The notes under the pieces: generated by a model
What the model saw: only the letters and a program-made list of their open reading frames with translations
Databases searched by the model: none
What the model was told of the DNA's origin: nothing
Shown: one piece after another, positions 1 to 64,000 of the stretch
How the letters are laid out: every line of letters starts with the position of its first letter
How positions within the stretch are numbered: the first letter of the stretch is position 1
Program-made: the position numbers and the translations under genes
Origin: an uncultured Clostridiaceae bacterium
Lineage (GTDB): Bacteria; Bacillota; Clostridia; TANB77; CAG-508
NCBI GenBank assembly: GCA_946493085.1
Contig: CAMMAC010000001.1
Location: 2,593 to 66,592 of the forward strand
Length of the DNA: 64,000 bases
Direction: 5' to 3'

Positions 1-1578
1 GAAGATAATTTCAAAGGAATTGTAGACTTAATTAAAATGAAAGCATTTATTCATAAAGACGATTTAGGAAAAGAAATCGAAGAATGTGAAATTCCAGAAG
101 ATATGAAAGCTGATGCAGAAAAATATAGAGCAGCAATGGTGGAAGCAGCAGCAGAACAAGATGACGAATTAATGATGAAATACTTAGAGGGAGAAGAATT
201 AACAGAGGAAGAAATCAATAAAGGTTTAAGAAAAGGTACTATAGATAACACTATCGTTCCTGTAACCTGTGGTTCTTCTTACAAAAATAAAGGTGTGCAA
301 GAATTATTAAATGCAATCGTATACTATATGCCATCACCAATCGATATTCCACATATTAAAGGTGTTGACCCAGAAGGTAACGAAGTAGAAAGAAAAACAG
401 ACGATAACGAACCTTTTTCAGCATTAGCATTTAAAATTGCAACAGACCCATTCGTTGGAAAATTATGTTTCTTCAGAGTATATTCTGGAACATTAGATGC
501 AGGTTCTACTATTCTAAATGCTAACAAAGATAAGAAAGATAGAATAGGAAGAATATTGCTTATGCACGCAAACCATAGACAAGATATAGAAAAAGTATAT
601 GCTGGAGATATTGCAGCAGCAGTAGGATTAAAAGAAGTATCTACAGGAGATACACTTTGTGATCCAGCACATCCAGTTATCTTAGAATCTATGGAATTCC
701 CAGAGCCTGTTATTGATATCGCTATTGAGCCAAAAGATAAAGCAAATAGCGAAAAAATGGGAGTTGCTCTTGCAAAATTAGCAGAGGAAGATCCAACTTT
801 CAAAACATGGACAGACCATGAAACAGGTCAAACTATTATTGCAGGTATGGGTGAGCTACACTTAGACATTATCGTAGACAGATTAAAAAGAGAGTTTAAA
901 GTAGAATGTAGTGTAGGTAAACCACAAGTTTCTTATAAAGAAACAATTAGAAATAAAGTAAAAGTACAAGGAAAATTCATTCGTCAATCTGGTGGACGTG
1001 GACAATATGGTGATGTATGGCTAGAGCTAGAACCATTAGAGCCAGGTAAAGGTATAGAATTTGAGAGCAAAATCGTTGGTGGTGTTGTTCCAAAAGAATA
1101 TATCAAACCAATTGAAGATGGTGTAAGAGAAGCTGCTGAAAGTGGTATTCTTGCAGGATATCCAGTAATCGACTTCAAAGCAACATTAGTAGATGGTTCT
1201 TACCATGAAGTTGACTCTTCAGAAATGGCGTTCAAAATTGCAGGTTCTATGGCATTCAAAGAAGGATGTAAACAAGCAAAATCTGTATTATTAGAGCCAA
1301 TTATGAGAGTAGAAGTAACAGTTCCAGAAGAATACATGGGAGATGTTATAGGAGATATTAACTCAAGACGTGGAAGAATGGAAGGAATGGAAGCAAGAAG
1401 TGGTAGCCAAATTATTCGTGGATTTATTCCATTATCTGAAATGTTTGGTTATGCAACAGACTTACGTTCTAAAACACAAGGTAGAGGAACTTATAGCATG
1501 GAACCTTCTCATTATGAGGAAGTGCCAAAATCTGTATTAGATCAAATTGTAGCTTCTAGAGCAAAAAAACAAGATTAA
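1..1578 (+). CDS. fusA: Elongation factor G, 5'-truncated by the window edge (C-terminal ~520 aa present)
   Basis: Translation contains EF-G domains II-V (e.g. [28 protein letters not shown] and the C-terminal [16 protein letters not shown]). The reading frame is open to position 1. tuf lies immediately downstream. Confidence 0.95.
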
Positions 1579-1724
1579 ATAAGAAAAGTACTTGCATTTT
1601 TTGCAGAAATGTTATAAAATGCAAGTGCATAAAATTAGTTATTAATTTTAAAAATAAAAGAGAAATTAGAAATAAAGAAAAAATCTTTACTTTCTAAATC
1701 AAATTTAAAAGGAGGAATTTTCAA

Positions 1725-2924
1725 ATGGCAAAGGAGAAATTTGAAAGAACGAAACCACACGTTAACATTGGTACAATCGGACATGTTGACCATGGTAAAA
1801 CAACAACAACAGCTGCTATTACAAAATATTTAAGTTTATTAGGAAAAGCAAAATATGAAGCATACGATCAAATCGACGGTGCTCCAGAAGAAAAAGCAAG
1901 AGGAATTACAATTAACACAGCTCACGTAGAGTATGAAACAGACAACAGACACTATGCACACGTAGACTGCCCAGGTCACGCAGACTATGTAAAGAACATG
2001 ATTACAGGTGCAGCACAAATGGATGGTGCAATCTTAGTTGTTTCTGCAGCAGATGGACCAATGCCTCAAACAAGAGAGCATATCTTACTTGCAAGACAAG
2101 TTGGTGTTAAATACATCGTTGTATACCTAAATAAATGTGATATGGTAGACGATGCAGAATTATTAGAATTAGTTGAAATGGAAGTTAGAGACCTATTAAC
2201 AGAATATGGTTTCCCAGGAGACGAAATTCCAGTAATAAAAGGATCTTCTCTAAAAGTATTAGAGTCTACATCTACAGATCCAAATGCACCAGAATATCAA
2301 TGCATGAAAGAATTAATGGATGCAGTAGACAGCTACATCCCAACTCCTGAAAGACCAATAGATCAACCATTCTTAATGCCAGTAGAAGACGTATTTACTA
2401 TTACTGGACGTGGAACAGTTGCTACAGGTAGAGTAGAAAGAGGAGAAGTTAAACTACAAGACGAAGTTGAAATCGTTGGTATTAAACCAATTAATAAGAG
2501 TGTTGTAACAGGTGTTGAAATGTTTAGAAAATTACTAGACAAAGCAGAAGCTGGAGACAACATTGGTGTATTATTAAGAGGTATTGATAGAAAAGACATC
2601 GAAAGAGGTCAAGTACTTGCAAAACCAGGAACAATACATCCACATACAAAATTCAAAGCACAAGTATACGTTCTAACAAAAGAAGAAGGTGGACGTCATA
2701 CACCATTCTTCGATGGATATAGACCACAATTCTATTTCAGAACAACAGACGTTACAGGTGTTATCAAATTACCAGCAGGAACAGAAATGGTTATGCCTGG
2801 TGATAACGTAGACATGGAAGTTGAATTAATTACTCCAATCGCTATTGAAAAAGGATTAAGATTCGCTATCCGTGAAGGTGGACGTACAGTAGGTTCAGGT
2901 GTAGTTGCTGATATCGAAGGATAA
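1725..2924 (+). CDS. tuf: Elongation factor Tu
   Basis: 399 aa with [17 protein letters not shown] and NKCD GTPase motifs. The RBS AAAGGAGGAA lies upstream. Confidence 0.97.
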
Positions 2925-2965
2925 TTTTTAATAAACCTTGGGAGTATTTCCAATGGATTTAAGTT

Positions 2966-3000
2966 AAAAAAGTCAATAATTGAATTATTGGCTTTTTTAT
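2966..3000 (+). terminator. Intrinsic terminator downstream of tuf
   Basis: Hairpin AGTCAATAA...TTATTGGCT followed by TTTTTT. Confidence 0.6.
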
Positions 3001-3174
3001 TTTATAATTTTTAATTTTCTTATCAATAGTAAAAGTTATTATTATTTTTACATGACGACATAGGAAATGTCACTAAAGTTCACTCTCTTTTTGAGAAAAA
3101 ACACTTGTGTTAAAGCTGAGAATATGATATAAATAGTACAAGTGATAGGTCACAACAGAAAGGGTGAACTTTCT

Positions 3175-3918
3175 ATGAATGAAAATGAAGAAAATAAAAA
3201 AGTAGTATTAATTGTAGATGATGAGCAAACCATCGTTGATATGCTTCGTTATAATTTGGAAAAAGAAGGATATAAAACATTGGAAGCAAATGATGGAGAA
3301 AAAGCTGTGGAAATTGCTTTGAATCAAAAACCAAATTTAGTTTTATTAGATATAATGCTACCCAAAATGGATGGTTTGGCTGTGTGTAAAAGAATTCGTC
3401 AAACTTTAAATATTCCTATACTAATGATATCTGCTAAAGATGAGGAAATAGATAAAATATTAGGTTTAGAATTAGGAGCAGATGATTACATTACGAAACC
3501 TTTTAGCGTAAGAGAACTCATAGCAAGAGTAAAGGCCAACTTACGTAAAGCCGAAATTACTGCAAAAGCAGAGAAGGACCAAAAAGAAGAAGGAAAGCAA
3601 GAGGGGACAAAAGCAAACACTATTGTAGTGGGAGATTTAAGTTTAGATCTAAATAGATTTGAGGTAAAAGTAAGAGGAGAAATAATCGATTTAACATTAA
3701 GAGAATTTGAAGTATTAAAATATTTAGCAAATCAACCAGGACAAGTAGTAACGAGAGAAGTATTACTAGAAAAAGTATGGGGATACGAATATTATGGAGA
3801 TATAAGAACAGTAGATGTAACAGTTAGAAGAATAAGAGAAAAAATAGAAAAAGATACGTCTAATCCTAAAATTTTAATTACAAAAAGAGGCGTTGGTTAT
3901 TATATAGCTTCCAAATAA
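3175..3918 (+). CDS. OmpR-family response regulator (receiver plus winged-helix domain, long KE-rich linker)
   Basis: VLIVDDEQTIVDMLRYNLEKEGY receiver motif; C-terminal Trans_reg_C-like LTLREFEVLKYLANQPGQVVTRE...RRIREKIE. The start was moved to the ATG at 3175, which has the RBS AAAGGGTG. Confidence 0.9.
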   Translation: MNENEENKKVVLIVDDEQTIVDMLRYNLEKEGYKTLEANDGEKAVEIALNQKPNLVLLDIMLPKMDGLAVCKRIRQTLNIPILMISAKDEEIDKILGLELGADDYITKPFSVRELIARVKANLRKAEITAKAEKDQKEEGKQEGTKANTIVVGDLSLDLNRFEVKVRGEIIDLTLREFEVLKYLANQPGQVVTREVLLEKVWGYEYYGDIRTVDVTVRRIREKIEKDTSNPKILITKRGVGYYIASK

Positions 3919-3991
3919 AATAAAGAAGAAAGAATATGCCTTTTAGGAGATCCTATAAGGGCATATTTTTATAGAAGAGAAGGGAAATACT

Positions 3992-5422
3992 ATGTTAAAA
4001 AATGTACAATTTAAAATTATTTTGCTATTTTCTATTTTAGGTATTTGTCTTATTTTAGGCATGGGAATTTTAGGAATTGTTAACATGAAAGAGATGCTAT
4101 CCGAACAAGTAATGGCACAAAATGTAATACAAGCATCACAAATAGAAATGCAAATAAATAATATAGGAATGATAACAATTATATTACTACTATTATATGG
4201 TATAGCTTCTATTATTATTAGCTTATTTATGTCTCAGTCTATTTTAAAGCCACTTTCAAAAATGATAAAGGCAGCACCTAACATTATAGAGGGAGAGGAA
4301 AAACAAAATAAAAAAGATATTAAAAAGAAAAAAGAAGTAGATGAAATTACCAATGCTTTTGATAGAATATCTAATGAAATGCAAGAAAATTTAAACGAAG
4401 TGCAAAGACAAAAAAAGCAAATTGAAACCATTCTATTACACATGACAGATGGTATTATTGCTTTTAATATGGAAGGAGAAATTACGCATATTAATCCTGC
4501 TGCTACAGAAATGCTACAATTAACACAAAATGATAATTCTTTTGATAAAATATTTAAAAAATTACATATAGATATTAATTTAGAAAAAACCATCTATCTA
4601 GAAGATTGGACATCTTCGGAACAGCGTATTCGTGTGGGAGATAAATATTTGAATATTTTATTTGCTTCTTTTAAGGATGAAAAAGATAGACCTTCAGGAG
4701 TTATGGCAGTGATACAAGATATTACAGAACATGTAAAATTAGATAATATGAGAAAAGAATTTGTTGCCGATGTATCTCACGAACTAAAAACACCAATTAC
4801 TTCGATTATGGGATATGCAGATACTTTATTAGAAGGAGAATATGACAAAGAAACGCAGGAAAGATTTTTAAAGGTAATTGCAGGAGAAGCAAGAAGAATG
4901 GCAAAATTAGTATCCGACTTATTAACGCTTTCTCGTTATGATAATAACAAAGTAAAACAAGAAAGAGAAAAATTTGATTTAGGAAATCTAGTAAAAAGGT
5001 GCCAAGAAAAGCTACAGTTAGAAATTAATCGAAAAAATCACCATGTAGAATGTTTTGTTACCGCGAATGTTCCTCCAGTATATGCCAATAAAGATGGTAT
5101 AGAAAGAGTAATACTTAATATATTAACGAATAGTATTAAATACACACCAGAAGGAGGTATTATTAAAATATATGTAGGTTTTGTATATAATGATGCATAT
5201 ATTAAAGTGATTGATAATGGAATAGGAATTCCAGAAGAAGATTTGAATCGTATTTTTGAGAGATTCTATCGTGTAGATAAAGCAAGAACGAGAGAGATGG
5301 GAGGAAGCGGTTTAGGATTATCCATTGCAAAAGAAATTTTAAACCAAAATCATGGAAGTATTGATATTAAGAGTGAAAAAGGAAAAGGAACAGAGGTAGT
5401 TATTCGTATTCCAACAAAATAA
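3992..5422 (+). CDS. Sensor histidine kinase (TM, HAMP, PAS, HisKA, HATPase_c)
   Basis: H-box FVADVSHELKTPITSI. N, G1 and G2 boxes (NILTNSIKYT, DNGIGIP, GGSGLGLSIAKEI). Two N-terminal TM segments. Confidence 0.9.
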   Translation: MLKNVQFKIILLFSILGICLILGMGILGIVNMKEMLSEQVMAQNVIQASQIEMQINNIGMITIILLLLYGIASIIISLFMSQSILKPLSKMIKAAPNIIEGEEKQNKKDIKKKKEVDEITNAFDRISNEMQENLNEVQRQKKQIETILLHMTDGIIAFNMEGEITHINPAATEMLQLTQNDNSFDKIFKKLHIDINLEKTIYLEDWTSSEQRIRVGDKYLNILFASFKDEKDRPSGVMAVIQDITEHVKLDNMRKEFVADVSHELKTPITSIMGYADTLLEGEYDKETQERFLKVIAGEARRMAKLVSDLLTLSRYDNNKVKQEREKFDLGNLVKRCQEKLQLEINRKNHHVECFVTANVPPVYANKDGIERVILNILTNSIKYTPEGGIIKIYVGFVYNDAYIKVIDNGIGIPEEDLNRIFERFYRVDKARTREMGGSGLGLSIAKEILNQNHGSIDIKSEKGKGTEVVIRIPTK

Positions 5423-5491
5423 TGGTAGACATATGCACAAAAATTGTGTATAATGGTAGATAGATAAAAAAGAGAGGAAGAGACTTTATTC

Positions 5492-6118
5492 ATGATAAAA
5501 ATGAGTGATAAAACCAAAAATATATTAGAATGGATTGCCTGTTTTGCTATTGCAATTGTGCTAGCGTTACTCATTCGTTTTTATATAGGAACACCAACTG
5601 TGGTACAACAACCATCTATGTATCCTACATTGAAACAAGGGCAAAGACTAATTTTAAATAGAATGATAAGAACATTCCATGAAGTACCTCAAAGAGGAGA
5701 TATTATTACTTTTGAGGCGCCTAGCAATTCTTATGCTAGTTCTGTAAGAGCAGAATATGAAAATGAGCCAACTAACATTTTCTCTAGTTTTTCCTATTAT
5801 GTGTTAGAAATAGGAAAGAAAAGCTATATCAAAAGAGTGATTGCTCTCCCAGGAGAACAAGTAAAAATAGAAGAAGGAAAAGTATATATCAATGGAGAGC
5901 TTTTGGAGGAAGATTATCTGCAAGAAGGAGTAACAACAGATAGCAAAAATCCATATTTAACAGAATTTACAGTACCAGAAGATTGTGTATTTGCTATGGG
6001 AGATAATAGACAGCAAAGTTCGGATTGTAGAAGTTTTGGATGTATTCCATTAGACAAAATAGAAAGTAAAGTATGGATACGTTTCTGGCCATTAGATTTA
6101 TGGGGAGAAGTAAAATAA
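5492..6118 (+). CDS. lepB: Signal peptidase I (S26 family)
   Basis: TM anchor followed by the catalytic SMYPTL and GDNRQQSSDCRSFG motifs. Confidence 0.85.
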   Translation: MIKMSDKTKNILEWIACFAIAIVLALLIRFYIGTPTVVQQPSMYPTLKQGQRLILNRMIRTFHEVPQRGDIITFEAPSNSYASSVRAEYENEPTNIFSSFSYYVLEIGKKSYIKRVIALPGEQVKIEEGKVYINGELLEEDYLQEGVTTDSKNPYLTEFTVPEDCVFAMGDNRQQSSDCRSFGCIPLDKIESKVWIRFWPLDLWGEVK

Positions 6119-6149
6119 AGGATGTGCTGCAAAGGAGTGAAAAAGCAAA

Positions 6150-7049
6150 ATGGAGGAACTAATCGGAAACGATAAGGTAAAAGAGACATTGAAAAATATG
6201 GTAAAAAATCAAAAAGTAGCGCATAGTTATTTATTTTCTGGAATAGAGGGAATTGGAAAAACACTTTTTGCCAGAGAATTTGCCAAAACACTATTATGTG
6301 AAGAGCAGAAAGAAATGCCATGTGGTAAGTGTAGGTCTTGTAGGAGCTTTGCAGAAAACAACCATCCAGATTTTATGCAGATAGAACCAGACGGAAAAGC
6401 TATTAAAATTGAACAAATTCGCTATATGCAAGAAAAAATAGCAGAAAAACCAATTCAATCAAATTTTAAAATATATATCCTAAAGGATGCAGATACAATG
6501 ACGAGAGAGGCACAAAACAGTTTGCTAAAAACATTAGAAGAACCACCTATGTACGCAAGAATGATATTGGTGACAAGTAATGAAAACAAACTATTGAATA
6601 CTATTAAATCTAGATGTATTAAGATTCCTTTTTTACCAATAGAAATGGAAAAAATAAAAAAATATATGCAAAAAAACTTTTCTATGGAATTATCTGAAAA
6701 TGAGTTAACTGTTTGTGCAGGGAGCATAGGAAAAGCAATTGGTGTGCAAGAATTACTAGCACAATATCGTCAAATAGAAGGAATGATACAAAATTTAGAT
6801 AAGCAAGATTTATTGAGTTCGTTAAAAGAAAGTGAGTTTTTGCATAAAGAAAAAGATAATATACTAGAGTTGTTGGATTATATGCTAGTAATATTGTATA
6901 AGTCAAAAGATAGAGCTAAAATTAATGCAATTCATTATGTAGAGGATACGAAACAAAGAATACTAGCAAATAGTAATTATGATATGGCAATAGATTATTT
7001 ATGGATAAGAGTATGGGAGGAAGTAAATGAAAAATATAATAGGTGTTAG
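6150..7049 (+). CDS. holB: DNA polymerase III delta-prime subunit
   Basis: AHSYLFSGIEGIGKT Walker-like box plus the CGKCRSCRSF zinc module typical of HolB. Confidence 0.85.
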   Translation: MEELIGNDKVKETLKNMVKNQKVAHSYLFSGIEGIGKTLFAREFAKTLLCEEQKEMPCGKCRSCRSFAENNHPDFMQIEPDGKAIKIEQIRYMQEKIAEKPIQSNFKIYILKDADTMTREAQNSLLKTLEEPPMYARMILVTSNENKLLNTIKSRCIKIPFLPIEMEKIKKYMQKNFSMELSENELTVCAGSIGKAIGVQELLAQYRQIEGMIQNLDKQDLLSSLKESEFLHKEKDNILELLDYMLVILYKSKDRAKINAIHYVEDTKQRILANSNYDMAIDYLWIRVWEEVNEKYNRC

Positions 7050-7956
7050 ATTTAAAAAGCCGGGAAAAATTTATTTTTTTGATCCGGGGCATTTAAAAGT
7101 TAGCACAAAAGATTTCGTAATTGTAGAAACTTTGCAGGGAGAAGAATATGGAGAAGTAGTAATTGCGAATAGACAGATGCCAGAAGATAAAATTATAAAA
7201 CCTCTAAAAAAAGTGCTTCGTGTTGCCAACTACAAAGATAAAAAGCATTATGGAGAAAATAAGAGAAAAGAAAAAGAAGCGTTTGCTATATGTAAGAAAA
7301 AGATTGAAGAGCATAAATTAGATATGACATTAATTGATGTGGAATTTAAATTTGATAATAGTAAAGTTCTATTTTATTTTACGGCAGATGGAAGAATTGA
7401 TTTTAGAGAATTGGTAAAAGACTTAGCAGCTATTTTTAGAACTAGAATAGAGTTAAGACAAATAGGAGTAAGAGATGAAGTAAAAAGAATTGGTGGAAAT
7501 GGTGTATGTGGAAGAGAACTTTGTTGTTGCTCTTTTTTAGGAAATTTTGAAACTGTTTCTATAAAAATGGCAAAAGAACAAAATCTATCCTTAAATCCAA
7601 CGAAAATTTCAGGAAATTGTGGAAGATTAATGTGTTGTTTGAAATATGAACAAGAAGTATACGAAGAAAAATTAAAGAAACTTCCTAAAATAGGAGCTAT
7701 TGTAAAAACACCGGATGGAGAAGGAGTAGTAGAAAATGTAGAGACATTAAAAGAAAAATTGAGAGTAAAGTTGAAAGATGATTCAGGAGATTTTTACTAT
7801 AAAAAGTACGATTCTGGAGAAGTAAGTATTATCAAAAATATAGAAGAAGAGGAAATAGTAGATCCAGAGGAAAAAGAGCATATGCAAGAGTTAGAAGAAT
7901 TGGAAAAACTAGAGAAAATAGAAAAAGATGCAAGAATAGAAGATGAAATAGAATAA
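7027..7956 (+). CDS. PSP1-domain protein (stage 0 sporulation / RicT-YaaT-like)
   Basis: Position directly after holB as in Bacillus (holB-yaaT). The Cys-rich GNGVCGRELCCCSF...CGRLMCCLKYE motifs belong to the PSP1 C-terminal domain. The tail is acidic. Confidence 0.8.
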   Translation: MKNIIGVRFKKPGKIYFFDPGHLKVSTKDFVIVETLQGEEYGEVVIANRQMPEDKIIKPLKKVLRVANYKDKKHYGENKRKEKEAFAICKKKIEEHKLDMTLIDVEFKFDNSKVLFYFTADGRIDFRELVKDLAAIFRTRIELRQIGVRDEVKRIGGNGVCGRELCCCSFLGNFETVSIKMAKEQNLSLNPTKISGNCGRLMCCLKYEQEVYEEKLKKLPKIGAIVKTPDGEGVVENVETLKEKLRVKLKDDSGDFYYKKYDSGEVSIIKNIEEEEIVDPEEKEHMQELEELEKLEKIEKDARIEDEIE

Positions 7957-8044
7957 CAATAAAATAAAAAATAGAAGAGAAAATAGAATAGCAACAAGAA
8001 AAATAACATAAAAATAAACGTGACATGGAAAGGTGGTGATAGAA

Positions 8045-8215
8045 ATGGCATATAAAATAACAGAAAAATGTATTAAATGTGGAGCTTGTGCAGCAGAATG
8101 TCCAGTTGGGTGTATTTCTGAGGGAGATGATAGATATGTAATTGATCCAGAACAATGCATTAGCTGTGGAAACTGTGCGAATATATGTCCAGTGGAAGCA
8201 CCAGAAGAAGCTTAG
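8045..8215 (+). CDS. 4Fe-4S ferredoxin (2x CxxCxxCxxxCP)
   Basis: CIKCGACAAECP and CISCGNCANICP motifs. The RBS AAAGGTGGTGA precedes the ATG at 8045. Confidence 0.85.
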   Translation: MAYKITEKCIKCGACAAECPVGCISEGDDRYVIDPEQCISCGNCANICPVEAPEEA

Positions 8216-8238
8216 GGCAAAGGAATAAAAATATATAA

Positions 8239-8285
8239 AAAGCACTAAAAATTAAGAAAAAACTTAATCCTTTTAGTGCTTTTCT
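8239..8285 (+). terminator. Intrinsic terminator after the ferredoxin gene
   Basis: AAGCACTAAAA...TTTTAGTGCTTTTCT hairpin with a T-run. Confidence 0.6.
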
Positions 8286-8297
8286 AAAATAAAAATA

Positions 8298-8326
8298 TTG
8301 ACAAACGTAAAAACGTACGTTATACT
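8298..8326 (+). promoter_or_regulatory. Sigma-A-type promoter of yefM-yoeB with an operator-like repeat in the spacer
   Basis: TTGACA-17-TATACT. The spacer contains AACGTA-AAA-ACGTACGTT, a repeat/palindrome typical of YefM-YoeB autoregulation sites. Confidence 0.55.
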
Positions 8327-8349
8327 AATGATATAGGAGGTGTTATGCT

Positions 8350-8598
8350 ATGACAAACACAAATATCACAAATTTTAGAAAAGATATTTATGAATTATTA
8401 GAAACAACTATAAAGTATAATGAACCAATTAACGTTTCTACGAAAAATGGAAATGCAATCGTATTGTCTGAAGAAGATTACAATGGATTAATAGAAACTG
8501 TGAATTTATTAAATATACAAGGCATGAAAGAAAAATTAATAAAAGGAAAAGAAGAAAAAATAGAAAATTGTATTTCAGAAGAAGAGGTGGAATGGTAA
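8350..8598 (+). CDS. yefM: Type II antitoxin, Phd/YefM family
   Basis: 82 aa. The N-terminal ITNFRKDIYELLE...EPINVSTKNGNAIVLSEEDYNGLIETVNLL matches the YefM fold. Its stop overlaps the start of the toxin gene. Confidence 0.8.
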   Translation: MTNTNITNFRKDIYELLETTIKYNEPINVSTKNGNAIVLSEEDYNGLIETVNLLNIQGMKEKLIKGKEEKIENCISEEEVEW

Positions 8599-8864
8599 TG
8601 TATAAAGTAATTTATACAAAAATGGCAACAAAAGATATACCAAAATTGAAATCTAATCATTTAGATAAAAAAGCATTAGCGCTAATAGAAGTTATAAAGA
8701 ATAATCCATTCCAAACTCCACCACCATATGAAAAATTAGTAGGTGTTTTACAGGGACTATATTCCAGAAGAATAAATATAAAACATAGATTAATCTATCA
8801 AGTTTATGAGGAAGAAAAAATAGTTAAGATTATTAGTTTATGGACACACTATGAAAATATATAA
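8598..8864 (+). CDS. yoeB: Type II toxin, YoeB/Txe family (mRNA interferase)
   Basis: MYKVIYTKMATKDIPKL...LQGLYSRRINIKHRLIYQV...IISLWTHYE; YoeB-like RelE-superfamily toxin (family assignment from sequence resemblance). The RBS GAGGTGG lies 7 nt upstream of the ATG at 8598 (TAATG overlap with yefM). Confidence 0.8.
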   Translation: MYKVIYTKMATKDIPKLKSNHLDKKALALIEVIKNNPFQTPPPYEKLVGVLQGLYSRRINIKHRLIYQVYEEEKIVKIISLWTHYENI

Positions 8865-8935
8865 AATAAAAAAGTAGCAAAATTTCGAAAGAAGACGGCT
8901 ACTTTTTTATTTTCTTAATAAAAGTGTGATTATAA

Positions 8936-9074
8936 ATAGAAAATTACATAAAATAGATTGCTATAAGACAAGAATAAGTAGAAAATAATAAAAAGGTATA
9001 TTGAAATTAACCGAAAGGTAATATATAATAAAAGTATAGAGGATAAAAAACATAAGAAAAAGGAGAGGACAAGA
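8936..9074 (+). promoter_or_regulatory. Type-1 conserved leader of the variable family (copy A): upstream motif AAATTACATAAAATAGATTGC plus the promoter TTGAAA(9001-9006)-17-TATAAT(9024-9029)
   Basis: The same ~140-bp segment recurs at 9977, 11489, 12030, 12739 and, diverged, at 23078. It contains a near-consensus -35/-10 pair and an AGGAGAGGA RBS. Confidence 0.7.
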
Positions 9075-9884
9075 ATGAAAAAAGAGAATGGAATTACTAT
9101 GATAACGTTAGCAGTAACCATCATTGTACTAATTATACTAGCAGGAGTAAGTATCAATATGCTAGTAGGAGAGAATGGAATTATTACAATGGCACAAAAA
9201 GCCAAAGAAAATATAGAACTAGCACAAATAGAGGAAGAAAAACAATTAAATAATTTATATGGAGAATTAGTAAATGCAGGAGAAGGAATTTTTGATGATT
9301 CTATGGGAGATGCTATAGAAAAATTAGAAAATTTCAAAAAAATAATAGCAACAGCCATAACTAATGAGGGAGTAGCAACGTCCGAAACAGATACAGCAGA
9401 AACTATGTCAGAGAATATAGCAAAAATATTAGAAGAAAGAACAAAAGATGCCACAGCATCGGAGTCAGATATACTAGAAGGAAAAACAGCTTATATAAAA
9501 GGACAATTAGTAACAGGAACAAATAAGGGATATGATGTAGGATATAATGAAGGTTACGAAGCTGGAAAAAGTGGGAATGCTTTGACTTTTACAATAGCAA
9601 TGACAACAGCACCAAATATACCATCGGGAGCAGCAGCTTATCCAATACAAAATTTAAATATAGAAAATTACAGTACAATAACAGTTACAGGTAGTTTTTC
9701 TAGTCAATCAGATGGAGGTTCTTTTCAAATTTTAGCAGATGATAAGGTTATTTCAGATACAATAAGAAATAATTCTAGTATTAATATATCTTATGATATA
9801 TCTAATTATAGTAAACTTTCTCTTTACATATATGCAGGATATACTAGAGTTGTAAATGCCAATTTAAATGTACAAATACAATAA
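9075..9884 (+). CDS. Variable-family protein, copy A (intact): pilin-like N-terminal anchor, conserved ~150-aa N-module, unique beta-rich C-terminal domain
   Basis: MKKENGITMITLAVTIIVLIILAGVSINMLVGENGIITMAQKAKEN..., about 60-75% protein identity to copies E, F and D across the first ~150 aa (by-eye alignment of the ORF-track translations). The C-terminal GYDVGYNEGYEAGKSG... domain is unique. Confidence 0.75.
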   Translation: MKKENGITMITLAVTIIVLIILAGVSINMLVGENGIITMAQKAKENIELAQIEEEKQLNNLYGELVNAGEGIFDDSMGDAIEKLENFKKIIATAITNEGVATSETDTAETMSENIAKILEERTKDATASESDILEGKTAYIKGQLVTGTNKGYDVGYNEGYEAGKSGNALTFTIAMTTAPNIPSGAAAYPIQNLNIENYSTITVTGSFSSQSDGGSFQILADDKVISDTIRNNSSINISYDISNYSKLSLYIYAGYTRVVNANLNVQIQ

Positions 9885-9976
9885 TAATTTAAATAGAATA
9901 ATTTTTTAAAAGAAAGTAGCAGTCTTTATCTATAGATTGTTATTTTTTGACATTAAGAACTATAAAAACGATAAAT

Positions 9977-10077
9977 AAATTACATAAAATAAATTGCAAA
10001 ATAAAAGGAATAAATAGAAAATAAAATATAAGAATCGAGTCTTAGAAGTAAAAAACATAAAAAGAGGAGAAAAGGGA
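9977..10077 (+). promoter_or_regulatory. Type-1 leader remnant (copy B) lacking the -35/-10 block
   Basis: AAATTACATAAAATAAATTGC is present, but the TTGAAATTAACC...TATAAT segment is replaced by unrelated sequence. Confidence 0.5.
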
Positions 10078-10269
10078 ATGATTACAGAAAAAGGAATTAC
10101 AATGGTGGCTTTGGCAGTAACCATCATTGTACTAATTATACTAAGGAAATATAAATTGGAGTACAAATACGATAACAGCTATAGTAAATCGACTAGAATG
10201 TCCATTATATGTACAATTATTTACAATATTATAAAACAAAAGAATAGTATAATAGAAAAGAAAAAGTAG
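10078..10269 (+). pseudogene. Variable-family copy B: truncated remnant (only ~22 aa of the conserved N-terminus, then frame decay)
   Basis: MITEKGITMVALAVTIIVLIIL then unrelated residues. There is a 27-nt stretch identical to copy A (GCAGTAACCATCATTGTACTAATTATACTA). Confidence 0.65.
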
Positions 10270-10280
10270 TAATAATATCA

Positions 10281-11363
10281 CTACTTTTTTTCTTGTTTAA
10301 CGAAATTAGATTTTTTTATAGGAATTAAGAATAAGGCTCCTACTATAATAGGAAGGTAGAAAGTATAAATACGCCAAAATAAGATGGCTAAATTGATAGT
10401 TCCAGTTTTAAAAATAGATTGAAAGATAAGTAAAAATCCACCTTCTGCACCAAGACCAGCACCAGGAGTAGGAGTAATGGTCATAATCATTAATAAAAAG
10501 GCTTGTGCCGGAATAATTTGCCAATAGTTAATCCCAGAATTACCAAAAGCACGATATACCATATAAGTAATGGCATAATAGCATAAACTTTGCAGAGTTG
10601 CCCATATAAAAATTTGAAGAAGAATTTGCTTCTGGGTAAAGATAAATTTAAATTGATTACTAAAATGAATAATGCTATTAGTTACTTTTTCTTTCGCTTT
10701 ATTAAAATCTTTTATTATTTTTAATTTTGCCAAAAGTTTTACCCATGGTAAAGTAATTATAATAATGAGTTTCGGGTAAATTCCAGCAAATACAATAACC
10801 ACTACTAAAACAATATTAGCAACAAATCCTAAAATAGCGACCCATAGAAAATCTTGGAATAAATTCAGAAAAAAGGGTAATTCCCATAATACAACAATAA
10901 CTGTAAAAATTAATAAAGCTAATTGTGTTACAATGAATTTCATAGTTAAAATAGACATTGATTCACTAGCTCTTTTTCCTGTTTTGGTAAGAGCATAAGC
11001 CTGCATTGGCTGTCCACCAGAGGAAAATGGAGTTACATTATTAAATAACTGTCCTATCATATTTACTTTAATAGAATTTGTAAATTTTTGAGCGGGATAA
11101 AATTTTTTTAGTGGAATATGTAAGCACATAGTGTCGCAAAACCAAAGTCCAAGTAGAGCAAGAAGTCCCCAGCATACCCAAGTGTAATCTACTTGTTGTA
11201 ATACTAAAATAATATTATCTATACCATCTACCATAAACATATAAATTAATAAACCAATAAAAATAACTGCAATCAAAATAAAATTAAAAATAGTTACTTT
11301 TTTGCTAGTAGTTTTAATTTCTTGCTCTTCTGTTTCTATTTGAGAATTTTTATTGTCCTCCAT
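10281..11363 (-). CDS. Flippase-like / lysylphosphatidylglycerol-synthase-TM-domain (UPF0104) membrane protein
   Basis: 360 aa with about 8 TM helices. The pattern of conserved Gly/Pro/Trp positions (GQLFNNVTPFSSGGQPMQAYAL) is typical of the LPG_synthase_TM / flippase-like family. The RBS AGGAGGATT lies on the minus strand upstream. Confidence 0.7.
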   Translation of the reverse strand: MEDNKNSQIETEEQEIKTTSKKVTIFNFILIAVIFIGLLIYMFMVDGIDNIILVLQQVDYTWVCWGLLALLGLWFCDTMCLHIPLKKFYPAQKFTNSIKVNMIGQLFNNVTPFSSGGQPMQAYALTKTGKRASESMSILTMKFIVTQLALLIFTVIVVLWELPFFLNLFQDFLWVAILGFVANIVLVVVIVFAGIYPKLIIIITLPWVKLLAKLKIIKDFNKAKEKVTNSIIHFSNQFKFIFTQKQILLQIFIWATLQSLCYYAITYMVYRAFGNSGINYWQIIPAQAFLLMIMTITPTPGAGLGAEGGFLLIFQSIFKTGTINLAILFWRIYTFYLPIIVGALFLIPIKKSNFVKQEKK

Positions 11364-11488
11364 GTTATAGAATCCTCCTTTATTATCTTATTATTTATAT
11401 AAAAAAATAGAGAAAAAGTCAATCGAAATAAGAAAATCTTCATGAAATTTGAAAATACTGGGAAAAAATAAAATATAAGTATAAAAAT

Positions 11489-11559
11489 AAAATTACATAA
11501 AGTAAATTATAAAATGAAAAAATTGGTAGAAAATAATAAAGAAGAATATTGATGTTAAC
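11489..11559 (+). promoter_or_regulatory. Type-1 leader (copy C) with promoter TTGATG-17-CATAAT
   Basis: AAATTACATAAAGTAAATT motif plus the TTAACCAAAAAGTAATACATAAT promoter block. Confidence 0.5.
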
Positions 11560-11893
11560 CAAAAAGTAATACATAATATTTGATAATTTAAAGCAAGAAT
11601 TTCAAGATTTTAAAAAACAAATTGCAGAAGCATTAACCAATAAAGGTGTACAAACAGAAGAAACAGATTCTATAGAAAGCATAGTGGAGAATATTGGTAA
11701 GCAGGGTGGTAGTGGAATACAACGAATAAAAATAGGAAGTTCTTATAATGCTTCTACAGGTATTTTAACTATTTCTAGTACAAGTAATTCTGGACATTTT
11801 GATAAGGGAGATGGAAATGGAGGTATTATGTGGACAGAAGATTGGTCATGTAGTATTCAATTTGATGTTTATGCATTTATACCAAATGTATGA
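11560..11893 (+). pseudogene. Variable-family copy C: 5'-deleted copy (no start codon and no TM anchor) that retains the end of the conserved module fused to a unique C-terminal domain
   Basis: In-frame translation ...NLKQEFQDFKKQIAEALTNKGVQTEETDSIESIVENIGKQ aligns to LENFKKIIATAITNEGVATSETDTAETMSENIAKIL of copy A. The tail GSGIQRIKIGSSYNASTGILTISSTSNSGHF...WSCSIQFDVYAFIPNV is unique. Confidence 0.6.
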
Positions 11894-12029
11894 AACATGA
11901 TTTTTTAAATTAACCTCGAGTGATAAAGGAAAAATTTCTAGTCACTAGAGGTAATTTTTTATGCCTATTAGATATTACTAAATTACGAAGTAAGAAAAAA
12001 TTTATTAAAAAAGTAATAAGATAGTATGA

Positions 12030-12167
12030 AAATTACATAAAATAGATTGCTAAAAGAAAAAGTTAAATAGAAAATAAGTATATGAAAAGATTTAATATTA
12101 ACCAAAAGGTAATACATAAAAAGTATTAAAATAAAAGATAGGAAACATAAGAAAAAGGAGAAAAGCA
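12030..12167 (+). promoter_or_regulatory. Type-1 leader (copy D), promoter partly degraded (TTAATA / TACATA)
   Basis: AAATTACATAAAATAGATTGC is exact. The -35/-10 are weakened relative to copies A and E. Confidence 0.5.
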
Positions 12168-12652
12168 ATGAAGAGAGAAAATGGAATTACCATGATAACG
12201 TTAGCCGTAACCATTATTGTGTTAATTATCTTAGCAGGAGTAAGTATCAATATGTTGGTAGGAGATAATGGGATTATTACAATGGCGCAAAAAGCCAAGG
12301 AAAATATGGAACTAGCACAAATAGAAGAAGAGGAACAAATGAACAGTTTATATGAAGAATTAGCTAATGGGGCGAAGGAATTTTTGACGATTCTATGGGA
12401 GATGCTATAGAGAAATTAGAAAATTTTAGAAAGATAATAGCAACAGCTATAACGAATGAAGGAGTTGCTACAGCAGAAACAATGGCAGAGAATATTAGTA
12501 AAATATTAGAAGCAAGGACAAAAGATGTAACAGCTACAGCAGAAGATATAGCAGAAGGAAAAACAGCCTATGTAAATGGAGAAAAGATAGTAGGGACTGA
12601 AAAATATATTCATCTTATCCTAATACTGCAGGTATATATTATTGGAAATTAG
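12168..12652 (+). pseudogene. Variable-family copy D: frameshifted within the conserved module (two ORFs, 12168-12410 and 12395-12652), with the C-terminal domain missing
   Basis: MKRENGITMITLAVTIIVLIILAGVSINMLVGDNG... The frame breaks at ...EELANGAKEFLTILWEML and resumes as MGDAIEKLENFRKIIATAITNEGV.... It ends soon after DIAEGKTAYVNGEKIVGTEK. Confidence 0.7.
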
Positions 12653-12738
12653 AATACTAATCGAAATTAAAACTTTAGAAGGCAGAGAGAAATCTCTGTT
12701 TTATTTTTTGAGAAAAAAGAAAGTATAAAAATAAAAAG

Positions 12739-12880
12739 AAAATTACATAAAATTAATTGCATAGCAAAAGAAATAAATAGAAAATAAAATAAAGAAATGT
12801 TGAAATTAACCAAAAGATAAGATATAATAAAAGTATAAAGAATAGAAAAAATGGAAAACATAAGAAAAGGAGAAAACGTA
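12739..12880 (+). promoter_or_regulatory. Type-1 leader (copy E) with consensus TTGAAA(12799-12804)-17-TATAAT(12822-12827)
   Basis: Same architecture as the copy A leader. Confidence 0.7.
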
Positions 12881-13642
12881 ATGAAAAAAGAAAATGGAAT
12901 TACAATGATTACTTTAGCAGTGACGATAATTGTGTTAATTATATTAGCGGGAGTAAGTTTAAATATGACGGTAGGGGAAAGTGGAATTATCACTATGGCA
13001 CAGAAAGCAAAAGAAAACATGGAACTGGCAAAGGTAGAAGAAGAGGAACAGTTAAATAGTTTGTATGAAGAATTAGAAAAAGGAGGAGAAGGAATTTTCG
13101 ATGATTCTATGGCAGATGCTATAGAAAAACTAGAAAATTTTAGAAAGATAATAGCAACAGCTATAACGAATGAAGGAGTAAGTACAGCAAGCACAGATTC
13201 AGCAGAAACCATGGCAGAAAATATAGGTAAAATATTGCAGGAAAGAACCAAGGATGCAACTGCTATGGCGGATGATCTATCTAATGGAGTAACAGCCTAT
13301 GTAAATGGACAGAAAATAACAGGAAATGGAATGGATGTAAATAATAGTTATAATAATGGATATAATGTGGGGTATCAGGACGGAAAACAACAAAGTAACG
13401 TGAAGCAATATTCTATGTCCTTTAGTATAGGAATTAATACTACGCAAACGTATAATTTAGATAATTATGTGCAAGGAGGAAATTTATTAACTGCTTCTAT
13501 TACTTCTTGGTCAGAACCATATACAGTTAAAGCAACTTCGTTTCAATTAACGGTAAATGGAAATGTTGTTACAATTAAATATTCTAGTGGTGATGTTGGA
13601 TTTGCTGGTAGTGGTACTATCGTATTTTATTATTATGAATAG
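12881..13642 (+). CDS. Variable-family protein, copy E (intact)
   Basis: MKKENGITMITLAVTIIVLIILAGVSLNMTVGESGIITMAQKAKEN... The C-terminus YNNGYNVGYQDGKQQS...LTVNGNVVTIKYSSGDVGFAGSGTIVFYYYE is related to copy A only in the GY(D/N)VGY motif. The RBS AAAGGAGAAAA precedes the ATG at 12881. Confidence 0.75.
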   Translation: MKKENGITMITLAVTIIVLIILAGVSLNMTVGESGIITMAQKAKENMELAKVEEEEQLNSLYEELEKGGEGIFDDSMADAIEKLENFRKIIATAITNEGVSTASTDSAETMAENIGKILQERTKDATAMADDLSNGVTAYVNGQKITGNGMDVNNSYNNGYNVGYQDGKQQSNVKQYSMSFSIGINTTQTYNLDNYVQGGNLLTASITSWSEPYTVKATSFQLTVNGNVVTIKYSSGDVGFAGSGTIVFYYYE

Positions 13643-13743
13643 GAAAATACTATAATTTCTACAAAAAATCACCTTAGATTTTGTGCTAAAACAAGTTTAT
13701 TTTTGAATTGTTCAGATGAATAATATTAAAATAGAACTAAAAT

Positions 13744-13776
13744 AAAAAATGGTAGGTTATTACCTACCATTTTTTA
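13744..13776. terminator. Bidirectional intrinsic terminator between the variable-family island and the por operon
   Basis: AAAAAATGGTAGGTtattACCTACCATTTTTT: a perfect 8-bp stem flanked by A-run and T-run. Confidence 0.75.
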
Positions 13777-14736
13777 CTAATCATTATTTTTATTTGTAAT
13801 TTCTTCTAAATCTAATAGTTCTTGCCATCTCTTATCTACTTCCTCTTGGAAAGCTTCTATCATCCACTCATTGCCAGGTTTAAACATGTGTTTAAATCTT
13901 CTTTGTGGTTTCAAAAATTCTTCAATAGGAAGCTTTTTAGCAGGTTTATAAGTAATTTTATATTTACCGTCTACTACTTCATATAAAGGCCAATAGCAAG
14001 TATCTATTGCCAATTTATTAATTTGCATTAACATATCTGTTGGATAACCCCATCCTCTAGGGCATGGAGCAAGTACATTTAAGAAAGTTGGTCCTTCTGT
14101 GTAAATTGCTTTTTCAGCTTTTTCATATAAATCTTTAAAATTATTTACTCCAATGGTTTGTGCAACATAAGGTAAATGATGAGATGCCATAATTTCTGTT
14201 AAATCTTTTCTGGATTGCATTTTACCAGGAATAACATCACCTGCTGGAGATGTTGTAGTATCTGCAAAACGAGGTGTAGCAGAAGAACGTTGAATACCTG
14301 TATTCATGTAAGCACCATTATCATAGCATACATAAGTCATATCATGACCTCTTTCCATGGCACCAGATAAAGATTGAATACCAATATCATAAGTACCTCC
14401 ATCTCCACCAAAAGTGATAAATTTTGTATGCTTATCTTCTGGTAATTTTCCTTGTCTCTTCATTGCTTTGTAAGCAGCTTCTGCACCAGAACAAGTAGCA
14501 GCTGCACATTCAAAAGCAGTGTGAATATAAGAAGTGGTCCAAGAAGTATAAGGATAAATACAAGTAGAAACTTCCATACATCCTGTAGCATTAGAAACAA
14601 CAGCATGATCCTCTTCTTTTAATGCTCTCATAATCATTCTTGCAACAGGAGGAGCACCACAACCTGCACACATTCTATGTCCAGCAGTAAATCTTGCTGG
14701 TTTATTAGCAACAATTTCTTTTACATTATAAGCCAT
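13777..14736 (-). CDS. 2-oxoacid:ferredoxin oxidoreductase, beta (TPP-binding) subunit
   Basis: GDGGTYDIG TPP motif. CAGCGAPP Cys cluster at the N-terminus. Last gene of a four-gene gamma-delta-alpha-beta operon. Confidence 0.85.
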   Translation of the reverse strand: MAYNVKEIVANKPARFTAGHRMCAGCGAPPVARMIMRALKEEDHAVVSNATGCMEVSTCIYPYTSWTTSYIHTAFECAAATCSGAEAAYKAMKRQGKLPEDKHTKFITFGGDGGTYDIGIQSLSGAMERGHDMTYVCYDNGAYMNTGIQRSSATPRFADTTTSPAGDVIPGKMQSRKDLTEIMASHHLPYVAQTIGVNNFKDLYEKAEKAIYTEGPTFLNVLAPCPRGWGYPTDMLMQINKLAIDTCYWPLYEVVDGKYKITYKPAKKLPIEEFLKPQRRFKHMFKPGNEWMIEAFQEEVDKRWQELLDLEEITNKNND

Positions 14737-15935
14737 TATTTAGCACCTCCTTTTAATCCAAAATAACGATAAGGATTCTCTACTTTTCCAGTAGATGCAA
14801 TTTCTTGTAAATCCTGGTATACACCTTCAATTTCTTTTGTAGTAGTATCTCTACCACCAATACCATAAACGTAATTTACAGTAGGAACTTGCATACCATT
14901 GGTATATAAACCAGAAGTAACATCTGTAAATAAAGCTCCACCACAAGCATTTAGGCTTTCTGCTTTATCTAAAACAGCAAGAGCTTTTACATGAGAAACA
15001 GCTTTTGCAATTTCTTCAGCAGGGAATGGTCTAAATACACGAAGTTTTAGAAGACCAGCCTTTACGCCTTGCTCTCTTAAAGCATCTACTACTACTTTGG
15101 TTGTTCCAGCAGTAGAATTCATACAAATAATGGCAATTTCTGCATCTTCTAATTTATATTCTTCAAAGAAACTATATTTTCTACCAGTCATCTTTTCAAA
15201 ATCTTCTGCTACTTCTAAGATTATCTTTTTAGCAGCACGCATTGCATTTGCTTGTTGGTATTTATGTTCAAAAAGATAAGCTTGTAAATCCATTGGACCA
15301 ACAGCAATTGGCTCTTTATCATTTAAAAGATAATGCTCTGGTTTGTATTCTCCTACAAAATTCTTTACTTTGTCATCCTCTATTAATTCAATATTTTCAA
15401 TAGAATGAGAAGTAATAAATCCATCTTGGCAAACACATAAAGGAAGTCTAACATCTTTATGTTCTGCAATACGATGGGCCATAATTAAATTATCGTAAGC
15501 TTCTTGGTTGTTTTCTGAAAACAACATAATCCATCCACTATCACGAATACCCATAGCATCAGAATGGTCATTGTGAATATTCAGTGGACCAGAAATAGCA
15601 CGGTTTACTAGAGGCATAACAATAGGAAGCCTTAAAGAAGAGGCAATATATACCATCTCCCACATTAAAGCAAGACCATTAGAAGAAGTAGCTGTCATGG
15701 CTCTTCCTCCAGCAGCTTCTGCACCAATGCAAGCACTCATAGCACTATGCTCACTTTCTACTGCCACAAACTCTGTATCTACTGTTCCATTACTAACAAA
15801 AGTAGAAAAATATTGTGGAATTTCAGTAGAAGGTGTAATAGGAAAAGCAGCAACAACATCTGGATTAATTTGCTTCATAGCAATAGCAGATGCTTCATTA
15901 CCACTTAAACGTTCTCTAATACTCATATTTTTCAT
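14736..15935 (-). CDS. 2-oxoacid:ferredoxin oxidoreductase, alpha subunit
   Basis: 399 aa transketolase-like domain. Overlapping stop/start with the beta subunit. Confidence 0.85.
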   Translation of the reverse strand: MKNMSIRERLSGNEASAIAMKQINPDVVAAFPITPSTEIPQYFSTFVSNGTVDTEFVAVESEHSAMSACIGAEAAGGRAMTATSSNGLALMWEMVYIASSLRLPIVMPLVNRAISGPLNIHNDHSDAMGIRDSGWIMLFSENNQEAYDNLIMAHRIAEHKDVRLPLCVCQDGFITSHSIENIELIEDDKVKNFVGEYKPEHYLLNDKEPIAVGPMDLQAYLFEHKYQQANAMRAAKKIILEVAEDFEKMTGRKYSFFEEYKLEDAEIAIICMNSTAGTTKVVVDALREQGVKAGLLKLRVFRPFPAEEIAKAVSHVKALAVLDKAESLNACGGALFTDVTSGLYTNGMQVPTVNYVYGIGGRDTTTKEIEGVYQDLQEIASTGKVENPYRYFGLKGGAK

Positions 15936-15946
15936 CCTTTCTATCT

Positions 15947-16243
15947 TTAAATTTCTTTCATTTCAATTGCACCGAATGGGCAAGTTTTAGCACAAACACC
16001 GCAACCTTTGCAATAATCATAATTAAAATCCGTTCTTTTTTGATCTTTTCCTACTGGAATTGCGTTGTCTGGGCAAACTGGGAAACAAAGACCGCATTGT
16101 TTACATTTTTCAGGAATAAAAACGGGTTTTACACTTCTCCAGTCACCTGTTTTAAAACAAACAGAATTACCAGCTTCGTAGATATCTCCACCTGGTGTCA
16201 TTTCCTGCCATGGAGTATCTTTATTAATTTTTACGTCAGCCAT
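15947..16243 (-). CDS. 2-oxoacid:ferredoxin oxidoreductase, delta subunit (2x[4Fe-4S] ferredoxin)
   Basis: CKQCGLCFPVCP and CKGCGVCAKTCP motifs. Confidence 0.85.
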   Translation of the reverse strand: MADVKINKDTPWQEMTPGGDIYEAGNSVCFKTGDWRSVKPVFIPEKCKQCGLCFPVCPDNAIPVGKDQKRTDFNYDYCKGCGVCAKTCPFGAIEMKEI

Positions 16244-16258
16244 TTTCTATTTCCTCCT

Positions 16259-16846
16259 TTACATTTCTACTTCATGAACATCTTTTAAAGCCATCTCTAA
16301 AGCCTTCATGTTACCTTCAATTACTTCAGGTTTTTTTGCAAATTTGTGCTTAAAAGAACCTTGCATATCATTTATAAATTCTTCTTCCGTCATAATGCCA
16401 GAGACTTTAACAATAGCTGCAAGCATTGGTGTGTTTGGGAAATACTTGCCAAGTGCTTCTTCTGATATTTTTTTCGCATCTACTGTATACACTTTTCCTT
16501 TATAACCATGTAAAACAGATTTTAAATAAGTAGCATCTTTTGTGGTGTTAATAACAATAGCACCGGTTTCTTTTAAACCATCTGTTACAGGAACAGACTC
16601 TAATAAAGAATCATCTACAACAACTACATAATCTGGTTCATAAATATTACTATGAATACGAATAGGAGAGCTACTAATACGGTTGTATGCAGTAATAGGA
16701 GCACCCATTCTCTCTGGACCATATTCCGGAAAACCTTGAATATATTTGCCAGTATTAAAAGCTGCATCAGCAAGAAGTAGAGAAGCAGTTTTTGCACCTT
16801 GTCCGCCTCTACCATGCCATCTAATTTCAATAATGTTATCCATCAC
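16259..16846 (-). CDS. 2-oxoacid:ferredoxin oxidoreductase, gamma subunit
   Basis: IEIRWHGRGGQGAKTAS motif. The start was placed at the internal Met (MDNIIE..) downstream of the RBS AAAGGA; the ORF extends to 16885. Confidence 0.8.
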   Translation of the reverse strand: MMDNIIEIRWHGRGGQGAKTASLLLADAAFNTGKYIQGFPEYGPERMGAPITAYNRISSSPIRIHSNIYEPDYVVVVDDSLLESVPVTDGLKETGAIVINTTKDATYLKSVLHGYKGKVYTVDAKKISEEALGKYFPNTPMLAAIVKVSGIMTEEEFINDMQGSFKHKFAKKPEVIEGNMKALEMALKDVHEVEM

Positions 16847-16961
16847 ATTCATTCCTTTCTCTTTGTATTTTCCTACTCTTTTCAAAACATATTGCTAGTC
16901 TTAAGTATATGCTTTGAGGCAAAAATTGTCAAGAGATTTTAGGCAACTACCGAATGGTCAG

Positions 16962-17024
16962 GTGTCCATTTAAGTCAGTCTTTTTTGAGACATGTCTCAT
17001 TTAACCCTGACTTAAATGGACATT
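16962..17024 (-). repeat. REP-like composite palindromic repeat (full copy, minus orientation)
   Basis: Outer 15-bp inverted repeat GTCCATTTAAGTCAG...CTGACTTAAATGGAC around the self-complementary core GAGACATGTCTC. The reverse complement aligns nearly end to end with 46682-46743. Confidence 0.7.
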
Positions 17025-17145
17025 AGTCGAATGATGTCGAAAAATAACTGATTGTACATTAGTATTGTTAAATCACATACAATATGATATATTAGTATAT
17101 GGAAATAATCATAAAGACCAACACTAAGTACAATAGTACATAGTA

Positions 17146-17184
17146 AAAGAGTAGGAAATGTTGTGGATTCCTACTCTTTTTTGT
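17146..17184 (+). terminator. Orphan intrinsic terminator in the por / NlpC-P60 intergenic region
   Basis: AAAAGAGTAGGAAatgttgtggaTTCCTACTCTTTTTTG: 9-bp stem plus T-run. No plus-strand CDS lies upstream. Confidence 0.55.
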
Positions 17185-17429
17185 TCCTTGTATTATCTCT
17201 TTAATAGAGCTATGAATACAAAATCAATATATTAATATAGACCAAATATTAATATATTGTGAATACCAATAGCAATGAAAGTTACTTGTTATTCACTACA
17301 GATATATTACTACATTTTTTTTGATATGTCAAACATTATATTGAAAAAGAAGGCAAAACGGTTGACTTTTTATCTTCTTTTAGTATATACTTAAGTCCGA
17401 AATGAAAGAAAAAAAGGAGCAGATGATAC

Positions 17430-18788
17430 ATGTTATCGAAAGCGAAAAATTTTATGCTACTATTAGGAATGACAAGCATTTTTATACTTTTATGGACAGC
17501 TAGTAGCTATGCTACAACAGGAATTGTAAATACAGAAACATTGAAATTAAGAAAAGCCCCTTCTACTAGTTCAGAAATATTAGATTTACTAGACTATAAT
17601 GAGAAGTTAGAAATAACAGGCGAAGAAGGTGAATGGTACAGTGTAGTACATGAAGGAACAGCAGGTTATGTGAGCAAGCAATATATGAGAGTAGAAGAGG
17701 AAGAAGAGACACAAACGAATACACAAGTAAGTGAAACGGTAGCAACTACCGAGGTAGAAAATGTACTGGAAAATACTACTACAAATACAACAACAGAAAC
17801 TACAAGCGCAGAGGTTACTCAGCCAGAAGAGACAACTACGCCAACACAAAATGTATTAAAAGAAGATACACAAATTAGCATCTTACCTTTAATACAAGCT
17901 AGTAAAATAGGAACAGAAAAGAAAGGAACTAGTGTAGAAATAATCACAACGGCTGGAAATTGGTGTTACATTGCGACAGAAAATCTAAATGGATGGGTAA
18001 GACAGGATGCTTTAGAAACTGAAACACCACAAACGACTACTCCAGAAGAAACTACACCAACTACAGAGGAGACTCCAGCTACAACCGAACAAGAAACAGC
18101 AATAGAAGAAACAACTATGTATGTAACAGGTTCTTCGGTTTATGTAAGATCAGGACCTGGAACAAACTATGAAATTGTTACCTCTCTTATTAGAGGAAAT
18201 TCCGTAAAGGCAGTTGCAGAAACAAGCCAGTGGTATAAAGTAGAAGTAAATGGACAAACCGGTTATATTTCCAAAAGCTTAGTATCTACTACAAGACCAG
18301 AAACTACATCTAGAGGTACAGAAACCTCTAGAACGCAAGACGAAGAAGAGCAGGTAAGTAGTACACCACAAGAAGAAAATACACAAGTAGAACAAACAGT
18401 AGTACAAACAAGTACTGGTCAGCAAATTGTAGATTATGCGAAAAACTATTTAGGATGCAAGTATGTTTATGGAGGTTCTGGACCAAATACATTTGATTGT
18501 TCCGGATTTACGATGTATGTTTACCAAAAATTTGGAGTAACACTTAGTCATTCTGCTAGAGCACAATCTAAGGTAGGAACAGCAGTAGAAAAAGAAAACT
18601 TACAATTAGGAGATTTAGTATTTTTTAAAGATTACGAGACCATGGACGGAATAGGTCACTGTGGTATTTATATAGGAGATGGCAACTTTATTCATGCCTC
18701 TTCTGGAACAGGATATTGTGTAAAAATCTCTACCTTATTATCTGGTAGTTATGCTACAAGATATGAAACAGCAAGAAGAGTTATTTAA
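17430..18788 (+). CDS. Secreted cell-wall hydrolase: signal peptide, two SH3b domains, Thr/Glu-rich linkers, C-terminal NlpC/P60 endopeptidase
   Basis: SH3b-like ...LKLRKAPSTSSEILDLLDYNEKLEI..WYSV... is present twice. The NlpC/P60 catalytic region is DCSGFTMYVYQKFG...H...GHCGIYIGDG. Confidence 0.85.
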   Translation: MLSKAKNFMLLLGMTSIFILLWTASSYATTGIVNTETLKLRKAPSTSSEILDLLDYNEKLEITGEEGEWYSVVHEGTAGYVSKQYMRVEEEEETQTNTQVSETVATTEVENVLENTTTNTTTETTSAEVTQPEETTTPTQNVLKEDTQISILPLIQASKIGTEKKGTSVEIITTAGNWCYIATENLNGWVRQDALETETPQTTTPEETTPTTEETPATTEQETAIEETTMYVTGSSVYVRSGPGTNYEIVTSLIRGNSVKAVAETSQWYKVEVNGQTGYISKSLVSTTRPETTSRGTETSRTQDEEEQVSSTPQEENTQVEQTVVQTSTGQQIVDYAKNYLGCKYVYGGSGPNTFDCSGFTMYVYQKFGVTLSHSARAQSKVGTAVEKENLQLGDLVFFKDYETMDGIGHCGIYIGDGNFIHASSGTGYCVKISTLLSGSYATRYETARRVI

Positions 18789-18847
18789 AAAAAGAAAAAT
18801 GGGGCAATACATAAAAAGGAAAATGTTTTCCTTTTTAGAAAGAAGCG

Positions 18848-21280
18848 GTGAAGAAAATGCAAATTGCTCTATTTGGTTGGATATTAGGATTGATAGGGGG
18901 ACTATACTTACCAAAATTAAGTATAGTCTTTTTTCTATGCTTTTTATTAGGAATACTACTATTAAAAAATGTAAAGAAAAAATATAGCATGCTTAGGATT
19001 GTACAAAGGCATATTTCCTATCAAAAAATTATCGTCATGGCAATAAGTTTTATCCTAGCCTTTCTACTTATACAAGAAAAAGAAAGAGATTATAGCCAAA
19101 GATACGCAGAGGTAATGGGGGAGGCAGAAGTGATAGGCACCATTGTGAGCATGCCAAAAGAAAAAGAATATAGAACGGATTATACCATGCAAGTAGAGAG
19201 CATAAATGGACAAATTTTGCAAAAGAATACCAAAATTTTGTTACAGCTAAAAAAGGGAAAACAAGCACAAAAGAATTTAGTTTATGGAAATAAAATAAAA
19301 GTAAAAGTAGAATTAAAAATGCCAACAGAAGCTAGAAATACGGGAGGGTTTGATTACAGTTTTTATTTAAAAACAAAGCAAATTTATGCAATTGCTATAG
19401 GTAAAGAAGATGATGTTACTCTTTTAAAAAACGAAAATAGCAATTTGTGGCAAAAAGCAGTAACGGCGGTAAAGCAGTCTATTATAGAACAAGTAAAGAA
19501 AGTATTGCCACAAGAGGAAGCAGACTTATTTATAGGCATATTAATTGGAGAAAGACAAGGGATACAAGAAGAAATCGAAAAGAATTTTAAAAATAGTAGT
19601 TTAACTCATCTTCTAGCTGTTTCTGGTTCTCATGTAGCTTATATTTTGATGGGAGTTACTTTTGCTGTAACGCAGCTAAAAGGAGACAAAAAAATAGGGA
19701 AAATAGGAACCATTTTATTTCTATTCTTTTTCATGGAATTAACAGATAGAACTGCATCGGTAGTAAGAGCGTGTATTATGGCAATGTATGCTATAGTAGC
19801 GAATTTATGTCATAAAAAAATAGATTGGCTAGGTAGTATTTGCTTTAGCTTGTGGTGGATATTGTTAGAAAATCCGTATAGTTTATGGGATACCTCCCTT
19901 ATTTTGTCTTATGGAGGAACAATAGGCATTTTATTATTTATTCCTCTTTTTCAGAAAAAGCAAAATCCAAACGAGGGGAAAAATCATAAACTATTAGAAA
20001 AGTGTAAAAATTATCTAAAGGAAAGTTTCATAATTACTATTAGTGCCAACTTAATTTTACTTCCCATTATGGCGTATTTATTTTATACTTTATCTTTTAC
20101 CTTTTGGATAGGTAATTTGCTGGCTACACCGCTCATGGAAGGAATTATATTCATAGGTATTGCATTTTTGGCAAGTGCCTATTTATGCATGCCTTTAGCA
20201 ATAATAATAGCTGTGTCATTAAAATGCCTGTTACAATTATTACTGCTAGTAGCAAAAGTATGTGCAAACCTACCTTTCTCTAATATAAGTGTAATAAGAC
20301 CACCCGTGGTTGGTATACTTTTCTACTACATATTTCTATTTTTGTGGATAGGATATGGTAGATTGTCCCAAAGAAGAAAAGCACAAATAAAAGAAATGTA
20401 TAGAAAAAAGAGAAAGACCGTTTTGATAAGTTTCCTACTCATGGTTGTTCTTCTAACATTGCTATATAAAGTACCAGGAGAGTTAGAAATCTTTTTTATA
20501 GATGTTGGTCAAGGAGACAGCATGTTAGTGATAACACCACAAAAGAAAACTTTGCTAGTAGATGGAGGAGGGAGTAAAAGCACAAGTTTTGATGTGGGCG
20601 AGCAAACGCTACTTCCTTACTTATTGAATAAAGGAATTAAAACTATCGATTATATGATGCCATCTCATTTTGATGAAGACCACGTGCAAGGATTATTTAC
20701 TATTCTAGAAAAATTAACCGTAAAAAAGGTAATTGTAGCAGAGCAAAAAGTAGATTCAGAAAATTATCAAAAATTTATGAAATTCGTAGAAGAAAAAAAT
20801 ATACAAACTATATGGGTAAAACAGGGAGATAAAATTTTATTAGAAAAAGGAGTAAACTTAGATATTTTATGGCCAAAAACAGAATGGATAGCAGAAAATC
20901 CACTCAATAATAATGCTATTGTAGCAAATTTGCATTATGGGAAATTTAGTTTATTATTCACAGGAGATATAGAAGAAATAGCAGAAAAAGAAATTCTACA
21001 ATGCTATCAAAATACAGAGTTATGCAAGGCTACTGTGTTAAAAGTAGCCCATCACGGCTCAAAATCCTCTAGTATACAGTCTTTTTTAACAATGATAAAA
21101 CCAAAAATTGCTTTAATTGGTGTGGGAGAAACGAACACCTTTGGACATCCAAATGAGGGTGTTTTAGAAAGGTTAGAAAAGATAGGTGCCAAAATTTATA
21201 GAACAGATGAAAATGGAGAAATCAGTCTAAAAGTAAACAAAGAAGGAAAAATAAAAATAAATACCAAAATTGGAAAATAA
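18848..21280 (+). CDS. comEC: DNA internalization competence protein ComEC/Rec2 (DUF4131, competence domain, metallo-beta-lactamase domain)
   Basis: 810 aa polytopic membrane region followed by an MBL-fold domain (FIDVGQGDSMLV...HFDEDHVQG...AHHGSKSS). Confidence 0.85.
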   Translation: MKKMQIALFGWILGLIGGLYLPKLSIVFFLCFLLGILLLKNVKKKYSMLRIVQRHISYQKIIVMAISFILAFLLIQEKERDYSQRYAEVMGEAEVIGTIVSMPKEKEYRTDYTMQVESINGQILQKNTKILLQLKKGKQAQKNLVYGNKIKVKVELKMPTEARNTGGFDYSFYLKTKQIYAIAIGKEDDVTLLKNENSNLWQKAVTAVKQSIIEQVKKVLPQEEADLFIGILIGERQGIQEEIEKNFKNSSLTHLLAVSGSHVAYILMGVTFAVTQLKGDKKIGKIGTILFLFFFMELTDRTASVVRACIMAMYAIVANLCHKKIDWLGSICFSLWWILLENPYSLWDTSLILSYGGTIGILLFIPLFQKKQNPNEGKNHKLLEKCKNYLKESFIITISANLILLPIMAYLFYTLSFTFWIGNLLATPLMEGIIFIGIAFLASAYLCMPLAIIIAVSLKCLLQLLLLVAKVCANLPFSNISVIRPPVVGILFYYIFLFLWIGYGRLSQRRKAQIKEMYRKKRKTVLISFLLMVVLLTLLYKVPGELEIFFIDVGQGDSMLVITPQKKTLLVDGGGSKSTSFDVGEQTLLPYLLNKGIKTIDYMMPSHFDEDHVQGLFTILEKLTVKKVIVAEQKVDSENYQKFMKFVEEKNIQTIWVKQGDKILLEKGVNLDILWPKTEWIAENPLNNNAIVANLHYGKFSLLFTGDIEEIAEKEILQCYQNTELCKATVLKVAHHGSKSSSIQSFLTMIKPKIALIGVGETNTFGHPNEGVLERLEKIGAKIYRTDENGEISLKVNKEGKIKINTKIGK

Positions 21281-21337
21281 TTGTATAAAAAAGAGAAAAA
21301 AATCCCATACTAATAGCAATAAAGAGGTGGAGATAAC

Positions 21338-21928
21338 ATGAAAAAGTGGTTTATGATAGGGCTAATAGGAACCATTATTTTAGCCGTTGTTTTAACAATT
21401 ACAGTGCAAATTATTCTAGAAGAAAATACACAGCAAGAAATTTATCAGCAAAGAGCAGAAGTGCAAGAGAAAGAAGAAAATAGAGAAATAGCAGAAAATA
21501 AATTAGCTATGACTAGCACTACAGGAGAAGATAAAATTTCTCCTAATGCAGTCATTTATTTTAAAACTTATTATGCAAGTTGTAAACATACAACAACAGA
21601 AACAATAGATGTACCAGAAGAGTTAGTAAATAAAACAAGAGAAGATGTAGCAGAAAAATATAAAGATTGGGATATAGGAGAATTTACAAATCAAGAAATT
21701 ACATTATATTGTGAGCAACAAGGCATATGTCCAGAACACTATATGATAAGAGAAAAAGATGGATATATAGCCATTTATCAAATAGGAGAAGACGGAACAG
21801 AAACATTAAAAGAAATGACAGGGATTGTTACCAATTATTTACCAGAAACAGACATATTAAGATTAGAAGAAGGAATTAAGGTAGTAGGAAAAGAAGAATT
21901 AAATGCAACCATAGAAGATTATGAATAG
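21338..21928 (+). CDS. Membrane-anchored hypothetical protein, possibly BofC-like
   Basis: N-terminal TM anchor. The soluble domain has no catalytic motifs. The functional assignment is weak. Confidence 0.4.
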   Translation: MKKWFMIGLIGTIILAVVLTITVQIILEENTQQEIYQQRAEVQEKEENREIAENKLAMTSTTGEDKISPNAVIYFKTYYASCKHTTTETIDVPEELVNKTREDVAEKYKDWDIGEFTNQEITLYCEQQGICPEHYMIREKDGYIAIYQIGEDGTETLKEMTGIVTNYLPETDILRLEEGIKVVGKEELNATIEDYE

Positions 21929-21947
21929 TATATTTGGGTGAACTTTA

Positions 21948-21978
21948 GGGGCAGTCCTTAAAGTTCATTTAGAAAAAT
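21948..21978 (+). terminator. GAACTTTAGGG palindrome family member, acting as a terminator after the 21338 gene
   Basis: GTGAACTTTAGGGGcagTCCTTAAAGTTCAT forms an RNA stem with G-U wobbles only on the plus strand. Confidence 0.6.
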
Positions 21979-22012
21979 AAAAGTTAGTTCGTAACCGTGA
22001 ATAATGCTCACT

Positions 22013-22043
22013 GTCCCATTTAAATCAGGGATAAGTGGGACAT
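22013..22043 (+). repeat. REP-like repeat, partial copy (GTCCCATTTAAATCAGGGATAAGTGGGACATTTTT)
   Basis: Matches the right half of the 46682-46743 element. It sits immediately upstream of a type-2 leader. Confidence 0.65.
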
Positions 22044-22168
22044 TTTTAAAAATAAAGTCGAAAATTATGGAAATAAGTAACTACTAAAAAGCAAAAATAA
22101 AGAGTAAAGAAAAATAGAGAAACGATATAATCCTCTCTGTAAAATTAGATAGCAGGGAGGATAAAATT
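22044..22168 (+). promoter_or_regulatory. Type-2 conserved leader (copy F): GTCGAAAATTATGGAAATAAGTAAC...TATAAT followed by an SD-sequestering hairpin (22132-22160)
   Basis: CCTCTCTG pairs with CAGGGAGG (one G-U wobble), occluding the RBS GGGAGGA. The same architecture occurs at 22915-23010 and 46744-46862. Confidence 0.6.
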
Positions 22169-22906
22169 ATGCCAAAACAAAAGAGTGGAGAAGAAGGAAT
22201 TACTATGATAACTTTAGCAGTAACAATCGTAGTATTAATTATTTTGGCAGGAGTTAGTCTAAATGCAACTGTAGGAGAAAATGGAATTATCTCGCAGGCA
22301 CAAAAAGCAAGGGAGAATATAGAGATAGCAAGAGAAGAAGAAGAGATACAATTAAATAATTTGTATGAAGAATTAGCAAAGGGAGGAGAAGGGATTTTTG
22401 ATGATTCTATGACAGATGCCATAGAAAAATTAGAAAACTTTAGAAAAATAATAGCAACAGCCATAACAAATGAAGGAGTTACTACAGTAGAAACAGATAC
22501 AGCGGAAACAATGGCAGAAAATATTAGTAAAATATTACAAGAACGAACAAAAGATGCAACAGCAACAGCAGAAGATATAGCAGAGGGAAAGACTGCTTAT
22601 GTGAATGGGAATAAAGTAGTTGGAACAGCTCATAATAGTGATGAAATTACTTTTTCAACGTTGTTAGTAAATTCAAGTTCTAGTAAATGTCTTATTGTTC
22701 CTTTAAATAAAAATTATAAAAATCTATCTATAACAAATATTTCAGGAGGAACAGGAGGCACAGGAACTGCAACTGTATATTTAGATGAAGTAGATAGCGG
22801 AACTTTTTATGCGGGAATGCCAGTTCCAATTGAATATGATTTAACAGATGTAGAAGAACTAAAGATTACTGGAAATCAAGTTTTCTTTACTCTAACAATT
22901 TTATAG
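22169..22906 (+). CDS. Variable-family protein, copy F (intact): N-terminal extension MPKQKSGEE, then the conserved module and a unique C-terminal domain
   Basis: GITMITLAVTIVVLIILAGVSLNATVGENGIISQAQKAREN...DIAEGKTAYVNGNKVVGT, then a unique tail (...ISGGTGGTGTATVYLDEVDSGTFYAGMPVPIEYDL...). Confidence 0.75.
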   Translation: MPKQKSGEEGITMITLAVTIVVLIILAGVSLNATVGENGIISQAQKARENIEIAREEEEIQLNNLYEELAKGGEGIFDDSMTDAIEKLENFRKIIATAITNEGVTTVETDTAETMAENISKILQERTKDATATAEDIAEGKTAYVNGNKVVGTAHNSDEITFSTLLVNSSSSKCLIVPLNKNYKNLSITNISGGTGGTGTATVYLDEVDSGTFYAGMPVPIEYDLTDVEELKITGNQVFFTLTIL

Positions 22907-22914
22907 GATTATGG

Positions 22915-23010
22915 AAATAAGTATCCACTAAAAAGAGAAATAAAAAGGTAACAAAAAATAAAGAAAATATATAATCCTCCTTGAAATTAGAGAAATCAAG
23001 GAGGATAAAC
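22915..23010 (+). promoter_or_regulatory. Type-2 leader (remnant G) with a perfect 10-bp SD-sequestering stem (TCCTCCTTGA / TCAAGGAGGA)
   Basis: TATAAT at 22970-22975. The hairpin spans 22975-23006. Confidence 0.55.
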
Positions 23011-23061
23011 TATGAACAAACAAAAGCAACAAAAGAATAAACAAAGAAGAATCGCACGATA
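23011..23061 (+). pseudogene. Variable-family remnant G: 16-codon N-terminal stub (MNKQKQQKNKQRRIAR*), homologous to the start of copy I (MMQKQKNKQKGITLI...)
   Basis: Sequence similarity to the first codons of the 46863 gene. A stop codon replaces the TM anchor. Confidence 0.5.
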
Positions 23062-23214
23062 AGTTTATATAATAACAAAATAACATAAAACGAATTGTAG
23101 TTAAAAAAGAAATAAGAGAAAATAAAAATAATACTTGATAATAGCCAAAAGGTAATGTACAATAAAGGTATAAATGTGAAAGAAATGGAAAACATAAGAA
23201 GAAGGAGTAAAAAA

Positions 23215-23481
23215 ATGAAAAATAATACAGGAATAACGATGGTTTCGTTAGTAGTAACTATAATAGTGTTAATCATCTTGGCAGGAGTAAGTATTAATAT
23301 GCTAGTAGGGGATAATGGAATTATAACCTTAGCACAAAAGGCGAAAGAAAATACAGAATTGGCACAAATAGAAGAAGAAAAACAATTGAATAGTTTATAT
23401 GGAGAATTAGTAAATAGCGGTGATGGAATTTTTGATGATTCTAATGTAGAGGCAATAGAGAAGAAAATGCAATTATTATAG
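23215..23481 (+). pseudogene. Variable-family copy H: truncated after ~85 aa of the conserved module (diverged type-1 leader at 23078-23214)
   Basis: MKNNTGITMVSLVVTIIVLIILAGVSINMLVGDNGIITLAQKAKENTELAQIEEEKQLNSLYGELVNSGDGIFDDSNVEAIEKKMQLL*. Confidence 0.65.
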
Positions 23482-23483
23482 GA

Positions 23484-23642
23484 GCAGGGGCAATCAGTCG
23501 TGATTATAAAGGTTGGACAGGTTTTAATATAAGTTATACGAATGATACCGTAACAGTTACATTTGGTTTAGATGGTAGTAGAGTTGTAAATTCTGATGGA
23601 AATTGGAAGATTAGAGTTTGGTATCAAATTGCATCGAAATAA
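23484..23642 (+). pseudogene. Orphan C-terminal cassette fragment of the variable family (out of frame with copy H)
   Basis: Translation ...DYKGWTGFNISYTNDTVTVTFGLDGSRVVNSDGNWKIRVWYQIASK* is beta-rich and resembles the tails of copies A and E. Confidence 0.4.
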
Positions 23643-23741
23643 TATAATAAAAAATGTGATAAATGCATTTTGTTAGCATTTGTCACATTTTTTAATGTGC
23701 AACAGGCACAGTTTAATAAATTTTAGATAATATCTAAAAAT

Positions 23742-24281
23742 CTATTTTTTCTTATTCAAATATCCTTTTTTATAAAATTCTTCGAAATACATGATTAAAG
23801 AGAAGATTGTAGCAATAAGAGCCACATAATAAATATAAATATCAAAATTCCAATCTAATCCAAAGTAACGAATTCCTAAAGAACATACAATAGCAATATA
23901 GAAAGCTACAGTAGCAAGCTTACCAAACCATCTACTAGATACTACAAGGTCTTTTCCATAAAGGAAAGAGGCACCTGCAATCATCAATATTTCCTTTAGA
24001 AAAACGATAATTAATATCCATAAAGGAATGATATTTTTAATGGCAAGTGAGACTAAAATAGAAATTTGTGTTACTTTATCTGCTAGAGGATCCACTAATT
24101 TTCCAAAGTCTGTAATATAGTTATACTTTCTTGCAATCGTACCATCTAAAATATCCGTTAAGCCGGAAATGGTAATGACAATCACGGCTGCTAAATATTG
24201 TTCTTGAAAGATGAGTACTAAGATGAAAGGTACTAAAATAAATCTAATCACTGTTAATATATTGGGTACGTATTTTAACAT
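23742..24281 (-). CDS. pgsA: CDP-diacylglycerol--glycerol-3-phosphate 3-phosphatidyltransferase (CDP-alcohol phosphatidyltransferase family)
   Basis: DILDGTIARKYNYITDFGKLVDPLADK signature motif in a 179-aa membrane protein. Confidence 0.85.
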   Translation of the reverse strand: MLKYVPNILTVIRFILVPFILVLIFQEQYLAAVIVITISGLTDILDGTIARKYNYITDFGKLVDPLADKVTQISILVSLAIKNIIPLWILIIVFLKEILMIAGASFLYGKDLVVSSRWFGKLATVAFYIAIVCSLGIRYFGLDWNFDIYIYYVALIATIFSLIMYFEEFYKKGYLNKKK

Positions 24282-24313
24282 AACTATATTCCTCCTAAAT
24301 GTTACTTATTTAT

Positions 24314-26638
24314 TTATAAAACAGAAAAAATGAAATTACCTTCTTTTGCAGAAACTTGTACAGTTTGTCCGTTTTGAAGTTCCCCCTTCAAAATTTTATC
24401 AGAAAGTTCATCTTCTATATATCTTTGGATAGCACGTCTTAGTGGTCTAGCACCATATTTTAAGTCTGTTCCCTTTTGTAATAGTTCTTCTTTAGCATTT
24501 TCTTCTACGCCTAATAAAATGTGCTTATCTGCTAGTGCTTTTTTGGTATCTTCCAACATTAAATCTACAATTTGTAGTAATTGAGTTTTGTTTAATGGGT
24601 CAAATACAACCACTTCATCTACTCTATTTAAAAATTCTGGTCTAAACGTTTCTTTTAATGCATCCAAAATTTTATTTTTACTAGTAGTAGAAGTACCTGC
24701 AAATCCAATAGAATTGGTATTTAAGTTAGAACCTGCGTTAGATGTCATAATGATAATGGTGTTTTCAAAACTAACGGTATTTCCTTGGCTATCGGTTAGT
24801 CTGCCATCATCTAGCACTTGCAATAAAATATTAAATACATCTGGATGGGCTTTTTCTATTTCGTCTAATAATACAATCGAATAAGGGTGTCTTTTTATTT
24901 TTTCTGTTAATTGACCGGCATCATCATAGCCTACATATCCTGGAGGAGAGCCTATCAATTTAGAAGTAGAATGACTTTCCATATATTCTGACATATCCAT
25001 ACGAATAATAGAATTTTCATCTCCAAACATTTCATAAGCAAGGCTTTTAGCAAGCTCTGTTTTACCAACACCAGTTGGTCCTACAAAGATAAAAGATGGT
25101 GGGCGTTTGGTACTTTTAAGTCCTGCTCTATTTCTACGAATAGCACGAGCTACTGCAGCAACAGCTTCTTCTTGACCAATAATACGTTTATGTAAGTTTG
25201 TTTCTAAATTTAACAATTTTTGTGTTTCTTCCTCTGTAATTTTTTTAACCGGAATTTTCGTCCAGTTTTCAATTACTTCGGCAACATCTTGCATCGTTAA
25301 TTCTTGAGGTTTTAATTTACTACTAATTTTTTCTATTTGCTCTATTAAACTACATTCTTTTGCTTTTAATTCAGCTGCTTTTTGATAATCTTCTTCTGAA
25401 TCTGCTTGTGCAGCTTCCTCTTTTTGCTCTTGTACTTTTTTAAGCTCGTTTTTCAAAATTTCTAATTGATAAAGTTCTTTGTTGTTTAAGTTAATTCTAG
25501 AACAAGCTTCATCTAAAATATCAATTGCCTTGTCTGGCAAAAATCTATCATGAATGTATTTTTCTGACATAATAACGGTACCGCGAATCACATCATTAGA
25601 AATACTTACTTTGTGATAATCTTCGTAATATTTTTTAATGCCGGTTAAAATATCAATAGAGTCGGTAATAGAAGGTTCTTCTACTAAAACTGGTTGAAAT
25701 CTACGTTCTAGGGCACTATCTTTTTCAATATATTTACGATACTCTTTTAAAGTAGTAGTACCAATTAATTGAATCTCTCCATTCGATAAAGATGGCTTTA
25801 AAATATTAGCAGCATTCATAGAGTGCTCGGCATCTCCGGCGCCAATAATATTATGGATTTCATCAATCACAAGAATAATATTACCATAAGATTTACATTC
25901 ATCCATAATGGATTTCATTCTAGCTTCAAATTGACCTCTAAATTGTGTTCCTGCAATAATGGAAGTCATGTCTAGTAAATAGACCTCTTTATTTAATAAT
26001 TTAGCAGGTACTCTTCCTTGTGCAATTTTAATAGCAAGTCCTTGGGCAATAGCTGTTTTACCAACACCAGGCTCTCCTATTAAACAAGGGTTGTTTTTAG
26101 AACGACGATTTAAAATTTGAATGACTCTTTGAATTTCTTTATCCCTACCAATAACAGCATCTAACTGGTTAGTTTTTGCTTTTTGTGTTAGGTTAGTGCC
26201 ATAGGTATCTAATGCTTTTTTACGTTTATCCTTTGGTTTTTTGTCTACTTTTACTTTGCGCTTTTCGTTATTAGAAGAACTAGCAGACTGTGCATTATCA
26301 GATCTTCCAAAAATGTTAGCAAAAATAGAACCCAGAGGAATAGCACTTCCGTTGGCGCTTGTCTCATTATCTTCATCACTGTTATCCATATCGTTAGTTA
26401 GCATGGCATTCATATCCATATTTTCTGTCATATCATTTAACATATTTTCTAATTGATTGGTCATATCCTGAATATCTTCTTCAGAAAGATTTACTCCCTG
26501 TGATAGGGCATCCATTGGATTAATGCCTTTTTCTTTGGCACAATCATAGCATAATCCTTCTGTAGAGATAGAATTATCTGGCATTTGTTTATTTATAAAA
26601 ATCACAGCTGTATTTTTGTGACATATTGAACATAACAT
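24314..26638 (-). CDS. clpE: AAA+ Clp ATPase of ClpE/ClpC type (N-terminal Zn-finger, two AAA modules, UVR-like middle domain)
   Basis: The N-terminal MLCSICHKN...CYDCAKEKG resembles the ClpE zinc ribbon. Walker A motifs GEPGVGKT and GPTGVGKT. Confidence 0.8.
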   Translation of the reverse strand: MLCSICHKNTAVIFINKQMPDNSISTEGLCYDCAKEKGINPMDALSQGVNLSEEDIQDMTNQLENMLNDMTENMDMNAMLTNDMDNSDEDNETSANGSAIPLGSIFANIFGRSDNAQSASSSNNEKRKVKVDKKPKDKRKKALDTYGTNLTQKAKTNQLDAVIGRDKEIQRVIQILNRRSKNNPCLIGEPGVGKTAIAQGLAIKIAQGRVPAKLLNKEVYLLDMTSIIAGTQFRGQFEARMKSIMDECKSYGNIILVIDEIHNIIGAGDAEHSMNAANILKPSLSNGEIQLIGTTTLKEYRKYIEKDSALERRFQPVLVEEPSITDSIDILTGIKKYYEDYHKVSISNDVIRGTVIMSEKYIHDRFLPDKAIDILDEACSRINLNNKELYQLEILKNELKKVQEQKEEAAQADSEEDYQKAAELKAKECSLIEQIEKISSKLKPQELTMQDVAEVIENWTKIPVKKITEEETQKLLNLETNLHKRIIGQEEAVAAVARAIRRNRAGLKSTKRPPSFIFVGPTGVGKTELAKSLAYEMFGDENSIIRMDMSEYMESHSTSKLIGSPPGYVGYDDAGQLTEKIKRHPYSIVLLDEIEKAHPDVFNILLQVLDDGRLTDSQGNTVSFENTIIIMTSNAGSNLNTNSIGFAGTSTTSKNKILDALKETFRPEFLNRVDEVVVFDPLNKTQLLQIVDLMLEDTKKALADKHILLGVEENAKEELLQKGTDLKYGARPLRRAIQRYIEDELSDKILKGELQNGQTVQVSAKEGNFIFSVL

Positions 26639-26835
26639 ATTTTTTTAGTTTCTCCTTTTTCCTAATTTAACAGTATATATCATACATGAAAAAGGGAAAA
26701 TAGTCAATAAAATTAAGGAAATATTCATAGGAAAAACACAGAATTTTAACAAAGAAAATAAGAAAAAACATTGACATGAAAAAATAAAAGAAATACAATA
26801 AGAGTGAGTAATATAATAAAAGGAGAGAAAGCATA

Positions 26836-27687
26836 GTGAAAAAAAGAACAATATTATATATTGCTATTAGCACATTTTGTGTAATTGCTATTGGTGTGGG
26901 GATGTACTATCAAATATTTGTAGCAGGAAATGAACAGTTTAATGAAATAACTTCACAAAATCAAGTGGGAAATATTCCACAGCAAGAGCAAACACAGGAG
27001 GAATTAAAAGCAGAATTTGACAACTTATTTGATAATAATTTACATGAACAAGGTTATGATACCAGTAGTGTGCAAAAGCTAGCAGGGCATGAAGAACAAC
27101 CATTAGTATATGCAGCTTATAACATTCAAGAAGAGCAAGATGAAAAATATAGTGTAGATATCAATCTACCAGTGTTTAATATTAATGGAGAAATTGCAGC
27201 AGAGTTTAATAATACAACACAAAGTATTTTTGCTAATAAAGCAAATGATGTATTAAATAATGCACAAGTATATACTATTTATAACGTGAATTATGTAGCT
27301 TATGTGAATGATAATATTCTCTCTTTAATTATAAAATCTACTTTAAAAGAGGGAAATAATCCGCAAAGAGTGATTGTACAAACCTATAATTATAATTTAA
27401 GTACAGGACAAAAAGTTATTTTGAATGATGTGCTAACAAGTCAAGGATATGAAACAAGAGAAGTAAATGAGCAAATAGATAATGTGGTAAGAAAAGCAGC
27501 AGAAGATGCTGGAGCAATATCACAAGCAGCAGGACAAACCATTTATCAAAGGGATCCAGATAATGCGATGTATGTAACAGACAATGTAAATAATTTCTTT
27601 ATAGGAGAAAATGGAATCATTTATATTATCTATGCTTATGGAAATAATAACTATACTTCAGAAATGGATATAATAAAATTATCATAA
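26836..27687 (+). CDS. Membrane-anchored DUF4163/DUF3298-like protein (RsiV/PdaC-like extracellular domain)
   Basis: Single N-terminal TM. The domain composition is inferred from sequence family resemblance and is of moderate confidence. Confidence 0.5.
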   Translation: MKKRTILYIAISTFCVIAIGVGMYYQIFVAGNEQFNEITSQNQVGNIPQQEQTQEELKAEFDNLFDNNLHEQGYDTSSVQKLAGHEEQPLVYAAYNIQEEQDEKYSVDINLPVFNINGEIAAEFNNTTQSIFANKANDVLNNAQVYTIYNVNYVAYVNDNILSLIIKSTLKEGNNPQRVIVQTYNYNLSTGQKVILNDVLTSQGYETREVNEQIDNVVRKAAEDAGAISQAAGQTIYQRDPDNAMYVTDNVNNFFIGENGIIYIIYAYGNNNYTSEMDIIKLS

Positions 27688-27741
27688 AATTGCCAAAATA
27701 AAGCCAAAATTTTGGCAATTTTTAAAATGGGGAGGAATAAG

Positions 27742-28524
27742 ATGATAGATATAGAAAAAGCAGAAAAGGCTTTTAGAGAATACATAAAAGCTTATAATCC
27801 AGAGGATGAAAAAATTAAAATAAAAATAGGGCATATTAAAAGAGTAGAAGAGCAAAGCAAGTGGATTGCTACTAGCTTAGGACTAGATGAGGAAAATATT
27901 TTATTGGCTAAGCTAATAGGTTTATTGCACGATATAGGAAGGTTTGAGCAAGTAAGAAGATTTCATACTTTTTTAGATAAAATTAGCGTAAACCATGCAG
28001 AAGAAGGAAATAGAGTATTGTTTGAACAAGGGTTTATTCGTGAATTTGTAACAGACCCACAGTATGACGATATCATTCGCAAAGCTATTGGAAACCACAA
28101 TAAACTACAAATAGAGGATGGCTTAAAGGAAAGAGAGTTATTACATGCTAAAATTATTCGAGATGCAGATAAATCAGATATTTTTCCTACTATCTTAGCA
28201 ACGGGACTGCAGGGGAATATTGCTTTTTCGGACAGAGATACCTCAAAAGAAACGATAACATCAGTTGTTTTCGAAAAATTTATGAGACAAGAGCCAATTT
28301 CCTATGGAGAAATTCAAACAAATATAGACCATATGGTAATATGGGTTACCTATATTTATGATATTAACTTTGGTGTTACTTTGCAAAAAATAAAAGAAGG
28401 AAACTATGTTTCTAGAATTTTGCATATGACAGACTACGAGGATGAGAATACGAAAGAAAAAATAAGACAAATAGAAAATAAAGCAAATCGAGATATCGAA
28501 GAAATGATAAAAAAGGATGAGTAA
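27742..28524 (+). CDS. HD-domain phosphohydrolase
   Basis: H...HD motif (LLHDIGRFEQ), downstream His/Asp residues. RBS GGGGAGG before the ATG at 27742. Confidence 0.75.
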   Translation: MIDIEKAEKAFREYIKAYNPEDEKIKIKIGHIKRVEEQSKWIATSLGLDEENILLAKLIGLLHDIGRFEQVRRFHTFLDKISVNHAEEGNRVLFEQGFIREFVTDPQYDDIIRKAIGNHNKLQIEDGLKERELLHAKIIRDADKSDIFPTILATGLQGNIAFSDRDTSKETITSVVFEKFMRQEPISYGEIQTNIDHMVIWVTYIYDINFGVTLQKIKEGNYVSRILHMTDYEDENTKEKIRQIENKANRDIEEMIKKDE

Positions 28525-30496
28525 AGAAAAAATGGCGAAAAGTATACTAATTACGGAGAAACCATCTGTAGCAATGGAATTTGCAAAAGTACTTGGAATC
28601 AATGGGGCAAGAAAAGATGGATACTTAGAGTCGACAGAGTGGATTGTTACTTGGTGTGTAGGACATTTGGTTACCATGTCCTACCCAGAGAAGTATGATG
28701 AAAAATTAAAAATATGGCGTTTAGATACCCTCCCTTTTCTACCAAAAGAATATAAATACGAAGTAATACCAAATGTACAAAAACAATTTAACATTATAAA
28801 AAATCTATTAGAAAGAGAAGATGTAGATACTATTTATGTATGCACAGACTCTGGGAGAGAGGGAGAATATATTTATCGTTTAGTAGAACAACAAATAGGA
28901 GTAAAAAACAAGCAAAGAAAAAGAGTTTGGATAGATTCTCAAACAGAGGAAGAAATTAAAAGAGGAATCAAAGAAGCAAAAGACCTATCCGAATATGATA
29001 GTTTATCTAGTTCCGCTTATTTAAGAGCAAAAGAAGATTATTTGATAGGAATTAATTTTTCACGCCTGCTTTCTATTATTTATGGAAGAAGAGTAGCCAA
29101 ACAAATCAACGAAGAAAGAGCTTCTATTTCAGTAGGACGTGTGATGACTTGTGTGTTAGGAATGGTAGTAGAAAGAGAGCGAGAAATTAGAAACTTTGTA
29201 AAAACACCTTATTATAAAGTGATTGGTAAATTTGGAGAGGAAAGAGGGGCTTTTACAGCGGAATGGAAAGTAACGAATGAATCCACTATGTGGGAGTCTC
29301 CAAAACTATATAACGAGAATGGCTTTAAAAAGAAAGAAGAAGCACAAAACTTTATTCTTTCTTTGAAAAATAAAAAAGCAACCATAACAGAGCTTAAGAA
29401 AAGCAAACAAAAAGAAAATGCACCGCTATTATTTAATTTAGCAGAAATACAAAATGAGTGTACCAAACGTTTTAAAATAAAACCAGATGAGACTCTGGAA
29501 ATTATTCAAAATTTATATGAAAAAAAATTAGTAACCTATCCAAGAACAGATGCTAGAGTATTATCTACAGCAGTGGCAAAAGTAATTTCTAAAAACTTAA
29601 ATGGTATAGCAAAAGGTTTTGCAGATACAGAAATACAAGGCTACATAGAAAAAATGGTAAAAGAAAAATATAGCACAAATTTATTAAAAACCAAATACGT
29701 AAATGATAGCAAAATCACAGACCACTATGCGATTATTCCAACAGGGCAAGGATTTGAAAATTATCAGCAATTACCAGATTTGCAGAAACAAATTTATCGA
29801 GTAATTGTAAAACGATTTTTAGCTATTTTTTACCCACCTGCACAGTACGAGAAAATAGCCGTAACCGTGCAAGTAGAAAAAGAACAATTTACTAGCAGTG
29901 GAAGAGTATGCACAGATTTAGGGTATTTAGAAGTATTAAAACCAAAAGCAAAAGAAGAGGTATCCACAAAACAAGAACAAAATGTGGATAAAAAGACAGA
30001 AGAAGAGCAAAACGAAGAAGAAATACAACCATTGGAAATTCTAAAAAACTTAAAAAAAGGACAAGAAATAGGTGTAGAAAATTATGAAATAAAAGAGGCA
30101 GAAACTTCTCCTCCTACCAGATACAATTCCGGCTCTATGATACTGGCAATGGAGAATGCAGGAAAACTAATAGAAGAAGAGGAATTGCGAGAGCAAATTA
30201 AAGGAGCAGGTATTGGAACAAGTGCTACTAGGGCAGAGATTATAAAAAAACTAGAAAAGATTCAATACATTACAATTAATAATAAAACACAAATTATTAC
30301 GCCAACTCAAAAAGGAGAAATTATCTATGATGTGATAAAATCCTCTATGCCAGATATGCTCAATCCAAAATTAACAGCTAGCTGGGAGAAGGGATTGGAA
30401 ATGGTGGCAAAAAATGAAATACAACCAGACGAATTTATGGAAAAATTAGAAAAATATATAAGGTCCAAATTTGATAGATTAGTAGTGAAATATTAA
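28517..30496 (+). CDS. topB: DNA topoisomerase III
   Basis: 659 aa. N-terminal Toprim (ILITEKPSVA...VCTDSGREGE) plus the topoisomerase IA core with catalytic Tyr region. Confidence 0.85.
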   Translation: MSKEKMAKSILITEKPSVAMEFAKVLGINGARKDGYLESTEWIVTWCVGHLVTMSYPEKYDEKLKIWRLDTLPFLPKEYKYEVIPNVQKQFNIIKNLLEREDVDTIYVCTDSGREGEYIYRLVEQQIGVKNKQRKRVWIDSQTEEEIKRGIKEAKDLSEYDSLSSSAYLRAKEDYLIGINFSRLLSIIYGRRVAKQINEERASISVGRVMTCVLGMVVEREREIRNFVKTPYYKVIGKFGEERGAFTAEWKVTNESTMWESPKLYNENGFKKKEEAQNFILSLKNKKATITELKKSKQKENAPLLFNLAEIQNECTKRFKIKPDETLEIIQNLYEKKLVTYPRTDARVLSTAVAKVISKNLNGIAKGFADTEIQGYIEKMVKEKYSTNLLKTKYVNDSKITDHYAIIPTGQGFENYQQLPDLQKQIYRVIVKRFLAIFYPPAQYEKIAVTVQVEKEQFTSSGRVCTDLGYLEVLKPKAKEEVSTKQEQNVDKKTEEEQNEEEIQPLEILKNLKKGQEIGVENYEIKEAETSPPTRYNSGSMILAMENAGKLIEEEELREQIKGAGIGTSATRAEIIKKLEKIQYITINNKTQIITPTQKGEIIYDVIKSSMPDMLNPKLTASWEKGLEMVAKNEIQPDEFMEKLEKYIRSKFDRLVVKY

Positions 30497-30599
30497 AAGT
30501 TAAATTTTTTCGGTCGCATTCACTATTTCTGTAAATTTAGGAAAGAAGCAGAACGTTCGGATGAAATTAAAGAAAAATGAAGTGAAAGAGGTGAAATTT

Positions 30600-31226
30600 A
30601 TGATGAAATCAGAAGATAATTATTTTTTATCCTTATCTAGTCAACAAAAAGAAAATATGTTAGAAACCATAAAAAAAGACGTGAGAAGAAGTGTATCAGA
30701 AGCAAGGTATGAACATTCTATAGGAACTATGCAAAAAGCAAAAGAATTAGCAGAGCTGTATGGAGAAGATCCGTTAGAAGCAATGCTTGTAGGATTAGTG
30801 CATGATATTGCAAAAGAAATGACAAAAGAACAATATTTTTTATATTGTGTACAAAATAAAATAGAAATGGATGAATTTGATAAAGTACAATCTGTCACAT
30901 TACATGGAAAAATAGGAGCAGATATAGCGAAAAAGAAATACCATTTTACCAAAGAAATGCAAGATGCTATTTATTATCATACTACAGGTAGGGCAAATAT
31001 GACGAAGCTTGATAAAATTATTTTCCTAGCAGATAAAATAGAAGATACAAGAGAAAACACAGAAGAATTAGAGCAAGTAAAAAATCTAGCTAAAAGAGAC
31101 ATGGATGAAGCCATTTTATGGGATATAGATCATTTTACAATACCAAAAATGATAAAACAAAGAAAGATGATACATCCTGATTCTATTTTTGCAAGAAATG
31201 ATATTATCAGGAGAAAAACAAAATAA
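30600..31226 (+). CDS. HD-domain protein, YqeK-like
   Basis: HSIGTMQKAKELAELYG...VHDIAKE and HTTGR motifs typical of YqeK HD hydrolases. Start placed at ATG 30600 after GAGGTG. Confidence 0.7.
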   Translation: MMKSEDNYFLSLSSQQKENMLETIKKDVRRSVSEARYEHSIGTMQKAKELAELYGEDPLEAMLVGLVHDIAKEMTKEQYFLYCVQNKIEMDEFDKVQSVTLHGKIGADIAKKKYHFTKEMQDAIYYHTTGRANMTKLDKIIFLADKIEDTRENTEELEQVKNLAKRDMDEAILWDIDHFTIPKMIKQRKMIHPDSIFARNDIIRRKTK

Positions 31227-31230
31227 AAAA

Positions 31231-31268
31231 TTGAACTTTAGGGAACTTCCTTAAAGTTCAATTTTTTT
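31231..31268 (+). terminator. GAACTTTAGGG palindrome family member: canonical intrinsic terminator
   Basis: TTGAACTTTAGGGAActTCCTTAAAGTTCAATTTTTTT; the stem pairs perfectly apart from one G-U wobble and is followed by a T-run. Confidence 0.8.
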
Positions 31269-31453
31269 AAATATATCTTTTTCTGTACAATAACCTAGTT
31301 TTTTATGGATAAATATGGTAAAAATAAAATTCTGAAATACTATATCCAAACTGAGGAAAATACGATATAATAAAAATAGATGAATTCATAAAGAAAAAGT
31401 GATATCTATCAAAAAAATATAAAATAAATTTGACAGAGCGAAAGGGGTTAAAC

Positions 31454-32323
31454 ATGAAATTAGGTTTGGCTTTAGCAGGTGGTGGTGTGAAAGGTGCGGC
31501 ACACATAGGAGTAATAAAAGCGTTAGAAGATAATCATATTACCATAAATGCCATAGGAGGAACGAGTATAGGAAGTATTGTAGCAACATTATATGCTATG
31601 GGATATAGTACGGAAAAAATGTTAGAAATTTTTCATTTTTTTGCAAAAGAAATTATGAGAGCGAATCCAAAACATGTAGTAAATAATGTACGTAAAACGA
31701 GAAAAATTTTAGGATATGGGTTATTATCTGGAGAGAGTATAGAGATTGCAGTAAAAGAATGTGCAAAATCAAAAAATATAAACAATATCGCAGATATTAA
31801 AATGCCACTTGCTATACCGGCAGTAGATATTTTAAACAGTAAGGAATATGTTTTTACAAACGATAAAGCTATAGAAGAAAATCATTTGAATAGCATAGCA
31901 ATTGAAACAGCAGTAAGAGCGAGCTGTAGCTATCCAGTTCTATTTGAACCATGTACATATGAAGGACATCAATTTGTAGATGGAGGAATATTAGATAATC
32001 TGCCAGCGAAAGAAGTAAGAAAATTAGGAGTAGATAAAGTACTTTCTGTAAAATTTAGTGCGGGGTTGAGTTTCAAACCAAAAAATGCTTATGATATTGC
32101 ATTTAAAGCAGTAGATATTCTTTTCGATAATCGTTCGCAGGAAGCAGTAAAAGAAAGTGATTATACATTAGAATTGGATTTGTCAGAAGCGAGTGTATTC
32201 AATATTAAAAAAATAGATTATTGTTATAATATAGGCTATATTACAGCTATTTCAAGAATGAAAGAAATAAAGAAAATCATAAAAGAAAAAGAAGAGGAGG
32301 GAAAATATGGAGAAGAAGAGTAA
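31454..32323 (+). CDS. Patatin-like phospholipase
   Basis: GGGVKGAAHIGV (oxyanion) and GTSIGS (GxSxG) motifs. DGG near the C-terminus. Confidence 0.85.
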   Translation: MKLGLALAGGGVKGAAHIGVIKALEDNHITINAIGGTSIGSIVATLYAMGYSTEKMLEIFHFFAKEIMRANPKHVVNNVRKTRKILGYGLLSGESIEIAVKECAKSKNINNIADIKMPLAIPAVDILNSKEYVFTNDKAIEENHLNSIAIETAVRASCSYPVLFEPCTYEGHQFVDGGILDNLPAKEVRKLGVDKVLSVKFSAGLSFKPKNAYDIAFKAVDILFDNRSQEAVKESDYTLELDLSEASVFNIKKIDYCYNIGYITAISRMKEIKKIIKEKEEEGKYGEEE

Positions 32324-33437
32324 CTTTGGAAAAATCGTATTCATTTTGATTATTTTCATCATAATAATATTGGGAATTTTAATCATGAAACAATCTGGCA
32401 TGGAATTGTTGCCAAATGAAGGAAATACAGAAGAAACATCTGGTGCAGTAAAAAATATGATGAGTGAAAGTAACATAAAGAACGAAATGCAATATGAACA
32501 AACCAATATTGTAGAGCCAGTATTAAAAGTAGAAACCAGCAACTCTAATACAACAGAAAATACAATGCAAGAAAGTAATGGTTATTTTTATTCACAATTA
32601 GGAGAAGATGCTAAAAAAATATATGATGCAATAGAAAATCATATAGAAGAAATGAAAACAGGAAATTATACCATCGATATGGGAGATACCTTTCAAGAAC
32701 TTTTAGAACAAGAAGATGGTTCCGCTAGATTGGAACAAGCTTATCAAGATGCATGGGATGCTATTAATACAGATCGAGTAGATTTATTTTATATAGACAG
32801 TTCAAAAGTGCGTTTGTATACGAAACAGACAACTTTTTGGAATCATAGTACTTATACCGTATCTATAGGACCAGTGGAAAATAGTAACTATTTCGCACAG
32901 GGATATACCTCTAAACAAATGGTAGAGCAGACGTTAGCAGAACTAGAAAATACAAAACAAACCATTGTGTCACAACTTACCGGTAACACTTATCAAAAAA
33001 TGGCACAGCTAAATACCTATTTAGTGGATACTATTACCTATGACGAAACATTAAATCGAACAAATACAAGAAATATATATGGAGCATTAATAGAAAAACA
33101 AGTAGTGTGTGAGGGATATGCTAAGGCATTAAAATATGTATTAGATGCCATAGATATTCCATGTGTCATCGTATCAGGAACAGCAACCAATACAGATGGG
33201 CAAACAGAAGCCCATATGTGGAATTATGTGCAAATAGGAGAAAATTGGTATGCCGTAGATAGTACATGGAATGACCCTGCTATAGTGGGAGGAGGAAGCC
33301 CAACCCACGCAATGAAAACAGCTTATCTATGTAAAGGTCAAAGTACTATGCAAAAGGATCATATTCCGAATGGAAAAGTATCACAAAAAGGTATGACATT
33401 TACTTATCCAATATTAAGCCAGCAAGATTATTATTAA
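32307..33437 (+). CDS. Membrane-anchored transglutaminase-like cysteine protease domain protein
   Basis: C-terminal transglutaminase core: CEGYAKAL...HMWNYV...D (Cys-His-Asp). Confidence 0.7.
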   Translation: MEKKSNFGKIVFILIIFIIIILGILIMKQSGMELLPNEGNTEETSGAVKNMMSESNIKNEMQYEQTNIVEPVLKVETSNSNTTENTMQESNGYFYSQLGEDAKKIYDAIENHIEEMKTGNYTIDMGDTFQELLEQEDGSARLEQAYQDAWDAINTDRVDLFYIDSSKVRLYTKQTTFWNHSTYTVSIGPVENSNYFAQGYTSKQMVEQTLAELENTKQTIVSQLTGNTYQKMAQLNTYLVDTITYDETLNRTNTRNIYGALIEKQVVCEGYAKALKYVLDAIDIPCVIVSGTATNTDGQTEAHMWNYVQIGENWYAVDSTWNDPAIVGGGSPTHAMKTAYLCKGQSTMQKDHIPNGKVSQKGMTFTYPILSQQDYY

Positions 33438-33622
33438 TATTTCGTTAAAGTGTCCCACAAAAGGTCAGAGCTAGAGAGGGACATTTTTTCTTTTTTTTAT
33501 GTGGAAACATTGACTTTTTCTGGATTTCCGTATATGATATATGTATTCAAAATATGCATTTTTATAGAAAAAATAAAAAGATATGCAAAAAGGAACCACA
33601 AACCGTTCAAGGAGGAAAAAAT

Positions 33623-34417
33623 ATGGGTGAGGTTATAGTAATAACATCTGGAAAGGGAGGCGTTGGAAAAACAACTACAACAGCCAATTTAGGTTCTGCT
33701 CTAGCGTTAAGAGGAAAAAAAGTAGTGCTAGTAGATACCGATATTGGGCTTCGTAACTTAGATGTTGTTATGGGACTTGAAAACAGAATTGTCTATGACA
33801 TTGTAGATGTTGTAGAAGAAAAATGCAAATTAAGACAAGCTCTCATAAAGGACAAACGTTTTAACGAGTTATTCCTACTTCCAGCAGCGCAAACAAGAGA
33901 TAAAAGTGCAGTAAATGAAGAACAAATGATAGAACTAACCAAAAAACTAAAAGAAGAATTTGATTATATTCTAGTAGATTGCCCAGCAGGAATTGAGCAA
34001 GGTTTTAAAAATGCAGTAGCAGGGGCTGATAGAGCCATTGTCGTAACAACAGCAGAGATATCTGCTATTCGTGATGCAGATAGAATTATTGGTTTATTAG
34101 AAGCTTCTGAAATCAAAAATCCGGAATTAGTCATTAATAGATTACGTCCTAATATGGTAAAAAAAGGTGAAATGATGGATGTAGAGGATATTGTAGATTT
34201 ATTATCTATTGATTTAATTGGAGTAGTGCCAGATGATGAATATATTATTACACAAACCAATAAAGGAGAACCTGTTATATCGAATCATAAGGCTCCTTCT
34301 GGGAAGGCATATACAGAAATTGCAAGACGAATATTAGGAGAAAATGTAGAAATAACCATTCCTGGAAGAGAAAAAGGGTTCATGGCAAAAATCAAAAGAA
34401 TTTTCTCTAAAAAATAA
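33623..34417 (+). CDS. minD: Septum site-determining ATPase MinD
   Basis: Deviant Walker A SGKGGVGKTT. C-terminal amphipathic helix GFMAKIKRIFSKK. RBS AAGGAGGAAAAAAT before the ATG at 33623. Confidence 0.9.
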   Translation: MGEVIVITSGKGGVGKTTTTANLGSALALRGKKVVLVDTDIGLRNLDVVMGLENRIVYDIVDVVEEKCKLRQALIKDKRFNELFLLPAAQTRDKSAVNEEQMIELTKKLKEEFDYILVDCPAGIEQGFKNAVAGADRAIVVTTAEISAIRDADRIIGLLEASEIKNPELVINRLRPNMVKKGEMMDVEDIVDLLSIDLIGVVPDDEYIITQTNKGEPVISNHKAPSGKAYTEIARRILGENVEITIPGREKGFMAKIKRIFSKK

Positions 34418-34441
34418 AAAATCAAAAGTGGAGGAAATAGG

Positions 34442-35017
34442 ATGTTCGAGAGTATCACAAAATTTTTTAAGAAATTTACGAAGCAAAAAGAAGCAGATTC
34501 TAAAGATACAGCAAAAGAAAGATTACATTTAGTATTAATGCAAGATAGAGCTAATGTTTCTGCTGATTTCTTAGAATTAATGAGACAAGAAATTATAGAA
34601 GTCATCAAAAAATATGTAGATGCAGATGAAAGTGCCATTGATGTTAAGCTAATTAATAAAACGAATAGCGATGGTACAATAGGTGCACCTGCTCTTTATG
34701 CTAATATTCCTATTGTTAGTATTAAAGATGAATCTAGAAAAATAACAATGCCAAAGCAAGAAAATAAAGAAAAAGAAGAAACCATGCAAAAAGAAAAAAT
34801 TCAAGAGGAAGTAAAAAAGGCAGAAGAAGTGATTGAAAAGGCAGAGCAACTAGAACAAAATGAAAATAATGCTAAGGAAGAACAAGAAGATAACAACACA
34901 CCAGTAGAAGAAAATAAAGAAGAAGGCATAGAAAAAACAGAAAAAGAAATTATAGAAAGTGAAAAAATAGTAGAGGAACCATTAGAAACAAAAGATGATG
35001 AAAAAGCAGAGGCTTAG
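34442..35017 (+). CDS. minE: Cell-division topological specificity factor MinE with ~100-aa K/E-rich C-terminal extension
   Basis: The N-terminal ~90 aa (…RLHLVLMQDRANVSADFLELMRQEIIEVIKKYVDADESAIDVKL…) match MinE. The rest is low-complexity acidic/lysine-rich. Confidence 0.75.
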   Translation: MFESITKFFKKFTKQKEADSKDTAKERLHLVLMQDRANVSADFLELMRQEIIEVIKKYVDADESAIDVKLINKTNSDGTIGAPALYANIPIVSIKDESRKITMPKQENKEKEETMQKEKIQEEVKKAEEVIEKAEQLEQNENNAKEEQEDNNTPVEENKEEGIEKTEKEIIESEKIVEEPLETKDDEKAEA

Positions 35018-35076
35018 AAAAATGGCAATTCTTTTCCAACCAAATTTGTACTTTTAGAAAAGGAAGGATAGGAATC

Positions 35077-36183
35077 GTGAGGAAAAAAATTTGGAAAAAT
35101 ATAGAATGGGGAATACTAATTTGTACCATTTTATTAATTGGTATAGGATTAGTAGCACTATTTTCTGCAACGCAAAATACAGAATATGAAGAGTTAAAAA
35201 GGCAGATAATGTGGTTAGGAATTAGTATTCCTATTGTCATAATAGTGATAGTGATAGACTATGAATGGATAGCGAAAATATCACCTATTGTCTATGGAAT
35301 TGTATTAATATTACTGGTAGCTGTTTTATTTACAGAATCCATCAATGGAGCAAGTAGTTGGTTTAATTTGGGATCATTTTCTATTCAACCGTCAGAATTT
35401 GCTAAAATCTTTACAGTTATTGTATTTGCCTTAGTTATTACCAAAATACAAGCAAGAGGAAGAGATGAGCTAAGTAGACCTACTAGACTACTATTAGCTC
35501 TTATGGTTGTAGCAGTTCCCGTTTTATTAATTATTAAACAGCCAGATTATGGAACAGCACTTGCCTTTTTAATGGCTACTGTGTTTATGCTATTTGTTGC
35601 AGGAATCAAAAAAAGATATATTATTGGAGCCATTTTAATTGTAGTAATTGCAGCTCCCTTACTATATTTCTTTATATTACCAGAACATGCAAAAACTAGA
35701 ATAGATGTATTTTTAAATCCAGATTTAGATCCAAGAGGTGCAGGCTATAATGTCATACAGTCCAAATTAGCTATTGGTTCTGGTCAATTCTTGGGAATGG
35801 GATTATTAAAAGGAAATCAAACACAGTTAGGATTTCTATATCCAAAAACAACAGATTTTATCTTTTCTGTTATAGGAGAAGAAATGGGATTTGTAGCAAC
35901 AGCAGGAATTGTTATTGTCTATGTTGTATTAATTACAAAAGCAATTTATGTGGCAAAAACAGCCAAAGACGATTTAGGTTCTTATATAGCAGCGGGAATA
36001 GCAGGTATTTTCTTATTTCATATGGTAGAAAATATAGGCATGACGATAGGACTTCTTCCTATTACCGGTGTTCCATTGCCATTTGTAAGTTATGGAGGAA
36101 GTTCACTGCTTACCAACTTAATTTTAATTGCACTATTATTAAATATTAGTGGAAGAAGACAAAAAGCAATATTTGTAGAATAA
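35077..36183 (+). CDS. rodA: SEDS-family peptidoglycan glycosyltransferase (RodA/FtsW)
   Basis: 368 aa with 10 TM and conserved SEDS motifs (GDxxxxxxxxSEF...; ...VPLPFVSYGGSS). Confidence 0.85.
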   Translation: MRKKIWKNIEWGILICTILLIGIGLVALFSATQNTEYEELKRQIMWLGISIPIVIIVIVIDYEWIAKISPIVYGIVLILLVAVLFTESINGASSWFNLGSFSIQPSEFAKIFTVIVFALVITKIQARGRDELSRPTRLLLALMVVAVPVLLIIKQPDYGTALAFLMATVFMLFVAGIKKRYIIGAILIVVIAAPLLYFFILPEHAKTRIDVFLNPDLDPRGAGYNVIQSKLAIGSGQFLGMGLLKGNQTQLGFLYPKTTDFIFSVIGEEMGFVATAGIVIVYVVLITKAIYVAKTAKDDLGSYIAAGIAGIFLFHMVENIGMTIGLLPITGVPLPFVSYGGSSLLTNLILIALLLNISGRRQKAIFVE

Positions 36184-36246
36184 AGTATTATTTTCCGGTA
36201 GAACTTAAGAGCTACCGGAAATTGTATTAGAAAGGTAGAAATCAAA

Positions 36247-37236
36247 GTGTTATTAAAACCATTAACTATCGGAAATGTAAGCTTAGAAAATAATGTAATT
36301 TTAGCTCCTATGGCAGGACTAACCGATAATCCTTTTCGTAGGATTGTAAAGCAAGTAGGAAGAGTAGGTTTAGTTTGCACAGAAATGATAAGCAGTAAGG
36401 GGATTTTTTATCATGACCAAAAAACGTTTTCGTTATGGGATAGAAATAAAGAAAAAGAACCTGTATCGGTGCAGATTTTTGGAAGTGATAAAGAAGCCAT
36501 TAGTTATGCAGTGAAAGTGTTAGTGGAAAAAGATGCAACAATGATTGATATCAATATGGGTTGTCCAGCTCCTAAAATTGTAAAAAACGGAGATGGAAGC
36601 AAGTTATTATTAGACTTACCATTAGCAGAAGAAATTGCAAGAGTAGCAGTAAAAGCGGCAGAAGGAAAAGTTCCTATTACAGTAAAAATGAGAATAGGAT
36701 GGGATAGAGAGCATATTGTAGCAGTAGAAGCGGCCAAACGCCTAGAAAGAGCAGGAGTATCTGCTATTACCGTGCATGGTAGAACGAGAGAAGAATATTA
36801 TGCAGGAAAAGCAGATTGGGAAATGATTCGAAAAGTAAAAGAAGCTGTTTCTATTCCAGTTATCGGAAATGGTGATGTTAAAACAAAAGAAGATGCGGCT
36901 TCCATGATAGAGCAAACAAAAGTAGATGGCATTATGGTAGGAAGAGCAGCTGTAGGAAATCCATGGCTGTTACGAGAAATTATTAGCTTTTTGCAAGGAA
37001 AAGAAACATTACCTGTTAGTAATGACGAAAAATTACAAACGATTTTGCAACATATCGATTGGGAGGTAGAAAAAAAAGGAGAGACAGTAGGAATTAAAGA
37101 ATTAAGAAAGCACTTATGTGCTTATTTAAAAAATATGCCGGAAGCGGCAAAGATGAGAGAAAAGATAAATACAATAGAAACAAAAAAGGAATTGGTACAA
37201 AGCTTTACCGAATACTTTCAAAATTTAGGAATATAG
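36247..37236 (+). CDS. dusB: tRNA-dihydrouridine synthase
   Basis: [14 protein letters not shown], catalytic Cys region [11 protein letters not shown]-binding TIM barrel. Confidence 0.85.
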
Positions 37237-37271
37237 ATAGAATAAGAAATAACAGGAGGGGAAAATATCCT

Positions 37272-37889
37272 ATGCATAAAAAAATAAAAATTCTATCTAT
37301 TATCCTATTAGGAATTGGCATTATTTCCTTTTTTATTTTTTTCCTATTTTGTGATAAAACAAAAGAAAATGGAAATACTATAACTAATCGATCGGAAGAA
37401 GAAATGATACAAAGTATTTTAAATATGGAGCAGTATACAGCAGAAATGTTGGTAGAAGTACAAAGTAATAAAAATAGTAATCAATATAAAATAAAACAAA
37501 CTTACAGTAAACACAATATAGAAAGACAAGAAGTATTAGAACCAAGTCATATTGCAGGAATTATTACAGAATATGATGGACAAAATTTGAAGATAACTAA
37601 TCAAAAACTAAATTTGACCACGCTATATGAAAATTATCCCTATGTAGTAAGTAATGATTTATGGCTGAATAGTTTTATAAACGATTATCAAAACTATGAG
37701 AATAAAAAAAGTAATGTAGAGCAGGAACAAATTGTATTAGAAGTTAAAAATGAAACAGGTAATAAATACAATTTGTACAAAAAACTTTATATAGACACAA
37801 AAACAGGAAAACCAACAAAATTAATTGTACAGGATATTAACCAAAATACCACAATTTACATATCATATACTAAGATAGAAATATCTTAA
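37272..37889 (+). CDS. Hypothetical membrane-anchored protein
   Basis: N-terminal TM (ILSIILLGIGIISFFIFFLF). RBS AGGAGGGG before the ATG at 37272. The ORF upstream of this Met overlaps dusB and is unlikely to be coding. Confidence 0.5.
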   Translation: MHKKIKILSIILLGIGIISFFIFFLFCDKTKENGNTITNRSEEEMIQSILNMEQYTAEMLVEVQSNKNSNQYKIKQTYSKHNIERQEVLEPSHIAGIITEYDGQNLKITNQKLNLTTLYENYPYVVSNDLWLNSFINDYQNYENKKSNVEQEQIVLEVKNETGNKYNLYKKLYIDTKTGKPTKLIVQDINQNTTIYISYTKIEIS

Positions 37890-37959
37890 AAATGCGCATG
37901 TTTAAAATAAATTAACAAAGGCACTTTCGATACGTAAAAATAGTAGGAGTGATTCACAA

Positions 37960-38304
37960 ATGGTAATAAAAAGAGGAGATATGTTCTATGCGGATTTAAG
38001 TCCTGTAGTAGGTTCAGAACAAGGAGGAATTAGACCGGTTATTATCATACAAAATGATATAGGAAATAAGCATAGTCCCACTGTAATTGCAGCAGCAATT
38101 ACCTCTCAGACAGGAAAAAATAAATTACCTACTCATATAGAAATAGGCTCACAAAATAATGGATTAAAGTCAGATTCGATTGTGCTCACAGAACAAATAC
38201 GTACAATTGATAAAAGTAGATTAAAAGAAAAAATTGGGCATATTGATGATGAAGTGGTAATGGAAAAAATTAATAATGCACTAGGTGTTAGTTTTGGTTT
38301 GTGA
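37960..38304 (+). CDS. mazF: MazF/PemK/EndoA-family type II toxin endoribonuclease
   Basis: MVIKRGDMFYADLSPVVGSEQGGIRPVIIIQNDIGNKHSPTVIAAAITSQ closely matches EndoA/MazF. Confidence 0.85.
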   Translation: MVIKRGDMFYADLSPVVGSEQGGIRPVIIIQNDIGNKHSPTVIAAAITSQTGKNKLPTHIEIGSQNNGLKSDSIVLTEQIRTIDKSRLKEKIGHIDDEVVMEKINNALGVSFGL

Positions 38305-38331
38305 ACTTTAAGGAACGTCCCTAAAGTTCAC
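38301..38331. terminator. GAACTTTAGGG palindrome family member between convergent genes
   Basis: GTGAACTTTAAGGAAcgTCCCTAAAGTTCAC followed by TTCTTTTT. Confidence 0.6.
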
Positions 38332-38338
38332 ATTCTTT

Positions 38339-39280
38339 TTACACTCTCAATTTTTTAATAATTTTAATTTCATCATATAAGCGTTTTTTGACATGTTCTC
38401 TTGTGTCAACAGCAGTGATGTATTCTTCTAAAATTTGATTATAATTGTCAAGCGTTTCCCCTTGTTTCAAAAGAATTTTCATGCCTTCTTCGTAATATTT
38501 CTTTTCAGAATCTTTTTTAACCTTATCTCGTTTTTCACCATATTTGGCAACGGTTTGTAATCTTTTTATTTCATCTTTTAAAAAGTTAATATAGTCCATA
38601 ACGCAAGCAATTTCATAATAAATATCATCAATTACTACCTTAAATAAAGCCTTTAATGCCGTGCTATCAATTTTTCCTACTTTATAATTCTCCCTTAACA
38701 TATCTAAAGCAATTGGTTTTAGATATTCTTCAGGTCTGGCATCTTTAATTAGTTCTTTTAAGGTTTCGGAAATATTAATGTGTGTTGTGTATTGTCTTTT
38801 CGTTACAATAGCATCATATTCGTCGGCTACACGAATAATTTGAGCAACGTAAGGAATATCTTTTTTGGTTAAGCCTTGGGGATAGCCTGTACCATTTAAT
38901 GCTTCATGATGATATAAAGGACCATCTGCATAAGGTCTTAGTTCTAAATCATGCATACATATATCATAACCAAGAGTGGTATGTTTTTTCATGATTTCAT
39001 ATTCTTCAGGAGTTAAAGGACCTGGCTTAGATAAAATTTCATATGGAATTTTCAATTTACCAATATCATGTAAATAGGCACAAATAGTGGCATACACAAT
39101 ATATACTCTTTTAAATTTTAAATATTCACATATTCTACAAACTAGATTGGCTACATTCTCACTATGCCTCCTGGTAAAAGGATCTAAATTTTGTAACATA
39201 GCTAATTGATAACGCATAGTAGCATCTAAATTATAGGATTTTAAATTCGTAGGGCTATAAAAATCAATTTTATCGTTCAT
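38339..39280 (-). CDS. HD-GYP domain protein (putative c-di-GMP phosphodiesterase)
   Basis: HDIGK...HH...GTGYPQG (HD-GYP signature). Confidence 0.75.
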   Translation of the reverse strand: MNDKIDFYSPTNLKSYNLDATMRYQLAMLQNLDPFTRRHSENVANLVCRICEYLKFKRVYIVYATICAYLHDIGKLKIPYEILSKPGPLTPEEYEIMKKHTTLGYDICMHDLELRPYADGPLYHHEALNGTGYPQGLTKKDIPYVAQIIRVADEYDAIVTKRQYTTHINISETLKELIKDARPEEYLKPIALDMLRENYKVGKIDSTALKALFKVVIDDIYYEIACVMDYINFLKDEIKRLQTVAKYGEKRDKVKKDSEKKYYEEGMKILLKQGETLDNYNQILEEYITAVDTREHVKKRLYDEIKIIKKLRV

Positions 39281-39422
39281 AAATTACCTCTTTTGTTTTT
39301 TACTATCATAGCATGACTAGAAAGAAAAAACAAGAGCCTAGCTTGACTTTTCACTAGAGTATCGATATAATTTAAACAAGAAAAAACGACAAAATTTAGG
39401 CAAATAAGTAAAGGTGAAAAAT

Positions 39423-42400
39423 ATGTATTTAAAACGATTAGAATTGCAAGGATTTAAGTCTTTTGCAGATAGAACCGTGCTAGAATTTAGACCTGGTATT
39501 ACATCAGTAATTGGACCAAATGGTTCTGGAAAAAGTAATATATCCGATAGTATCAGATGGGTGCTGGGAGAACAAAGTATGAAATCTTTGAGAGGAAGTA
39601 ACTCTTCTGATATTATTTTTGCAGGAACACAAAATAGAAAATCCTTAGGTTTTGCGGAAGTTTCTATTGTGATTGATAATACAGATGGAAAGCTTCCTAT
39701 TGAATATAATGAGGTAACGGTTACCAGAAAGCTATATAGAAGTGGAGAAACAGGCTATTTTATCAACAAAGCACCATGCCGACTAAAAGATATTCTAGAA
39801 TTATTTATGGATACAGGAATTGGAAAAGATGGCTATTCTATTATTGGGCAAGGCAAGATTGATGAGATTTTAAGTAATAAATCAGAAGATAGAAGAAGAG
39901 TATTCGAAGAAGCTGCTGGAATTGTAAAATATAGAACACGAAAGGCAGAATCAGAGAAAAAACTAGAACAAACGAAATTAAATTTACTGCGCATTAATGA
40001 TATTTTATCGGAAATCGAAGGAAGCCTAGAGCCTTTAAAAATGCAATCAGAAAAGGCAAAAAAATTTTTAGATTTACGTGAAGAGCTAAAAACAGTAGAA
40101 GTGGGGCTATTTTTATACAATATAGAATCTTACAGAGAAAAATTAGAGGCACTTGTAAGAGACGAAGATATTATGCAATCCCAATATGATGCAGAAAATA
40201 CCAAACAAGAAGAGGCAAGTAGGCTAAAAGAAAGACTAAATGAAGAAATTAATCAGATAACACAAAGAATAGAAGAGATGCAAAACGAAAAATTTGAAAG
40301 TAGTAATCAAATTGAAAAAATGAATTCAGAAACCAATGTAGCCAAACAAAGAATGGCTAGCAATGAAGAAAACAGAATACGTTTTGCAGAAGAAATAAAA
40401 GAAGTAGAAACAAGGATACAAGAATTAGAAGAAGAGAAAAAGCAGAAACAAGATAAAAAAGAAAATTTGCAAGATAACCGAAAAAAATTCGAAGAAGAAT
40501 TAACACAAAAAGAAGAGGAATTAAAAGAACTAACCCAAAAGCTATCTCATAAAGAACTAGAAATAGAAGAGAAAAAGAAAGCTGTAGAGGAATATACAAA
40601 CGAGAAATATGAGATGGCAGGAAAAATAAATGCACAAGATATGCAGTGGGAGACCTTGCAAAAAAGACAAAAAGCCTTAAAGCAAGAAATAACAGGAACT
40701 ATTGCAGAATTAGATAGTGCCCGTATGCAAAAACAAGAGCTAAATAAAAACTTTTATGAAATAGAAAAAAATAGAAATGAGACGATAAAAAAACAAGAAG
40801 AAATAGCAAAAGAGCAACAAGAAAGCATGCAAAAAAGAAAAAGTTTTGAGGAAAAAATAAATCAGCTATCTTATGAGATAAGAATGAAACAATCCAGAAA
40901 ACAATTTTTAGAAGAAACGGAAAGAGAAAAAGAAGGCTACAATAAAAGTGTAAAAAGTTTACTGCTTGCTTGTGATAAAGAAGAAAGCTTGCGAAAAGGC
41001 ATGCATGGTGTACTTGCCAATTTAATTTCTGTGCCAAAAGAATATGAAACTGCTATAGAGATGGCTTTAGGAGCTGCTCTTCAAAACATTGTAACAGAAA
41101 CAGAAGAAGATGCGAAAAAGTTAATCCAGTACTTACGTGATAAAAATCTTGGAAGAGCCTCTTTCCTACCAATGACTAGTGTAAAAGCAAGACCTTTAGA
41201 AAATTTAAACCAAAAAGGAATAGAAGGAGTGATTGGCGTAGCATCTAACTTAGTAAGTTGTAAAAAACAATATGAGGGAATTATTTCTAATTTACTAGGA
41301 AAAACCGTCATTGTAGAAAATATGGATTCTGCTATAAAACTTGCCAAACAAAACCATTATGCTTTTCGTATTGTCACATTACAAGGAGATATTTTAAATA
41401 GTTCTGGTAGTATGACAGGAGGAAGTGTAGCCAATAAAACAGTGAACATTTTAGGAAGAGGAAGAGAAATAGAAGAACTAGAAAAGCAGTTACAAGGCAT
41501 GAAACAAGAATTAGAGAAAGAAGAAAAACAAAAACAAGAATATGAAAATGGCAACCAATCCTTGTTAGAAAAAGTAGAAAGTATGCAGAATCAAAGGCAA
41601 GAAATAGAAGCTACTTATGGAGCAGAAAAACAGAAAATAATTGCGATAGAAGAAACTATTCAAAAACTAGAGCAAAGGCTTGCTAAGCAAAAAGAAGAGG
41701 AGGCAAAGTCAGAAGAGCAAAAGACAGAAAATAGAGCAGAAAAACAAAGATTAGAAGCAAGAGTACAAGAAATAGGCAAGGAAATGGAAAAATTACAGCT
41801 AGAAATTGCAGAATTTGTGAAAGTAAATCAAGATAACCAAGCTTATATAGACAATTTAAATTTAGATATCACCAATTTAAAAATATCGGTTTCTTCTTTT
41901 GATGAAAGTAGTCTATCTATGGAAGAAATGATAGAAAGAATTGATCAAGATATACAAAATCAAAAAATTAGTAAGCAAAATAAACAGCAGCAAATAGAAA
42001 AAGCAGTGGAAGAAAATCAAAGTTTGCAAGAAAAAATAAAAGAATTTGAAATAGAAATAGAAAAAATAAATGAGCGTATAACAAATAGTGGAGAAGAAGT
42101 AGAAACTTGCAAACAAACAAGAGTAGAAAAACAACGAAGTTTAAAACAAAAAGAAGAAGAAATACAAAGTCAGTTCAAAGTATTAGAAGACTTAAAAGAA
42201 CAAATTGTAAAAATGGATATCAAGAAAAATAAAATAGAACAAGATATTCAAGATACCATTAATACATTATGGGAAGAATATGAAATAACACCAAATCATG
42301 CAGAAGGCTATCATAAACCAAGTAACGTACAACAAGCAACCAAACAAGTAAATCAGCTAAGAAATGCCATAAGAGATTTAGGAAGCATTAATATAGATTC

Positions 42401-42974
42401 TATAGATGAATATAAAAAGACAAAAGAAAGATATGACTTTATGGCAGAACAACGACTAGACTTAGAAAATGCAGCATCTAATTTGAGAAAAATGATTGCA
42501 GAGATGACAGAAACTATGAAAACACAATTTGCAGAGAAATTTAAGGTAATTAACCAAAATTTTAATGAAGTGTTTGTAGAATTATTTGGTGGAGGAAAAG
42601 CAGAACTTATTTTAGAAGATGAAAATAATATTTTAGAATGTGGTATTGATATTCGCGTACAACCAACAGGAAAAAAACTACAAAATATGATGCTATTATC
42701 AGGTGGAGAAAGAGCTTTTACAGCAATTGCTCTATTATTTGCTATTTTAAAAATTAATCCAGCACCTTTCTGTATCCTAGATGAGATAGAGGCAGCATTA
42801 GACGATGTCAACGTGTATCGATTTGCAGAATACCTAAAAAAATTCAGTAAAGAAACACAATTTTTAGTGATTACCCATAGGAAAGGAACTATGGAATCTG
42901 CAGATGCCGTATATGGTGTAACCATGGAGGAAAATGGTATTAGTAAATTGTTATCTATGAGATTAGGACAATAA
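39423..42974 (+). CDS. smc: Chromosome partition protein SMC
   Basis: N-terminal Walker A GPNGSGKSN. Long coiled coils with a hinge. C-terminal LSGGE signature and Walker B (ILDEIEAALDD). Confidence 0.92.
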   Translation: MYLKRLELQGFKSFADRTVLEFRPGITSVIGPNGSGKSNISDSIRWVLGEQSMKSLRGSNSSDIIFAGTQNRKSLGFAEVSIVIDNTDGKLPIEYNEVTVTRKLYRSGETGYFINKAPCRLKDILELFMDTGIGKDGYSIIGQGKIDEILSNKSEDRRRVFEEAAGIVKYRTRKAESEKKLEQTKLNLLRINDILSEIEGSLEPLKMQSEKAKKFLDLREELKTVEVGLFLYNIESYREKLEALVRDEDIMQSQYDAENTKQEEASRLKERLNEEINQITQRIEEMQNEKFESSNQIEKMNSETNVAKQRMASNEENRIRFAEEIKEVETRIQELEEEKKQKQDKKENLQDNRKKFEEELTQKEEELKELTQKLSHKELEIEEKKKAVEEYTNEKYEMAGKINAQDMQWETLQKRQKALKQEITGTIAELDSARMQKQELNKNFYEIEKNRNETIKKQEEIAKEQQESMQKRKSFEEKINQLSYEIRMKQSRKQFLEETEREKEGYNKSVKSLLLACDKEESLRKGMHGVLANLISVPKEYETAIEMALGAALQNIVTETEEDAKKLIQYLRDKNLGRASFLPMTSVKARPLENLNQKGIEGVIGVASNLVSCKKQYEGIISNLLGKTVIVENMDSAIKLAKQNHYAFRIVTLQGDILNSSGSMTGGSVANKTVNILGRGREIEELEKQLQGMKQELEKEEKQKQEYENGNQSLLEKVESMQNQRQEIEATYGAEKQKIIAIEETIQKLEQRLAKQKEEEAKSEEQKTENRAEKQRLEARVQEIGKEMEKLQLEIAEFVKVNQDNQAYIDNLNLDITNLKISVSSFDESSLSMEEMIERIDQDIQNQKISKQNKQQQIEKAVEENQSLQEKIKEFEIEIEKINERITNSGEEVETCKQTRVEKQRSLKQKEEEIQSQFKVLEDLKEQIVKMDIKKNKIEQDIQDTINTLWEEYEITPNHAEGYHKPSNVQQATKQVNQLRNAIRDLGSINIDSIDEYKKTKERYDFMAEQRLDLENAASNLRKMIAEMTETMKTQFAEKFKVINQNFNEVFVELFGGGKAELILEDENNILECGIDIRVQPTGKKLQNMMLLSGGERAFTAIALLFAILKINPAPFCILDEIEAALDDVNVYRFAEYLKKFSKETQFLVITHRKGTMESADAVYGVTMEENGISKLLSMRLGQ

Positions 42975-42989
42975 TCGACATAAAGATTA

Positions 42990-43021
42990 AAATGTCCATT
43001 TAACCCTGAATTAAATGAGAC
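42990..43021 (+). repeat. REP-like repeat, half copy (AATGTCCATTTAACCCTGAATTAAATGAGAC)
   Basis: Shares the AATGTCCATTTAA...AAATGAGAC arms with the 16962 and 46682 elements. Confidence 0.55.
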
Positions 43022-43040
43022 TTTTTGAATAAAAATTACC

Positions 43041-43070
43041 AAAAGCCCCAGAAGTCTACTGGGGCTTTGG
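43041..43070. terminator. Bidirectional intrinsic terminator (AAAAGCCCCAgaagtctacTGGGGCTTTGG)
   Basis: 7-bp GC-rich stem flanked by A-run and T-run, between smc (+) and the minus-strand genes. Confidence 0.7.
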
Positions 43071-43072
43071 CG

Positions 43073-43321
43073 TTAAGATTTCATATGATAGGCAATTGCG
43101 GCCATAATTTTCATATAGCCGGAATAACTTACCTTGTAAGTTCCAGCCCCTATTTTTTCAATATAAGGCTGAGAACCACTAGTAGAAGAATGTTTTACGC
43201 TATATATAAGTGAAGCAATCTCCTGGTTTATAGTATCAATCAGGGCAGGCTCATCGGTTAATAAGATTGACCGAGAACTACTTTCCACAAAATTGAATCG
43301 AATACTTCTAGTATTGTTCAT
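43073..43321 (-). CDS. Small hypothetical protein (82 aa)
   Basis: ORF with the RBS AAGGAGGATTTTAT on the minus strand. No recognisable motif. Confidence 0.45.
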   Translation of the reverse strand: MNNTRSIRFNFVESSSRSILLTDEPALIDTINQEIASLIYSVKHSSTSGSQPYIEKIGAGTYKVSYSGYMKIMAAIAYHMKS

Positions 43322-43394
43322 ATAAAATCCTCCTTTACATACAAAACTAAAGTTGCATGCTAATGATTATATCACGACTTAACATAAAAATCAA

Positions 43395-43934
43395 CTAAAA
43401 AATCAATTTAGTGACAGCAATAGCAATTAATAGAATACCGGAGATTAAATTCCAGATGTTTTCAGGCAGTCGGGAATTTTTTTGTATTTTTCTGCCAATG
43501 TAGCTACCAAAACTTAAAAAAATCAGTTGGAAAAGAGCAGCTAGTAAAGGAAAAATAAAGGAATGAAACCCAATCATACTGCTTCCTATTCCAATACCAA
43601 TGGCATCCAAAGAAAGAGCTACTCCCAGAAAAATAGCTTCTTTACTATCAATGTGATTAGAATGATCAGAATCAGCATTAGAAGGCTGTGTTATCATCCA
43701 TATTCCTAAAAGAATAAGAAGTAGCGTTCCTATAAGGTTTGTAACACTAGAGGGCAAAAAGGCAGAAATGGCTTTTCCAGTTAATAAAGATAGGCTCGTA
43801 ATAAAAAAAGAAACGAGAAATAAAATCCATTTAGCCCAAAAAGTAATTTGGGTATTTTTCAAGCCATAGGTCATGCCAATACCAAGAGAATCGATACTAA
43901 CACAAATAGCAAGTAAAATAAAACTGCAATACAT
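43395..43934 (-). CDS. mntP: Putative manganese efflux pump MntP (DUF204)
   Basis: 179 aa with 6 TM and two DUF204 half-repeats (SIDSLGIG... / SLDAIGIGIG...). Confidence 0.75.
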   Translation of the reverse strand: MYCSFILLAICVSIDSLGIGMTYGLKNTQITFWAKWILFLVSFFITSLSLLTGKAISAFLPSSVTNLIGTLLLILLGIWMITQPSNADSDHSNHIDSKEAIFLGVALSLDAIGIGIGSSMIGFHSFIFPLLAALFQLIFLSFGSYIGRKIQKNSRLPENIWNLISGILLIAIAVTKLIF

Positions 43935-44056
43935 AGTTATCTAAGTCCTCCTTTGTTAATAATATATGTAAACTAAAAAGATAAGTGAAAAAAGAATATT
44001 ATGGGATAAGCCTTGCATATATATAGGATAAATCATATACAAAGGAGAGGATAAAT

Positions 44057-46703
44057 ATGTGGCATACAAAAGGAATTTCTAAAGTAGAAGAAGAGCTTGG
44101 GACAAGTATTAGGCAGGGCTTATCTGGAAAAGAGGCAAAAGAAAGACTACAAAAGGAGGGACCAAATGAACTGACAAGCAAGAAAAAAGAATCCTTGCTA
44201 GTACGTTTTCTTAAACAATTTAACGACTTTATGATTATTATTTTAATTATAGCATCCATTATTTCAGCAGTAGTAGCAAGCATAGAGGGAAGCGGAGACT
44301 ATATGGATTCCATTATTATTATAGCCATCGTAATAGTGAATGCGATGATGGGAGTTTTACAAGAAGCAAAGGCAGAAAAAGCATTAGAGGCATTAAAGAA
44401 TATGACAGCACCTACGGCAAAAGTAAAAAGAGAGGGAAAGGTACAAACCATACCAGGAATAGAAGTAGTACCGGGAGACGTTATTCTTTTAGAAGCAGGA
44501 AATTACGTGCCAGCAGATGCTAGAATTATAAAAGCATCGAATTTAAAAATAGAAGAAGCTAGCCTTACAGGAGAAACGGTAGCAGTAGAAAAGCAAGAAG
44601 GAATCATTCAGGAAGAAACAATAAGCATAGGGGATATGTATAATATGGTATTCGCCTCTACTATAGTGGTGAACGGACATGGTGAGGCAATTGTAACCCA
44701 AACAGGGATGCATACAAAAGTGGGACAAATTGCTAATATGATTATGGAGGAAGAAGCTCCTCAAACACCAATTCAAAAGAAGTTAGCAGAAGTAGGAAAA
44801 GCCTTAGGAATAGCCTGCTTAGTAATATGCACTCTTATCTTTGTAATAGGGCTATTGAAACAAATATCTCCAATAGAAATGTTTATGACTTCTGTGGGAC
44901 TTGCTGTGGCAGCTATTCCAGAAGGGTTGCCAGCCATTGTTACAATAGTATTATCGATAGGTGTAACAAAAATGGCAAAGAAAAACAGTATTATTAGACA
45001 TCTACCAGCAGTAGAAACATTAGGTAGTAGTAGCGTTATTTGTTCAGATAAAACAGGAACATTAACTCAAAATAAAATGACAGTAAGAGAAGTGTTTACT
45101 ATGGGAAGCACAAAAGAAGAACTAGCCCTTCAGTTTGGAACTATGTGTAGTGATGTAGTAGCAGAAGAAAAAGAAGCAGGACAAGAATTAGTAGGAGAAG
45201 CAACAGAAATTGCTATTGTAAGAGGAGCCATAGAAAAAGGCATTCGAAAAGAAAAATTAGAGAAAGAAGCACCAAGAGTAGCAGATATCCCTTTTGATTC
45301 TAATAGAAAAAGAATGAGTACGATCCATGAAAAAGAAGGACAATATCAAATTGTATGTAAAGGAGCGCCAGATGTTTTATTAGAGAGATGCTCCTATTAT
45401 CAAGACGGAGAAAAAATAAGTAGCCTTACTCCTCACATAAAGGAACAAATAGAAAAACAGAATGAAAAAATGGCAGAAAATGCCCTTAGAGTAATTGCAG
45501 TTGCCTATAAAATGCAAAGCGTGTTACCAAACACAATAAAAAGCGAAGAAATAGAAAATGAGCTTATTTTTGTAGGATTAATAGGCATGATAGATCCTCC
45601 AAGAGAAGGCGTAAAAGAAGCGGTAGCTACTTGCAGAAAAGCAGGAATTAAAACCGTAATGATAACAGGTGACCATGTCATTACTGCCAAAGCCATTGCC
45701 AAAGAGTTAGGCATTTTGAAAAGTGGAGATAAAAGTATTACAGGAGCAGAATTAGAAAAAATATCGCAAAAAGAATTAGAAAAAAATATCATGGGATATT
45801 CTGTTTTTGCAAGAGTATCGCCAGAGCATAAAGTAAGAATTGTAAAAGCTTTTCAGAGTACAGGAGCAGTGGTAGCTATGACAGGAGATGGGGTAAATGA
45901 TGCGCCTGCACTAAAAAATGCAGATATCGGTATTGCAATGGGACAAAATGGCACAGATGTAGCAAAAAACGCGGCAGACATGATATTAGTAGATGATAAT
46001 TTTGTGACAATAGTAGGAGCGGTAAAGCAAGGAAGAAATATTTATGATAATATTAAAAAGGCAATCCATTTCTTAATTGCTACTAATATAGGAGAAATTG
46101 TTACGATTTTTATGGGATTAGTATTAGGATTAAAAACGCCTCTTCTTGCCATTCAGTTATTATGGATAAATTTAGTAACCGATTCTTTCCCAGCCATTGC
46201 ATTAGGACTAGAAAAACCAGAAAAAGATATTATGAGCAAAAAGCCTAGAGATGCCAAAAAAGGTATTTTTGCAGATGGATTATGGAGTAAGATTTTTGTA
46301 GAAGGTATCATGCTTGGTATGCTTACACTATTTGCTTTTAGTATAGGAAACTATCTATTTGGTTTAGAAGTGGGAAGAACAATGGCATTTGTATCATTAG
46401 GAATGTTAGAATTAATCCACAGCTTTAATATAAAAAGTGAAGAAAGTATTTTCAAAATGCGGATTTTTAGAAAACAAATATCTATTGGGAGCCTTTTTAT
46501 TAGGAGCGGCGTTACAAATAGGAGTTGTCGTTATTCCACCACTTGCACAAATCTTTGATGTAGTTCCACTAAATGGAATGCAATGGTTATATACCATAGG
46601 AATTTCGCTGTTACCAATTCCAATTATGGAATTACAGAAAAAATGGAATGAAATAAAATTTGGAAAAGTAGTATATGGGGTGTCCCATTCAAGTCAGGGT
46701 TAA
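44057..46703 (+). pseudogene. P-type (type IIA, Ca2+-like) cation ATPase interrupted by a frameshift near 46450
   Basis: DKTGTLT phosphorylation motif, TGDGVNDAPAL hinge, PEGLP in TM4. The final TM helices continue in another frame (ORF 46437-46703). Confidence 0.8.
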
Positions 46704-46743
46704 GTGAGACATGTCTCAAAAATGTCAGGGATAAGTGGGACAC
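46682..46743 (+). repeat. REP-like composite repeat (full copy) overlapping the 3' end of the ATPase and abutting the type-2 leader
   Basis: GTCCCATTCAAGTCAGGGTTAAGTGAGACATGTCTCAAAAATGTCAGGGATAAGTGGGACAC: internal palindrome GAGACATGTCTC and direct repeats of GTCAGGG(A/T)TAAGTG(A/G)GAC. Confidence 0.7.
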
Positions 46744-46862
46744 ACAAAGAAAAAAGTCGAAAATTATGGAAATAAGTAACCAGTAAAAAAGGAAAAGTAA
46801 AAGAGAAGAAAAAGCAAAGAAAGATATAATCCTCTTTATAAGAAAAAAGCAAGGAGGATAAG
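46744..46862 (+). promoter_or_regulatory. Type-2 leader (copy I) with TATAAT (46825-46830) and an SD-sequestering hairpin (46831-46858)
   Basis: CCTCTTT pairs with AAGGAGG(A) (includes a G-U wobble). Conserved block GTCGAAAATTATGGAAATAAGTAAC at 46756. Confidence 0.55.
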
Positions 46863-48608
46863 ATGATGCAAAAACAAAAGAATAAACAAAAAGGTATTAC
46901 ATTAATTGCATTAGTTGTAACAATTATCGTTTTAATTATACTAGCGGGGGTATCCATTAACATGTTAGTAGGAGATAATGGAATTATAACACAAGCACAG
47001 ATAGCAAAAGAAGAAACTGAACAAACACGCAAGGAGGAATTACAAGAATTAGCAACTTTAGAAACAGCTCTAGAAGAAGCTTCTGGGAATATTTATGTTA
47101 AAGAAGAAGGTGTAAATAAACCAAGGTTGACTACTGGAATGACACCAATTAAATTTATAGATCCCACAGATACAACTAAAGGAAGTGTTGTTATAACTAC
47201 AAGTGAGGATAAAGATTGGTATCAGTATGATGAAAAGAAATGGGCAAATGCCCAAACGGAAGATGGAAGCATGTGGGTATGGATACCAAGGTTTGCATAT
47301 AGAGTAAATGAGAGTACTAAAACTTTTGATGTTGTATTTTTAATAGGAACAACAGATACGTATTATGATAGAAATGGGCAAATACAAACAGCAAAACGTT
47401 GTACGAGTGAAGATGAATTAGTAGATACAAGCACAGGCTATACCGTGCATCCAGCCTTTACAGATGAAACAGACATCAACTTTAGAAACGGAGGATGGGA
47501 TAAAGAAATAACAGGTATATGGGTAGCTAAATTTGAGGCAGGCTATGCTAGTGGAAATAATGGTGCAGAAGTAGTAGCAAGTAGCGTGAACTATAGTCAA
47601 AGTAATGCATGGATAAGAAGTATAGAATTACATGGAAACACTACAACAGGCGATGGAAATGGAAATGCAAGAAACTGGTTAGATGGCATCTATGAAAGTA
47701 CAACAACAGCCATTAAATACCCTGTATTTCAACCAACAACCTATGGTATGAATTATATTAATATAAATGATGCTTATAATATAGCAAAAGTATTAACAGA
47801 GAATGGAAATATCTATGGCTTTAATGGAGCAGCAGACAGCCACTTAATGAAAAATAGTGAATGGGGAGCTTGTGCCTATCTATCCAAGAGTCAATATGGA
47901 TTAAATACAATAGACATAGCTATAAATAATATAACTTTAAATAGTGGAGCAAAACAAAGAACAGAAGCAGCAGGGCAAAATGAGGTAGATAGCGTATATG
48001 CAGTAACAGGCTGTACTACGGGAAATACAACAGGAGAAAAACAAACAACCATAGAAAATATCAATGCAACAACAGGGAATACGGCACTAGATGGAGTATA
48101 TACGTGGGATCAGTTAAATGGAATAAAAGCAAGTTGTACAGGAACTATTTATGGGATATATGATTTAAGTGGAGGTTTAGTGGAAAGAACAACAGGATAC
48201 GTAGCAAATGGAAAAAAAGAATTAAAAAATTATGGAGCATCTTTTACTTATGAAGATGATGTTTTAAAAACAGTTAGTACCAAATATGCAACTGTATATA
48301 TAAATAATAACACAACAGATAATGCTAGTGTAACGGATACACAAGAGCATTTAAATATAGCAAGTACGAATAACTGGCTAGCAAATAAATTAATCTATGG
48401 CGATGCCATCCGAGAGACATCTACACAAGGAACTGGCAATAATTCATGGTATGAAGATGACTCTTACTTCCCAGGACTTTACTATCCGTTTACTATCCGC
48501 GGCGGAAGTTTCAGAGGTATGGATGGACCTGGTCTATTTAATTTCAGCCGTACTAATGCTCCTAGCCATTATGGAGATGGATTTCGTGCAGTTGTAATTG
48601 TGTCGTAA
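46863..48608 (+). CDS. Variable-family protein, copy I (intact, 581 aa): pilin-like anchor plus short conserved module, large unique extracellular region, C-terminus with an FGE/C-type-lectin-like signature
   Basis: N-terminal MMQKQKNKQKGITLIALVVTIIVLIILAGVSINMLVGDNGIITQAQIAKEE. The C-terminal ...GLYYPFTIRGGSFRGMDGPGLFNFSRTNAPSHYGDGFRAVVIVS resembles the RGGSW...GFR ending of FGE-sulfatase / CLec-fold domains. Confidence 0.75.
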   Translation: MMQKQKNKQKGITLIALVVTIIVLIILAGVSINMLVGDNGIITQAQIAKEETEQTRKEELQELATLETALEEASGNIYVKEEGVNKPRLTTGMTPIKFIDPTDTTKGSVVITTSEDKDWYQYDEKKWANAQTEDGSMWVWIPRFAYRVNESTKTFDVVFLIGTTDTYYDRNGQIQTAKRCTSEDELVDTSTGYTVHPAFTDETDINFRNGGWDKEITGIWVAKFEAGYASGNNGAEVVASSVNYSQSNAWIRSIELHGNTTTGDGNGNARNWLDGIYESTTTAIKYPVFQPTTYGMNYININDAYNIAKVLTENGNIYGFNGAADSHLMKNSEWGACAYLSKSQYGLNTIDIAINNITLNSGAKQRTEAAGQNEVDSVYAVTGCTTGNTTGEKQTTIENINATTGNTALDGVYTWDQLNGIKASCTGTIYGIYDLSGGLVERTTGYVANGKKELKNYGASFTYEDDVLKTVSTKYATVYINNNTTDNASVTDTQEHLNIASTNNWLANKLIYGDAIRETSTQGTGNNSWYEDDSYFPGLYYPFTIRGGSFRGMDGPGLFNFSRTNAPSHYGDGFRAVVIVS

Positions 48609-48831
48609 ATGTTTCATGTAAATGAGCCTTGTGAAGTAATAAATAGAAAATTATTTAATCAGCATATAAAAATAGTAAGGTAATGGACAACCTTACTATT
48701 TTTGTTTCTCGCTAAAAATAATTATTCTTTAAAATTATTCTCTTCAACTCATTAAGAAAACATTCATAAAAATAGCATTGCATACTAAGAAAAAAAATGC
48801 TACAATGAGGCTAGAAGAAGAGAGGATTTTT

Positions 48832-49731
48832 ATGAAGAGCAAAACAAAAACAATTTTAAAAATATTAGTCTTTTTCTTAATCATTCTTTGCCTTATTGTA
48901 GGAGGCGTGGTAGTGTATCTTTTTTTAGCTGATATAGAATCTGTAGTGCCAGAAGAAATAAAAGACAAAATAGAAATCATAGAAGAAACTTATGAGGGAA
49001 GGAAAGTATTTTCTCTTGCACCGAAAGAGACAGACACAGAAAGTATCGTCATTTTTTATTTACATGGTGGCTCTTATGTGGCAGAAGCAAGCAAGGAGCA
49101 TTGGTATTTCTTAGTAGATTTAGTAGAAGATACAAAAGCAAAAGTAATTATGCCTGACTATCCTTTAACACCGAAATACAATTATAAAGATGTATTTGCC
49201 ATGATAGAGCCTTTATATGAAGAAATCATAGCACAAGAAGATACAGAAAAATTTATTGTAATGGGAGATTCGGCAGGTGGAGGAATGGCACTTGCTTTAT
49301 GTGAAAAATTAGGAGAAGAAGGAAAACAAAAGCCAGATAAGCTTATATTAATTTCCCCATGGTTAGATGTAAGGCTAGAAAATGAAGCAATTGATGCAGT
49401 AGAAGAAAAAGATAAACAACTAAATAGAGAAGCACTAAAGGTAGCAGGACTTAGCTATGCAGGGGAAGATGGAATGGAAAGTCATTTGGTAAATCCTATT
49501 TTAGGAAATTCAGAAACCTTGCAAAACATTTCTATTACCATATTTACAGGAACCTATGATATTTTAAATCCAGATGTGCATACATGGCTTGAAAAAGTAG
49601 AAAGCACACTACAAATAGATTTAAAAGAATATGAAGGAGCGCCCCATATTTGGTTATTAGATAGGAGCGAAAATAAAACTGAACAAGCAGAAGAAGCTTA
49701 TCAAGAATTATTAGAAAGTATAGAAGAATAA
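48832..49731 (+). CDS. Alpha/beta-hydrolase fold esterase/lipase (Abhydrolase_3-like), membrane-anchored
   Basis: HGGSY oxyanion motif and GDSAGG nucleophile elbow. N-terminal TM. RBS GAGAGGA before the ATG at 48832. Confidence 0.8.
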   Translation: MKSKTKTILKILVFFLIILCLIVGGVVVYLFLADIESVVPEEIKDKIEIIEETYEGRKVFSLAPKETDTESIVIFYLHGGSYVAEASKEHWYFLVDLVEDTKAKVIMPDYPLTPKYNYKDVFAMIEPLYEEIIAQEDTEKFIVMGDSAGGGMALALCEKLGEEGKQKPDKLILISPWLDVRLENEAIDAVEEKDKQLNREALKVAGLSYAGEDGMESHLVNPILGNSETLQNISITIFTGTYDILNPDVHTWLEKVESTLQIDLKEYEGAPHIWLLDRSENKTEQAEEAYQELLESIEE

Positions 49732-49791
49732 ATATAGCTTATACAAGATTGCAATAACAAAAGATGGTAAAAAAGAAAAGAGGAAAACACA

Positions 49792-51081
49792 ATGAAAGAG
49801 AATACAATTCCGACATGGAGAAGACTAGATAATTCCGCAAAAATTTTTCCTGTTTCTACAGGAAAACGATATAGTACCGTTTTTCGTATATCGGCTGTTA
49901 TGAAAGAAACCATACAACCTTATCTATTAAAAAAGGCAGTAAAACAAGCTTTAAAACGATTTCATGATTTTAAGGTGAAAATGAAACAAGGTGTGTTTTG
50001 GTATTATTTTGAGGAGAACAACAAAGAGATACATGTAGAAGAAGAGAAAAATTATCCATGCAAGTATATAGAACCGTATACCAATCAGGATTATTTATTT
50101 AAAGTAACGTATTTTGATAAAAAAATCAATATGGATGTGAACCATGCCCTAACAGATGGAAATAATGCAACTAACTTTTTTAAAGAAATTATCTACTGTT
50201 ATATAGAGCTAGCTCATAAAAAGGAATTTACCAAGGAATATAGAACCAAGAGAACTTATCGTTATAATACAGAAGATAGTTATATGGTGAATTATGATAA
50301 ACACGCGGGAAATAATAATTCTAGCCAAAAGGCATATGTATTAAAGGGAGAAAATATTCCATTAGGAGCAATTGCCGTCATTCATGAAATTATAGGATTA
50401 GAAGCATTAAAGAAAAAATGTGAAGAATGGGACTGTAGCATTACACAATACTTAACAGCAACCTTAATACAAGCTATTTATGAAGAAAATTATTTGCCCA
50501 ATAAAGGGAAAAAGCCAATTAAAGTATGCATACCAGTAAACTTAAAAAAATACTTTCATTCAGATACTTTAAGCAATTTCTTTTCCTATATTACCTTAGA
50601 AGCTAATATGCGAGAAGATAATTTAGATACTTTTGAAAAAATTTTAGCATTTGTAAAAGAAGATTTTCAAAAAAGATTAACAGAAGAAGAAATTTTAAAA
50701 ACAATGTCTGGAAATGTAAAATTAGGAACCAATCCATTAGTAAAAATAATTCCACTATTCTTAAAGAAAATACTAGTAAGAGTAGCATACTTGGAAATAC
50801 GAAAATATACAACCATCACCTTTTCTAACATTGGTAGAATTGGTATGATAGGAAAATATCAAGACTATATAGAGGAATTTCTATTTTTAATAGCGCCAGA
50901 TCCTGTAGAAAAAATAAAGTGTTCTGCATGCACATTTAATAACGAATTAGTATTTACCTTTACTACTATTTTAAATGATGCGAGCATAGAAAAAAAATTT
51001 TATGAATTGATACAAAAACAAAATATTCCAATTCGAATAGAAAGTAATGGTGTTTTAGATGTTATATCCGAAAAAAATTGA
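49792..51081 (+). CDS. Uncharacterised acyltransferase with HxxxDG motif (condensation / CAT-like superfamily)
   Basis: VNHALTDG motif at about residue 120. The size (429 aa) and position of the motif fit WS/DGAT- or alcohol-acetyltransferase-like enzymes. Confidence 0.5.
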   Translation: MKENTIPTWRRLDNSAKIFPVSTGKRYSTVFRISAVMKETIQPYLLKKAVKQALKRFHDFKVKMKQGVFWYYFEENNKEIHVEEEKNYPCKYIEPYTNQDYLFKVTYFDKKINMDVNHALTDGNNATNFFKEIIYCYIELAHKKEFTKEYRTKRTYRYNTEDSYMVNYDKHAGNNNSSQKAYVLKGENIPLGAIAVIHEIIGLEALKKKCEEWDCSITQYLTATLIQAIYEENYLPNKGKKPIKVCIPVNLKKYFHSDTLSNFFSYITLEANMREDNLDTFEKILAFVKEDFQKRLTEEEILKTMSGNVKLGTNPLVKIIPLFLKKILVRVAYLEIRKYTTITFSNIGRIGMIGKYQDYIEEFLFLIAPDPVEKIKCSACTFNNELVFTFTTILNDASIEKKFYELIQKQNIPIRIESNGVLDVISEKN

Positions 51082-51622
51082 TGCCAAAAAAGGTGGTAAA
51101 TTAGTTAAAATATTACTAATATTATCGGCTTGTTTAGGTATTCTGTTAATATTCATTAATAAAATAACAACACCTCATATGCATTGGGGAATTTTAGCAG
51201 TAGCTTGTATTGTGTATATTTGGGTAACCATATTATATGCTTTAAAGAAAAATAAAAATATAGCAGCACATATATTAGTGCAAGTAGTGGCAATTTCTCT
51301 GCTATTAATTGCTATAGATTATTCATTAGGATTTAGAAAATGGTCTTTAGAGGTGTCAATGCCTATCATTATTATTACAGCCAATCTTATTATGACCCTT
51401 CTAACTTTTATTAGTTATAAAAAATATATTCGTTATGTAGTGTATCAACTTATTTTAATACTGATTAGTATGACACCGATGCTATTGATTACAGAACATT
51501 ACATTGCAGATAGCTTACTTTCTAGAATTGCTATTTGGATATCCATAGTCAATTTTATCCTTTGTGTGGCACTATGTAGCAAGGATATAAAAGCAGAACT
51601 AAAGAGGAAATTTCATATGTAG
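51059..51622 (+). CDS. Hypothetical polytopic membrane protein (about 5 TM)
   Basis: Overlaps the upstream acyltransferase gene, so the two are probably translationally coupled. A terminator hairpin follows at 51635-51665. Confidence 0.55.
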   Translation: MLYPKKIDAKKGGKLVKILLILSACLGILLIFINKITTPHMHWGILAVACIVYIWVTILYALKKNKNIAAHILVQVVAISLLLIAIDYSLGFRKWSLEVSMPIIIITANLIMTLLTFISYKKYIRYVVYQLILILISMTPMLLITEHYIADSLLSRIAIWISIVNFILCVALCSKDIKAELKRKFHM

Positions 51623-51847
51623 ATAATGAAAATAGGAGAAAATCCATATTTCAGATTTTCTCTTTAATTAATGACTAACATAGTATAAAAACTATGGACA
51701 CTAATGTTTTATTAATCTAATTATAAACTATTCTATAAGTAAAAGGCAATAAGAAAATTGGAATAAATTAGAAACTTTTAAGACATTTTCTTATATTACT
51801 TACATAACATATATAATATTTTCTATAAAAGTAAAAAAATGTAAGAA

Positions 51848-51890
51848 TATATTGGAATTTATTGACAATATTTCCAATATATAGTATAAA
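51848..51890 (+). promoter_or_regulatory. Promoter TTGACA(51862-51867)-17-TATAAA(51885-51890) embedded in a 10-bp inverted repeat (TATATTGGAA...TTCCAATATA): a putative operator
   Basis: The arms at 51848-51857 and 51872-51881 are perfect reverse complements that bracket the -35 element. Confidence 0.6.
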
Positions 51891-51955
51891 TATATATACT
51901 ATAATTTTATAGATGACAAATGCGAATGTGTGCTGTTTCATATAGGAGGTATAAT

Positions 51956-52408
51956 ATGAGCAAATTATTTAAGGTATTTGTGACATTCTGTATGGTGACT
52001 GCTTTGGCAATCGGGGGATCCGTTCCCGCCATGGCTGCCGAAGGTGAGGCAACTAACACAGCACTGGAAGCTGTTTCTACGACTAAAATGGAGAGCCGGG
52101 CTGGAGCTCAGGTTGGCGGTATGTCTGGAACTTGTACCATTAAACCTGGATCCGTTATTGGAACGTGCTATGTTGGTACGGGGGCAAAAACTATTGAGGT
52201 TACCATTACTGGCGTAAGTGGATTTATTATTCTCCAGTTTGATAACCTGACTACTGGTGACCGTGTAAATTTGACAGCCGTTGGTGGACAAAAGGATTAT
52301 TCTCTCACGTATGCTTCCGCGTTGGATTCCGGCGATTGGCGGTGCTCCGTCTTGTCGTGTGCAAACAACGCATCGAATTGTAGTTTTGATATCGACTTTT
52401 ACAGATAA
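51956..52408 (+). CDS. Small secreted Cys-rich protein (150 aa; signal peptide, 6 Cys) with anomalously high GC (about 50%)
   Basis: Signal peptide MSKLFKVFVTFCMVTALAIGGSVPAMA/AEGE. RBS TAGGAGGT. Codon usage is rich in G/C at third positions, unlike the flanking genes. Confidence 0.65.
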   Translation: MSKLFKVFVTFCMVTALAIGGSVPAMAAEGEATNTALEAVSTTKMESRAGAQVGGMSGTCTIKPGSVIGTCYVGTGAKTIEVTITGVSGFIILQFDNLTTGDRVNLTAVGGQKDYSLTYASALDSGDWRCSVLSCANNASNCSFDIDFYR

Positions 52409-52490
52409 TATCGGTAAAAATCAGAACGGAGGTCAAAAGACCTTAGCAAGTAGGTAGTAATCGTTTTTTACACATTCGCATTTTAGCTGG

Positions 52491-52522
52491 GGGGAAGTTC
52501 AAATTAGAACTTCCCTTTATAT
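52491..52522 (+). terminator. Intrinsic terminator after the small secreted protein gene
   Basis: GGGGAAGTTCaaattaGAACTTCCCTTTATAT. Confidence 0.7.
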
Positions 52523-52633
52523 AATATAAGTAATCAACAATAAAACAAACTAACCTTTTAGATTTTTGTTTATATTTAACTATAAAGTTATTTGGATGGA
52601 AAACGATTTATATTATAATTAGGAGAAAAATAT

Positions 52634-54919
52634 ATGAAAATAGAAACAAAATTAACCTTTAATAATATGAAAAAAAATATAAAAAGAACAATATATACTA
52701 CAATTTCAATAGCGTTATGTGCATTTCTTATCATAACAACACTTTTGGTAACAACTAGTATTAGTAATAGTCTTAATGAAAATATTTCTAGTAAATATAA
52801 TGACTATCATTTTGTAATAAGAAATGTAGATTTGGACAGTTTTAATAAAATAAAAGATAAAGAATATATTGCTCAAATTTATTTACAAGAAAATGATGAG
52901 GGGCAATTATATGAAATAGATAATTTACCTGCTTCTTTTCAAATTACTAATGGGATAAATATATATATTAAATATGATAATTACAAAAAAGTTTGTACAT
53001 ATACAAATAATATATTTGAAACCTTAAATCTAACATACGTTGAGGCAAATAAAAAATGTGAATTAAACACTAGATTACTAAATTCCTGTGGGCTAATCGA
53101 TGTATCTATCAATGCAAAACAATATGTAGACAATGTTCCAATATGTCAAGTTAGATTAAACTTTACATACAGTTTAGATGTAATGATTATAATTATATTA
53201 TTAATCTTCTCCATTTTATCCATTATAATATTATATAATGCGTTTTTAATAACTATGAATGAAAGAAAAAAAGAATATGCAGTATTAAATAGTATAGGGG
53301 CAACAGAAAGTCAAATATTAAAGATGACTTTTTTAGAAAATACTATTATAGGAATAATAGGAATAATGATAGGATTTTTCATTTCCATTCTTGGTTCATA
53401 TCTTCTATTAAGAGTGTTAAATCATATAGCAGATTCCACGATATACAATTTTAAATTAATATTAGATATTAAATATATAATTGTATCCTTTGTGATAATA
53501 ATGATGAATATATATATATCTTCATTAATTTCTAGTATAAGAGCAAATAGCACATCAGTTATACAAGGAATAAAAAATAACAAACAAATAAAATTAAAAA
53601 AAAATAATTCTATTTTTGAAAAATATCTTCCTATAGAAGGAAAATTAGCTTTTAAAAATTTTAAAAGAAATAAAAATAAATATAGAATTATAACAATTTT
53701 ACTTATAATATGTATGACTTCGTATATAACAATTTCTACCTATATCAACTATGAAAAAGTAGCTGCAAATTTAATAGATGAATATGATGTTGATGCTGAA
53801 TTACAACTTAGTGAAAATTCAAATAAATATTATAAATCCATACTGGATAACTATGTTAATACTTCAGGGGATAAAATGGAGTATTTAGAATATAAGGTAA
53901 TGGGATTATATGCTCTAGTAGAACCAGAAGATGCTCTTATAGCAGAATGTAGATATGGGGACGTAATGCACTTTCCAATACAAATAATTGGCTTAGATGA
54001 TAAATCTTATAATGGTTATATAACTGATTTAAATGCTAATTATGGAGATTATATTATTTATAATAATCTTACACAAGTAGAAAGAGAAGGGGAAGAATAT
54101 ATATATAAATATTATACTGCATTTAAAGCAAATTATAATTTTAATTTAAAAATAGCTTATTGTAATTATAGTAATAATAGTGAAGCGGTAGAATATGAAA
54201 TAATTGATGATGAAACTTTAAGAGAAAAATTTACTTTAACCAAAGAGCTTCCTAATGGATATAAAGAAGTAAATAATACAGAGAAAATAACAATTTTTAC
54301 AAATATGGACACATTTAATCATATAGAAGAAAAAATAAATATTCATCCAAAAAAAGATAGATATCAACAAAATATATGGATGCATTATGAAAATACAAGT
54401 AATAGTGGAAATTTTGTTAAAATCAAATGCGGAAATATCATTAACTTTTCAAATTATATAGAAAATATGATTCAAAAACAAAATATGGACATTTTTGTAC
54501 GTTACTATTCTTTAGAAAATAAAGAGAAAATAATTTATATGAATATTTTAGAATTAATATTACGAACTATTATTTTAACAATTATAATGATAGGAATAAT
54601 AAATTCTATAAATATAATAAATGCCAGTTTATATGAAAGAGAAGAAGAATTTAAAGCATTATCAAGATTAGGTGCTACCAAAGAAAATATGAATAAAATA
54701 CTAATATATGAAAATATTTATATGTTTATAAAAGCAACAATCATATCCATTATTTTGTCAATTCCTATTTTATATAAGATTATACAATATATGGAAAAAA
54801 CAATTATATTAGATAAATTATTAATCCCGCTTACTAATATAGGTATATTTATTTTACTACTATTTATAATATTTTTGGTTATAGCAATATATTCAACAAA
54901 ATTTATAAAAGAAGAATAA
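52634..54919 (+). CDS. FtsX-family ABC transporter permease (two FtsX modules, MacB/BceB-like), very AT-rich
   Basis: 761 aa. N-terminal TM plus a large extracellular region, repeated 4-TM FtsX-like modules. Confidence 0.75.
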   Translation: MKIETKLTFNNMKKNIKRTIYTTISIALCAFLIITTLLVTTSISNSLNENISSKYNDYHFVIRNVDLDSFNKIKDKEYIAQIYLQENDEGQLYEIDNLPASFQITNGINIYIKYDNYKKVCTYTNNIFETLNLTYVEANKKCELNTRLLNSCGLIDVSINAKQYVDNVPICQVRLNFTYSLDVMIIIILLIFSILSIIILYNAFLITMNERKKEYAVLNSIGATESQILKMTFLENTIIGIIGIMIGFFISILGSYLLLRVLNHIADSTIYNFKLILDIKYIIVSFVIIMMNIYISSLISSIRANSTSVIQGIKNNKQIKLKKNNSIFEKYLPIEGKLAFKNFKRNKNKYRIITILLIICMTSYITISTYINYEKVAANLIDEYDVDAELQLSENSNKYYKSILDNYVNTSGDKMEYLEYKVMGLYALVEPEDALIAECRYGDVMHFPIQIIGLDDKSYNGYITDLNANYGDYIIYNNLTQVEREGEEYIYKYYTAFKANYNFNLKIAYCNYSNNSEAVEYEIIDDETLREKFTLTKELPNGYKEVNNTEKITIFTNMDTFNHIEEKINIHPKKDRYQQNIWMHYENTSNSGNFVKIKCGNIINFSNYIENMIQKQNMDIFVRYYSLENKEKIIYMNILELILRTIILTIIMIGIINSINIINASLYEREEEFKALSRLGATKENMNKILIYENIYMFIKATIISIILSIPILYKIIQYMEKTIILDKLLIPLTNIGIFILLLFIIFLVIAIYSTKFIKEE

Positions 54920-54941
54920 AAATGATAGGAGAAAAATTGTA

Positions 54942-55604
54942 ATGAAAATTTTAAAGGTGGAAAATTTGAGTAAAATTTATGGAAAAGGCGATACAAAAGT
55001 GATTGCTCTAAATAACATTTCTTTTGAAGTAGAAGAAGGAGAATTTCTTGCAATAATAGGACCTTCTGGAAGTGGAAAATCAACCCTTTTGCATACAGTT
55101 GCGGGATTGGGAAAACCAACTAGTGGGAAAGTATATTTTTATGGTAAAAATATGTATGAAATGAATAAAAAAGATTTAACAATACTAAGAAGGCAAAAAA
55201 TAGGAATTATATATCAATTTTATAATTTAATTCCTACTTTAAATGTAGAAGAAAATATAACATTACCTATCGAACTAGATAAGAAAAAAATAGATAAAGT
55301 AAAGTTAGAAGAAATAATGAAATTTTTAGGTATAGATAATAGAAGAAAACATTTACCGAATGAATTATCAGGAGGCGAACAACAAAAAGTAGCAATAGGT
55401 AGAGCGTTGATGATAAATCCAAATATTATTTTAGCGGATGAACCAACTGGTAATCTGGATTCTAAATCAAGTAATGAAATTATACAATTATTAAAAAAAG
55501 CCAATAAAGAATATAATCAAACCATTATAATGATTACACATAATTTAGAAATTGCAAAATTGGCGGACCGAATTATACAAATAGAAGATGGAAAAATTAT
55601 TTGA
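54942..55604 (+). CDS. ABC transporter ATP-binding protein (MacB/LolD-like)
   Basis: Walker A GPSGSGKST, signature LSGGEQQKVAIGRAL, Walker B ILADEPTGNLD. Confidence 0.9.
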   Translation: MKILKVENLSKIYGKGDTKVIALNNISFEVEEGEFLAIIGPSGSGKSTLLHTVAGLGKPTSGKVYFYGKNMYEMNKKDLTILRRQKIGIIYQFYNLIPTLNVEENITLPIELDKKKIDKVKLEEIMKFLGIDNRRKHLPNELSGGEQQKVAIGRALMINPNIILADEPTGNLDSKSSNEIIQLLKKANKEYNQTIIMITHNLEIAKLADRIIQIEDGKII

Positions 55605-55709
55605 TTTTTTAAGATTTTCTATTTAATATAGTAATAGTTTAATGTAGAAAAATAAGATTTCTACAAGCAAACAAAAAGCAGAACTAAAAAGTATGTAGAA
55701 AGGGAAAAT

Positions 55710-56930
55710 ATGAGAAAGAAAAGAGAGGGAATTCTATTAAAAATAGTGCTATGTATTTGCATAGTACTTCTTTGCGTATTAGGAGTTACTTATTGGCAAT
55801 TTATAGAACAAAATCATAAACTAAATATAGTTAGCAATCAAGAAACGATAGGAAAAGTAATTACACAAAATGTATTACAAGAGCAAATAGAACAAGAAGA
55901 AAGTGCTAACGAATTATTTGAGGAGTATTATGATAAAGCTATTTTAAAAATGCAAGAAATGACATTAGAAGAAAAAGTTAGCCAAATGTTTTTAGCAAGG
56001 TGCCCAGCAAATGATAGCACAAAGCAAGTAATGGAAGAACAACCGGGAGGCTATATTCTGTTTGGGAGAGATTTTGAAAATAAAACAGAAAAGCAAGTAA
56101 TAGATATGATACAGGAATTCCAAAATGCAAGTAAAATACCTATGATAATAGGTGTAGATGAAGAAGGCGGAAGTGTAGTAAGAGTAAGTAGAAATAAAAA
56201 ATTAGTAGCAGAAAAATATAAAAGTCCACAAGAATTATATGCACAAGGGGGATTAAGCAAAATAAGAGAGGATGCCATTGAAAAGTCCCAGAGGTTAAAG
56301 AGTTTAGGTATTAATTTAAATTTAGCACCAGTAGCAGATGTATCTACAAATCCAAAGGACTTTATTTACGATAGAAGTTTTGGAAAAGAAGCAATAGAAA
56401 CAGCAGATTATGTAAGAACAGTAGTAGAAGCTATGCAGTCACAAAATATGGCATGTACATTGAAACATTTCCCTGGATATGGAAATAATAAAGATAGCCA
56501 TAATGCCGTAACTTATGATAATCGTAGTTTAGAAGAATTTCAAACGTCAGATTTTTTTCCTTTTAAAGCAGGAATAGAAACAGGAGCACCTACCATATTA
56601 GTTTGCCATAATATAGTGGAAAATATAGAAGCAAATGTACCAGCATCTTTGTCTACCAAAGTGCATAAAATCTTAAAAGAAGAATTACACTTTTCAGGAT
56701 TGATATTAACAGATGATTTAGCGATGGAAGCTGTAGCACAATATGCAAGTTTAGAAGAGGTAGCAATACTAGCAGTGAAAGCAGGAAATGATGTACTTCT
56801 TAGTTCCGATTTTGTGAAGCAAAGAGATGCTATTGTAAAAGCAGTAGAAAATAAAGAAATTACGGAAAAAAGAATAGAAGAGTCTGTTAAAAAGATATTA
56901 GCCTATAAATTTGCTATGAAGTTAATGTAA
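55710..56930 (+). CDS. nagZ: Glycoside hydrolase family 3 beta-N-acetylhexosaminidase (NagZ-like), membrane-anchored
   Basis: KHFPGYG motif, GH3 N-terminal domain, catalytic Asp region. Confidence 0.8.
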   Translation: MRKKREGILLKIVLCICIVLLCVLGVTYWQFIEQNHKLNIVSNQETIGKVITQNVLQEQIEQEESANELFEEYYDKAILKMQEMTLEEKVSQMFLARCPANDSTKQVMEEQPGGYILFGRDFENKTEKQVIDMIQEFQNASKIPMIIGVDEEGGSVVRVSRNKKLVAEKYKSPQELYAQGGLSKIREDAIEKSQRLKSLGINLNLAPVADVSTNPKDFIYDRSFGKEAIETADYVRTVVEAMQSQNMACTLKHFPGYGNNKDSHNAVTYDNRSLEEFQTSDFFPFKAGIETGAPTILVCHNIVENIEANVPASLSTKVHKILKEELHFSGLILTDDLAMEAVAQYASLEEVAILAVKAGNDVLLSSDFVKQRDAIVKAVENKEITEKRIEESVKKILAYKFAMKLM

Positions 56931-57172
56931 AATGTAAGCTTGGCGAAAAAACGAGAAAACAAGAGAAAAACGGAGGAAATAAAAGGAAAATATAGCTTAA
57001 AATGGAATAAAAGCGCCTTTTGTATACATAATTTTGCTAAATTTAGAGATTTTATGTATATATTATTTGCAAAAGCTTAAAATATGTAGTATAATAAATA
57101 TTGTCGCGTAGAAAAAAAGGAGAGTGAAATTTTATTTTAAGCAAAAAAATAAGAAACTGTACGAAAGATATC

Positions 57173-58117
57173 ATGCGATTATTCAAAGTTCTTATGATTG
57201 CACTTATCATTGCACTAGCGATAACATTTTTAAAATACAAAGTAGCCTATGCTGTTACCATAGATGGTAAAGAAGTTGGCTATGTAACGAATAAAACAGA
57301 GTTTGAAAATTTAATACAAGAGGAAATAGTAAATCCAGATGAAGTAAATGTAGCTTATGTAGATATAGAAGCTACCCCAGAATATCAACTAATGCTTATT
57401 GACAATACAAAAGAAACAAATGAACAAGAAATCTATGCAGAAATTGAGCAGACAGCGGTTACTACTTATAGAGTATATGCGATTGCTTTAAATGGAGAAA
57501 ATACTACTTTTGTGAATACACAAAATGAAGCAGAAGAAGTAGTAGCAAAATTAAAAGAAGAAAATGCAGAAAAGATAGAAGAAATAGACATTACTGTTAA
57601 TGAAATTTATACGCAGGACCTAAGCACAATTGGAGGAGAGACAGTAGAACTAGCATCTGCTATAGACACAGCAGAGCAAGAAATAGAAGTCACTTATGCA
57701 GAACAAGAGAAAATAAAATCTTGTACATTAGATGGTGTATATTTTAGTGTACAACCAGTATCTGGTCATATCACTTCCAGATTTGGTGCAAATGAAAGCA
57801 TTAGAGATCATACCCATAAGGGAATGGATATTGCAGCACCAAAAGGGACACCTATTAAAGCAGCAGCTGGCGGAACTGTAACGTATGCTGGTTGGATGAG
57901 TGGATATGGTTATTTGGTAAGAATTTCTCATGGAAATGGAATAGAAACCTATTATGGACATTGTAGTAAATTATACGTTTCAAAAGGAGATACTGTAGAA
58001 GCTGGAGATAAAATAGCAGCAGTGGGATCAACAGGAAACTCAACAGGAAACCATTTACATTTTGAGATTAGAAAAAATGGAGTACAAGTAAATCCACAAA
58101 CATATGTATATCAATAA
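57173..58117 (+). CDS. M23-family metallopeptidase (LytM domain) with N-terminal TM anchor
   Basis: HKGMDIAAPKGTPIKAAAGGTV...GHCS...GNHLHFEI: the HxxxD and HxH zinc motifs of M23. Confidence 0.85.
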   Translation: MRLFKVLMIALIIALAITFLKYKVAYAVTIDGKEVGYVTNKTEFENLIQEEIVNPDEVNVAYVDIEATPEYQLMLIDNTKETNEQEIYAEIEQTAVTTYRVYAIALNGENTTFVNTQNEAEEVVAKLKEENAEKIEEIDITVNEIYTQDLSTIGGETVELASAIDTAEQEIEVTYAEQEKIKSCTLDGVYFSVQPVSGHITSRFGANESIRDHTHKGMDIAAPKGTPIKAAAGGTVTYAGWMSGYGYLVRISHGNGIETYYGHCSKLYVSKGDTVEAGDKIAAVGSTGNSTGNHLHFEIRKNGVQVNPQTYVYQ

Positions 58118-58356
58118 AAGAGAATAAAGAAAGCCAATGAATAAAAACATTGGCTTTTTCTCCTTTTGTAAAGTAAGAAAATCGAATCTGACTAAAAAAA
58201 GCGACCTTCTCTCATAGGTCGCTTTCGAAAATAAAAGGGGATGTTTTTCTAAATTAGTTGTAAATAGAAAGGGTATAAATCTATTTACTAACTACAGATA
58301 TAATATACCAATGTTTTTTGTCCATTTTGTGAACAAAAAGGAAACATTGTGAAAAC

Positions 58357-58390
58357 ATGTCCAAAAAATATCAGGGTAAGTGGGACATTT
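58357..58390 (+). repeat. REP-like repeat, partial copy (ACATGTCCAAAAAATATCAGGGTAAGTGGGACATTT)
   Basis: Contains the TCAGGG(T)AAGTGGGACATTT arm of the family. Confidence 0.5.
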
Positions 58391-58468
58391 GAGAATAAAA
58401 ATAAGGAGGCAATCTAAATTTTTTTAGATTACCTCCGAGGAGAAAGTTTAATTTATCTATTTTTTAAG

Positions 58469-59753
58469 TTATTGCTCTTGAAGCGTAACGGTTAATTCTC
58501 TTTCAGTACCATTTCTATTTACTTTAATGGTCATTTGGTCGCCTATATTATGCGAATTTTTAATTTCATTCAATTCATCCATTGTGGTAATAGATTTTCC
58601 ATCAGCAGCAATAATCACATCACCTGGTTTAATACCAGCTTTTTCTGCTGCAGAAAAGTCATCTACTGCTTTTACGTAAATACCTACTACTAAGTTATTA
58701 GCTTCGGCAAGTTGTTCTGTTAAGTCTTGTCCAGTAATACCAATATATGGTCTTTTTACTTTTTGATATTCTACTAATTGATCATAAACTGGTTTAGCAA
58801 TATTCATTGGAATAGCAAATCCTAAACCTTCTACACCATCACCAGAAAGTTTTAAAGTATTAATACCAATTACTTCTCCATTACTATTTACTAGAGCACC
58901 ACCACTATTTCCAGAGTTGATAGCAGCATCTGTTTGAATTAAAGTATAAGTAACACCGTCTGTAGTAACTTCTCTATTAACGGCACTAATAATACCACCA
59001 GAAACGCTATTTTCCATGCCTAATGGGTTACCAATAGCCATAGCAAATTCTCCTACTTGAACGCTGTCAGAATCTCCTATATCAGCAGCTGTTAAACCAG
59101 TTTTATCAATTTTTATAACAGCTAAATCTGTTTGATCATCTGTTCCAATAATAGTAGCATCATAGGCTGTTTCATCGTTGTATAAGTAAACTGTAACTTT
59201 GGATGCTTCTCCTAATTCATAGAAAGATGAGGAAGAAGTAGAATTGACAATATGATTATTAGTTAAAATATACCCATCTTCTGTCATAATGATACCAGAA
59301 CCTTCTGCTGAAGCAGTAGAAGTACCATTATAAAATGGAGAACTTACAGAATATTCTACTTTAATACCTACTACAGATGGACGAACTTTAGCAGCTACAC
59401 CAACACCTGTTTCAGAATAATTAGCTAAAGAAACAAGGTTAGTATTAGCATTTGCAGCAACACTAGAAGAACCGTGTATCCGTGGTAGGAGTAGATGTAT
59501 TGTTATTTCCCAAAATACTTTCTCTAATACTTGGAACTCCAAAACAAGTACCAAGTACTACAGCAGTACCAACAATTCCACTAAAGAAAGGCAAAACAAC
59601 ATTTTTTCCAAAATGGCTTTCTTTTTTAGATTTTATTTCTCTTACAGTCGTATAAGTATTTGCTGTAGAATTTGTGTTTTCTACTTTTTCTCCTTCTATG
59701 ATTGTTTTTTTGTCATTTGTTTCTTCTTTTATGTTTTCTTTATTTTCTTCCAT
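58469..59753 (-). pseudogene. htrA: HtrA/DegP-family serine protease (TM, trypsin-like, PDZ) split by a frameshift near 59470-59550
   Basis: The N-terminal TM-containing 96-aa ORF (59463-59753) and the 361-aa protease/PDZ ORF (catalytic H, D and GNSGGAL serine motif) overlap in different frames. Confidence 0.75.
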
Positions 59754-59932
59754 AGTACTCCCTCACAAAATAAATTTGGGTTTTGAAAAAGTTACCCATA
59801 AACTTTTTATTTATATCTTACCTCAATTTAAATTTATCATACAATAGGTTTGTGAAAATTGTGTGAAAAAATCTTGATTTTATGAGGGATAACTTATATA
59901 ATGAAAAAATAAAGAAAGGAATGATGTATTAA

Positions 59933-60478
59933 ATGAGAGAAGAAAAAGGAATGACCTATTTAACATTGTTAATTGTATTAGTAATTCTTGCCATAGTGAT
60001 TGTAGCAATTGTATTTTTTATAAAAGGAGAATATCAACAAGAAACGATAGAAGATAGAAAAACAGATTTATTACTAGTAGAAGGAAAAGTAACTATGTTA
60101 GAAGAAATGGTAGTAGCTAAGAGAGAAGGAGCAACCTATATAGGAAAAAAAGTGGCAGATAATAAAGAAAATGAAAAAATAAAGACCTTATTAGAAAAAG
60201 GAATTATTGCGGAAGAAGAGGAGAATTTTGATAGTTATTACTTATTAGAAAAAGAAGATTTAGATGCGTTAGGACTTTCACAATTAGAGCTAAAAGAAGG
60301 GGAAGCCTATGTAGTGAACTATAAAACAGGAGAAGTTATGATGACAGTACCTGTTACTATAGAAAATACCGAATATTACACTCTATCTAGTATTAGAGAA
60401 AGAGATGAGAAATTAAATGCAGAGGCTGGAGCAAACACAGCGAATGTAGCAGAAACTGAAAATAACGAAGAAGAGTAA
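59933..60478 (+). CDS. Hypothetical protein whose pilin-like N-terminal anchor resembles the variable family
   Basis: MREEKGMTYLTLLIVLVILAIVIVAIVFFIKGE vs family K-E-N-G-I-T-M-I-T-L-A-V-T-I-I-V-L-I-I-L. The remainder is unrelated and acidic. Confidence 0.55.
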   Translation: MREEKGMTYLTLLIVLVILAIVIVAIVFFIKGEYQQETIEDRKTDLLLVEGKVTMLEEMVVAKREGATYIGKKVADNKENEKIKTLLEKGIIAEEEENFDSYYLLEKEDLDALGLSQLELKEGEAYVVNYKTGEVMMTVPVTIENTEYYTLSSIRERDEKLNAEAGANTANVAETENNEEE

Positions 60479-60489
60479 GGAAAATAATT

Positions 60490-61122
60490 ATGAAGGAAAA
60501 AGAAGAAGAAAGATTAAAAGCATTAAAAGAAATAGAAGAAAATTTATACGAGCAAGGATGCCACTCTATTTGCGGTATAGATGAAGCAGGAAGGGGACCA
60601 CTAGCTGGTCCCGTTGTAGTAGCAGCTGTTATTATGCCAAGAAATTCTATGATAGAAGGCGTGAACGATTCTAAAAAAGTATCAGAAAAAAAGAGAGAAG
60701 TCTTATATGAGCAAATTTTGCAAGAAGCTATTAGTTATGGAATAGGTATTATCGACCAAAAAGAAATTGACAATATTAATATTTTAAATGCTACAAAAAA
60801 AGGATTAACAACTGCTGTACAAGCACTAACAGTAAAACCGGATAGAATTATTGTAGATGCCTTAGAACATATAGATACCTGCCATATTCCCTATACTTCT
60901 ATTATAAAAGGAGATGCCAAATGTTATAGTATTGCAGCAGCATCCATTATAGCAAAAGTAACAAGGGATAGAATTATGCGCCAGTGGGATAAAATTTATC
61001 CAAAGTATGGATTTGCCAAGCATAAAGGATATGGAACAAAAGCACATATAGAGGCAATAAAAGAGTATGGATTAACTCCAATCCATCGTCTATCTTTTGT
61101 AAAAAATATTATAGGTAAGTAG
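60490..61122 (+). CDS. rnhB: Ribonuclease HII
   Basis: GIDEAGRGPLAGPVV active-site motif. Confidence 0.92.
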   Translation: MKEKEEERLKALKEIEENLYEQGCHSICGIDEAGRGPLAGPVVVAAVIMPRNSMIEGVNDSKKVSEKKREVLYEQILQEAISYGIGIIDQKEIDNINILNATKKGLTTAVQALTVKPDRIIVDALEHIDTCHIPYTSIIKGDAKCYSIAAASIIAKVTRDRIMRQWDKIYPKYGFAKHKGYGTKAHIEAIKEYGLTPIHRLSFVKNIIGK

Positions 61123-61134
61123 TGAGGAAAACTT

Positions 61135-62439
61135 ATGGATATGATTGAAATCATTCGAAAGAAAAGAGATAAAGAAACTCTAAACAAAGAAGAAATAAAA
61201 TATTTTGTAAAGAATTATACTGCTGGTAAAATTCCAGAAGAACAAGCTGCAGCTCTTATTATGGCAATATACTTAAATGGCATGGAGGAAGAAGAAACAA
61301 AAAATCTTACATTAGCTATGGCCTATTCTGGTGATGTACTGGATTTATCAGGATTAGGAAATGTAGTAGATAAACATAGTACAGGAGGAGTAGGAGATAA
61401 AGTAACGCTTATTTTAATGCCTATTATGGCAGCATTAGGAGTACCAGTAGCCAAAATGTCTGGAAGAGCTTTAGGTTATACAGGTGGAACCATAGATAAA
61501 TTAGAATCCATACCTGGATATAAAGTAAATTTGACAGAGGAAGAGTTTCAAGCTCAGGTACAAAAAATAGGAATTAGTTTAATAGGACAAACCAGTAATT
61601 TAGCACCAGCAGATAAAAAGTTATATGCCTTAAGAGATGTAATCTCCTGTACAGAAAGTATACCACTCATTAGTTCTAGTATTATGAGCAAGAAAATAGC
61701 AGCAGGGGCAGGTTCTATTGTGTTAGAAGTAACTTGTGGCGATGGTGCATTTATGAAAACAAAAGAAGATGCCATTAGTTTAGCAAAAAGTATGCAAAAA
61801 ATAGGTAAGCTATGCCAAAAACAAGTAGTGGCGGTTATTACTAATATGGAAGAACCTTTAGGCTACAGTGTGGGAAATATTTGTGAAGTAATAGAAGCAA
61901 ATAGAGCGTTAAAAGAAGGAATTATAGAAAAAGATTTAAAAGAAGTAATATTTACCTTAGGTGCCTATATGTTGCAACTAGCAGGAAAAGGACAGGATAT
62001 TTCAAAAAATAAAGAACAGATAGAAGAAACTATTCATTCTGGAAGAGCATATCAAAAATGGTTAGAATGGATAGAAGCACAAGGAGGAAATATTCAGTAT
62101 TTGCAAAATCCAAATTTATGGGAAAAAGCAAATTATCAGCTAGAGATTTATGCACCAAAAGAGGGATATATACAAAAAATAAAAGCAAGAGCAGTAGGAG
62201 AAATAGTAGGAAGTTTAGGAGCTGGAAGGCAAACCAAAGAAGATATGATTGATAAAGAAGCGGGAATTGTATTTTATAAAAAAGTGGCAGACAAAGTAGA
62301 AAAGGGAGAAAAAATAGCACAAATATCTACAAATAAGAAAGAAATGTTAGAAATTGTCCAAAAGCAATTGTTAGAAGCTATAGAAATAGGAGAAGGAGAG
62401 CCAAAAAAATTGCCAACGGTTTTAGATATTATAGAGTAA
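61135..62439 (+). CDS. pdp: Pyrimidine-nucleoside (thymidine) phosphorylase
   Basis: 434 aa. DKHSTGGVGD phosphate-binding motif and the glycosyl-transferase family 3 fold. Confidence 0.9.
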   Translation: MDMIEIIRKKRDKETLNKEEIKYFVKNYTAGKIPEEQAAALIMAIYLNGMEEEETKNLTLAMAYSGDVLDLSGLGNVVDKHSTGGVGDKVTLILMPIMAALGVPVAKMSGRALGYTGGTIDKLESIPGYKVNLTEEEFQAQVQKIGISLIGQTSNLAPADKKLYALRDVISCTESIPLISSSIMSKKIAAGAGSIVLEVTCGDGAFMKTKEDAISLAKSMQKIGKLCQKQVVAVITNMEEPLGYSVGNICEVIEANRALKEGIIEKDLKEVIFTLGAYMLQLAGKGQDISKNKEQIEETIHSGRAYQKWLEWIEAQGGNIQYLQNPNLWEKANYQLEIYAPKEGYIQKIKARAVGEIVGSLGAGRQTKEDMIDKEAGIVFYKKVADKVEKGEKIAQISTNKKEMLEIVQKQLLEAIEIGEGEPKKLPTVLDIIE

Positions 62440-62447
62440 AAAATAAA

Positions 62448-62490
62448 AGTTCACTTAGGGGGAATCCTTTTTGTTCCCTTAAGTGAACTT
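62448..62490 (+). terminator. Palindrome family variant acting as the pdp terminator
   Basis: AAGTTCACTTAGGGGGAAtcctttttgTTCCCTTAAGTGAACTTCTTTTG. Confidence 0.65.
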
Positions 62491-62524
62491 CTTTTGCACC
62501 TATCATCTAAAAAAGTAAACAAAA

Positions 62525-62794
62525 TTATAACTGAATACTAATATTTCCTTTATCTGGTCTGATAAGAGTTTGTGAAAAAGAATATAATTCGTCCGATTCC
62601 ATAAAACGATTTAAATCATTCATGGCAATTCCTGTTTCGCAGGATAAGGATTCTAAGGAAGTAGGCACTTCTGTTTGTGCTAGAAAGCTTTTTAATTTAC
62701 TCATATCTACTTTATCTTTTTCTTCACATTTTGGGCAAACAAAGCTATTAGAAGCAAAGAAAGCACCGCAACGTTTACATTTTTTTAATTCCAT
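62525..62794 (-). CDS. Small zinc-ribbon protein (CxxC...CxxC)
   Basis: CKRCGAFFASNSFVCPKC at the N-terminus. Function unknown. Confidence 0.55.
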   Translation of the reverse strand: MELKKCKRCGAFFASNSFVCPKCEEKDKVDMSKLKSFLAQTEVPTSLESLSCETGIAMNDLNRFMESDELYSFSQTLIRPDKGNISIQL

Positions 62795-62928
62795 ACAAAA
62801 AACCTCCTATAATAACAAAAAAGTTTATCATTTGAAACGTATTGTATCACATCTTGTCAGAAAATGAAACAAAAAAATAAAAAAATTTAAAAAGTACTTG
62901 ATTTTTAAAATAAGCATATATATAATAA

Positions 62929-62943
62929 TGATAATCGTTATCA
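62929..62943 (+). promoter_or_regulatory. Fur/PerR-type box TGATAATCGTTATCA overlapping the perR promoter (-10 TATAAT at 62921-62926)
   Basis: 7-1-7 inverted repeat matching the Fur-family consensus TGATAATnATTATCA in 13 of 15 positions. Confidence 0.6.
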
Positions 62944-62958
62944 AAACAAGGAGGAAAA

Positions 62959-63372
62959 ATGAAAAAATATAGTAGACAAAGAGAAATGATATTGCAATCA
63001 TTAAGAAACCGAGTAGACCATCCAACGGCAGAAACATTGTATGCAGACATCAAAACACAAATGCCCGAAATTGGAATTGCAACGGTATATCGTAATTTGT
63101 CAGACTTATGTGAGACTGGTCAAATCGTTAAAATAAAGTCTAAAAATGGACCGGACAGATTTGATGGAAATCCAGAACCACATATTCATTTTGAATGTAA
63201 TAGCTGTCATGAAATATATGATATCTATATTCATGATGTACAAACTAAAAAAATGGATAACGAAATACAAAGACTAGCAGAAAACATTGGTGCAGAAGCA
63301 GAGAGTAGCAATATTTGGATTTATGGTTTTTGCAAAAAATGTAAACTGCTAAAAAATATTAATAATTTATAA
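62959..63372 (+). CDS. perR: Fur-family peroxide-responsive repressor (PerR-like)
   Basis: DNA-binding helix ...TVYRNL..., HxH and CxxC...CxxC metal sites. Directly upstream of rubrerythrin. Confidence 0.8.
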
Positions 63373-63385
63373 GGAGGAATTTAGA

Positions 63386-63934
63386 ATGAAAGCATATGTA
63401 TGTAAAGTATGTGGCTATGTACACATTGGAGAAGAAGCTCCAGAAAAATGTCCACAATGTGGAGCAGGAAAGGAAATGTTTGTATTAAAAGAAGAAACAG
63501 ACAAAAAAGATTATGCAGATGAACATAGAATTGGTGTAGCACAAGGATTAGATGAAGAAGTAGTAAAAGGATTAAGAGATAACTTTAATGGAGAATGTTC
63601 GGAAGTAGGAATGTACCTTGCTATGAGCCGTCAAGCAGATAGAGAGGGATATCCAGAAATTGCAGAAGCATTTAAAAGATATGCATGGGAAGAAGCAGAA
63701 CATGCAGCAAAATTTGCAGAATTATTAGGAGAATTAGTATATCCAGATACAAAGAAAAATGTAACATTAAGAGCAGCTGCAGAGCAAGGGGCTTGTATGG
63801 GTAAAAAAGAATTAGCAACAAGAGCAAAAGAACTAGGATATGATGCTATCCATGATACTGTACACGAAATGTGCAAAGACGAGGCAAGACATGGAAGAGG
63901 ATTTGACGGATTATTAAAAAGATATTTCAACTAA
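63386..63934 (+). CDS. Reverse rubrerythrin (N-terminal rubredoxin-like CxxC..CxxC plus a ferritin-like diiron domain)
   Basis: CKVCGYV...CPQCG followed by E..EXXH diiron ligand motifs (EEAEHAAKF; EARHGRGF). Confidence 0.85.
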
Positions 63935-63939
63935 TCAAC

Positions 63940-63971
63940 TTTGAACTTTGGGAATGTTCCTCAAAGTTCAA
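63940..63971 (+). terminator. GAACTTTAGGG palindrome family member after rubrerythrin
   Basis: TTGAACTTTGGGAAtgTTCCTCAAAGTTCAAAAAAAT. Confidence 0.6.
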
Positions 63972-64000
63972 AAAAATAAAAAATTTAATCTATTCGACAA

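Follow-up and report, generated by a model that had tools for sequence, protein, structure and literature searches.

The eight related elements found in a 64,000-nt stretch of DNA (hereafter the window) from an uncultured Clostridiaceae bacterium are most probably members of a superfamily of modular cell-surface proteins that is specific to its lineage and has expanded greatly, and whose paralogs are separately expressed, recombine with one another and decay (probability roughly 0.6). The elements lie at three loci, all on the + strand, and comprise four intact genes and four decayed copies:

9001 to 9029, + strand: predicted promoter of c1, TTGAAA-17-TATAAT, agreeing with the consensus at 11 of 12 positions and sharing the top score in 8800-13800
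9075 to 9884, + strand (tblastn region 9030-9881): c1, intact gene of 269 aa whose product carries a predicted jelly-roll head on a stalk module behind a class III-like signal peptide
10051 to 10269, + strand (tblastn region 10051-10158): c2, stub in which 23 family codons run into unrelated sequence, with the -35/-10 segment deleted
11549 to 11893, + strand (tblastn region 11570-11857): 5'-deleted tail copy with a partial stalk module and a small C-domain
12168 to 12652, + strand (tblastn region 12147-12640): c3, frameshifted pseudogene lacking the C-domain
12800 to 13642, + strand (tblastn region 12851-13639): c4, predicted promoter at 12800-12828 and intact gene of 253 aa from the ATG at 12881 to 13642
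22169 to 22906, + strand (tblastn region 22142-22903): c5, intact gene of 245 aa with a second type of upstream region
23215 to 23639, + strand (tblastn region 23179-23639): c6, pseudogene with an internal deletion, its N-terminal part reaching to about 23462
46863 to 48608, + strand (tblastn region 46851-47120): c7, intact gene of 581 aa belonging to a separate subfamily

The original prediction of a family dispersed over three loci was borne out by two counts. The N-terminal motif occurs 6-7 times in the window against 0.01 occurrences expected by chance, and a tblastn census with 120 homologs as queries recovered exactly eight family regions. The predicted inventory also held for the four intact copies, the promoterless stub (c2), the 5'-deleted copy, the frameshifted and C-terminally truncated copy (c3), and the internally deleted copy (c6). 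The separate orphan tail fragment that it listed was not found in the window, and eight elements were counted, not nine. The nucleotide identity of the conserved modules, estimated by eye at ~90%, was 63-84% in pairwise comparisons within the window. Exact runs of at least 27 nt were confirmed for two pairs only, c3-c4 (49 nt) and c1-c2 (30 nt), the longest runs in the remaining pairs being 7-24 nt. The ~150-aa module ascribed to all copies is common to c1, c3, c4, and c5 and is partly present in c6 and the tail copy, but in c7 the similarity to the others ends with the first helix, the signal peptide and this helix making up ~55 residues. An assembly artefact as the source of the copies was ruled out by independent contigs, as the same copies are carried by L001 of the sister strain (98.5-99.5% identity) and by L002 (100%). 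L002 begins inside the end of c3 and is 100% identical at c4, and a protein from another sample (P0001) is 99% identical to c1.

Each intact gene was shown to have its own predicted promoter and ribosome-binding site. The promoter of c4 scores 11 of 12 consensus positions, the joint best in the 5-kb region together with that of c1, and alignment showed that the c1 promoter segment is kept upstream of c4 and degraded upstream of c3; c5 and c7 have upstream regions of their own. The four decayed copies are pseudogenes, not donor cassettes. The c2 stub is present as an identical 63-aa ORF in L001 and is missing in the sister species L008. The tail copy, also kept in L001, has lost its first ~80 codons, including the signal peptide and helix, and retains a promoter-like site (TTGATG-17-CATAAT). 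The frameshift of c3 is caused by the loss of 1 nt from a G-run (GGGG at 12369-12372 versus GGGGG in the sister strain), and a terminator lies downstream at 12679-12702. In c6, the out-of-frame C-terminal tail (23456-23639) shares 98% identity with the C-terminal 61 aa of an intact relative, P0037.

The c1-c6 subfamily shares a module in which a pilin-like helix is predicted to lead into a helical stalk and a single copy of a hairpin; behind it stands a variable head of lectin-like jelly-roll type. In the AF2 model of c1 (pLDDT 80), helices at residues 5-31 and 36-67 are joined by a low-confidence linker to the helical stalk; residues 138-148 then form a hairpin and residues 170-268 a beta-sandwich. 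No sheet was packed on the first helix and the canonical pilin fold was not seen, although an AF2 monomer is weak evidence for a membrane helix. The head resembles Ena subunits, the lectins BC2L-C and PLTL, and CBM6/35 (weak matches, TM about 0.45 on target), and there is further weak similarity to the lambda gpJ tip and to phage tail fibre and host-specificity proteins. Phage links were also found outside the head. For the stalk and hairpin, matches were obtained to phrog_38337 (E = 3e-9) and to phrog_24330 ('tail fiber'), and the match of c1, c4, c5, and two L001 genes to phrog_38337 covers residues ~113-185 (E = 5e-6 to 3e-9). The hairpin unit ATAxDILxGKTAWVNGxKITGT of phrog_13589 and phrog_38337 is present as a single unit per family protein, reading ATAxDIxxGKTAYVNGxKITG in the c1-c6 subfamily, while the profile positions of the hairpin (126-170) find 7-20 matches each in phage-family proteins of 546-2122 aa. 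The subfamily of c7 (575 aa) has more than 7298 homologs and a mean column identity of 75% across 45 aligned members; its C-terminal region is large, conserved, and unlike the heads of the c1-c6 subfamily. Another genome, that of a relative, has tandem arrays of 7.

No Pfam or NCBIfam model exists for the family, yet relatives are numerous: at least 328 could be confirmed among species-representative genomes, and one MAG contains at least 32 members, the sister species at least 21. A profile search gave 389 clusters with E <= 1e-30; at the looser limit of E <= 1e-10 the count was 15391, phage repeat proteins included. Isolate UMGS1663 carries a family member, and the genus UMGS1663 has been assigned to the order TANB77 (PMC11680825); by this one indirect link, the uncultured gut Clostridia in which the superfamily is large are probably of that order. 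Selection on the family is estimated to be purifying, with a dN/dS of 0.19 overall and 0.26 in the head, compared with 0.05-0.10 in neighbouring genes.

As had been proposed from the sequence, the N-terminus resembles a class III prepilin signal without the glutamate at +5, and this was confirmed in 238 family proteins. Class III signal peptides are defined by a short hydrophilic leader ending in Gly or Ala and, immediately behind the cleavage site, a stretch of 20-25 mainly hydrophobic residues that opens a helix of ~50 residues (PMC10191384, PMC8179133), and Glu at +5 is frequent in them but not universal (PMC10191384). The family pattern is a short basic leader ending in Gly/Ala, followed by I/V-T-L/M-I/V-(S/T/A)-L and a 21-residue hydrophobic tract. 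Leaders are 5-9 aa long (median 6 or 9 aa) with a net positive charge. Position -1 is Gly in 228 proteins and Ala in 8, +2 is Thr in all 238, Leu at +6 is near-invariant, and the uncharged tract is exactly 21 aa in 197. At +5, Ser, Thr, or Ala is nearly always found, with Val, Met, or Ile in 7 proteins and Glu in none. Judged by these residues, the N-terminus fits the published type IV pilin signal peptide except for Glu5. The best PDB sequence matches for residues 1-24 were MshA, PilE1, and geopilin, all weak, and the residue pattern lines up position by position with the N-terminus of MshA. N_methyl (PF07963) was the top Pfam family, matched by 39 of 83 members, all below threshold (best E = 4.5e-4). 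The HMM check suggested with the original prediction gave no match to PF07963 or TIGR02532 above the curated threshold; c7, at 17.3 bits, fell short of the cut-off (21.2), and there was no hit for c1-c6. The architecture of an IPR012902-type N-terminal motif followed by an unrelated C-terminal module is present, with the motif match again subthreshold. In existing annotation, one member is named 'type II secretion system protein' by PGAP and one 'Tfp pilus assembly protein' by JGI.

The search for a prepilin peptidase, also called for at the outset, gave a divided result. No Peptidase_A24 gene was found within the 64-kb window, but one is present in contig L039 of a sister species (12323-13075, 71.9 bits), two genes downstream of the c7 ortholog, and L039 is syntenic with the window at 86-96% nucleotide identity. 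Two further candidate prepilin peptidases lie near family members in L042 and L073. We infer that the family proteins may be cleaved by such an enzyme, its gene being seen in the sister species and not in the window. Neither an extension ATPase, a platform protein, nor a canonical GFTLIE pilin was found within 10 kb of ~75 family loci (1.3 Mb in total) or in the window. Under the superfamily reading, the prepilin peptidase of the organism would remove the leader, and the hydrophobic helix (~60 residues) would hold the protein in the membrane or dock it into or onto a type IV filament; in the absence of Glu5, the protein could occupy a capping or tip position. The stalk would take the head through the wall, and the head might bind glycans or other ligands, as its weak fold similarity suggests.

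The leading alternative, which is possible but rather unlikely, is that these are ordinary N-terminally anchored (type II) membrane proteins, whose pilin-like appearance is convergent or vestigial and which are neither cleaved nor part of a filament; stalk, variable head, and paralog turnover would be the same as described above. It agrees with the uniform lack of Glu5 in all 238 proteins, the subthreshold pilin HMM scores, the absence of filament machinery near any of the loci examined, and the missing pilin head fold in the c1 model. However, an uncleaved anchor gives no reason for the near-invariant Gly/Ala at -1, Thr at +2, and Leu at +6 or for the exact length of the tract. The N-terminal pattern also matches MshA position by position, and the lineage encodes a prepilin peptidase, whose gene stands beside a member in two MAGs.

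A bolder extension of the superfamily reading, which we put forward tentatively and consider doubtful, is that surface display in this gut lineage, with its reduced genome, might proceed mainly through the Glu5-less class III signal peptide. Prepilin peptidase would process dozens of interchangeable subunits, some of their parts being phage tail-fibre modules, and each would be shown by itself on the tip of a type IV filament (Tad- or Com-like) or a pseudopilus. Module recombination would re-assort the heads between strains to form a population-level 'adhesin wardrobe'.

Recombination itself was seen directly in comparisons between strains. The c3 pseudogene is a chimera of two intact genes (409 aa and 292 aa) of the sister strain L001, with 50 of 52 informative sites matching one parent and then 26 of 26 matching the other (Fisher p = 5e-15); the breakpoint lies at 12416-12444. 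In strain L095, a single hybrid gene combines the module of c5 with the head of c6, and the slot occupied by c4 holds a different gene in L001. Such mosaic and head-swapped variants were found among strains whose flanks are 98.5-99.6% identical. The paralogs stand in tandem in variable slots between housekeeping genes, which in the window include a toxin-antitoxin pair, LPG synthase, PFOR, ComEC, a pgsA-like gene, and a Ca-ATPase. These comparisons showed that homologous recombination inside the conserved module makes chimeras, swaps heads, and deletes genes between close strains; other copies simply decay. The c3 chimera and the c5/c6 hybrid are deletions or unequal exchanges between tandem neighbours and are irreversible. 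Additionally, two tandem L001 genes share 98% identity with each other over their first ~170 nt, suggesting local homogenisation.

The original prediction had interpreted this arrangement as a candidate antigenic-variation system of the pilE/pilS, vlsE, or vsp type. In a programmed system of that kind, one or a few expressed genes would be diversified by high-frequency gene conversion from silent or partial cassettes. Unrelated heads do stand behind a conserved 5' module, partial copies adjoin intact ones, the strain mosaics and head swaps are those expected of such exchange, and the tandem L001 genes would fit conversion, but we regard this reading as very improbable. Instead of a single expression site with promoterless cassettes carrying variable segments, the intact copies are preceded by strong predicted promoters, those of c1 and c4 being the best in their 5-kb region. 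Conserved sequence flanks the variable segment on the 5' side only, as the repeats cover the upstream regions and the 5' module and no 3' homology block was found. No invertible element was detected in the window, and no recombinase is among its Pfam-annotated genes. Two of the four decayed copies, the stub and c3, have no variable sequence to donate, and neither the stub nor the tail copy differs between the strains. Truncated copies are also rare elsewhere, since among 156 complete family ORFs of other genomes only 5 fall below 120 aa, 4 of them in the window or the sister strain. The low module identity within the genome, the short exact runs, and the purifying selection on the heads (dN/dS 0.26) point the same way. 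The claim that the conserved modules are a recombination substrate is thus upheld by the c3 chimera and the L095 hybrid, but the silent-cassette system built on it is not. Because the chimeric copy and the head swap were recognised by comparison with sister strains, the variation is evolutionary turnover between paralogs and not demonstrated switching.

Least probable of all is that the genes are prophage remnants or cargo (tail-fibre or receptor-binding genes or phage morons) and not a host surface family, since the phage-type stalk, hairpin, and tail-fibre-like head, a c7-like protein directly after holin and endolysin genes in the viral contig L084, and the N-terminal motif on eight IMG/VR contigs are outweighed by the housekeeping surroundings of the window loci with no other phage genes present, the lack of any tblastn match in 50,697 GenBank phages, a membrane-anchoring signal peptide that is not a feature of virion fibres, and dozens of copies per genome with promoters of their own.

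Several known systems share parts of this design. Modular type IV pilins have been described in Streptococcus sanguinis, where PilB carries a vWA module and PilC a lectin module, and such modules are highly diverse (Raynaud et al. 2021, PMC8179133). PilB, however, is encoded in a pilus operon, adopts the true pilin fold and begins with a canonical, Glu5-containing signal peptide, whereas the present family lacks Glu5, uses a helical stalk and phage-type hairpin as carrier, and is encoded by dispersed genes, dozens per genome. A class III signal peptide without Glu5 is shared with GspK/PulK and PilK, which are capping subunits at the filament tip, some with extra domains (PMC10191384). Each such system has one of those proteins, its gene standing with those for the partner minor pilins and the machinery; the family genes have no such neighbours, and a tip location is inferred only. 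In the Sulfolobus 'bindosome', sugar-binding proteins carry class III signal peptides (PMC3047682), and there too the pilin-type signal serves as a general surface route for diverse proteins and not for a classical pilus. The bindosome is archaeal, consists of ABC-transporter binding proteins, and has a dedicated Bas assembly system, whereas no such system was identified for the family.

Closest in lineage are the 'pilin-like proteins' encoded with a conserved Tad-like pilus cluster in TANB77 (Nat Commun 2024, PMC11680825). They are probably of the same lineage and are similarly small, one TM helix joining a short cytoplasmic leader to an external domain; several of their genes have promoters of their own, as the family genes do. 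That cluster comprises seven proteins of 143-236 aa at one locus with a CpaF/TadA ATPase and a TadB/C platform. By this description the family is set apart, being dispersed, strain-variable, and absent from the account in PMC11680825. Multicopy surface proteins, partial copies, and inter-copy recombination are likewise found in Neisseria pilE/pilS, Borrelia vlsE, and Mycoplasma vsp/vlp, but compared with pilE/pilS the family has no single expression site, its intact copies are not promoterless, homology is not two-sided, and the partial copies are stable pseudogenes. The exchange of C-terminal heads by recombination at a conserved junction behind a conserved N-terminal part recalls mosaic phage tail fibres and receptor-binding proteins, and the junction of the family, the GKTAYVNG hairpin, is itself a unit of the phage families phrog_13589 and phrog_38337. 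Unlike those fibres, the family members are not virion components; they are encoded on the host chromosome and carry a membrane-targeting signal peptide.

TANB77-type Clostridia are common in the human gut and have never been cultured, and their 'pilin-like' proteins have recently been linked to immunotherapy response (PMC11680825). A family that has escaped the domain databases while reaching such numbers in one genome is probably a major part of the contact of these cells with their surroundings. If the proteins are indeed prepilin-peptidase substrates, the 'modular pilin' idea would come to include a Glu5-less carrier in genome-wide use, and host adhesins would be linked to phage tail-fibre modules. 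For metagenomics, family copies coincided with assembly ends and strain differences in the contigs examined. Assemblies stopped at or next to family copies in L002 and at c5, whose ortholog (P0025) is found on 14 contigs that all end shortly past the gene, and the family loci differ between strains that are 99% identical elsewhere.

The eight elements belong to a large, unannotated, lineage-specific family of pilin-like modular surface proteins that lack Glu5. The surrounding window is AT-rich (about 30% G+C) and carries Firmicutes/Clostridia-type housekeeping genes, including EF-G, EF-Tu, a two-component system, signal peptidase I, PFOR, an NlpC/P60 hydrolase, ComEC, ClpC, MinDE, RodA, SMC and a Ca-ATPase. 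Searching the window with a degenerate form of the N-terminal motif gave six sites where 0.01 would be expected by chance, and in a tblastn census with 120 homologs as queries the family occupied exactly eight regions of the window, each on the + strand:

9075-9884, +, c1, intact, 269 aa
10051-10269, +, c2, stub
11549-11893, +, tail copy, 5'-deleted
12168-12652, +, c3, frameshifted, without a head (the variable C-terminal domain)
12881-13642, +, c4, intact, 253 aa
22169-22906, +, c5, intact, 245 aa
23215-23639, +, c6, internally deleted
46863-48608, +, c7, intact, 581 aa

The original prediction of this family was largely right, but its estimate of ~90% nucleotide identity was too high, the shared N-terminal module being 63-84% identical between pairs of copies. 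The longest exact runs were 49 nt between c3 and c4 and 30 nt between c1 and c2, with 7-24 nt in the remaining pairs, and the sequence that c7 has in common with the other copies was limited to the first ~55 residues. The independent contig L001, from a sister strain, is 98.5% identical to the window over 8206-12610 and 99.5% over 13781-19042, and contig L002 matches 12592-16861 at 100%. Because these contigs reproduce the window sequence, the copies, including the truncated ones for which this possibility had been raised, are not assembly artefacts.

No copy had a significant match in Pfam or NCBIfam. The HMM check suggested earlier stayed below threshold, with c7 reaching 17.3 bits against N_methyl (cut-off 21.2); N_methyl was the commonest Pfam family among 83 relatives (39/83), every match being below threshold. 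The pilin-like reading itself held and was made more exact by the signal-peptide statistics of 238 family proteins. Basic leaders of 5-9 residues end at position -1 in Gly (228 proteins) or Ala (8), and they are followed by Ile or Val at +1, an invariant Thr at +2 (238/238) and Leu at +6. Glu does not occur at +5, where nearly every protein has Ser, Thr or Ala, and in 197/238 the uncharged stretch measures exactly 21 residues. In addition, residues 1-24 of the module profile align weakly with the N-terminus of the MshA pilin (E = 0.03).

The proposed search for a prepilin peptidase gave a match in a sister species. In its MAG CALXBX01, which shows synteny with the window (86-96% nucleotide identity), an ORF at L039 12323-13075 matches Peptidase_A24 (71.9 bits) and sits two genes downstream of the c7 ortholog. 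Similar candidate peptidase ORFs were found near family members in the related contigs L042 and L073. We infer that the leader is cleaved by a prepilin peptidase and that the family proteins associate with a filament. Neither the window nor 1.3 Mb around 75 family loci yielded an extension ATPase, a platform protein or a canonical pilin, and T2SSE/PilB/CpaF ATPase motif scans of 1.3 Mb of related loci matched ABC transporters alone.

The homologs all came from uncultured 'Clostridia bacterium' MAGs from the gut of human, rabbit and mouse. A scan of species-representative genomes confirmed at least 328 relatives; MAG JBKUYM01 carries at least 32 distinct members and CALXBX01 at least 21. The isolate UMGS1663 carries one family member; its genus is placed in the order TANB77, in which a Tad-like pilus cluster is conserved (PMC11680825). 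Through this link the window, too, probably belongs to TANB77. Homologs of the c7 type numbered more than 7298, with many per genome. Compared with the single c7-type gene in the window, the related contig L091 holds seven intact ones in tandem (1890-15792), whose proteins are 85-93% identical. The spacers of this array are 293-300 nt long and nearly identical, and the proteins vary in patches at residues ~61-90 and ~541-570.

The AF2 model of c1 (pLDDT 80) contains the following parts:

residues 5-31 and 36-67, helices, then a weak linker
residues 76-122, helical stalk
residues 138-148, hairpin
residues 170-268, beta-sandwich

The sandwich fold is similar to Ena spore-appendage subunits, TNF-like lectins (BC2L-C, PLTL) and CBM6/35, and also to the lambda gpJ tip and to phage tail and host-specificity proteins. 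The heads may bind ligands. The stalk and hairpin match two phage families, phrog_24330 ('tail fiber protein') and phrog_38337 (E down to 3e-9), and together with the model these matches indicate that a c1-type protein begins with a pilin-like anchor and stalk, continues with a single hairpin of phage type and ends in a variable, lectin-like head. The family proteins have parts in common with phage fibres. A search of 1.84 billion representative proteins with the module profile returned 33,712 matches at E <= 1e-3, 15,391 at E <= 1e-10 and 389 at E <= 1e-30. Profile positions ~126-170 ('ATAxDILxGKTAWVNGxKITGT') are repeated 7-20 times in proteins of 546-2122 aa, which match phrog_13589 and phrog_38337 with E as low as 1e-186 and contain no Pfam domain; the hairpin unit is thus apparently an undescribed phage repeat. 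P0241, P0243, P0244, P0348 and P0358 are hairpin-repeat proteins with the unit 'ATAxDILxGKTAWVNGxKITGTMP'. A tblastn search of GenBank phages with c5 gave no match.

The structure prediction of c7 was of low confidence (pLDDT 41). By eye, its conserved C-terminal region gives the impression of a formylglycine-generating-enzyme-like domain (motifs WEWT, RGG and GFR), a likeness for which there was no Pfam support. The viral contig L084 (IMG/VR UViG_3300006139_000118) carries at 8436-11197 ORFs of 100 and 252 aa, by eye presumably a holin and an amidase-type endolysin, followed by a gene with the pilin-like N-terminus of the family and a c7-like C-terminal end with WEWT...RGG...GFR motifs. This gene may be a phage moron of the superfamily.

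Strain-to-strain variation in the family arises by paralog recombination and decay. The window c3 matches L001 c3 in the upstream region and first ~270 nt and L001 c4 thereafter: 50/52 informative sites match the former, then 26/26 the latter (Fisher p = 5e-15), with the breakpoint at 12416-12444, showing that c3 is a chimera. In L001 itself c3 is intact (409 aa), and the next slot holds a different gene of 292 aa. In the other sister strain, L095, the flanks are 98.9% and 99.6% identical to the window, 22623-23456 is missing, and one intact gene combines the c5 module with the c6 head. The slot in the sister species L008 is occupied by a 528-aa gene in which the L001-c3 head sits on a different stalk, and L008 has no c2 stub. 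The chimera and the L095 and L008 genes all argue for recombination among copies.

Intact copies beside partial ones had been taken as a candidate antigenic-variation system of the pilE/pilS, vlsE or vsp type. As a programmed mechanism this is unsupported, since the intact copies have their own promoters. Within the 5-kb region 8800-13800, the two strongest promoter matches are the TTGAAA-17-TATAAT sites preceding c1 and c4, and c5 and c7 have an upstream region of a second kind; this promoter segment is deleted before the c2 stub, degraded before c3 (TTTAAT...CATAAA) and retained but weaker before the tail copy. The copies have no 3' homology block, the c2 stub and c3 hold no variable sequence, and the c2 stub and tail copy were inherited unchanged, as seen in L001. 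ORFs shorter than 120 aa are also rare (5/156 complete family ORFs, 4 of those 5 from the window or L001). Furthermore, the heads are under purifying selection: dN/dS is 0.26 in the c1 head, with no sign of positive selection, vs 0.05-0.10 in neighbouring genes. The two recombination events documented were deletions or unequal exchanges between neighbours in tandem and cannot be reversed, which also speaks against a programmed system and leaves paralog recombination and decay as the preferred reading.

An invertible promoter as a switch was rejected, as no inverted repeats flank any family promoter in the window and no recombinase occurs among its Pfam-annotated genes. Phase variation at the c3 G-run was likewise rejected, the difference being merely GGGG vs GGGGG in a copy that also lacks a head.

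A further upstream element, AAATTACATAAAAT, is common to c1-c4, c6 and the tail copy. This conserved sequence occurs in the window at ~8940-8965, 9975-9995, 11490-11510, 12030-12050 and 12740-12760, and in c1-type genes its fuller form, AAATTACATAAAAT(A/T)(G/A)ATTG, precedes the cleavage-site codon by ~160 nt. The element is enriched in other species (16/126 family-gene upstream regions vs about 1 expected) and may be a shared regulator site.

Metagenome assemblies of the window species break at or beside family copies (ends of L003-L007 at window ~23000, start of L002 at 12592), so MAGs are likely to under-represent or mis-join the family loci. Other strains have a block containing two or three large serine recombinase genes (L003 4350-8357 and L004 520-4527, corresponding to window ~20.2-20.7 kb, comEC) immediately before a 198-aa ORF and a BofC-like gene. 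We suspect this ORF to be the 3' end of comEC, and therefore the element is perhaps inserted in comEC, in a manner that we take to be reminiscent of sporulation-gene intervening elements. A Phd/YoeB toxin-antitoxin pair (8350-8864) lies immediately upstream of the first family locus, and a MazF toxin (37960-38304) lies away from it. In L008, two small ORFs at 13878-14427, presumably another toxin-antitoxin pair, fill the variable slot beside PFOR. The Ca-translocating P-type ATPase gene (44057-46703) appears frameshifted near its 3' end, its 833-aa ORF running through nonsense residues to a stop at 46558 and the true C-terminus lying in another frame (46437-46703); either a sequencing error or a pseudogene could account for this.

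Follow-up and report, generated by a model that had tools for sequence, protein, structure and literature searches.

A conserved 21-mer in the leaders of a multi-copy pilin-like gene family of an uncultured Clostridia bacterium, and its possible role in a second, upstream promoter

Described systems and the gene family

Tandem sigma-70/sigma-A promoters with an UP-type element are known from several bacterial genes, including the rRNA operons (P1/P2) and, with a phased A-tract promoter, Clostridium perfringens plc. An UP element is an A/T-rich tract at about −38 to −59, adjoining the −35 hexamer, which is contacted by the alpha-CTD of RNA polymerase. The DNA considered here is a stretch of 64,000 nucleotides (the window) of low-GC (~30%) chromosomal DNA from an uncultured Clostridia bacterium. 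It contains a gene family in which one class of leader (type 1) carries a putative weak promoter, P2, and, in some leaders, a near-consensus promoter, P1, downstream of it. Like the tandem promoters above, leaders with both would have two −35/−10 pairs in the same orientation before one gene, both with 17-nt spacers, an A-rich conserved stretch directly 5′ of the first −35, and a 5′ UTR predicted to be unstructured. Unlike them, their upstream box is invariant in sequence (ACATAAA) and the putative −10 of P2 starts with a conserved G; moreover, the pair is only 39–47 nt apart, and P1 is polymorphic between paralogues and strains.

Two types of variable surface-protein system also invite comparison. 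In Neisseria pilE/pilS, too, the pilin-like genes are present in multiple copies, some of them truncated, in which the 5′ part is conserved and the 3′ part varies, and a conserved non-coding element lies upstream. There, promoterless silent donors accompany one expressed locus; here, in contrast, the cassettes have their own promoter-like elements, ribosome-binding site (RBS) and terminator, and there is no single expression locus. The present element is A/T-rich and cannot form a G-quadruplex, and the mapped crossover lies elsewhere. Invertible promoters and shufflons (fimS, Bacteroides capsule promoters) share with this locus variable surface-protein genes and conserved short repeats near promoters, but here no inverted repeats flank the promoter, all motif copies lie on the + strand, and there is no recombinase among the neighbouring ORFs.

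A further point of reference is the Tad-like pilus cluster of the uncultured gut order TANB77, which has been linked to immunotherapy response (Nat Commun 2024, PMC11680825). It encodes CpaB (358 aa), TadZ (231 aa), CpaE (280 aa), TadA (640 aa) and TadBC (693 aa), followed by pilin-like proteins of 143–237 aa with one N-terminal transmembrane helix each; several of the pilin-like genes are predicted by software to have their own promoters, and no motif is described (PMC11680825). The present locus resembles that of TANB77 in belonging to low-GC uncultured gut Clostridia and in having several pilin-like genes (PMC11680825). In the related locus L028, a family member lies directly 5′ of a cluster (10973–20819) encoding proteins of 302 (with a SAF domain), 232, 281, 424+234 and 693 aa, which continues with small proteins of 142–246 aa. 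These gene sizes mirror the TANB77 Tad-type cluster (PMC11680825), a likeness by sizes; Pfam detects only the SAF domain of the first gene. Unlike the TANB77 cluster proteins, the present family is multi-copy and dispersed and has a conserved 150-aa N-terminal part, and it is not among the seven proteins (932–938) analysed for TANB77 (PMC11680825). By this analogy, it is a lead that the family may form pilus subunits.

ENA gut-type metagenome assemblies also contain this locus, downstream of rpsG-fusA-tuf. The window contains eight family copies or remnants (A, B, X, C, D, E, F and H; Table 1), and a tRNA scan of the window found none. A Phd/YefM antitoxin and YoeB-type toxin pair (8350–8864) lies directly 5′ of the first cassette. 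The dead cassette X (11490–11893) consists of a type-1 leader that runs directly into the middle of a family gene, the N-terminal membrane segment having been deleted.

Family proteins range from 245 to 581 aa, and their genes form multi-copy arrays and are dispersed. At least 597 database relatives have the N-terminal ~150 aa in common and differ in their C-termini; none is informatively named, and comparison of the family proteins with Pfam, NCBIfam and PDB sequences assigned no family. The product of copy A begins with a prepilin-like hydrophobic segment, KENGITMITLAVTIIVLIILAGV. The class III signal of type IV prepilins consists of a G and then a hydrophobic helix with Glu at +5; in the family proteins, position +5 is T, A or S, not Glu. 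The Pfam model N_methyl matches the 581-aa copy only, and below threshold (17.3 bits vs a cut-off of 21.2). Residues ~65–185 of the proteins encoded at 9075–9884 and 22169–22906 weakly match phage PHROGs, including tail fibre (E down to 3e-9), and a viral search with the N-terminal half of the protein gave a single weak, unrelated match. From their sequences, the family proteins resemble a fibre-like scaffold anchored in the membrane and ending in a variable tip. The wider interest of the family is that these surface-type, pilin-like proteins with hypervariable C-termini form a large group still without annotation in uncultured low-GC gut Clostridia.

The 21-mer, its flanks and its occurrence in relatives

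The leader of copy A carries the 21-mer AAATTACATAAAATAGATTGC on the + strand, with the position and sequence reported in an earlier note on this DNA. At up to three mismatches, the window holds four matches, at 8941 (0 mismatches), 9977 (1), 12030 (0) and 12740 (2), all on the + strand and none needing more than two mismatches; shuffles give an expectation of 0.03, and four matches were reached in 0 of 100. Two decayed 21-mers, in dead cassette X (11490–11510) and in truncated copy F (23078–23098), have four and five mismatches. The description of the motif as nearly invariant thus fits four of the six type-1 leaders and fails for the other two. The copies at 22169 and 46863 have a type-2 leader that lacks the motif (best matches with nine and eight mismatches). 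The near-consensus promoter was correctly described: the P1 elements of leaders A and D each match 11 of 12 positions. The distance from motif to promoter, given earlier as about 60 bp, is 60 nt from the start of the 21-mer to the start of the P1 −35.

Table 1. Coordinates of leader elements, family genes and neighbouring hairpins in the window.
Feature	Position	Strand	Description
Terminator-like hairpin with T-run	8866–8913	+	Closes the YoeB toxin gene upstream, so that a separate transcription unit begins beyond it; predicted RNA fold of −15.6 kcal/mol, z −5.2
Equivalent hairpins before leaders B and D	9911–9948, 12679–12712		
21-mer of copy A	8941–8961	+	ACATAAA (8946–8952), 5-nt linker, first four bases of TTGCTA (8958–8963)
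Putative P2 of copy A	8958–8986	+	−35 TTGCTA 8958–8963; 17-nt non-conserved spacer; −10 GAAAAT 8981–8986 in TAGAAAATAA
P1 of copy A	9001–9029	+	TTGAAA-17-TATAAT; spacer TTAACCGAAAGGTAATA conserved across lineages
5′-UTR/RBS block of copy A	9050–9065	+	ACATAAGAAAAAGGAG, conserved; P1-derived UTR predicted unstructured
Copy A gene	9075–9884	+	269 aa; prepilin-like N-terminal hydrophobic segment GITMITLAVTIIVLIILAGV, ~150-aa conserved region, variable C-terminus
Leader B	9977–10077	+	21-mer 9977–9997 (1 mismatch); putative P2 TTGCAA-17-GAAAAT 9994–10022; UTR block 10055–10069; no P1
Copy B gene	10078	+	Truncated, 63 aa
Dead cassette X, leader	11490–11577	+	21-mer with 4 mismatches; P2 −35 lost (TTATAA); spacer with 1-nt deletion
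P1 of cassette X	11549–11577	+	TTGATG-17-CATAAT
Leader C	12030–12167	+	21-mer 12030–12050 (0 mismatches); putative P2 12047–12075; UTR block 12145–12160
P1 of leader C	12092–12120	+	Decayed, TTAATA/CATAAA
Copy C gene	12168	+	Frameshifted in the window (80 + 85 aa); version in strain L034 intact, 409 aa
Leader D	12740–12880	+	21-mer 12740–12760 (2 mismatches); putative P2 TTGCAT-17-GAAAAT 12757–12785; UTR block 12858–12872
P1 of leader D	12800–12828	+	TTGAAA-17-TATAAT; gene start 12881
Copy E gene	22169		Type-2 leader without the motif
Leader of truncated copy F	23078–23214	+	Degenerate 21-mer (5 mismatches); ACATAAA, TTG and GAAAAT still in register
P1 of leader F	23135–23163	+	TTGATA-17-TACAAT; UTR block 23192–23207
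Copy F gene	23215		Truncated
Copy H gene	46863		581 aa; type-2 leader without the motif

Averaged over pairs of copies A, B, C and D, the identity of the 21-mer is 0.94. It is 0.55 for the 25 nt 5′ of it, 0.59 for the 17 nt 3′ of it, 0.95 for a second conserved block, TAGAAAATAA, which holds GAAAAT, and 0.80–0.81, below the 21-mer, for the coding 5′ end. The excess of conservation over the flanks, a check named beforehand, is therefore there. These values make it very unlikely that the 21-mer is conserved passively, merely as part of a recently duplicated or homogenised segment. The copies are paralogues of one locus, whose 5′ coding region could plausibly undergo gene conversion; yet immediate flanks of 55–59% beside a motif of 94% largely refute the idea, and gene-conversion tracts would not yield an identity mosaic of 0.55/0.94/0.59/0.95 in successive blocks on a scale of less than 20 nt. 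In addition, the motif decays in dead cassette X and persists in lineages with unrelated flanks, the 21-mer region being retained in at least four other related lineages. The earlier judgement that this is not drift is upheld: the 21-mer tops both flanks and coding sequence, and it is kept elsewhere with randomised flanks. Judged by sequence comparison, the 21-mer is real and under selection.

Leaders of relatives were taken from context look-ups of homologous proteins (arrays in other strains and lineages), and the L009 locus from a genome-collection scan with the 21-mer pattern. That scan, with a degenerate 21-mer, gave 20 single matches, among which L009 alone is a true homologous leader; the source species apparently has no representative in the collection. 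Metagenome and viral scans with the P1 block gave one true match, from the same species (L051), the others being chance matches. Type-1 leaders occur in the window species, its strain L034, L009, L025, L031/L032, L036 and once in L043; type-2 leaders precede copies E and H and occur in L028; type-3 leaders occur in L038, L042–44, L060 and L062. In all type-1 sources the order of blocks is ACATAAA(A)...ATTG(A/C), then GAAAAT(A), then TTGACA-TTAACCAAAAGGTAATA-TAAAAT, and finally GAAAACATAAGAAAAAGGAG.

In a gene-first sample of 38 non-redundant leaders, ACATAAA is the most enriched 7-mer (22 of 38 leaders, seven lineages; 4.8 expected, shuffle maximum 13), and GAAAATA and AGAAAAT are likewise enriched. 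Part of the leader set was gathered with ACATAAA as the anchor, a bias that the gene-first k-mer count mitigates and does not remove. Every one of the 24 distinct ACATAAA-N5-T[TG]G sites within 433 kb (the window and related loci) belongs to a family leader; two seeming exceptions in L025 precede family genes with a KAIT N-terminus.

A putative second promoter and its upstream box

Aligned without gaps on ACATAAA, 19 of 21 distinct type-1 leaders read ACATAAA-N5-TTGNNN-N17-GAAAAT. The 21 come from the window species, strain L034, L009, L025, L031/L036 and L043, and thus from at least five lineages. The two exceptions are L009_b, which has lost the −10, and cassette X, a dead cassette, which no longer has TTG or, owing to a 1-nt deletion, the spacing. 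Both the 25 nt upstream and the 17-nt spacer contain almost no information. The 21-mer and GAAAAT keep a fixed spacing, whereas 10, 11, 14, 16 or 18 nt separate GAAAAT from the P1 −35 in 13 leaders. The coupling of GAAAAT is therefore with the 21-mer and not with P1. A TTGNNN and a NANAAT exactly 17 nt apart, with a free spacer, are the signature of a sigma-70-type promoter. With a probability of about 0.5, we read the 21-mer as the upstream box plus −35 of a second, weaker promoter, P2, in tandem with the stronger P1.

The putative −35 hexamers of P2 (TTGAAA, TTGCAA, TTGCTA, TTGCCA) match four or five of six positions, with TTG in 19 of 21 leaders, and the spacer is of sigma-A type, being exactly 17 nt in 19 of 21 with a free sequence. 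The −10, GAAAAT, matches 4/6, with A2 and T6 present and a conserved G in first position, where sigma-A prefers T; variants are GATAAT and TAAAAT (5/6), and GAGAAT and CAAAAT (4/6). In the window, P2 scores 8/12, under the scanner threshold of 9/12; it reaches 9–10/12 in L031. In AT-rich DNA such as L031, promoter matches at 9/12 are at chance level (48 found vs 40.6 expected), so that the case for P2 rests on conservation and spacing.

Eight leaders lack P1, and most of these precede intact genes. One such gene, L031_a (362 aa), begins 81 nt downstream of the box and directly behind a strong terminator, and its sole promoter-like element is TTGAAA-17-GAGAAT, which the scanner also calls. L025_b has TTGAAA-17-GATAAT and L043 has TTGATT-17-TAAAAT; the only two −10 hexamers matching at least five of six positions are thus both in P1-less leaders. 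L031_b, L031_d and L025_a/c are further intact genes with this unit and no P1. In the window, the copy at 10078 was correctly described as keeping the 21-mer while the whole −35/−10 block is missing. The conclusion drawn from this, that such a copy is presumably silent, is doubtful, as related intact full-length genes have P1-less leaders straight after a terminator; copy B itself is in any case a truncated ORF of 63 aa.

Further support comes from outside the family. Of 19 unrelated matches to the 21-mer pattern elsewhere in Firmicutes, six, representing about four independent cases, precede genes outside the family and have TATAAT or TAAAAT exactly 17 nt after TTGCNN; such a hexamer follows 1.2% of the background TTGCNN sites of these loci. 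Sequences of this class in other Clostridia would therefore occupy the position of UP element plus −35. In the window, leaders A, B and D begin ~28 nt after a terminator hairpin, from which it follows that these cassettes need a promoter of their own.

It is extremely unlikely that the motif acts in RNA instead, within a transcript begun further upstream. Many leaders do have −10-like hexamers 6–15 nt 5′ of ACAT, but these lie at variable distance and have no −35; moreover, the terminator ~28 nt 5′ of leaders A, B and D, and directly 5′ of several related leaders, stands against such a transcript. An upstream promoter with these hexamers as its −10 was rejected on the same grounds. The fold is no better than that of shuffles (z −0.7), the leader RNA gives nothing significant (z −0.7 to −1.7), and Rfam gives zero matches at gathering thresholds and, with permissive settings, a single chance-level one (E = 3.6) at 10258–10289, between leaders. 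With unstructured leader RNA and no Rfam family, a role at the DNA level is more likely.

The stretch AAATTACATAAAATAGA is A-rich and lies at −52 to −36 relative to the putative P2 start; its invariant C and T are unexpected for a pure UP element. That ACATAAA is invariant down to its C and T goes beyond what the alpha subunit or an UP element would need and suggests a base-specific reader. Together with the conserved G of the −10, this invariance is unexplained by plain sigma-A and UP element, which leaves room for an activator overlapping the −35 or for an alternative sigma factor.

The 21-mer, or its ACATAAA core, might accordingly be an operator or activator site of a family-specific DNA-binding protein that coordinates the type-1 cassettes. 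The protein would work on P1 from about −85, on P2 in the manner of a class-II-type site, or on both, and the spacing to GAAAAT would mark a bipartite site. This reading is possible, though on the whole doubtful. ACATAAA is invariant across lineages while its neighbours vary, and the box is exclusive to family leaders within the 433 kb. ACATAA recurs in the UTR block of type-1 leaders and, as AACTTATAAACATAAT, in the type-3 box, at variable distance 3′ of a canonical promoter. The P1 spacer, conserved and partly palindromic, also hints at regulation. However, on inspection the motif has neither dyad nor direct-repeat symmetry; no regulator gene is linked to the family throughout, since an ECF-type sigma gene is adjacent in the lineage of L039 only and an Xre-type gene in that of L036 only; an 8-nt variation in the distance to P1 would break the helical phasing of a class-I activator; and P1-less genes keep the motif. 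The earlier suggestion of a regulator-binding site is thus possible for the ACATAAA half, while the 3′ TTGNNN is more economically read as a −35 hexamer that pairs, at a constant 17 nt, with the GAAAAT block, to which the earlier note does not draw attention.

As to alternative sigma factors, sigma-K-type −10 elements have the consensus CATA---TA in Bacillus subtilis, and CATAAAATA within the 21-mer could be the −10 of such a sporulation sigma factor. The window copies fit CATAnnnTA, and genes for SpoIIR, SpoIIP and BofA are present in related loci; across lineages, however, conservation is limited to CATAAA, the terminal TA varying (CATAAAACA, CATAAAAAG, CATAAATGT), there is no conserved −35 'AC' at fixed distance, and the upstream 25 nt are uninformative. 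This origin of the motif is very improbable. Several other candidates were rejected on inspection: sigma-54 (wrong spacing, GG absent, TTGA in relatives), the consensus sequences of sigma-H, sigma-D, sigma-B and ECF factors (no match), a CodY box (a half-site only, in the window species only), WalR/LytTR-type direct repeats (second half-site not conserved) and an antisense promoter (not conserved).

On the tandem-promoter reading, each type-1 cassette would be its own transcription unit, beginning with the 21-mer ~28 nt past the upstream terminator. The last bases of the 21-mer (TTGCTA, TTGCAA or TTGAAA) would serve as the −35 of a sigma-A-type P2, and GAAAAT inside TAGAAAATAA, exactly 17 nt downstream, as its sub-optimal −10. 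ACATAAA(A), 5 nt 5′ of the −35 (about −47 to −41), would provide an upstream contact, read either by the RNA polymerase alpha subunit (as an UP-like A-tract) or by an activator overlapping the −35. P1 (TTGACA/TTGAAA-17-TATAAT/TAAAAT), the stronger, near-consensus promoter, lies 39–47 nt further downstream (−35 to −35) and would be present in some leaders and absent from others through small indels. P2 would then be the basal or regulated promoter of every cassette, boosted in some by P1; at such spacing, polymerase footprints on P2 and P1 would overlap, leading to competition. We infer the firing of P2, the position of its start site and the identity of the ACATAAA reader from sequence features.

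The leader element is most likely an interesting but fairly ordinary piece of gene-control DNA, that is, a promoter region and not a new mechanism. The architecture, a conserved basal promoter with a family box plus a strong, strain-variable promoter, can help in reading metatranscriptomes of these uncultured organisms, in predicting which cassettes are expressed, and in designing expression constructs.

P1 variation, cassette exchange and other leader types

P1 is the variable element of the leaders. In two strains of one species, the same gene occurs without P1 (L031, 6823–6945) and with it (L032, 905–1071), the two leaders differing by an indel of 44 nt with the direct repeat TAAGAAGAT at its boundaries. 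In the window, copy B (9972–10080) has lost P1 in an analogous way relative to copy D, and there are more indels between P1 and the UTR block. Since P1 is present or absent between strains and between paralogues, it can be regarded as a gain/loss module, with P2 as the constant part; P2 would presumably be the older promoter of the family. Gain and loss of P1 could act as a heritable switch between high and low expression. Taken further, ACATAAA might be the box of a dedicated transcription or sigma-like factor that coordinates the variable family in TANB77-like uncultured gut Clostridia, perhaps with only part of the cassettes expressed at once, the box being reused in the UTR block and type-3 leaders and the short-repeat indels of P1 providing the heritable high/low switch; this extended scheme is speculative and rather unlikely.

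Conservation is unusual for a promoter spacer. That of P1, 17 nt long (TTAACCAAAAGGTAATA; window 9007–9023; L009, L031, L036), is conserved across lineages and contains an imperfect inverted repeat, ATTAACC/GGTAAT, and may be an operator within P1.

Cassette number and content vary by strain (window 8860–9900 vs L034 5495–7760; L002 9886–10521). In L034 there is one more cassette, of 292 aa; copy C is intact there (409 aa), and the last cassette differs. Between the window and L034 there is a one-cassette difference, in which unit A corresponds to the leader of L034 unit 1 joined to the 3′ part of L034 unit 2; the crossover lies within an identical stretch, 9010–9400, which extends from P1 to the N-terminal coding region and is 3′ of the 21-mer. 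As far as can be read from these two strains, the mapped crossover is ordinary homologous recombination via the conserved 5′ coding region and does not involve site-specific recombination at the motif.

The earlier note had also proposed a recombination site, and the 21-mer might in principle serve cassette shuffling or antigenic variation, either site-specifically or as an initiator of gene conversion. Points in favour of this are the multiple copies of the family, conserved in their 5′ part and variable in the 3′ part, and the differences in cassette content between strains. The copies are, however, direct repeats only, with no inverted partner; no recombinase gene adjoins the cassettes in the window; each cassette has its own promoter and terminator, hence there is no single expression site; and the sole mapped crossover lies downstream of the motif. 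The proposal is not borne out, and such a function is scarcely credible.

The other leader types have features of their own. Type-3 leaders have a canonical TTGAC(T/A)-17-TAAAAT, followed 14–20 nt later by a conserved box, (A)GTAATAACTTATAAACATAATATT. In L039 and L040 (8986–9468), a gene for an ECF-type sigma factor (Sigma70_r2 + r4_2, 160 aa) lies directly 5′ of a family gene; this sigma gene is truncated in two other strains (L038, L041).

Type-2 leaders (window 22064–22168 and 46763–46862; L028 upstream of 8238 and 10001) contain GATATAAT, directly followed by a 5′-UTR hairpin. In the predicted fold of this hairpin, CCUCUCUG...CAGGGAGG, the ribosome-binding site is base-paired to the 5′ end of the mRNA; folding energies are −15.7 kcal/mol (z −4.4) and −8.9 kcal/mol (z −2.9). 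The stem sequences show compensatory differences between copies, and an inverted repeat, GTCCCA...TGGGAC, lies upstream.

Follow-up and report, generated by a model that had tools for sequence, protein, structure and literature searches.

Much is known about small palindromic repeats in Proteobacteria and Neisseria; descriptions from Clostridia are scarce, and we are aware of none from the uncultured lineage considered here. IHF sites occur in Correia elements and in RIB/RIP-type BIMEs, and a phage-encoded recombinase which integrates into dRS3 is known. To our knowledge, a Spo0A box has not been reported in any repeat family. In Neisseria, dRS3 is a short inverted-repeat element (ATTCCC-N8-GGGAAT) that forms NIME arrays with RS, and NIME repeats have been proposed as recombination substrates; Correia elements are located upstream of genes and affect their expression (PMC1797815). 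The properties of REPINs and RAYTs used for comparison below are those given in PMC5581495.

We identified a family of 31-nt units in uncultured sporulating Clostridia. With modest confidence, we interpret these units as a non-coding mosaic repeat of intergenic DNA that is similar in kind to REP/BIME or NIME elements and belongs to a single clade. The window, i.e., the whole 64-kb stretch of DNA that was analyzed, is a core chromosomal region (31% G+C) of a sporulating Clostridia-like organism. Its genes include EF-G/EF-Tu, pyruvate:ferredoxin oxidoreductase, the competence gene ComEC (18848-21280), BofC-like, ClpB-like, MinD/E, SMC-like and P-type ATPase genes; the SMC-like identity is based on the orthologous gene in locus L114. 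Exact-protein look-ups of three window proteins returned no record. With a position weight matrix derived from 61 copies, seven units in five clusters were detected (Table 1), and all five places which the initial annotation had flagged as copies of one element contained such units.

Table 1. Repeat units and module X copies in the 64-kb window.
Feature	Position	Strand	Description
Copy A, doublet	16962-17023		units 16962-16992 and 16993-17023, abutting; 62-nt hairpin; left unit is the gamma variant TGTCCATTTAAGTCAGTCTTTTTTGAGACA, right unit is beta on the minus strand; junction GAGACA/TGTCTC
Module X of copy A	17025-17043	+	two tandem Spo0A-box-like heptamers, 10 nt apart
Copy C, single unit	22012-22042	+	TGTCCCATTTAAATCAGGGATAAGTGGGACA
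Module X of copy C	22049-22064	+	AAAATAAAGTCGAAAA; continues into type-2 leader 22064-22165
Copy D, single degenerate unit	42992-43022	-	between SMC-like gene (end 42974) and small minus-strand ORF, convergent
Copy B, direct doublet	46681-46742	+	units 46681-46711 and 46712-46742, abutting
Module X of copy B	46748-46763	+	AGAAAAAAGTCGAAAA; start of 2-kb cassette 46743-48749
Copy E, single unit	58357-58387	+	1-nt deletion; convergent intergenic region

Several details of that annotation could be refined. Copy A had been placed in minus orientation relative to copy B, and these copies (16966-17019 and 46685-46738, respectively) are indeed 83% complementary over 54 nt, i.e., inverted. The self-complementary sequence regarded as the core of the element, GAGACATGTCTC, is real and occurs exactly twice (16987-16998 and 46706-46717; 0.03 expected), but it is the junction of two abutting units (...TGAGACA/TGTCTCA...) rather than a core. 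Likewise, the GTCAGGG-type arms described on both sides of it are right halves of units, and only one arm of copy A is of this type, the other being the variant GTCAGTCTTTTTTGAGAC. The arm motif GTCAGGGTTAAGTGAGAC occurred five times in the window with at most 3 mismatches (0.06 expected); one of these five matches, at position 63099 inside a Fur-like gene, was dismissed as chance. Two copies had been reported directly 5' of type-2 leaders, and both cases hold: copy C precedes the leader at 22064-22165, which is followed by a pilin-like gene (22169-22906), and copy B precedes the one at 46763-46864. A third type-2 leader (22908-23009) is truncated and has no unit. The reported overlap of the copy at 46682 with the end of the P-type ATPase gene was also verified, as the final 8 codons of the C-terminal frame of the ATPase, together with its TAA stop (46701-46703), come from the first unit of copy B; in all relatives examined, a frameshift splits this gene. 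Copy A is identical in the orthologous locus L015 and copy C in eight strains (L093, L097-L103), copy E is conserved and intact in L046 and L016, and the unit of copy D is missing from the same site in L114, a more distant relative.

Alignment of the copies defined the 31-nt unit as TGTCCCA-N6-TCAGGG-N-TAA-N-TGGGACA. The ends are 7-bp perfect terminal inverted repeats (TGTCCCA/TGGGACA), and the interior, TCAGGG.TAA, is conserved and asymmetric, with a nearly invariant TCAGGG loop motif. Three subtypes were distinguished: alpha, TGTCCCA(A/G)AAATGTCAGGGATAAGTGGGACA, in which a 7-bp stem encloses a 17-nt interior with only a 2-bp closing stem; beta, TGTCCCATTTAAGTCAGGGTTAAATGGGACA, which is palindromic and has a stem of 11-12 bp and a 7-nt loop; and gamma, TGTCCATTTAAGTCAGTCTTTTTTGAGACA. 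Outside the unit, only R just before and Y just after (positions 0 and 32) are conserved. Units are either single or abut exactly, directly or inverted: the spacing of adjacent units was 31 nt in 24 of 25 pairs and 32 nt in the remaining one, and all relative orientations were observed.

Hairpins with significant z-scores were predicted by RNA folding for copies A (-31 kcal/mol, z = -5.7), C and D, and complementarity at pairs 11-21 and 12-20 is preserved in the two subtypes, as could be expected if the units functioned as structured RNA, be it a terminator, an mRNA-stabilizing 3' hairpin or a small RNA. We regard this explanation as extremely unlikely. Copy E folded no better than shuffled sequence, and the alpha stem comprises only 7 bp around its 17-nt interior. 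Covariation in the stem was confined to pair 12-20, where it is confounded with subfamily, and pair 5-27 varies without compensation. Rfam searches produced no match at gathering score in the window, none over the elements at gathering score or E up to 1, copy B included, and near copy A only weak matches outside the element. A terminator scan found none at units, which are not followed by a T-run; canonical terminators beside copies D (43042-43068) and E (58128-58159 and 58405-58436) are separate from them. In addition, units occur in both orientations relative to genes, and 16 clusters lie in divergent promoter regions. The terminator and RNA-gene readings were rejected on the Rfam, folding and terminator scans.

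We further checked the occurrence of the family in other genomes. The pattern TCAGGGWTAARTGRGACA matched 85 loci in a genome collection, approximately 55 of which came from three sister MAGs annotated as 'uncultured Clostridia bacterium' (E0_LS bin212, E0_DM bin141 and BRZ_BM bin119), whose syntenic pieces are 90-97% identical to the window. The other matches were scattered singles, in a number about that expected by chance. A stricter pattern detected only 11 contigs in metagenomes, all from assembly OLGN01 and 98-99% identical to the window, and no match in viral contigs; BLAST searches of the units against phage and plasmid collections were also negative. The range of the family is therefore one narrow clade of uncultured, sporulating Clostridia. 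Mapping of all occurrences with the weight matrix in the three related MAGs (350 kb) and the window revealed 84 units in 59 clusters, including 35 single units, 23 doublets (7 ++, 7 +- and 9 -+, i.e., 7 direct and 16 inverted) and one triplet. There were approximately 16-21 exact 18-mer matches per MAG, and dozens of units per genome.

Although this DNA is 87% coding, 54 of the 59 clusters were intergenic (binomial P about 1e-42). Four of the five others were found in short, probably spurious ORFs, and the fifth extends over the final codons of a gene. A unit in L018 overlaps the end of a coding region, and copy B was scored as intergenic by the gene calls although it supplies tail codons of the ATPase. 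With regard to neighboring genes, 26 clusters were in co-directional, 16 in divergent and 11 in convergent contexts. The description of the elements as a REP-like composite palindromic family is therefore borne out: they are short, palindromic, multi-copy, over-represented outside genes (almost exclusively intergenic) and limited to one lineage. Of the features of MITEs, terminal inverted repeats were present, whereas neither target-site duplication (no duplicated flank at unit indels) nor a parent IS (no IS with unit-matching ends in the loci) was found.

Size, palindromic structure and extragenic location would also suit a true REP/REPIN family, for which one RAYT gene (HUH Y1 transposase) at another place in the genome would do the copying, and inverted doublets, the form in which REPINs replicate, form long hairpins, such as that of copy A at -31 kcal/mol, as REPINs do (PMC5581495). 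A RAYT or IS200-like partner had been suggested; however, none was found in the DNA examined. In tblastn searches of 414 kb with IS608 TnpA, IS200 TnpA and E. coli RAYT, a weak test, the best E was 0.37, and a survey of ORFs in the loci (~350 kb of incomplete MAGs) found no ORF bracketed by units in the way RAYTs are by REPINs. Moreover, 35 of the 59 clusters are single units, direct doublets (7) are about as frequent as either inverted form (7 and 9), and no GTAG-like 5' tetranucleotide, which REP/REPIN systems use for cleavage, is conserved at the flanks of copies in the weight-matrix catalogue. A RAYT-driven REP family appears improbable.

Most clusters are kept at orthologous sites in sister species. 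When sites with equal unit number were compared, units were at least as conserved as their 60-nt flanks in 11 of 15 pairs, and the others had changed wholesale. An impression from L086 and L064 that units evolve faster than flanks was discarded, as pooled identity was 0.82 for units and 0.81 for flanks and its distribution bimodal. Exact 31-nt indels distinguish L053 from L090 and copy B of the window from L087, and an indel of about 31-32 nt distinguishes L077 from L073. At a site next to a nuoE-like gene the subtype itself is exchanged, with beta in L039, alpha in L042 and gamma+beta in L050. Copies are therefore gained, lost or replaced by another subtype as whole units, in steps of 31 nt. 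Several of the 31-nt polymorphisms are explicable as deletions between neighboring units. A larger polymorphism was found in L067, in which a block of ~130 bp (hairpin H2, unit and X) is inserted relative to window positions 38302-38340.

Unit ends coincide with breakpoints of strain-variable cassettes. The cassette next to copy B consists of a type-2 leader, a gene for a 581-aa pilin-like protein (46863-48608) and a terminator. In L087, which is 98.5% identical to the window, the ATPase gene is followed by a single alpha unit and then directly by the sequence that begins at window position 48750; compared with the window, this locus keeps the second unit and is without the other one and the whole 2-kb cassette, including X. 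At another site, represented by L089, L058, L028 and L029, the left flank and the unit are common to all four loci, and divergence is total from the base after GGGACA. The cargo at this four-way site is one pilin-like cassette, one 1.5-kb toxin-antitoxin-like pair and two unrelated short DNA segments; the pair, in L028, looks like MqsR/MqsA by eye from its sequence. These breaks exactly at unit ends lend some support to the earlier proposal that the elements are recombination hotspots. Among all internal homology breakpoints, 8 of 43 were within 10 nt of a unit end, a proportion which is biased upward by the selection of loci for units.

The pilin-like family has 24 members in 10 loci and 339 metagenome relatives, and matched neither Pfam nor NCBIfam. 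All-against-all clustering of the 426 ORFs in the loci showed that it is the only multi-copy family near units; the other ORF clusters are housekeeping orthologue sets. A ToxN/AbiQ-like ORF (recognized by eye) lies beside the direct doublet of L012. Since the repeats of type III antitoxins precede their toxin gene and run in direct orientation only, the link was rejected.

The fact that presence or absence of cassettes breaks at the last base of the unit at two sites is also what would be seen if units were attC/attI-like sites, at whose ends a site-specific recombinase moved the pilin-like and toxin-antitoxin cassettes. An insertion in bin119 with gamma+unit doublets on both sides (L049/L050 compared with L039), the tandem cassettes of L014, each of which starts with unit+X, and the variation of cargo among strains (the MqsR/MqsA-like pair of L028; an AAA-ATPase/PDDEXK_9 gene in L106) can be read in the same way. 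Against this, no recombinase was found beside any array in 460 kb, which yielded only a frameshifted IS110-family gene and an Rpn-family nuclease, and an IntI-type integrase was not found in the window or the loci. The IS110-family gene, located 860 nt from a unit in L032, is probably incidental as a mover of units, being frameshifted and single-copy with no split unit at its ends; neither this gene nor the Rpn-family nuclease, which is located among pilin-like genes in L002, is consistently linked to units. Furthermore, the window cassette at copy B has no unit at its 3' end, the breakpoint between L093 and the window is within the leader rather than at a unit, and most clusters are not beside variable DNA. 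At the ATPase-esterase site, more distant relatives with no unit anywhere carry either no cassette (L114, L107-L109) or two (L106, L110). The hot spot therefore exists without units, and an att-site role is unlikely; overall, we give this explanation little credence. The same site weakens the proposal that the elements seed cassette insertion, as distant relatives have one or two cassettes there and no unit.

Many clusters are accompanied by a second conserved element, module X, a 17-nt motif (AAGAATAATGTCGAAAA) that typically lies 8 nt beyond one end of the cluster. With a strict pattern, X was present at 22 of 59 clusters (about half by eye); the offset was 8 nt in 16 of these 22, and the three best X matches in the window were those beside copies A, B and C. 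Its core, TGTCGAA, was exact in 13 of the 22 copies, GTCGAA was present in 17, and some copies have degenerate cores (AGTCGAA, TGCCTGA). At copy A, the heptamers AGTCGAA (17025-17031) and TGTCGAA (17035-17041) are directed toward an NlpC/P60-SH3 gene (17430-18788). TGTCGAA is the Spo0A core in Bacillus and C. difficile (PMC3485338), and X contains this 7-bp core with A/T-rich flanks, as in the definition of the Spo0A box. The 461 kb contain 30 perfect TGTCGAA heptamers; 21 of them were located 12-15 nt from a unit end, all directed away from it, an enrichment that is biased upward because loci were chosen for containing units. The box consensus supports X as a candidate Spo0A-binding site. The initial annotation had considered the elements themselves as possible protein-binding sites and had not mentioned this box; such a function is supported for module X only, as a prediction from sequence.

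The combination of unit and X was found upstream of spoIIAA-spoIIAB-sigF, pta, dinB, holA, argS and rsmE (all NCBIfam-confirmed), a nuoE-like gene (by eye) and the NlpC/P60 gene at copy A (Pfam), and also in front of the type-2 leaders that belong to pilin-like genes. The previously reported link to type-2 cassettes is real, but it runs through X, with which the type-2 leader begins, and is not specific to these cassettes. Alpha units are oriented predominantly one way toward X (15 versus 3), whereas beta units occur both ways (6 versus 11; Fisher P = 0.006); unit+X is therefore an oriented composite in which the beta loop alone flips. The nearest sigma-A-like -10 element is not at a fixed distance from X, the values ranging from about -50 to about -85. 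We also considered a sigma-H/sigma-A promoter across unit+X, since alpha unit+X resembles GGA-N-GAAT by eye. This was not adopted: reversed beta units lack the -35 part, and clear sigma-A promoters are present downstream of X.

Upstream of spoIIAA, unit+X is located ~110 nt from the gene, and spoIIA is an established direct target of Spo0A. In five further lineages, TGTCGAA is kept in the spoIIAA promoter at -105 to -114, together with a second inverted box, and this conservation indicates that X at this locus is the native Spo0A box. Only one of the five, L117 (GCA_047017125.1), has a palindrome upstream of the box; this palindrome, TGTCCA-N17-TGGACA, has the same 8-nt spacing from the box and a different interior. 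In L121, other GTCCC-containing direct repeats were observed upstream of the box, and nothing was observed in the remaining lineages.

These findings raise the question of whether the units are operators, with TGTCCCA and TGGGACA as half-sites of a dimeric transcription factor that acts together with Spo0A, and hence mark a native regulon rather than a spreading repeat. In 19 of 22 cases X is directed toward a gene start 35-230 nt away; the flanks of units are often less conserved than the units; the TCAGGG loop hardly varies, although a hairpin as such would not call for this; and the palindrome of L117 stands at the same 8-nt distance from the spoIIAA box. Nevertheless, 11 of 59 clusters are flanked by convergent genes and hence are not at a promoter, copy B and the unit of L018 overlap the ends of coding regions, and exact tandem doublets and a triplet occur in any relative orientation. 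One orthologous site has three unit configurations in three related species, and such a palindrome is missing from the spoIIAA promoter in four of six lineages. Taken together, we consider the operator explanation unlikely. A literature search for the half-site sequences revealed nothing relevant.

A more specific scenario would be that a REP-like element joined the Spo0A box of spoIIA and copied it to ~20 promoters, or else that insertion targets the 5' side of Spo0A boxes. This scenario is suggested by four observations: similarity among X copies at different loci ends right after TGTCGAAAA; fully specified X was found at spoIIAA and otherwise only next to units, to which 21 of the 30 perfect cores are linked; one polymorphism, that of L067, inserts unit and X together; and in L117 an unrelated palindrome with the same termini has the same spacing at spoIIAA. 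We put it forward tentatively, as a doubtful extension of the mosaic-repeat interpretation.

Under that interpretation, units would spread and turn over by way of their hairpins and dispersed homology, through slippage, ectopic recombination or gene conversion, possibly with the help of an additional enzyme. Constraint on the sequence would maintain the units, and recombination or slippage would replace them, a whole unit at a time. It is from sequence comparisons only that we infer unit mobility. As dispersed homology or fragile hairpins, units may favor exchange or deletion of adjacent cassettes; such a role is compatible with cassette breakpoints at unit ends, for which a dedicated recombinase is not required. 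Since ComEC is present, cassettes could plausibly be exchanged through transformation followed by homologous recombination, as has been proposed for the minimal mobile elements of Neisseria (PMC1797815). Unit+X would place a predicted Spo0A site upstream of genes, including type-2 pilin-like cassettes, and might thereby tie these genes to stationary-phase entry and sporulation.

The family combines a modular 31-nt architecture, a gene-facing candidate site for a master regulator and ends that mark cassette turnover; these ends mark gain and loss of surface-protein and toxin-antitoxin cassettes between strains that are >98% identical. Spread of unit+X could alter which genes respond to Spo0A. 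If the Spo0A link is true, this would be a case of bacterial regulatory rewiring by a non-coding mobile repeat, and if the box was captured, a mobile repeat would rewire genes, strain-variable pilin-like cassettes among them, into the regulon that initiates sporulation. If the link is false, the family would still serve as a marker for strain typing and assembly breaks in this clade.

Compared with known systems, the units resemble the REP/BIME elements of Enterobacteria and Pseudomonas, which are likewise imperfect palindromes of 30-40 nt, extragenic, single or in alternating clusters with long hairpins, lineage-specific, and stable at orthologous sites with variable number; BIMEs likewise combine palindromic units with other conserved short motifs. 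Several differences were observed. The units described here abut without a spacer (31-nt period in 24 of 25 adjacent pairs), have no GTAG-type 5' motif and no RAYT in the loci searched, and number dozens, whereas classical REPs typically number hundreds; in addition, the extra motif here is a transcription-factor box, by its consensus, which is oriented toward genes.

Another comparison involves integron attC sites. Both are imperfect palindromes at cassette boundaries with strain-variable cassette content. However, integron cassettes are promoterless and each ends in attC, whereas the cassettes here bring their own leader with a TATAAT element; no IntI was found in the loci or in the window, the majority of units are located away from cassettes, and unit-free relatives have cassettes at the same site.

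Similarity to neisserial repeats is found at several levels. NIME arrays share with our units conserved 6-7-bp termini, array numbers that vary among strains and variable surface-protein genes as neighbors, and neisserial minimal mobile elements also have alternative small cassettes at one position across strains (PMC1797815). In contrast to dRS3 copies, which are 50-150-bp RS spacers apart, the units here abut; their sequence is unrelated to dRS3, no recombinase corresponding to that of dRS3 is known for them, and their host is a Gram-positive sporeformer. Correia and other IHF-bearing repeats are likewise small intergenic repeats which place a protein-binding or promoter element before unrelated genes. 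In the family described here, the corresponding site is a predicted one with the consensus of a Spo0A box, the same as that of the native spoIIA promoter.

We identified a second family of palindromic repeats, designated H2, with 26 copies in the window and the compared loci. Four of these are in the window (see the table below) and the others are in L067, L053, L014 and additional loci from related genomes. H2 occurred in two forms, TGAACTTTARGGAACGTCCCTAAAGTTCA and TGCAATTTA...TAAATTGCA, which differed by compensatory substitutions in the outer stem (AAC/GTT in one, CAA/TTG in the other) and by a flip of the 5-nt loop. Many copies were flanked by A- and T-runs and resembled bidirectional terminators. 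In some cases H2 was located 12–58 nt from a unit (the 31-nt palindromic intergenic repeat), and in L067 it was present twice, bracketing an inserted block of the unit and X, the 17-nt module with a Spo0A-box core.

Features in the window and in loci from related genomes
Feature	Location	Strand	Details
YefM/YoeB-type toxin-antitoxin pair	window 8350-8864		
Pilin-like paralogues (n = 7)	window 9075-13642, 22169-23500, 46863-48608		
H2 copies	window 21939-21967, 31232-31260, 38302-38330, 63942-63970		
Truncated type-2 leader and 16-codon remnant	window 22908-23060		remnant follows the leader
P-type cation ATPase, two ORFs	window 44057-46703		ORFs 44057-46558 and 46437-46703
5.3-kb block	window 51643-56945		FtsX-type permease 52634-54919, ABC ATPase 54942-55604, neighbouring genes
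AT-rich DNA, ~330 bp	L123-L125, 909-1240		between spoIIAA and spoIIAB
1.5-kb cassette	L028 5606-6973		abuts unit directly
IS110-family transposase gene	L032 5144-6428	minus	family assigned by eye from sequence
Element interrupting comEC	L097 350-4357		equivalent to insertion near window 20670, within comEC 18848-21280

The seven pilin-like paralogues share the N-terminus K-G-I-T-[LM]-I-[AT]-L-[AV]-V-T-I-I-V-L-I-I-L-A-G-V, which is without a glutamate at position +5, and vary in their C-terminal parts. Searches of Pfam and NCBIfam gave no match for any of them, and 339 relatives were found in metagenomes. Two kinds of upstream leader were present: type 2 has a unit and X, and type 1 lacks units; one type-2 leader was truncated. 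A YefM/YoeB-type toxin-antitoxin pair was located directly upstream of the first pilin-like gene block.

The P-type cation ATPase gene was split by a frameshift near window position 46440-46470 (...SIFKM / GFLENKYLL...) into two ORFs, the shorter of which contains the end of Cation_ATPase_C. The same split, with ORFs of ~805–833 and ~90 aa, was present in L087, a contig 98.5% identical to the window, and in the more distant relatives L106, L110 and L114, in which the adjoining esterase is only 69–88% identical; the frameshift is therefore conserved and not a sequencing error. The frameshift could be programmed, or the gene could be stably split.

The 5.3-kb permease block was missing from the sister MAG bin119 (L016) and L114, was found in L107, and had no units at its ends. 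One lineage (L123-L125) had a spoIIAA-spoIIAB gap of ~330 bp with long internal inverted repeats, compared to ~30 bp in other lineages, which looks like a MITE-type insertion within the spoIIA operon. The L028 cassette, missing at the orthologous sites of L058 and L029, carries two ORFs, a toxin-like one of 113 aa and a zinc-ribbon/HTH one of 336 aa, which on visual inspection look similar to an MqsR/MqsA toxin-antitoxin pair.

The sole transposase-like gene seen in unit-containing loci was the IS110-family gene of L032, which was frameshifted into two ORFs and lay 860 nt from a unit with X. In one strain (L097), comEC was broken ~600 bp short of its end; the interrupting element codes for large serine recombinases (Resolvase, Recombinase, Zn_ribbon_recom and DUF4368) and a PemK toxin, an arrangement reminiscent of sporulation or competence genes disrupted by prophage-like elements.

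Follow-up and report, generated by a model that had tools for sequence, protein, structure and literature searches.

Why would a gene carry, just in front of its start codon, a stem that buries its own Shine-Dalgarno (SD) sequence? This question is raised by a group of pilin-like paralogs from an uncultured Clostridiaceae bacterium. The stretch of DNA analysed here, 64,000 nucleotides of one contig and henceforth termed the window, contains three leaders for which such a fold had been proposed, together with base changes that appeared to keep the pairing intact from copy to copy. Here, we follow this hairpin from the three copies to a set of homologous leaders, examine the promoter-like box at its edge and the genes around it, and weigh what it may do.

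Two kinds of leader in a family of pilin-like genes

The window has a G+C content of about 31% and contains housekeeping and sporulation genes, namely those for ComEC, ClpC, a topoisomerase, MinDE and RodA and a BofC-like gene. Identical or nearly identical contigs come from human-gut metagenome assemblies, and the nearest genomes are metagenome-assembled genomes (MAGs) of uncultured Clostridia. Seven copies of the paralog family occur in the window. At the N-terminus, their products have a hydrophobic helix like that of type IV pilins (…KG/ITLIALVVTIIVLIILAGVSIN), and about 150 N-terminal residues are conserved while the C-terminus is variable. Copy F (22169 to 22906, plus strand) shows this layout in a pilin-like protein of 245 amino acids with the N-terminus MPKQKSGEEG/ITMITLAVTIVVLIILAG, and copy I (46863 to 48608, plus strand) encodes a pilin-like protein of 581 amino acids starting with MMQKQKNKQKG/ITLIALVV. 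Several copies are truncated or frameshifted, among them B (10078 to 10269), C (12168 to 12652) and H (23215 to 23481), and the family therefore has pseudogenes beside intact copies.

Assignment of the family to known proteins is limited to its N-terminus. None of the 339 homologues of copy F has a precomputed Pfam domain, a weak, sub-threshold N_methyl match was found for the copy I protein alone among the window paralogs, and a profile built from the family alignment gave a weak match to the N-terminus of the MshA pilin when compared with the PDB. Apart from this weak resemblance to the N-terminal helix of type IV pilins, the family could not be assigned in Pfam or NCBIfam. At two further loci, L137 (10973 to 20819, with two type-2 pilin-like genes in tandem) and L152 (11905 to 16162), a conserved cluster lies downstream of the pilin-like genes, with a SAF-domain protein encoded first. 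SAF domains are found in CpaB, and the position of type-2 genes upstream of this cluster hints that subunits of a type IV or Tad-like filament system may come from this family.

The window paralogs have two kinds of leader, termed type 1 and type 2. Type-1 leaders in the window (9021 to 9074, 12800 to 12880 and 23135 to 23214) contain a canonical TTGAAA-17-TATAAT promoter and lack RNA structure, with fold energies of about 0 kcal/mol. Leaders of this type also occur at L003, L007, L009, L013, L025 and other loci. Across the family their promoters read TTGAAA or TTGACA-17-TATAAT, the spacer TTAACCnAAAGGTAAT is itself conserved across MAGs, and the 5'UTR contains a conserved block GGAAAACATAAGAAAAAGGAG; spacer and block together suggest a common regulator site. 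Type-2 leaders precede copy F (22064 to 22168) and copy I (46763 to 46862), and a third one, remnant G (22908 to 23011), begins 2 nt past the stop codon of copy F. All three lie on the plus strand. Behind remnant G follow a truncated 16-codon ORF (MNKQKQQKNKQRRIAR and a stop; 23012 to 23062, plus strand), then a type-1 leader and then the truncated copy H.

The type-2 module is a repeated unit with a fixed order of parts, which in copy F are a conserved block, an A-rich spacer, TATAAT, the hairpin with the SD sequence, and a spacer up to the ATG at 22169. An alignment of 30 modules places the start of homology at AAAATTATGG. The upstream block ATTATGGAAATAAGTAAC (22064 to 22081 in F, 22909 to 22926 in G and 46767 to 46784 in I) lies at a fixed distance of 46–48 nt from TATAAT and has the highest information in the module apart from GATATAATCCT. 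It is possibly a candidate site for a regulator or activator, which the fixed spacing would fit. We considered and rejected a reading of this block as a mini-ORF of six codons (MEISN[HYQ] and a stop, as in MEISNH-stop): it lacks an SD sequence, and several copies no longer have the stop codon. The type-2 block ATTATGGAAATAAGT is also similar to the type-1 5'UTR block ATGGAAAACATAAG.

A hairpin covers the Shine-Dalgarno sequence

The SD-sequestering hairpin proposed by the sequence-only reading was recovered in all three window copies, with the arms at the positions it had given. In copy F, TATAAT (22126 to 22131) abuts and overlaps the 5' (anti-SD) arm ATCCTCTCTGT (22130 to 22140), which pairs across an A-rich loop (22141 to 22151) with the 3' arm GCAGGGAGGAT (22152 to 22162) containing the SD core GGAGG (22156 to 22160). 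This 11-bp stem, two of whose pairs are U·G, folds with -16.0 kcal/mol (z = -4.5), a value that none of 200 shuffled sequences equals. Remnant G has its TATAAT at 22970 to 22975 and the arms ATCCTCCTTGA (22974 to 22984) and TCAAGGAGGAT (22996 to 23006); the pairing is perfect, as had been claimed, and extends over 11 bp instead of the 10 counted earlier (-16.3 kcal/mol, z = -5.2, 0/200 shuffles as good). The hairpin of copy I is weaker: behind TATAAT at 46825 to 46830, the arms ATCCTCTTT (46829 to 46837) and AAGGAGGAT (46851 to 46859) form 9 bp with one U·G (-8.9 kcal/mol, z = -2.5, 5/200 shuffles as good). The type-2 SD sequence that forms the 3' arm is AAGGAGGA.

When the whole 146-nt leader of copy F was folded, both the minimum free energy (MFE) structure and the centroid kept this hairpin alone as a stable element. 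Of the 45 window ORFs with an SD-like motif, copy F alone has a long and clean stem that sequesters the SD sequence. In the leader of the ClpC-like gene (about 26640 to 26700, minus strand), a pyrimidine run UUUCCCUUUUUC pairs with GGAAAAAGGAGAAA, including the SD sequence, at -11.6 kcal/mol. No Rfam family matched anywhere in the window at the gathering score, and a permissive search of 21930 to 23220 returned chance-level matches only (E > 2, far below gathering).

Covariation across homologous leaders

Since three copies are too few to assess covariation, relatives were collected without using the hairpin as bait. Three sources were used: a protein-profile scan of species-representative genomes; a scan of metagenome DNA anchored only on ATATAAT, ATG…AACAAAAG and GGNRTNAC; and the contigs of homologous proteins with the type-2 N-terminus M-x-KQK. 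The hairpin-agnostic pattern of the metagenome scan matched 55 stretches, only eight of which were true type-2 leaders; the protein-based route supplied further ones. A pilin-motif scan of all loci then yielded 138 distinct leaders, including 30 of type 2.

The MFE fold pairs at least five of the seven bases of the SD window in 28 of these 30 leaders; the exceptions are L058, in which the hairpin is lost, and one leader whose SD window was misplaced by the script. A type-2 set defined by regular expression (33 leaders, including three false matches) has a mean fold energy of -14.6 kcal/mol; in the family's 105 other leaders the MFE averages -3.2 kcal/mol, and the SD sequence is paired in 12%. 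The stability of individual type-2 stems varies between -9 and -22 kcal/mol without apparent tuning, and their loops measure 8–13 nt.

In the alignment of the 30 type-2 leaders (A3; helix columns 9–19 and 33–43), the 11-bp helix is 94.8% paired. Both sides change in four of the 11 pairs (U-A in 23 leaders and C-G in 5; U-A 17 and C-G 9; G-C 24 and A-U 3; U-A 17, U·G 10 and A-U 2). None of 500 column shuffles reaches the observed values for the percentage paired, the number of compensatory cells or the covariation score, and sliding the partner by one to three columns lowers the pairing to 47–59%. Stem haplotypes such as CTG/CAG, TCG/CGA, TTG/CAA, TCA/TGA and CTA/TAG occur almost only as matched combinations. 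At the two positions opposite the first SD guanines only C or U is found, with 24 U·G cells. U·G cells number about 40 in total, and the minus strand would have C·A mismatches at each of these places, which argues for selection on the plus-strand RNA. A plus-strand RNA hairpin that masks the SD sequence is thus well supported as a target of selection, and both parts of the earlier proposal, compensatory changes with wobbles that work only in the plus-strand RNA and a selected structure over the ribosome-binding site, carry over from three copies to 30 leaders.

A covariance model (R1) of a 49-nt motif was built from A3. It recovered every known copy with 47–74 bits, including F (22122 to 22171, 62.2 bits), G (22966 to 23014, 56.3 bits) and I (46821 to 46868, 64.1 bits), and in addition the intact leader L092 and six decayed remnants. 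The type-2 hairpin is so far known from a narrow clade of uncultured gut Clostridia. Decayed remnants with truncated mini-ORFs are located in the window (22908 to 23481) and at L155 (1864 to 2000), L141 (10888 to 10935), L149 (9359 to 9403), L157 (1630 to 1675), L033 (1071 to 1113) and L152 (11501 to 11538). Some of them sit directly upstream of a type-1 leader and its gene, as in G and H of the window and at L155. These remnants suggest that the paralogs recombine and turn over frequently.

A promoter-like box abuts the anti-Shine-Dalgarno arm

The sequence-only reading had noticed that a TATAAT lies directly 5' of the anti-SD arm and could, as a -10 element, exclude the arm from the transcript. 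This turned out to be the key point of the locus. The hexamer is TATAAT in 29 of the 30 leaders and TACAAT in the remaining one, and the arm starts at the adjoining base in all 30. Arm positions 1–7 are all pyrimidine in 28 of the 30, and every leader has G or A at position 8, the top of the core stem. The would-be partners of TATAAT in the spacer between SD and ATG (columns 44–48) are 56% paired and lack covariation, so we rejected an extended helix of TATAAT and spacer as part of the conserved structure. The extension is fully formed in L037_1792, L071 and L119, and in L037_1792 it gives a 15-bp perfect palindrome. Pairing therefore does not account for the conservation of this nearly invariant box, which has no covarying partner.

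Sigma-A promoters initiate at a purine 7–8 nt past the -10 element. In copy F, TATAAT is followed by seven pyrimidines and then by G22139, which this spacing rule predicts as the start site. An RNA starting there would lack the whole anti-SD arm, and its SD sequence is predicted to be open: at 37 °C, the calculated probability of an unpaired SD sequence has a median of 0.0005 with the full arm and of 0.85 in RNAs starting at arm position 8. As the 5' arm fills the gap between TATAAT and the expected start exactly, the structure probably exists only in transcripts begun upstream.

Other promoter elements are scarce. A promoter scan found no -35 element with at least four of six matches upstream of TATAAT in F or I; remnant G alone reaches 4/6 (GTAACA-16-TATAAT, 10/12 overall). 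Given the lacking -35, a promoter at this box would need an activator or an UP-element. The type-2 module contains no other promoter-like site, and beyond the upstream block, about 47 nt 5' of TATAAT, the modules are no longer homologous. Sites for alternative sigma factors (sigma-54, ECF with TGAAAC-N16-CGT, SigH, SigD, SigE and SigK), compared by eye with their consensus sequences, were discarded since none fits across the variants. An invertible promoter was likewise rejected: the arms lie 8–13 nt apart where about 100 bp or more are needed, they differ between paralogs, and there is no adjacent recombinase in the window.

A different, unrelated leader type was seen in other MAGs, at L041 (about 2440 to 2506) and L047 (about 90 to 155). 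Here, an anti-SD CCTCAT lies within the spacer of a TAGAAA-17-TATAAT promoter and pairs with a GTGAGG SD sequence about 33 nt downstream (-7.4 and -9.5 kcal/mol). With its arm upstream of the predicted start site, this layout is an independent, though weaker, case of the same design.

Genomic context

Most type-2 leaders lie where transcription could reach them from upstream. Among the 26 with enough upstream sequence, 23 have a co-oriented ORF upstream, and 15 lie within 200 nt of a co-oriented stop codon, versus 17 of 95 leaders of other types (Fisher odds ratio 6.3, p = 2e-4, a value uncorrected for shared locus ancestry). The stop codon of the upstream gene adjoins the 105-nt module in ten cases, in the manner of G behind F, and several type-2 leaders belong to tandem arrays of type-2 genes (L034, L035, L037, L137 and L149). 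In the remaining three of the 26, which include L033 and L149_6487, the upstream gene is divergent and the hairpin intact. The leader that has lost its hairpin, L058, has no close co-oriented neighbor, but it is a single case, and such cases are too few to draw a conclusion on hairpin strength versus upstream context.

The region behind the stem is distinctive as well. T makes up 42% of the spacer between SD and ATG in type-2 leaders versus 13% in other leaders, with a mean T-run of 3.3 versus 0.86 (p ~ 1e-11), and six of the 30 leaders (L035a, L064, L137b, L141, L145 and L155) carry T6–T7 directly after the stem. Tails of this kind are exemplified by AATTTTTTT in L035a, and those of the F type by ATAAAATT.

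A palindromic repeat, TGTCYCA-N-AAGTCAGGGNTAAGTGRGACA, occurs as one or two units and folds into a hairpin with -13 to -22 kcal/mol. In the window it is located at 16962 to 17025, 22013 to 22043 and 46680 to 46743, and elsewhere at L033, L141 and L157. About one third of the type-2 modules have it upstream, and in one case it lies between divergent genes; it could represent a small repeat element or a terminator.

Proposed mechanism and alternatives

Taken together, these data lead us to a model in which the type-2 hairpin most likely insulates each pilin-like gene from upstream transcription: read-through transcripts are silenced, and transcripts from the module's own promoter, lacking the 5' arm, are translated. 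We assign this model a probability of about 0.5. RNA begun upstream of TATAAT, by read-through from a co-oriented gene or an upstream paralog, would contain both arms and fold into a very stable hairpin of 9–11 bp that buries the SD sequence, leaving the pilin-like gene untranslated. Polymerase at the module's own TATAAT would instead start at about arm position 8 (G22139 in F), and the resulting mRNA would present its strong SD sequence for translation. In this manner, the hairpin would make each variable pilin-like gene depend for its translation on its own promoter, which probably requires an activator. The T-rich spacers and the six T6–T7 tails suggest that some copies may also terminate incoming transcription, such that polymerase may stop at the hairpin in copies with a U-rich tail.

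Several observations weigh against the insulation model. The TATAAT box has no recognizable -35 element, and promoter activity is something that we infer. Three of the 26 leaders keep the hairpin behind a divergent gene; about one third of the modules are preceded by the TGTCYCA hairpin, which may already terminate upstream transcription; and the similarity of the type-2 block to a type-1 5'UTR block means that the type-2 transcript could start further upstream. In the principal alternative, the hairpin is part of the principal mRNA, either because this mRNA begins upstream, with TATAAT serving another purpose, or because the gene is expressed only within an upstream operon. The hairpin would then keep the gene off by default until it is opened in trans, for instance by an RNA-binding protein, a helicase, an sRNA or processing by RNase. 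Selection on the helix shows that two-armed transcripts exist and matter, and the missing -35 element, the hint from the block that it is transcribed, the upstream gene adjoining many modules and the precedent of IS200 (PMC4513863) all favor such an arrangement. It leaves unexplained, however, why TATAAT is nearly invariant, why its spacing to the arm is zero and why seven pyrimidines and a purine follow. Furthermore, apart from TATAAT itself, the modules conserve nothing promoter-like 5' of the arm, their homology does not extend past the block, and an anti-anti-SD segment was not found. Stems as stable as -14 to -22 kcal/mol, for which the 146-nt leader offers no alternative fold, would all but prevent translation of a presumably abundant structural protein. 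On balance, we regard default repression as rather unlikely. The hairpin might also act mainly as a terminator or attenuator before the start codon, with SD masking as a by-product, an explanation compatible with the insulation model and consistent with the T-rich spacers, the T6–T7 tails of six leaders and a GC-rich stem of 10–11 bp. Yet the loops of 8–13 nt exceed the 3–8 nt of the terminator definition, the tail starts A-rich in most copies including F, G and I, and the terminator scan called none. As the covariation is also centered on SD pairing, with the arm following the SD-flanking bases and not a generic stem, termination as the main function appears improbable.

Two further explanations have still less in their favor. 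The inverted repeat covers the -10/+1 region, a frequent position for operators, and might be read at the DNA level as a palindromic operator for a dimeric regulator, as a site of cruciform formation or recombination, or as a quasi-palindrome maintained by template switching, a process that can yield seemingly compensatory changes. However, the arms differ among paralogs of a single genome (L035a and b, L037a and b, and F, G and I), making a single operator-binding protein unlikely. The roughly 40 T·G positions, which are A·C mismatches on the other strand, have been left uncorrected, an argument against a protein-read palindrome, a cruciform and template-switch correction alike. Opposite G, moreover, the 5' arm changes only from C to T, the signature of RNA pairing. 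We consider a DNA-level element very improbable. An RNA thermometer or another melting-type switch that opens at host temperature, a role raised by the sequence-only reading, is hardly credible in light of the folding data. ROSE and fourU elements do use a local hairpin to sequester the SD sequence, as the type-2 leaders do. Yet the fold check that had been proposed for 25, 37 and 42 °C, which we extended to 50 and 60 °C, gave no melting: in partition-function calculations, the mean probability of an unpaired SD core stays below 0.01 at all five temperatures in 27 of the 30 leaders. The stems are perfect or nearly so and lack the internal mismatches typical of thermometers, their stability varies widely and untuned, and the bacterium experiences the constant temperature of the gut. 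A third suggestion of that reading, that the hairpin keeps silent cassettes untranslated, is not supported either, as type-2 genes are complete, are scattered among housekeeping genes and each have a promoter-like box; decay is confined to G and a few copies like it.

An extension of the insulation model would make it family-wide, as "one promoter, one protein": copies would stay silent unless their own activator-dependent promoter fires, giving mutually exclusive or switchable variants of a surface filament. The setting is one of gut Clostridia with many pilin-like genes that have variable C-termini, often stand in tandem and are in some cases decayed. Such a system would put the fold-back trick of phages and insertion sequences to the service of antigenic or functional variation in a cell without DNA rearrangement. 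We regard this extension as speculative and unlikely.

If the insulation model is true, a device of T4 late genes and insertion sequences also serves ordinary chromosomal genes, and densely packed paralogous surface-protein genes are insulated from mutual transcription. The hairpin would then mark which pilin-like paralogs are regulated independently, and the succession of -10 box, anti-SD pyrimidine run, purine, loop and SD sequence would provide a search rule for insulators in uncultured Firmicutes. The 49-nt motif of R1 is an uncurated cis-regulatory RNA and a candidate for RNA family collections.

Comparison with known systems

The closest parallel is found in bacteriophage T4, in which the late promoters of e, soc, 49 and I-TevI lie within the DNA for the 5' strand of an SD-sequestering helix; translation is shut off in the long early transcripts, about 100-fold in the case of lysozyme, and takes place on the late ones, which lack the 5' strand (PMC3014915). 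As in e and I-TevI, the type-2 SD sequence is masked by a helix with a putative own promoter at its 5' strand. Unlike the T4 genes, which form a temporal switch of a phage, the type-2 genes are pilin-like paralogs on a bacterial chromosome, their box is a sigma-A-type TATAAT and not the gp55 late promoter TATAAATA, and the leaders of the two systems share no sequence homology.

Among mobile elements, IS10 is protected from external promoters by a "fold-back" mechanism. Transcripts entering IS10/Tn10 from outside sequester the translation signals of the transposase in secondary structure, and the situation is similar in IS3, according to a passage in PMC13181058 that cites Davis, Simons and Kleckner (1985). 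In contrast to IS10, the gene protected by the type-2 hairpin is no transposase and the module no end of a mobile element; it would insulate tandem or closely packed cellular genes. The left end of IS200 has a near-consensus SD sequence within a stable stem-loop, together with a barrier to impinging transcription (PMC4513863). Being located within the 5'UTR of the transposase gene itself, that stem-loop acts as a constitutive repressor, whereas in type-2 leaders a -10-like box abuts the arm and the own transcript probably lacks it. This geometry argues against a stem-loop of the IS200 type contained wholly in the own primary transcript.

With ROSE and fourU elements the type-2 leaders share a local hairpin that pairs the SD sequence, and differ by perfect stems with a GC-rich core, for which no melting is predicted at temperatures up to 60 °C. 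With Rho-independent terminators they share a GC-rich stem and, in a subset, a U run. Their loops of 8–13 nt set them apart, as does a 3' arm that is the SD sequence of the next gene, and in most copies the U-tract is absent or separated by A. Of the four features of the T4/IS10 class, SD sequestration alone is shown for type-2 leaders; a fitting promoter position and transcription from upstream have the support of sequence and context, and differential translation is a prediction, so that their place in this class is tentative. The regulatory principle of the type-2 hairpin is not itself new; the hairpin is a new member of an already known sort of cis-regulatory device.
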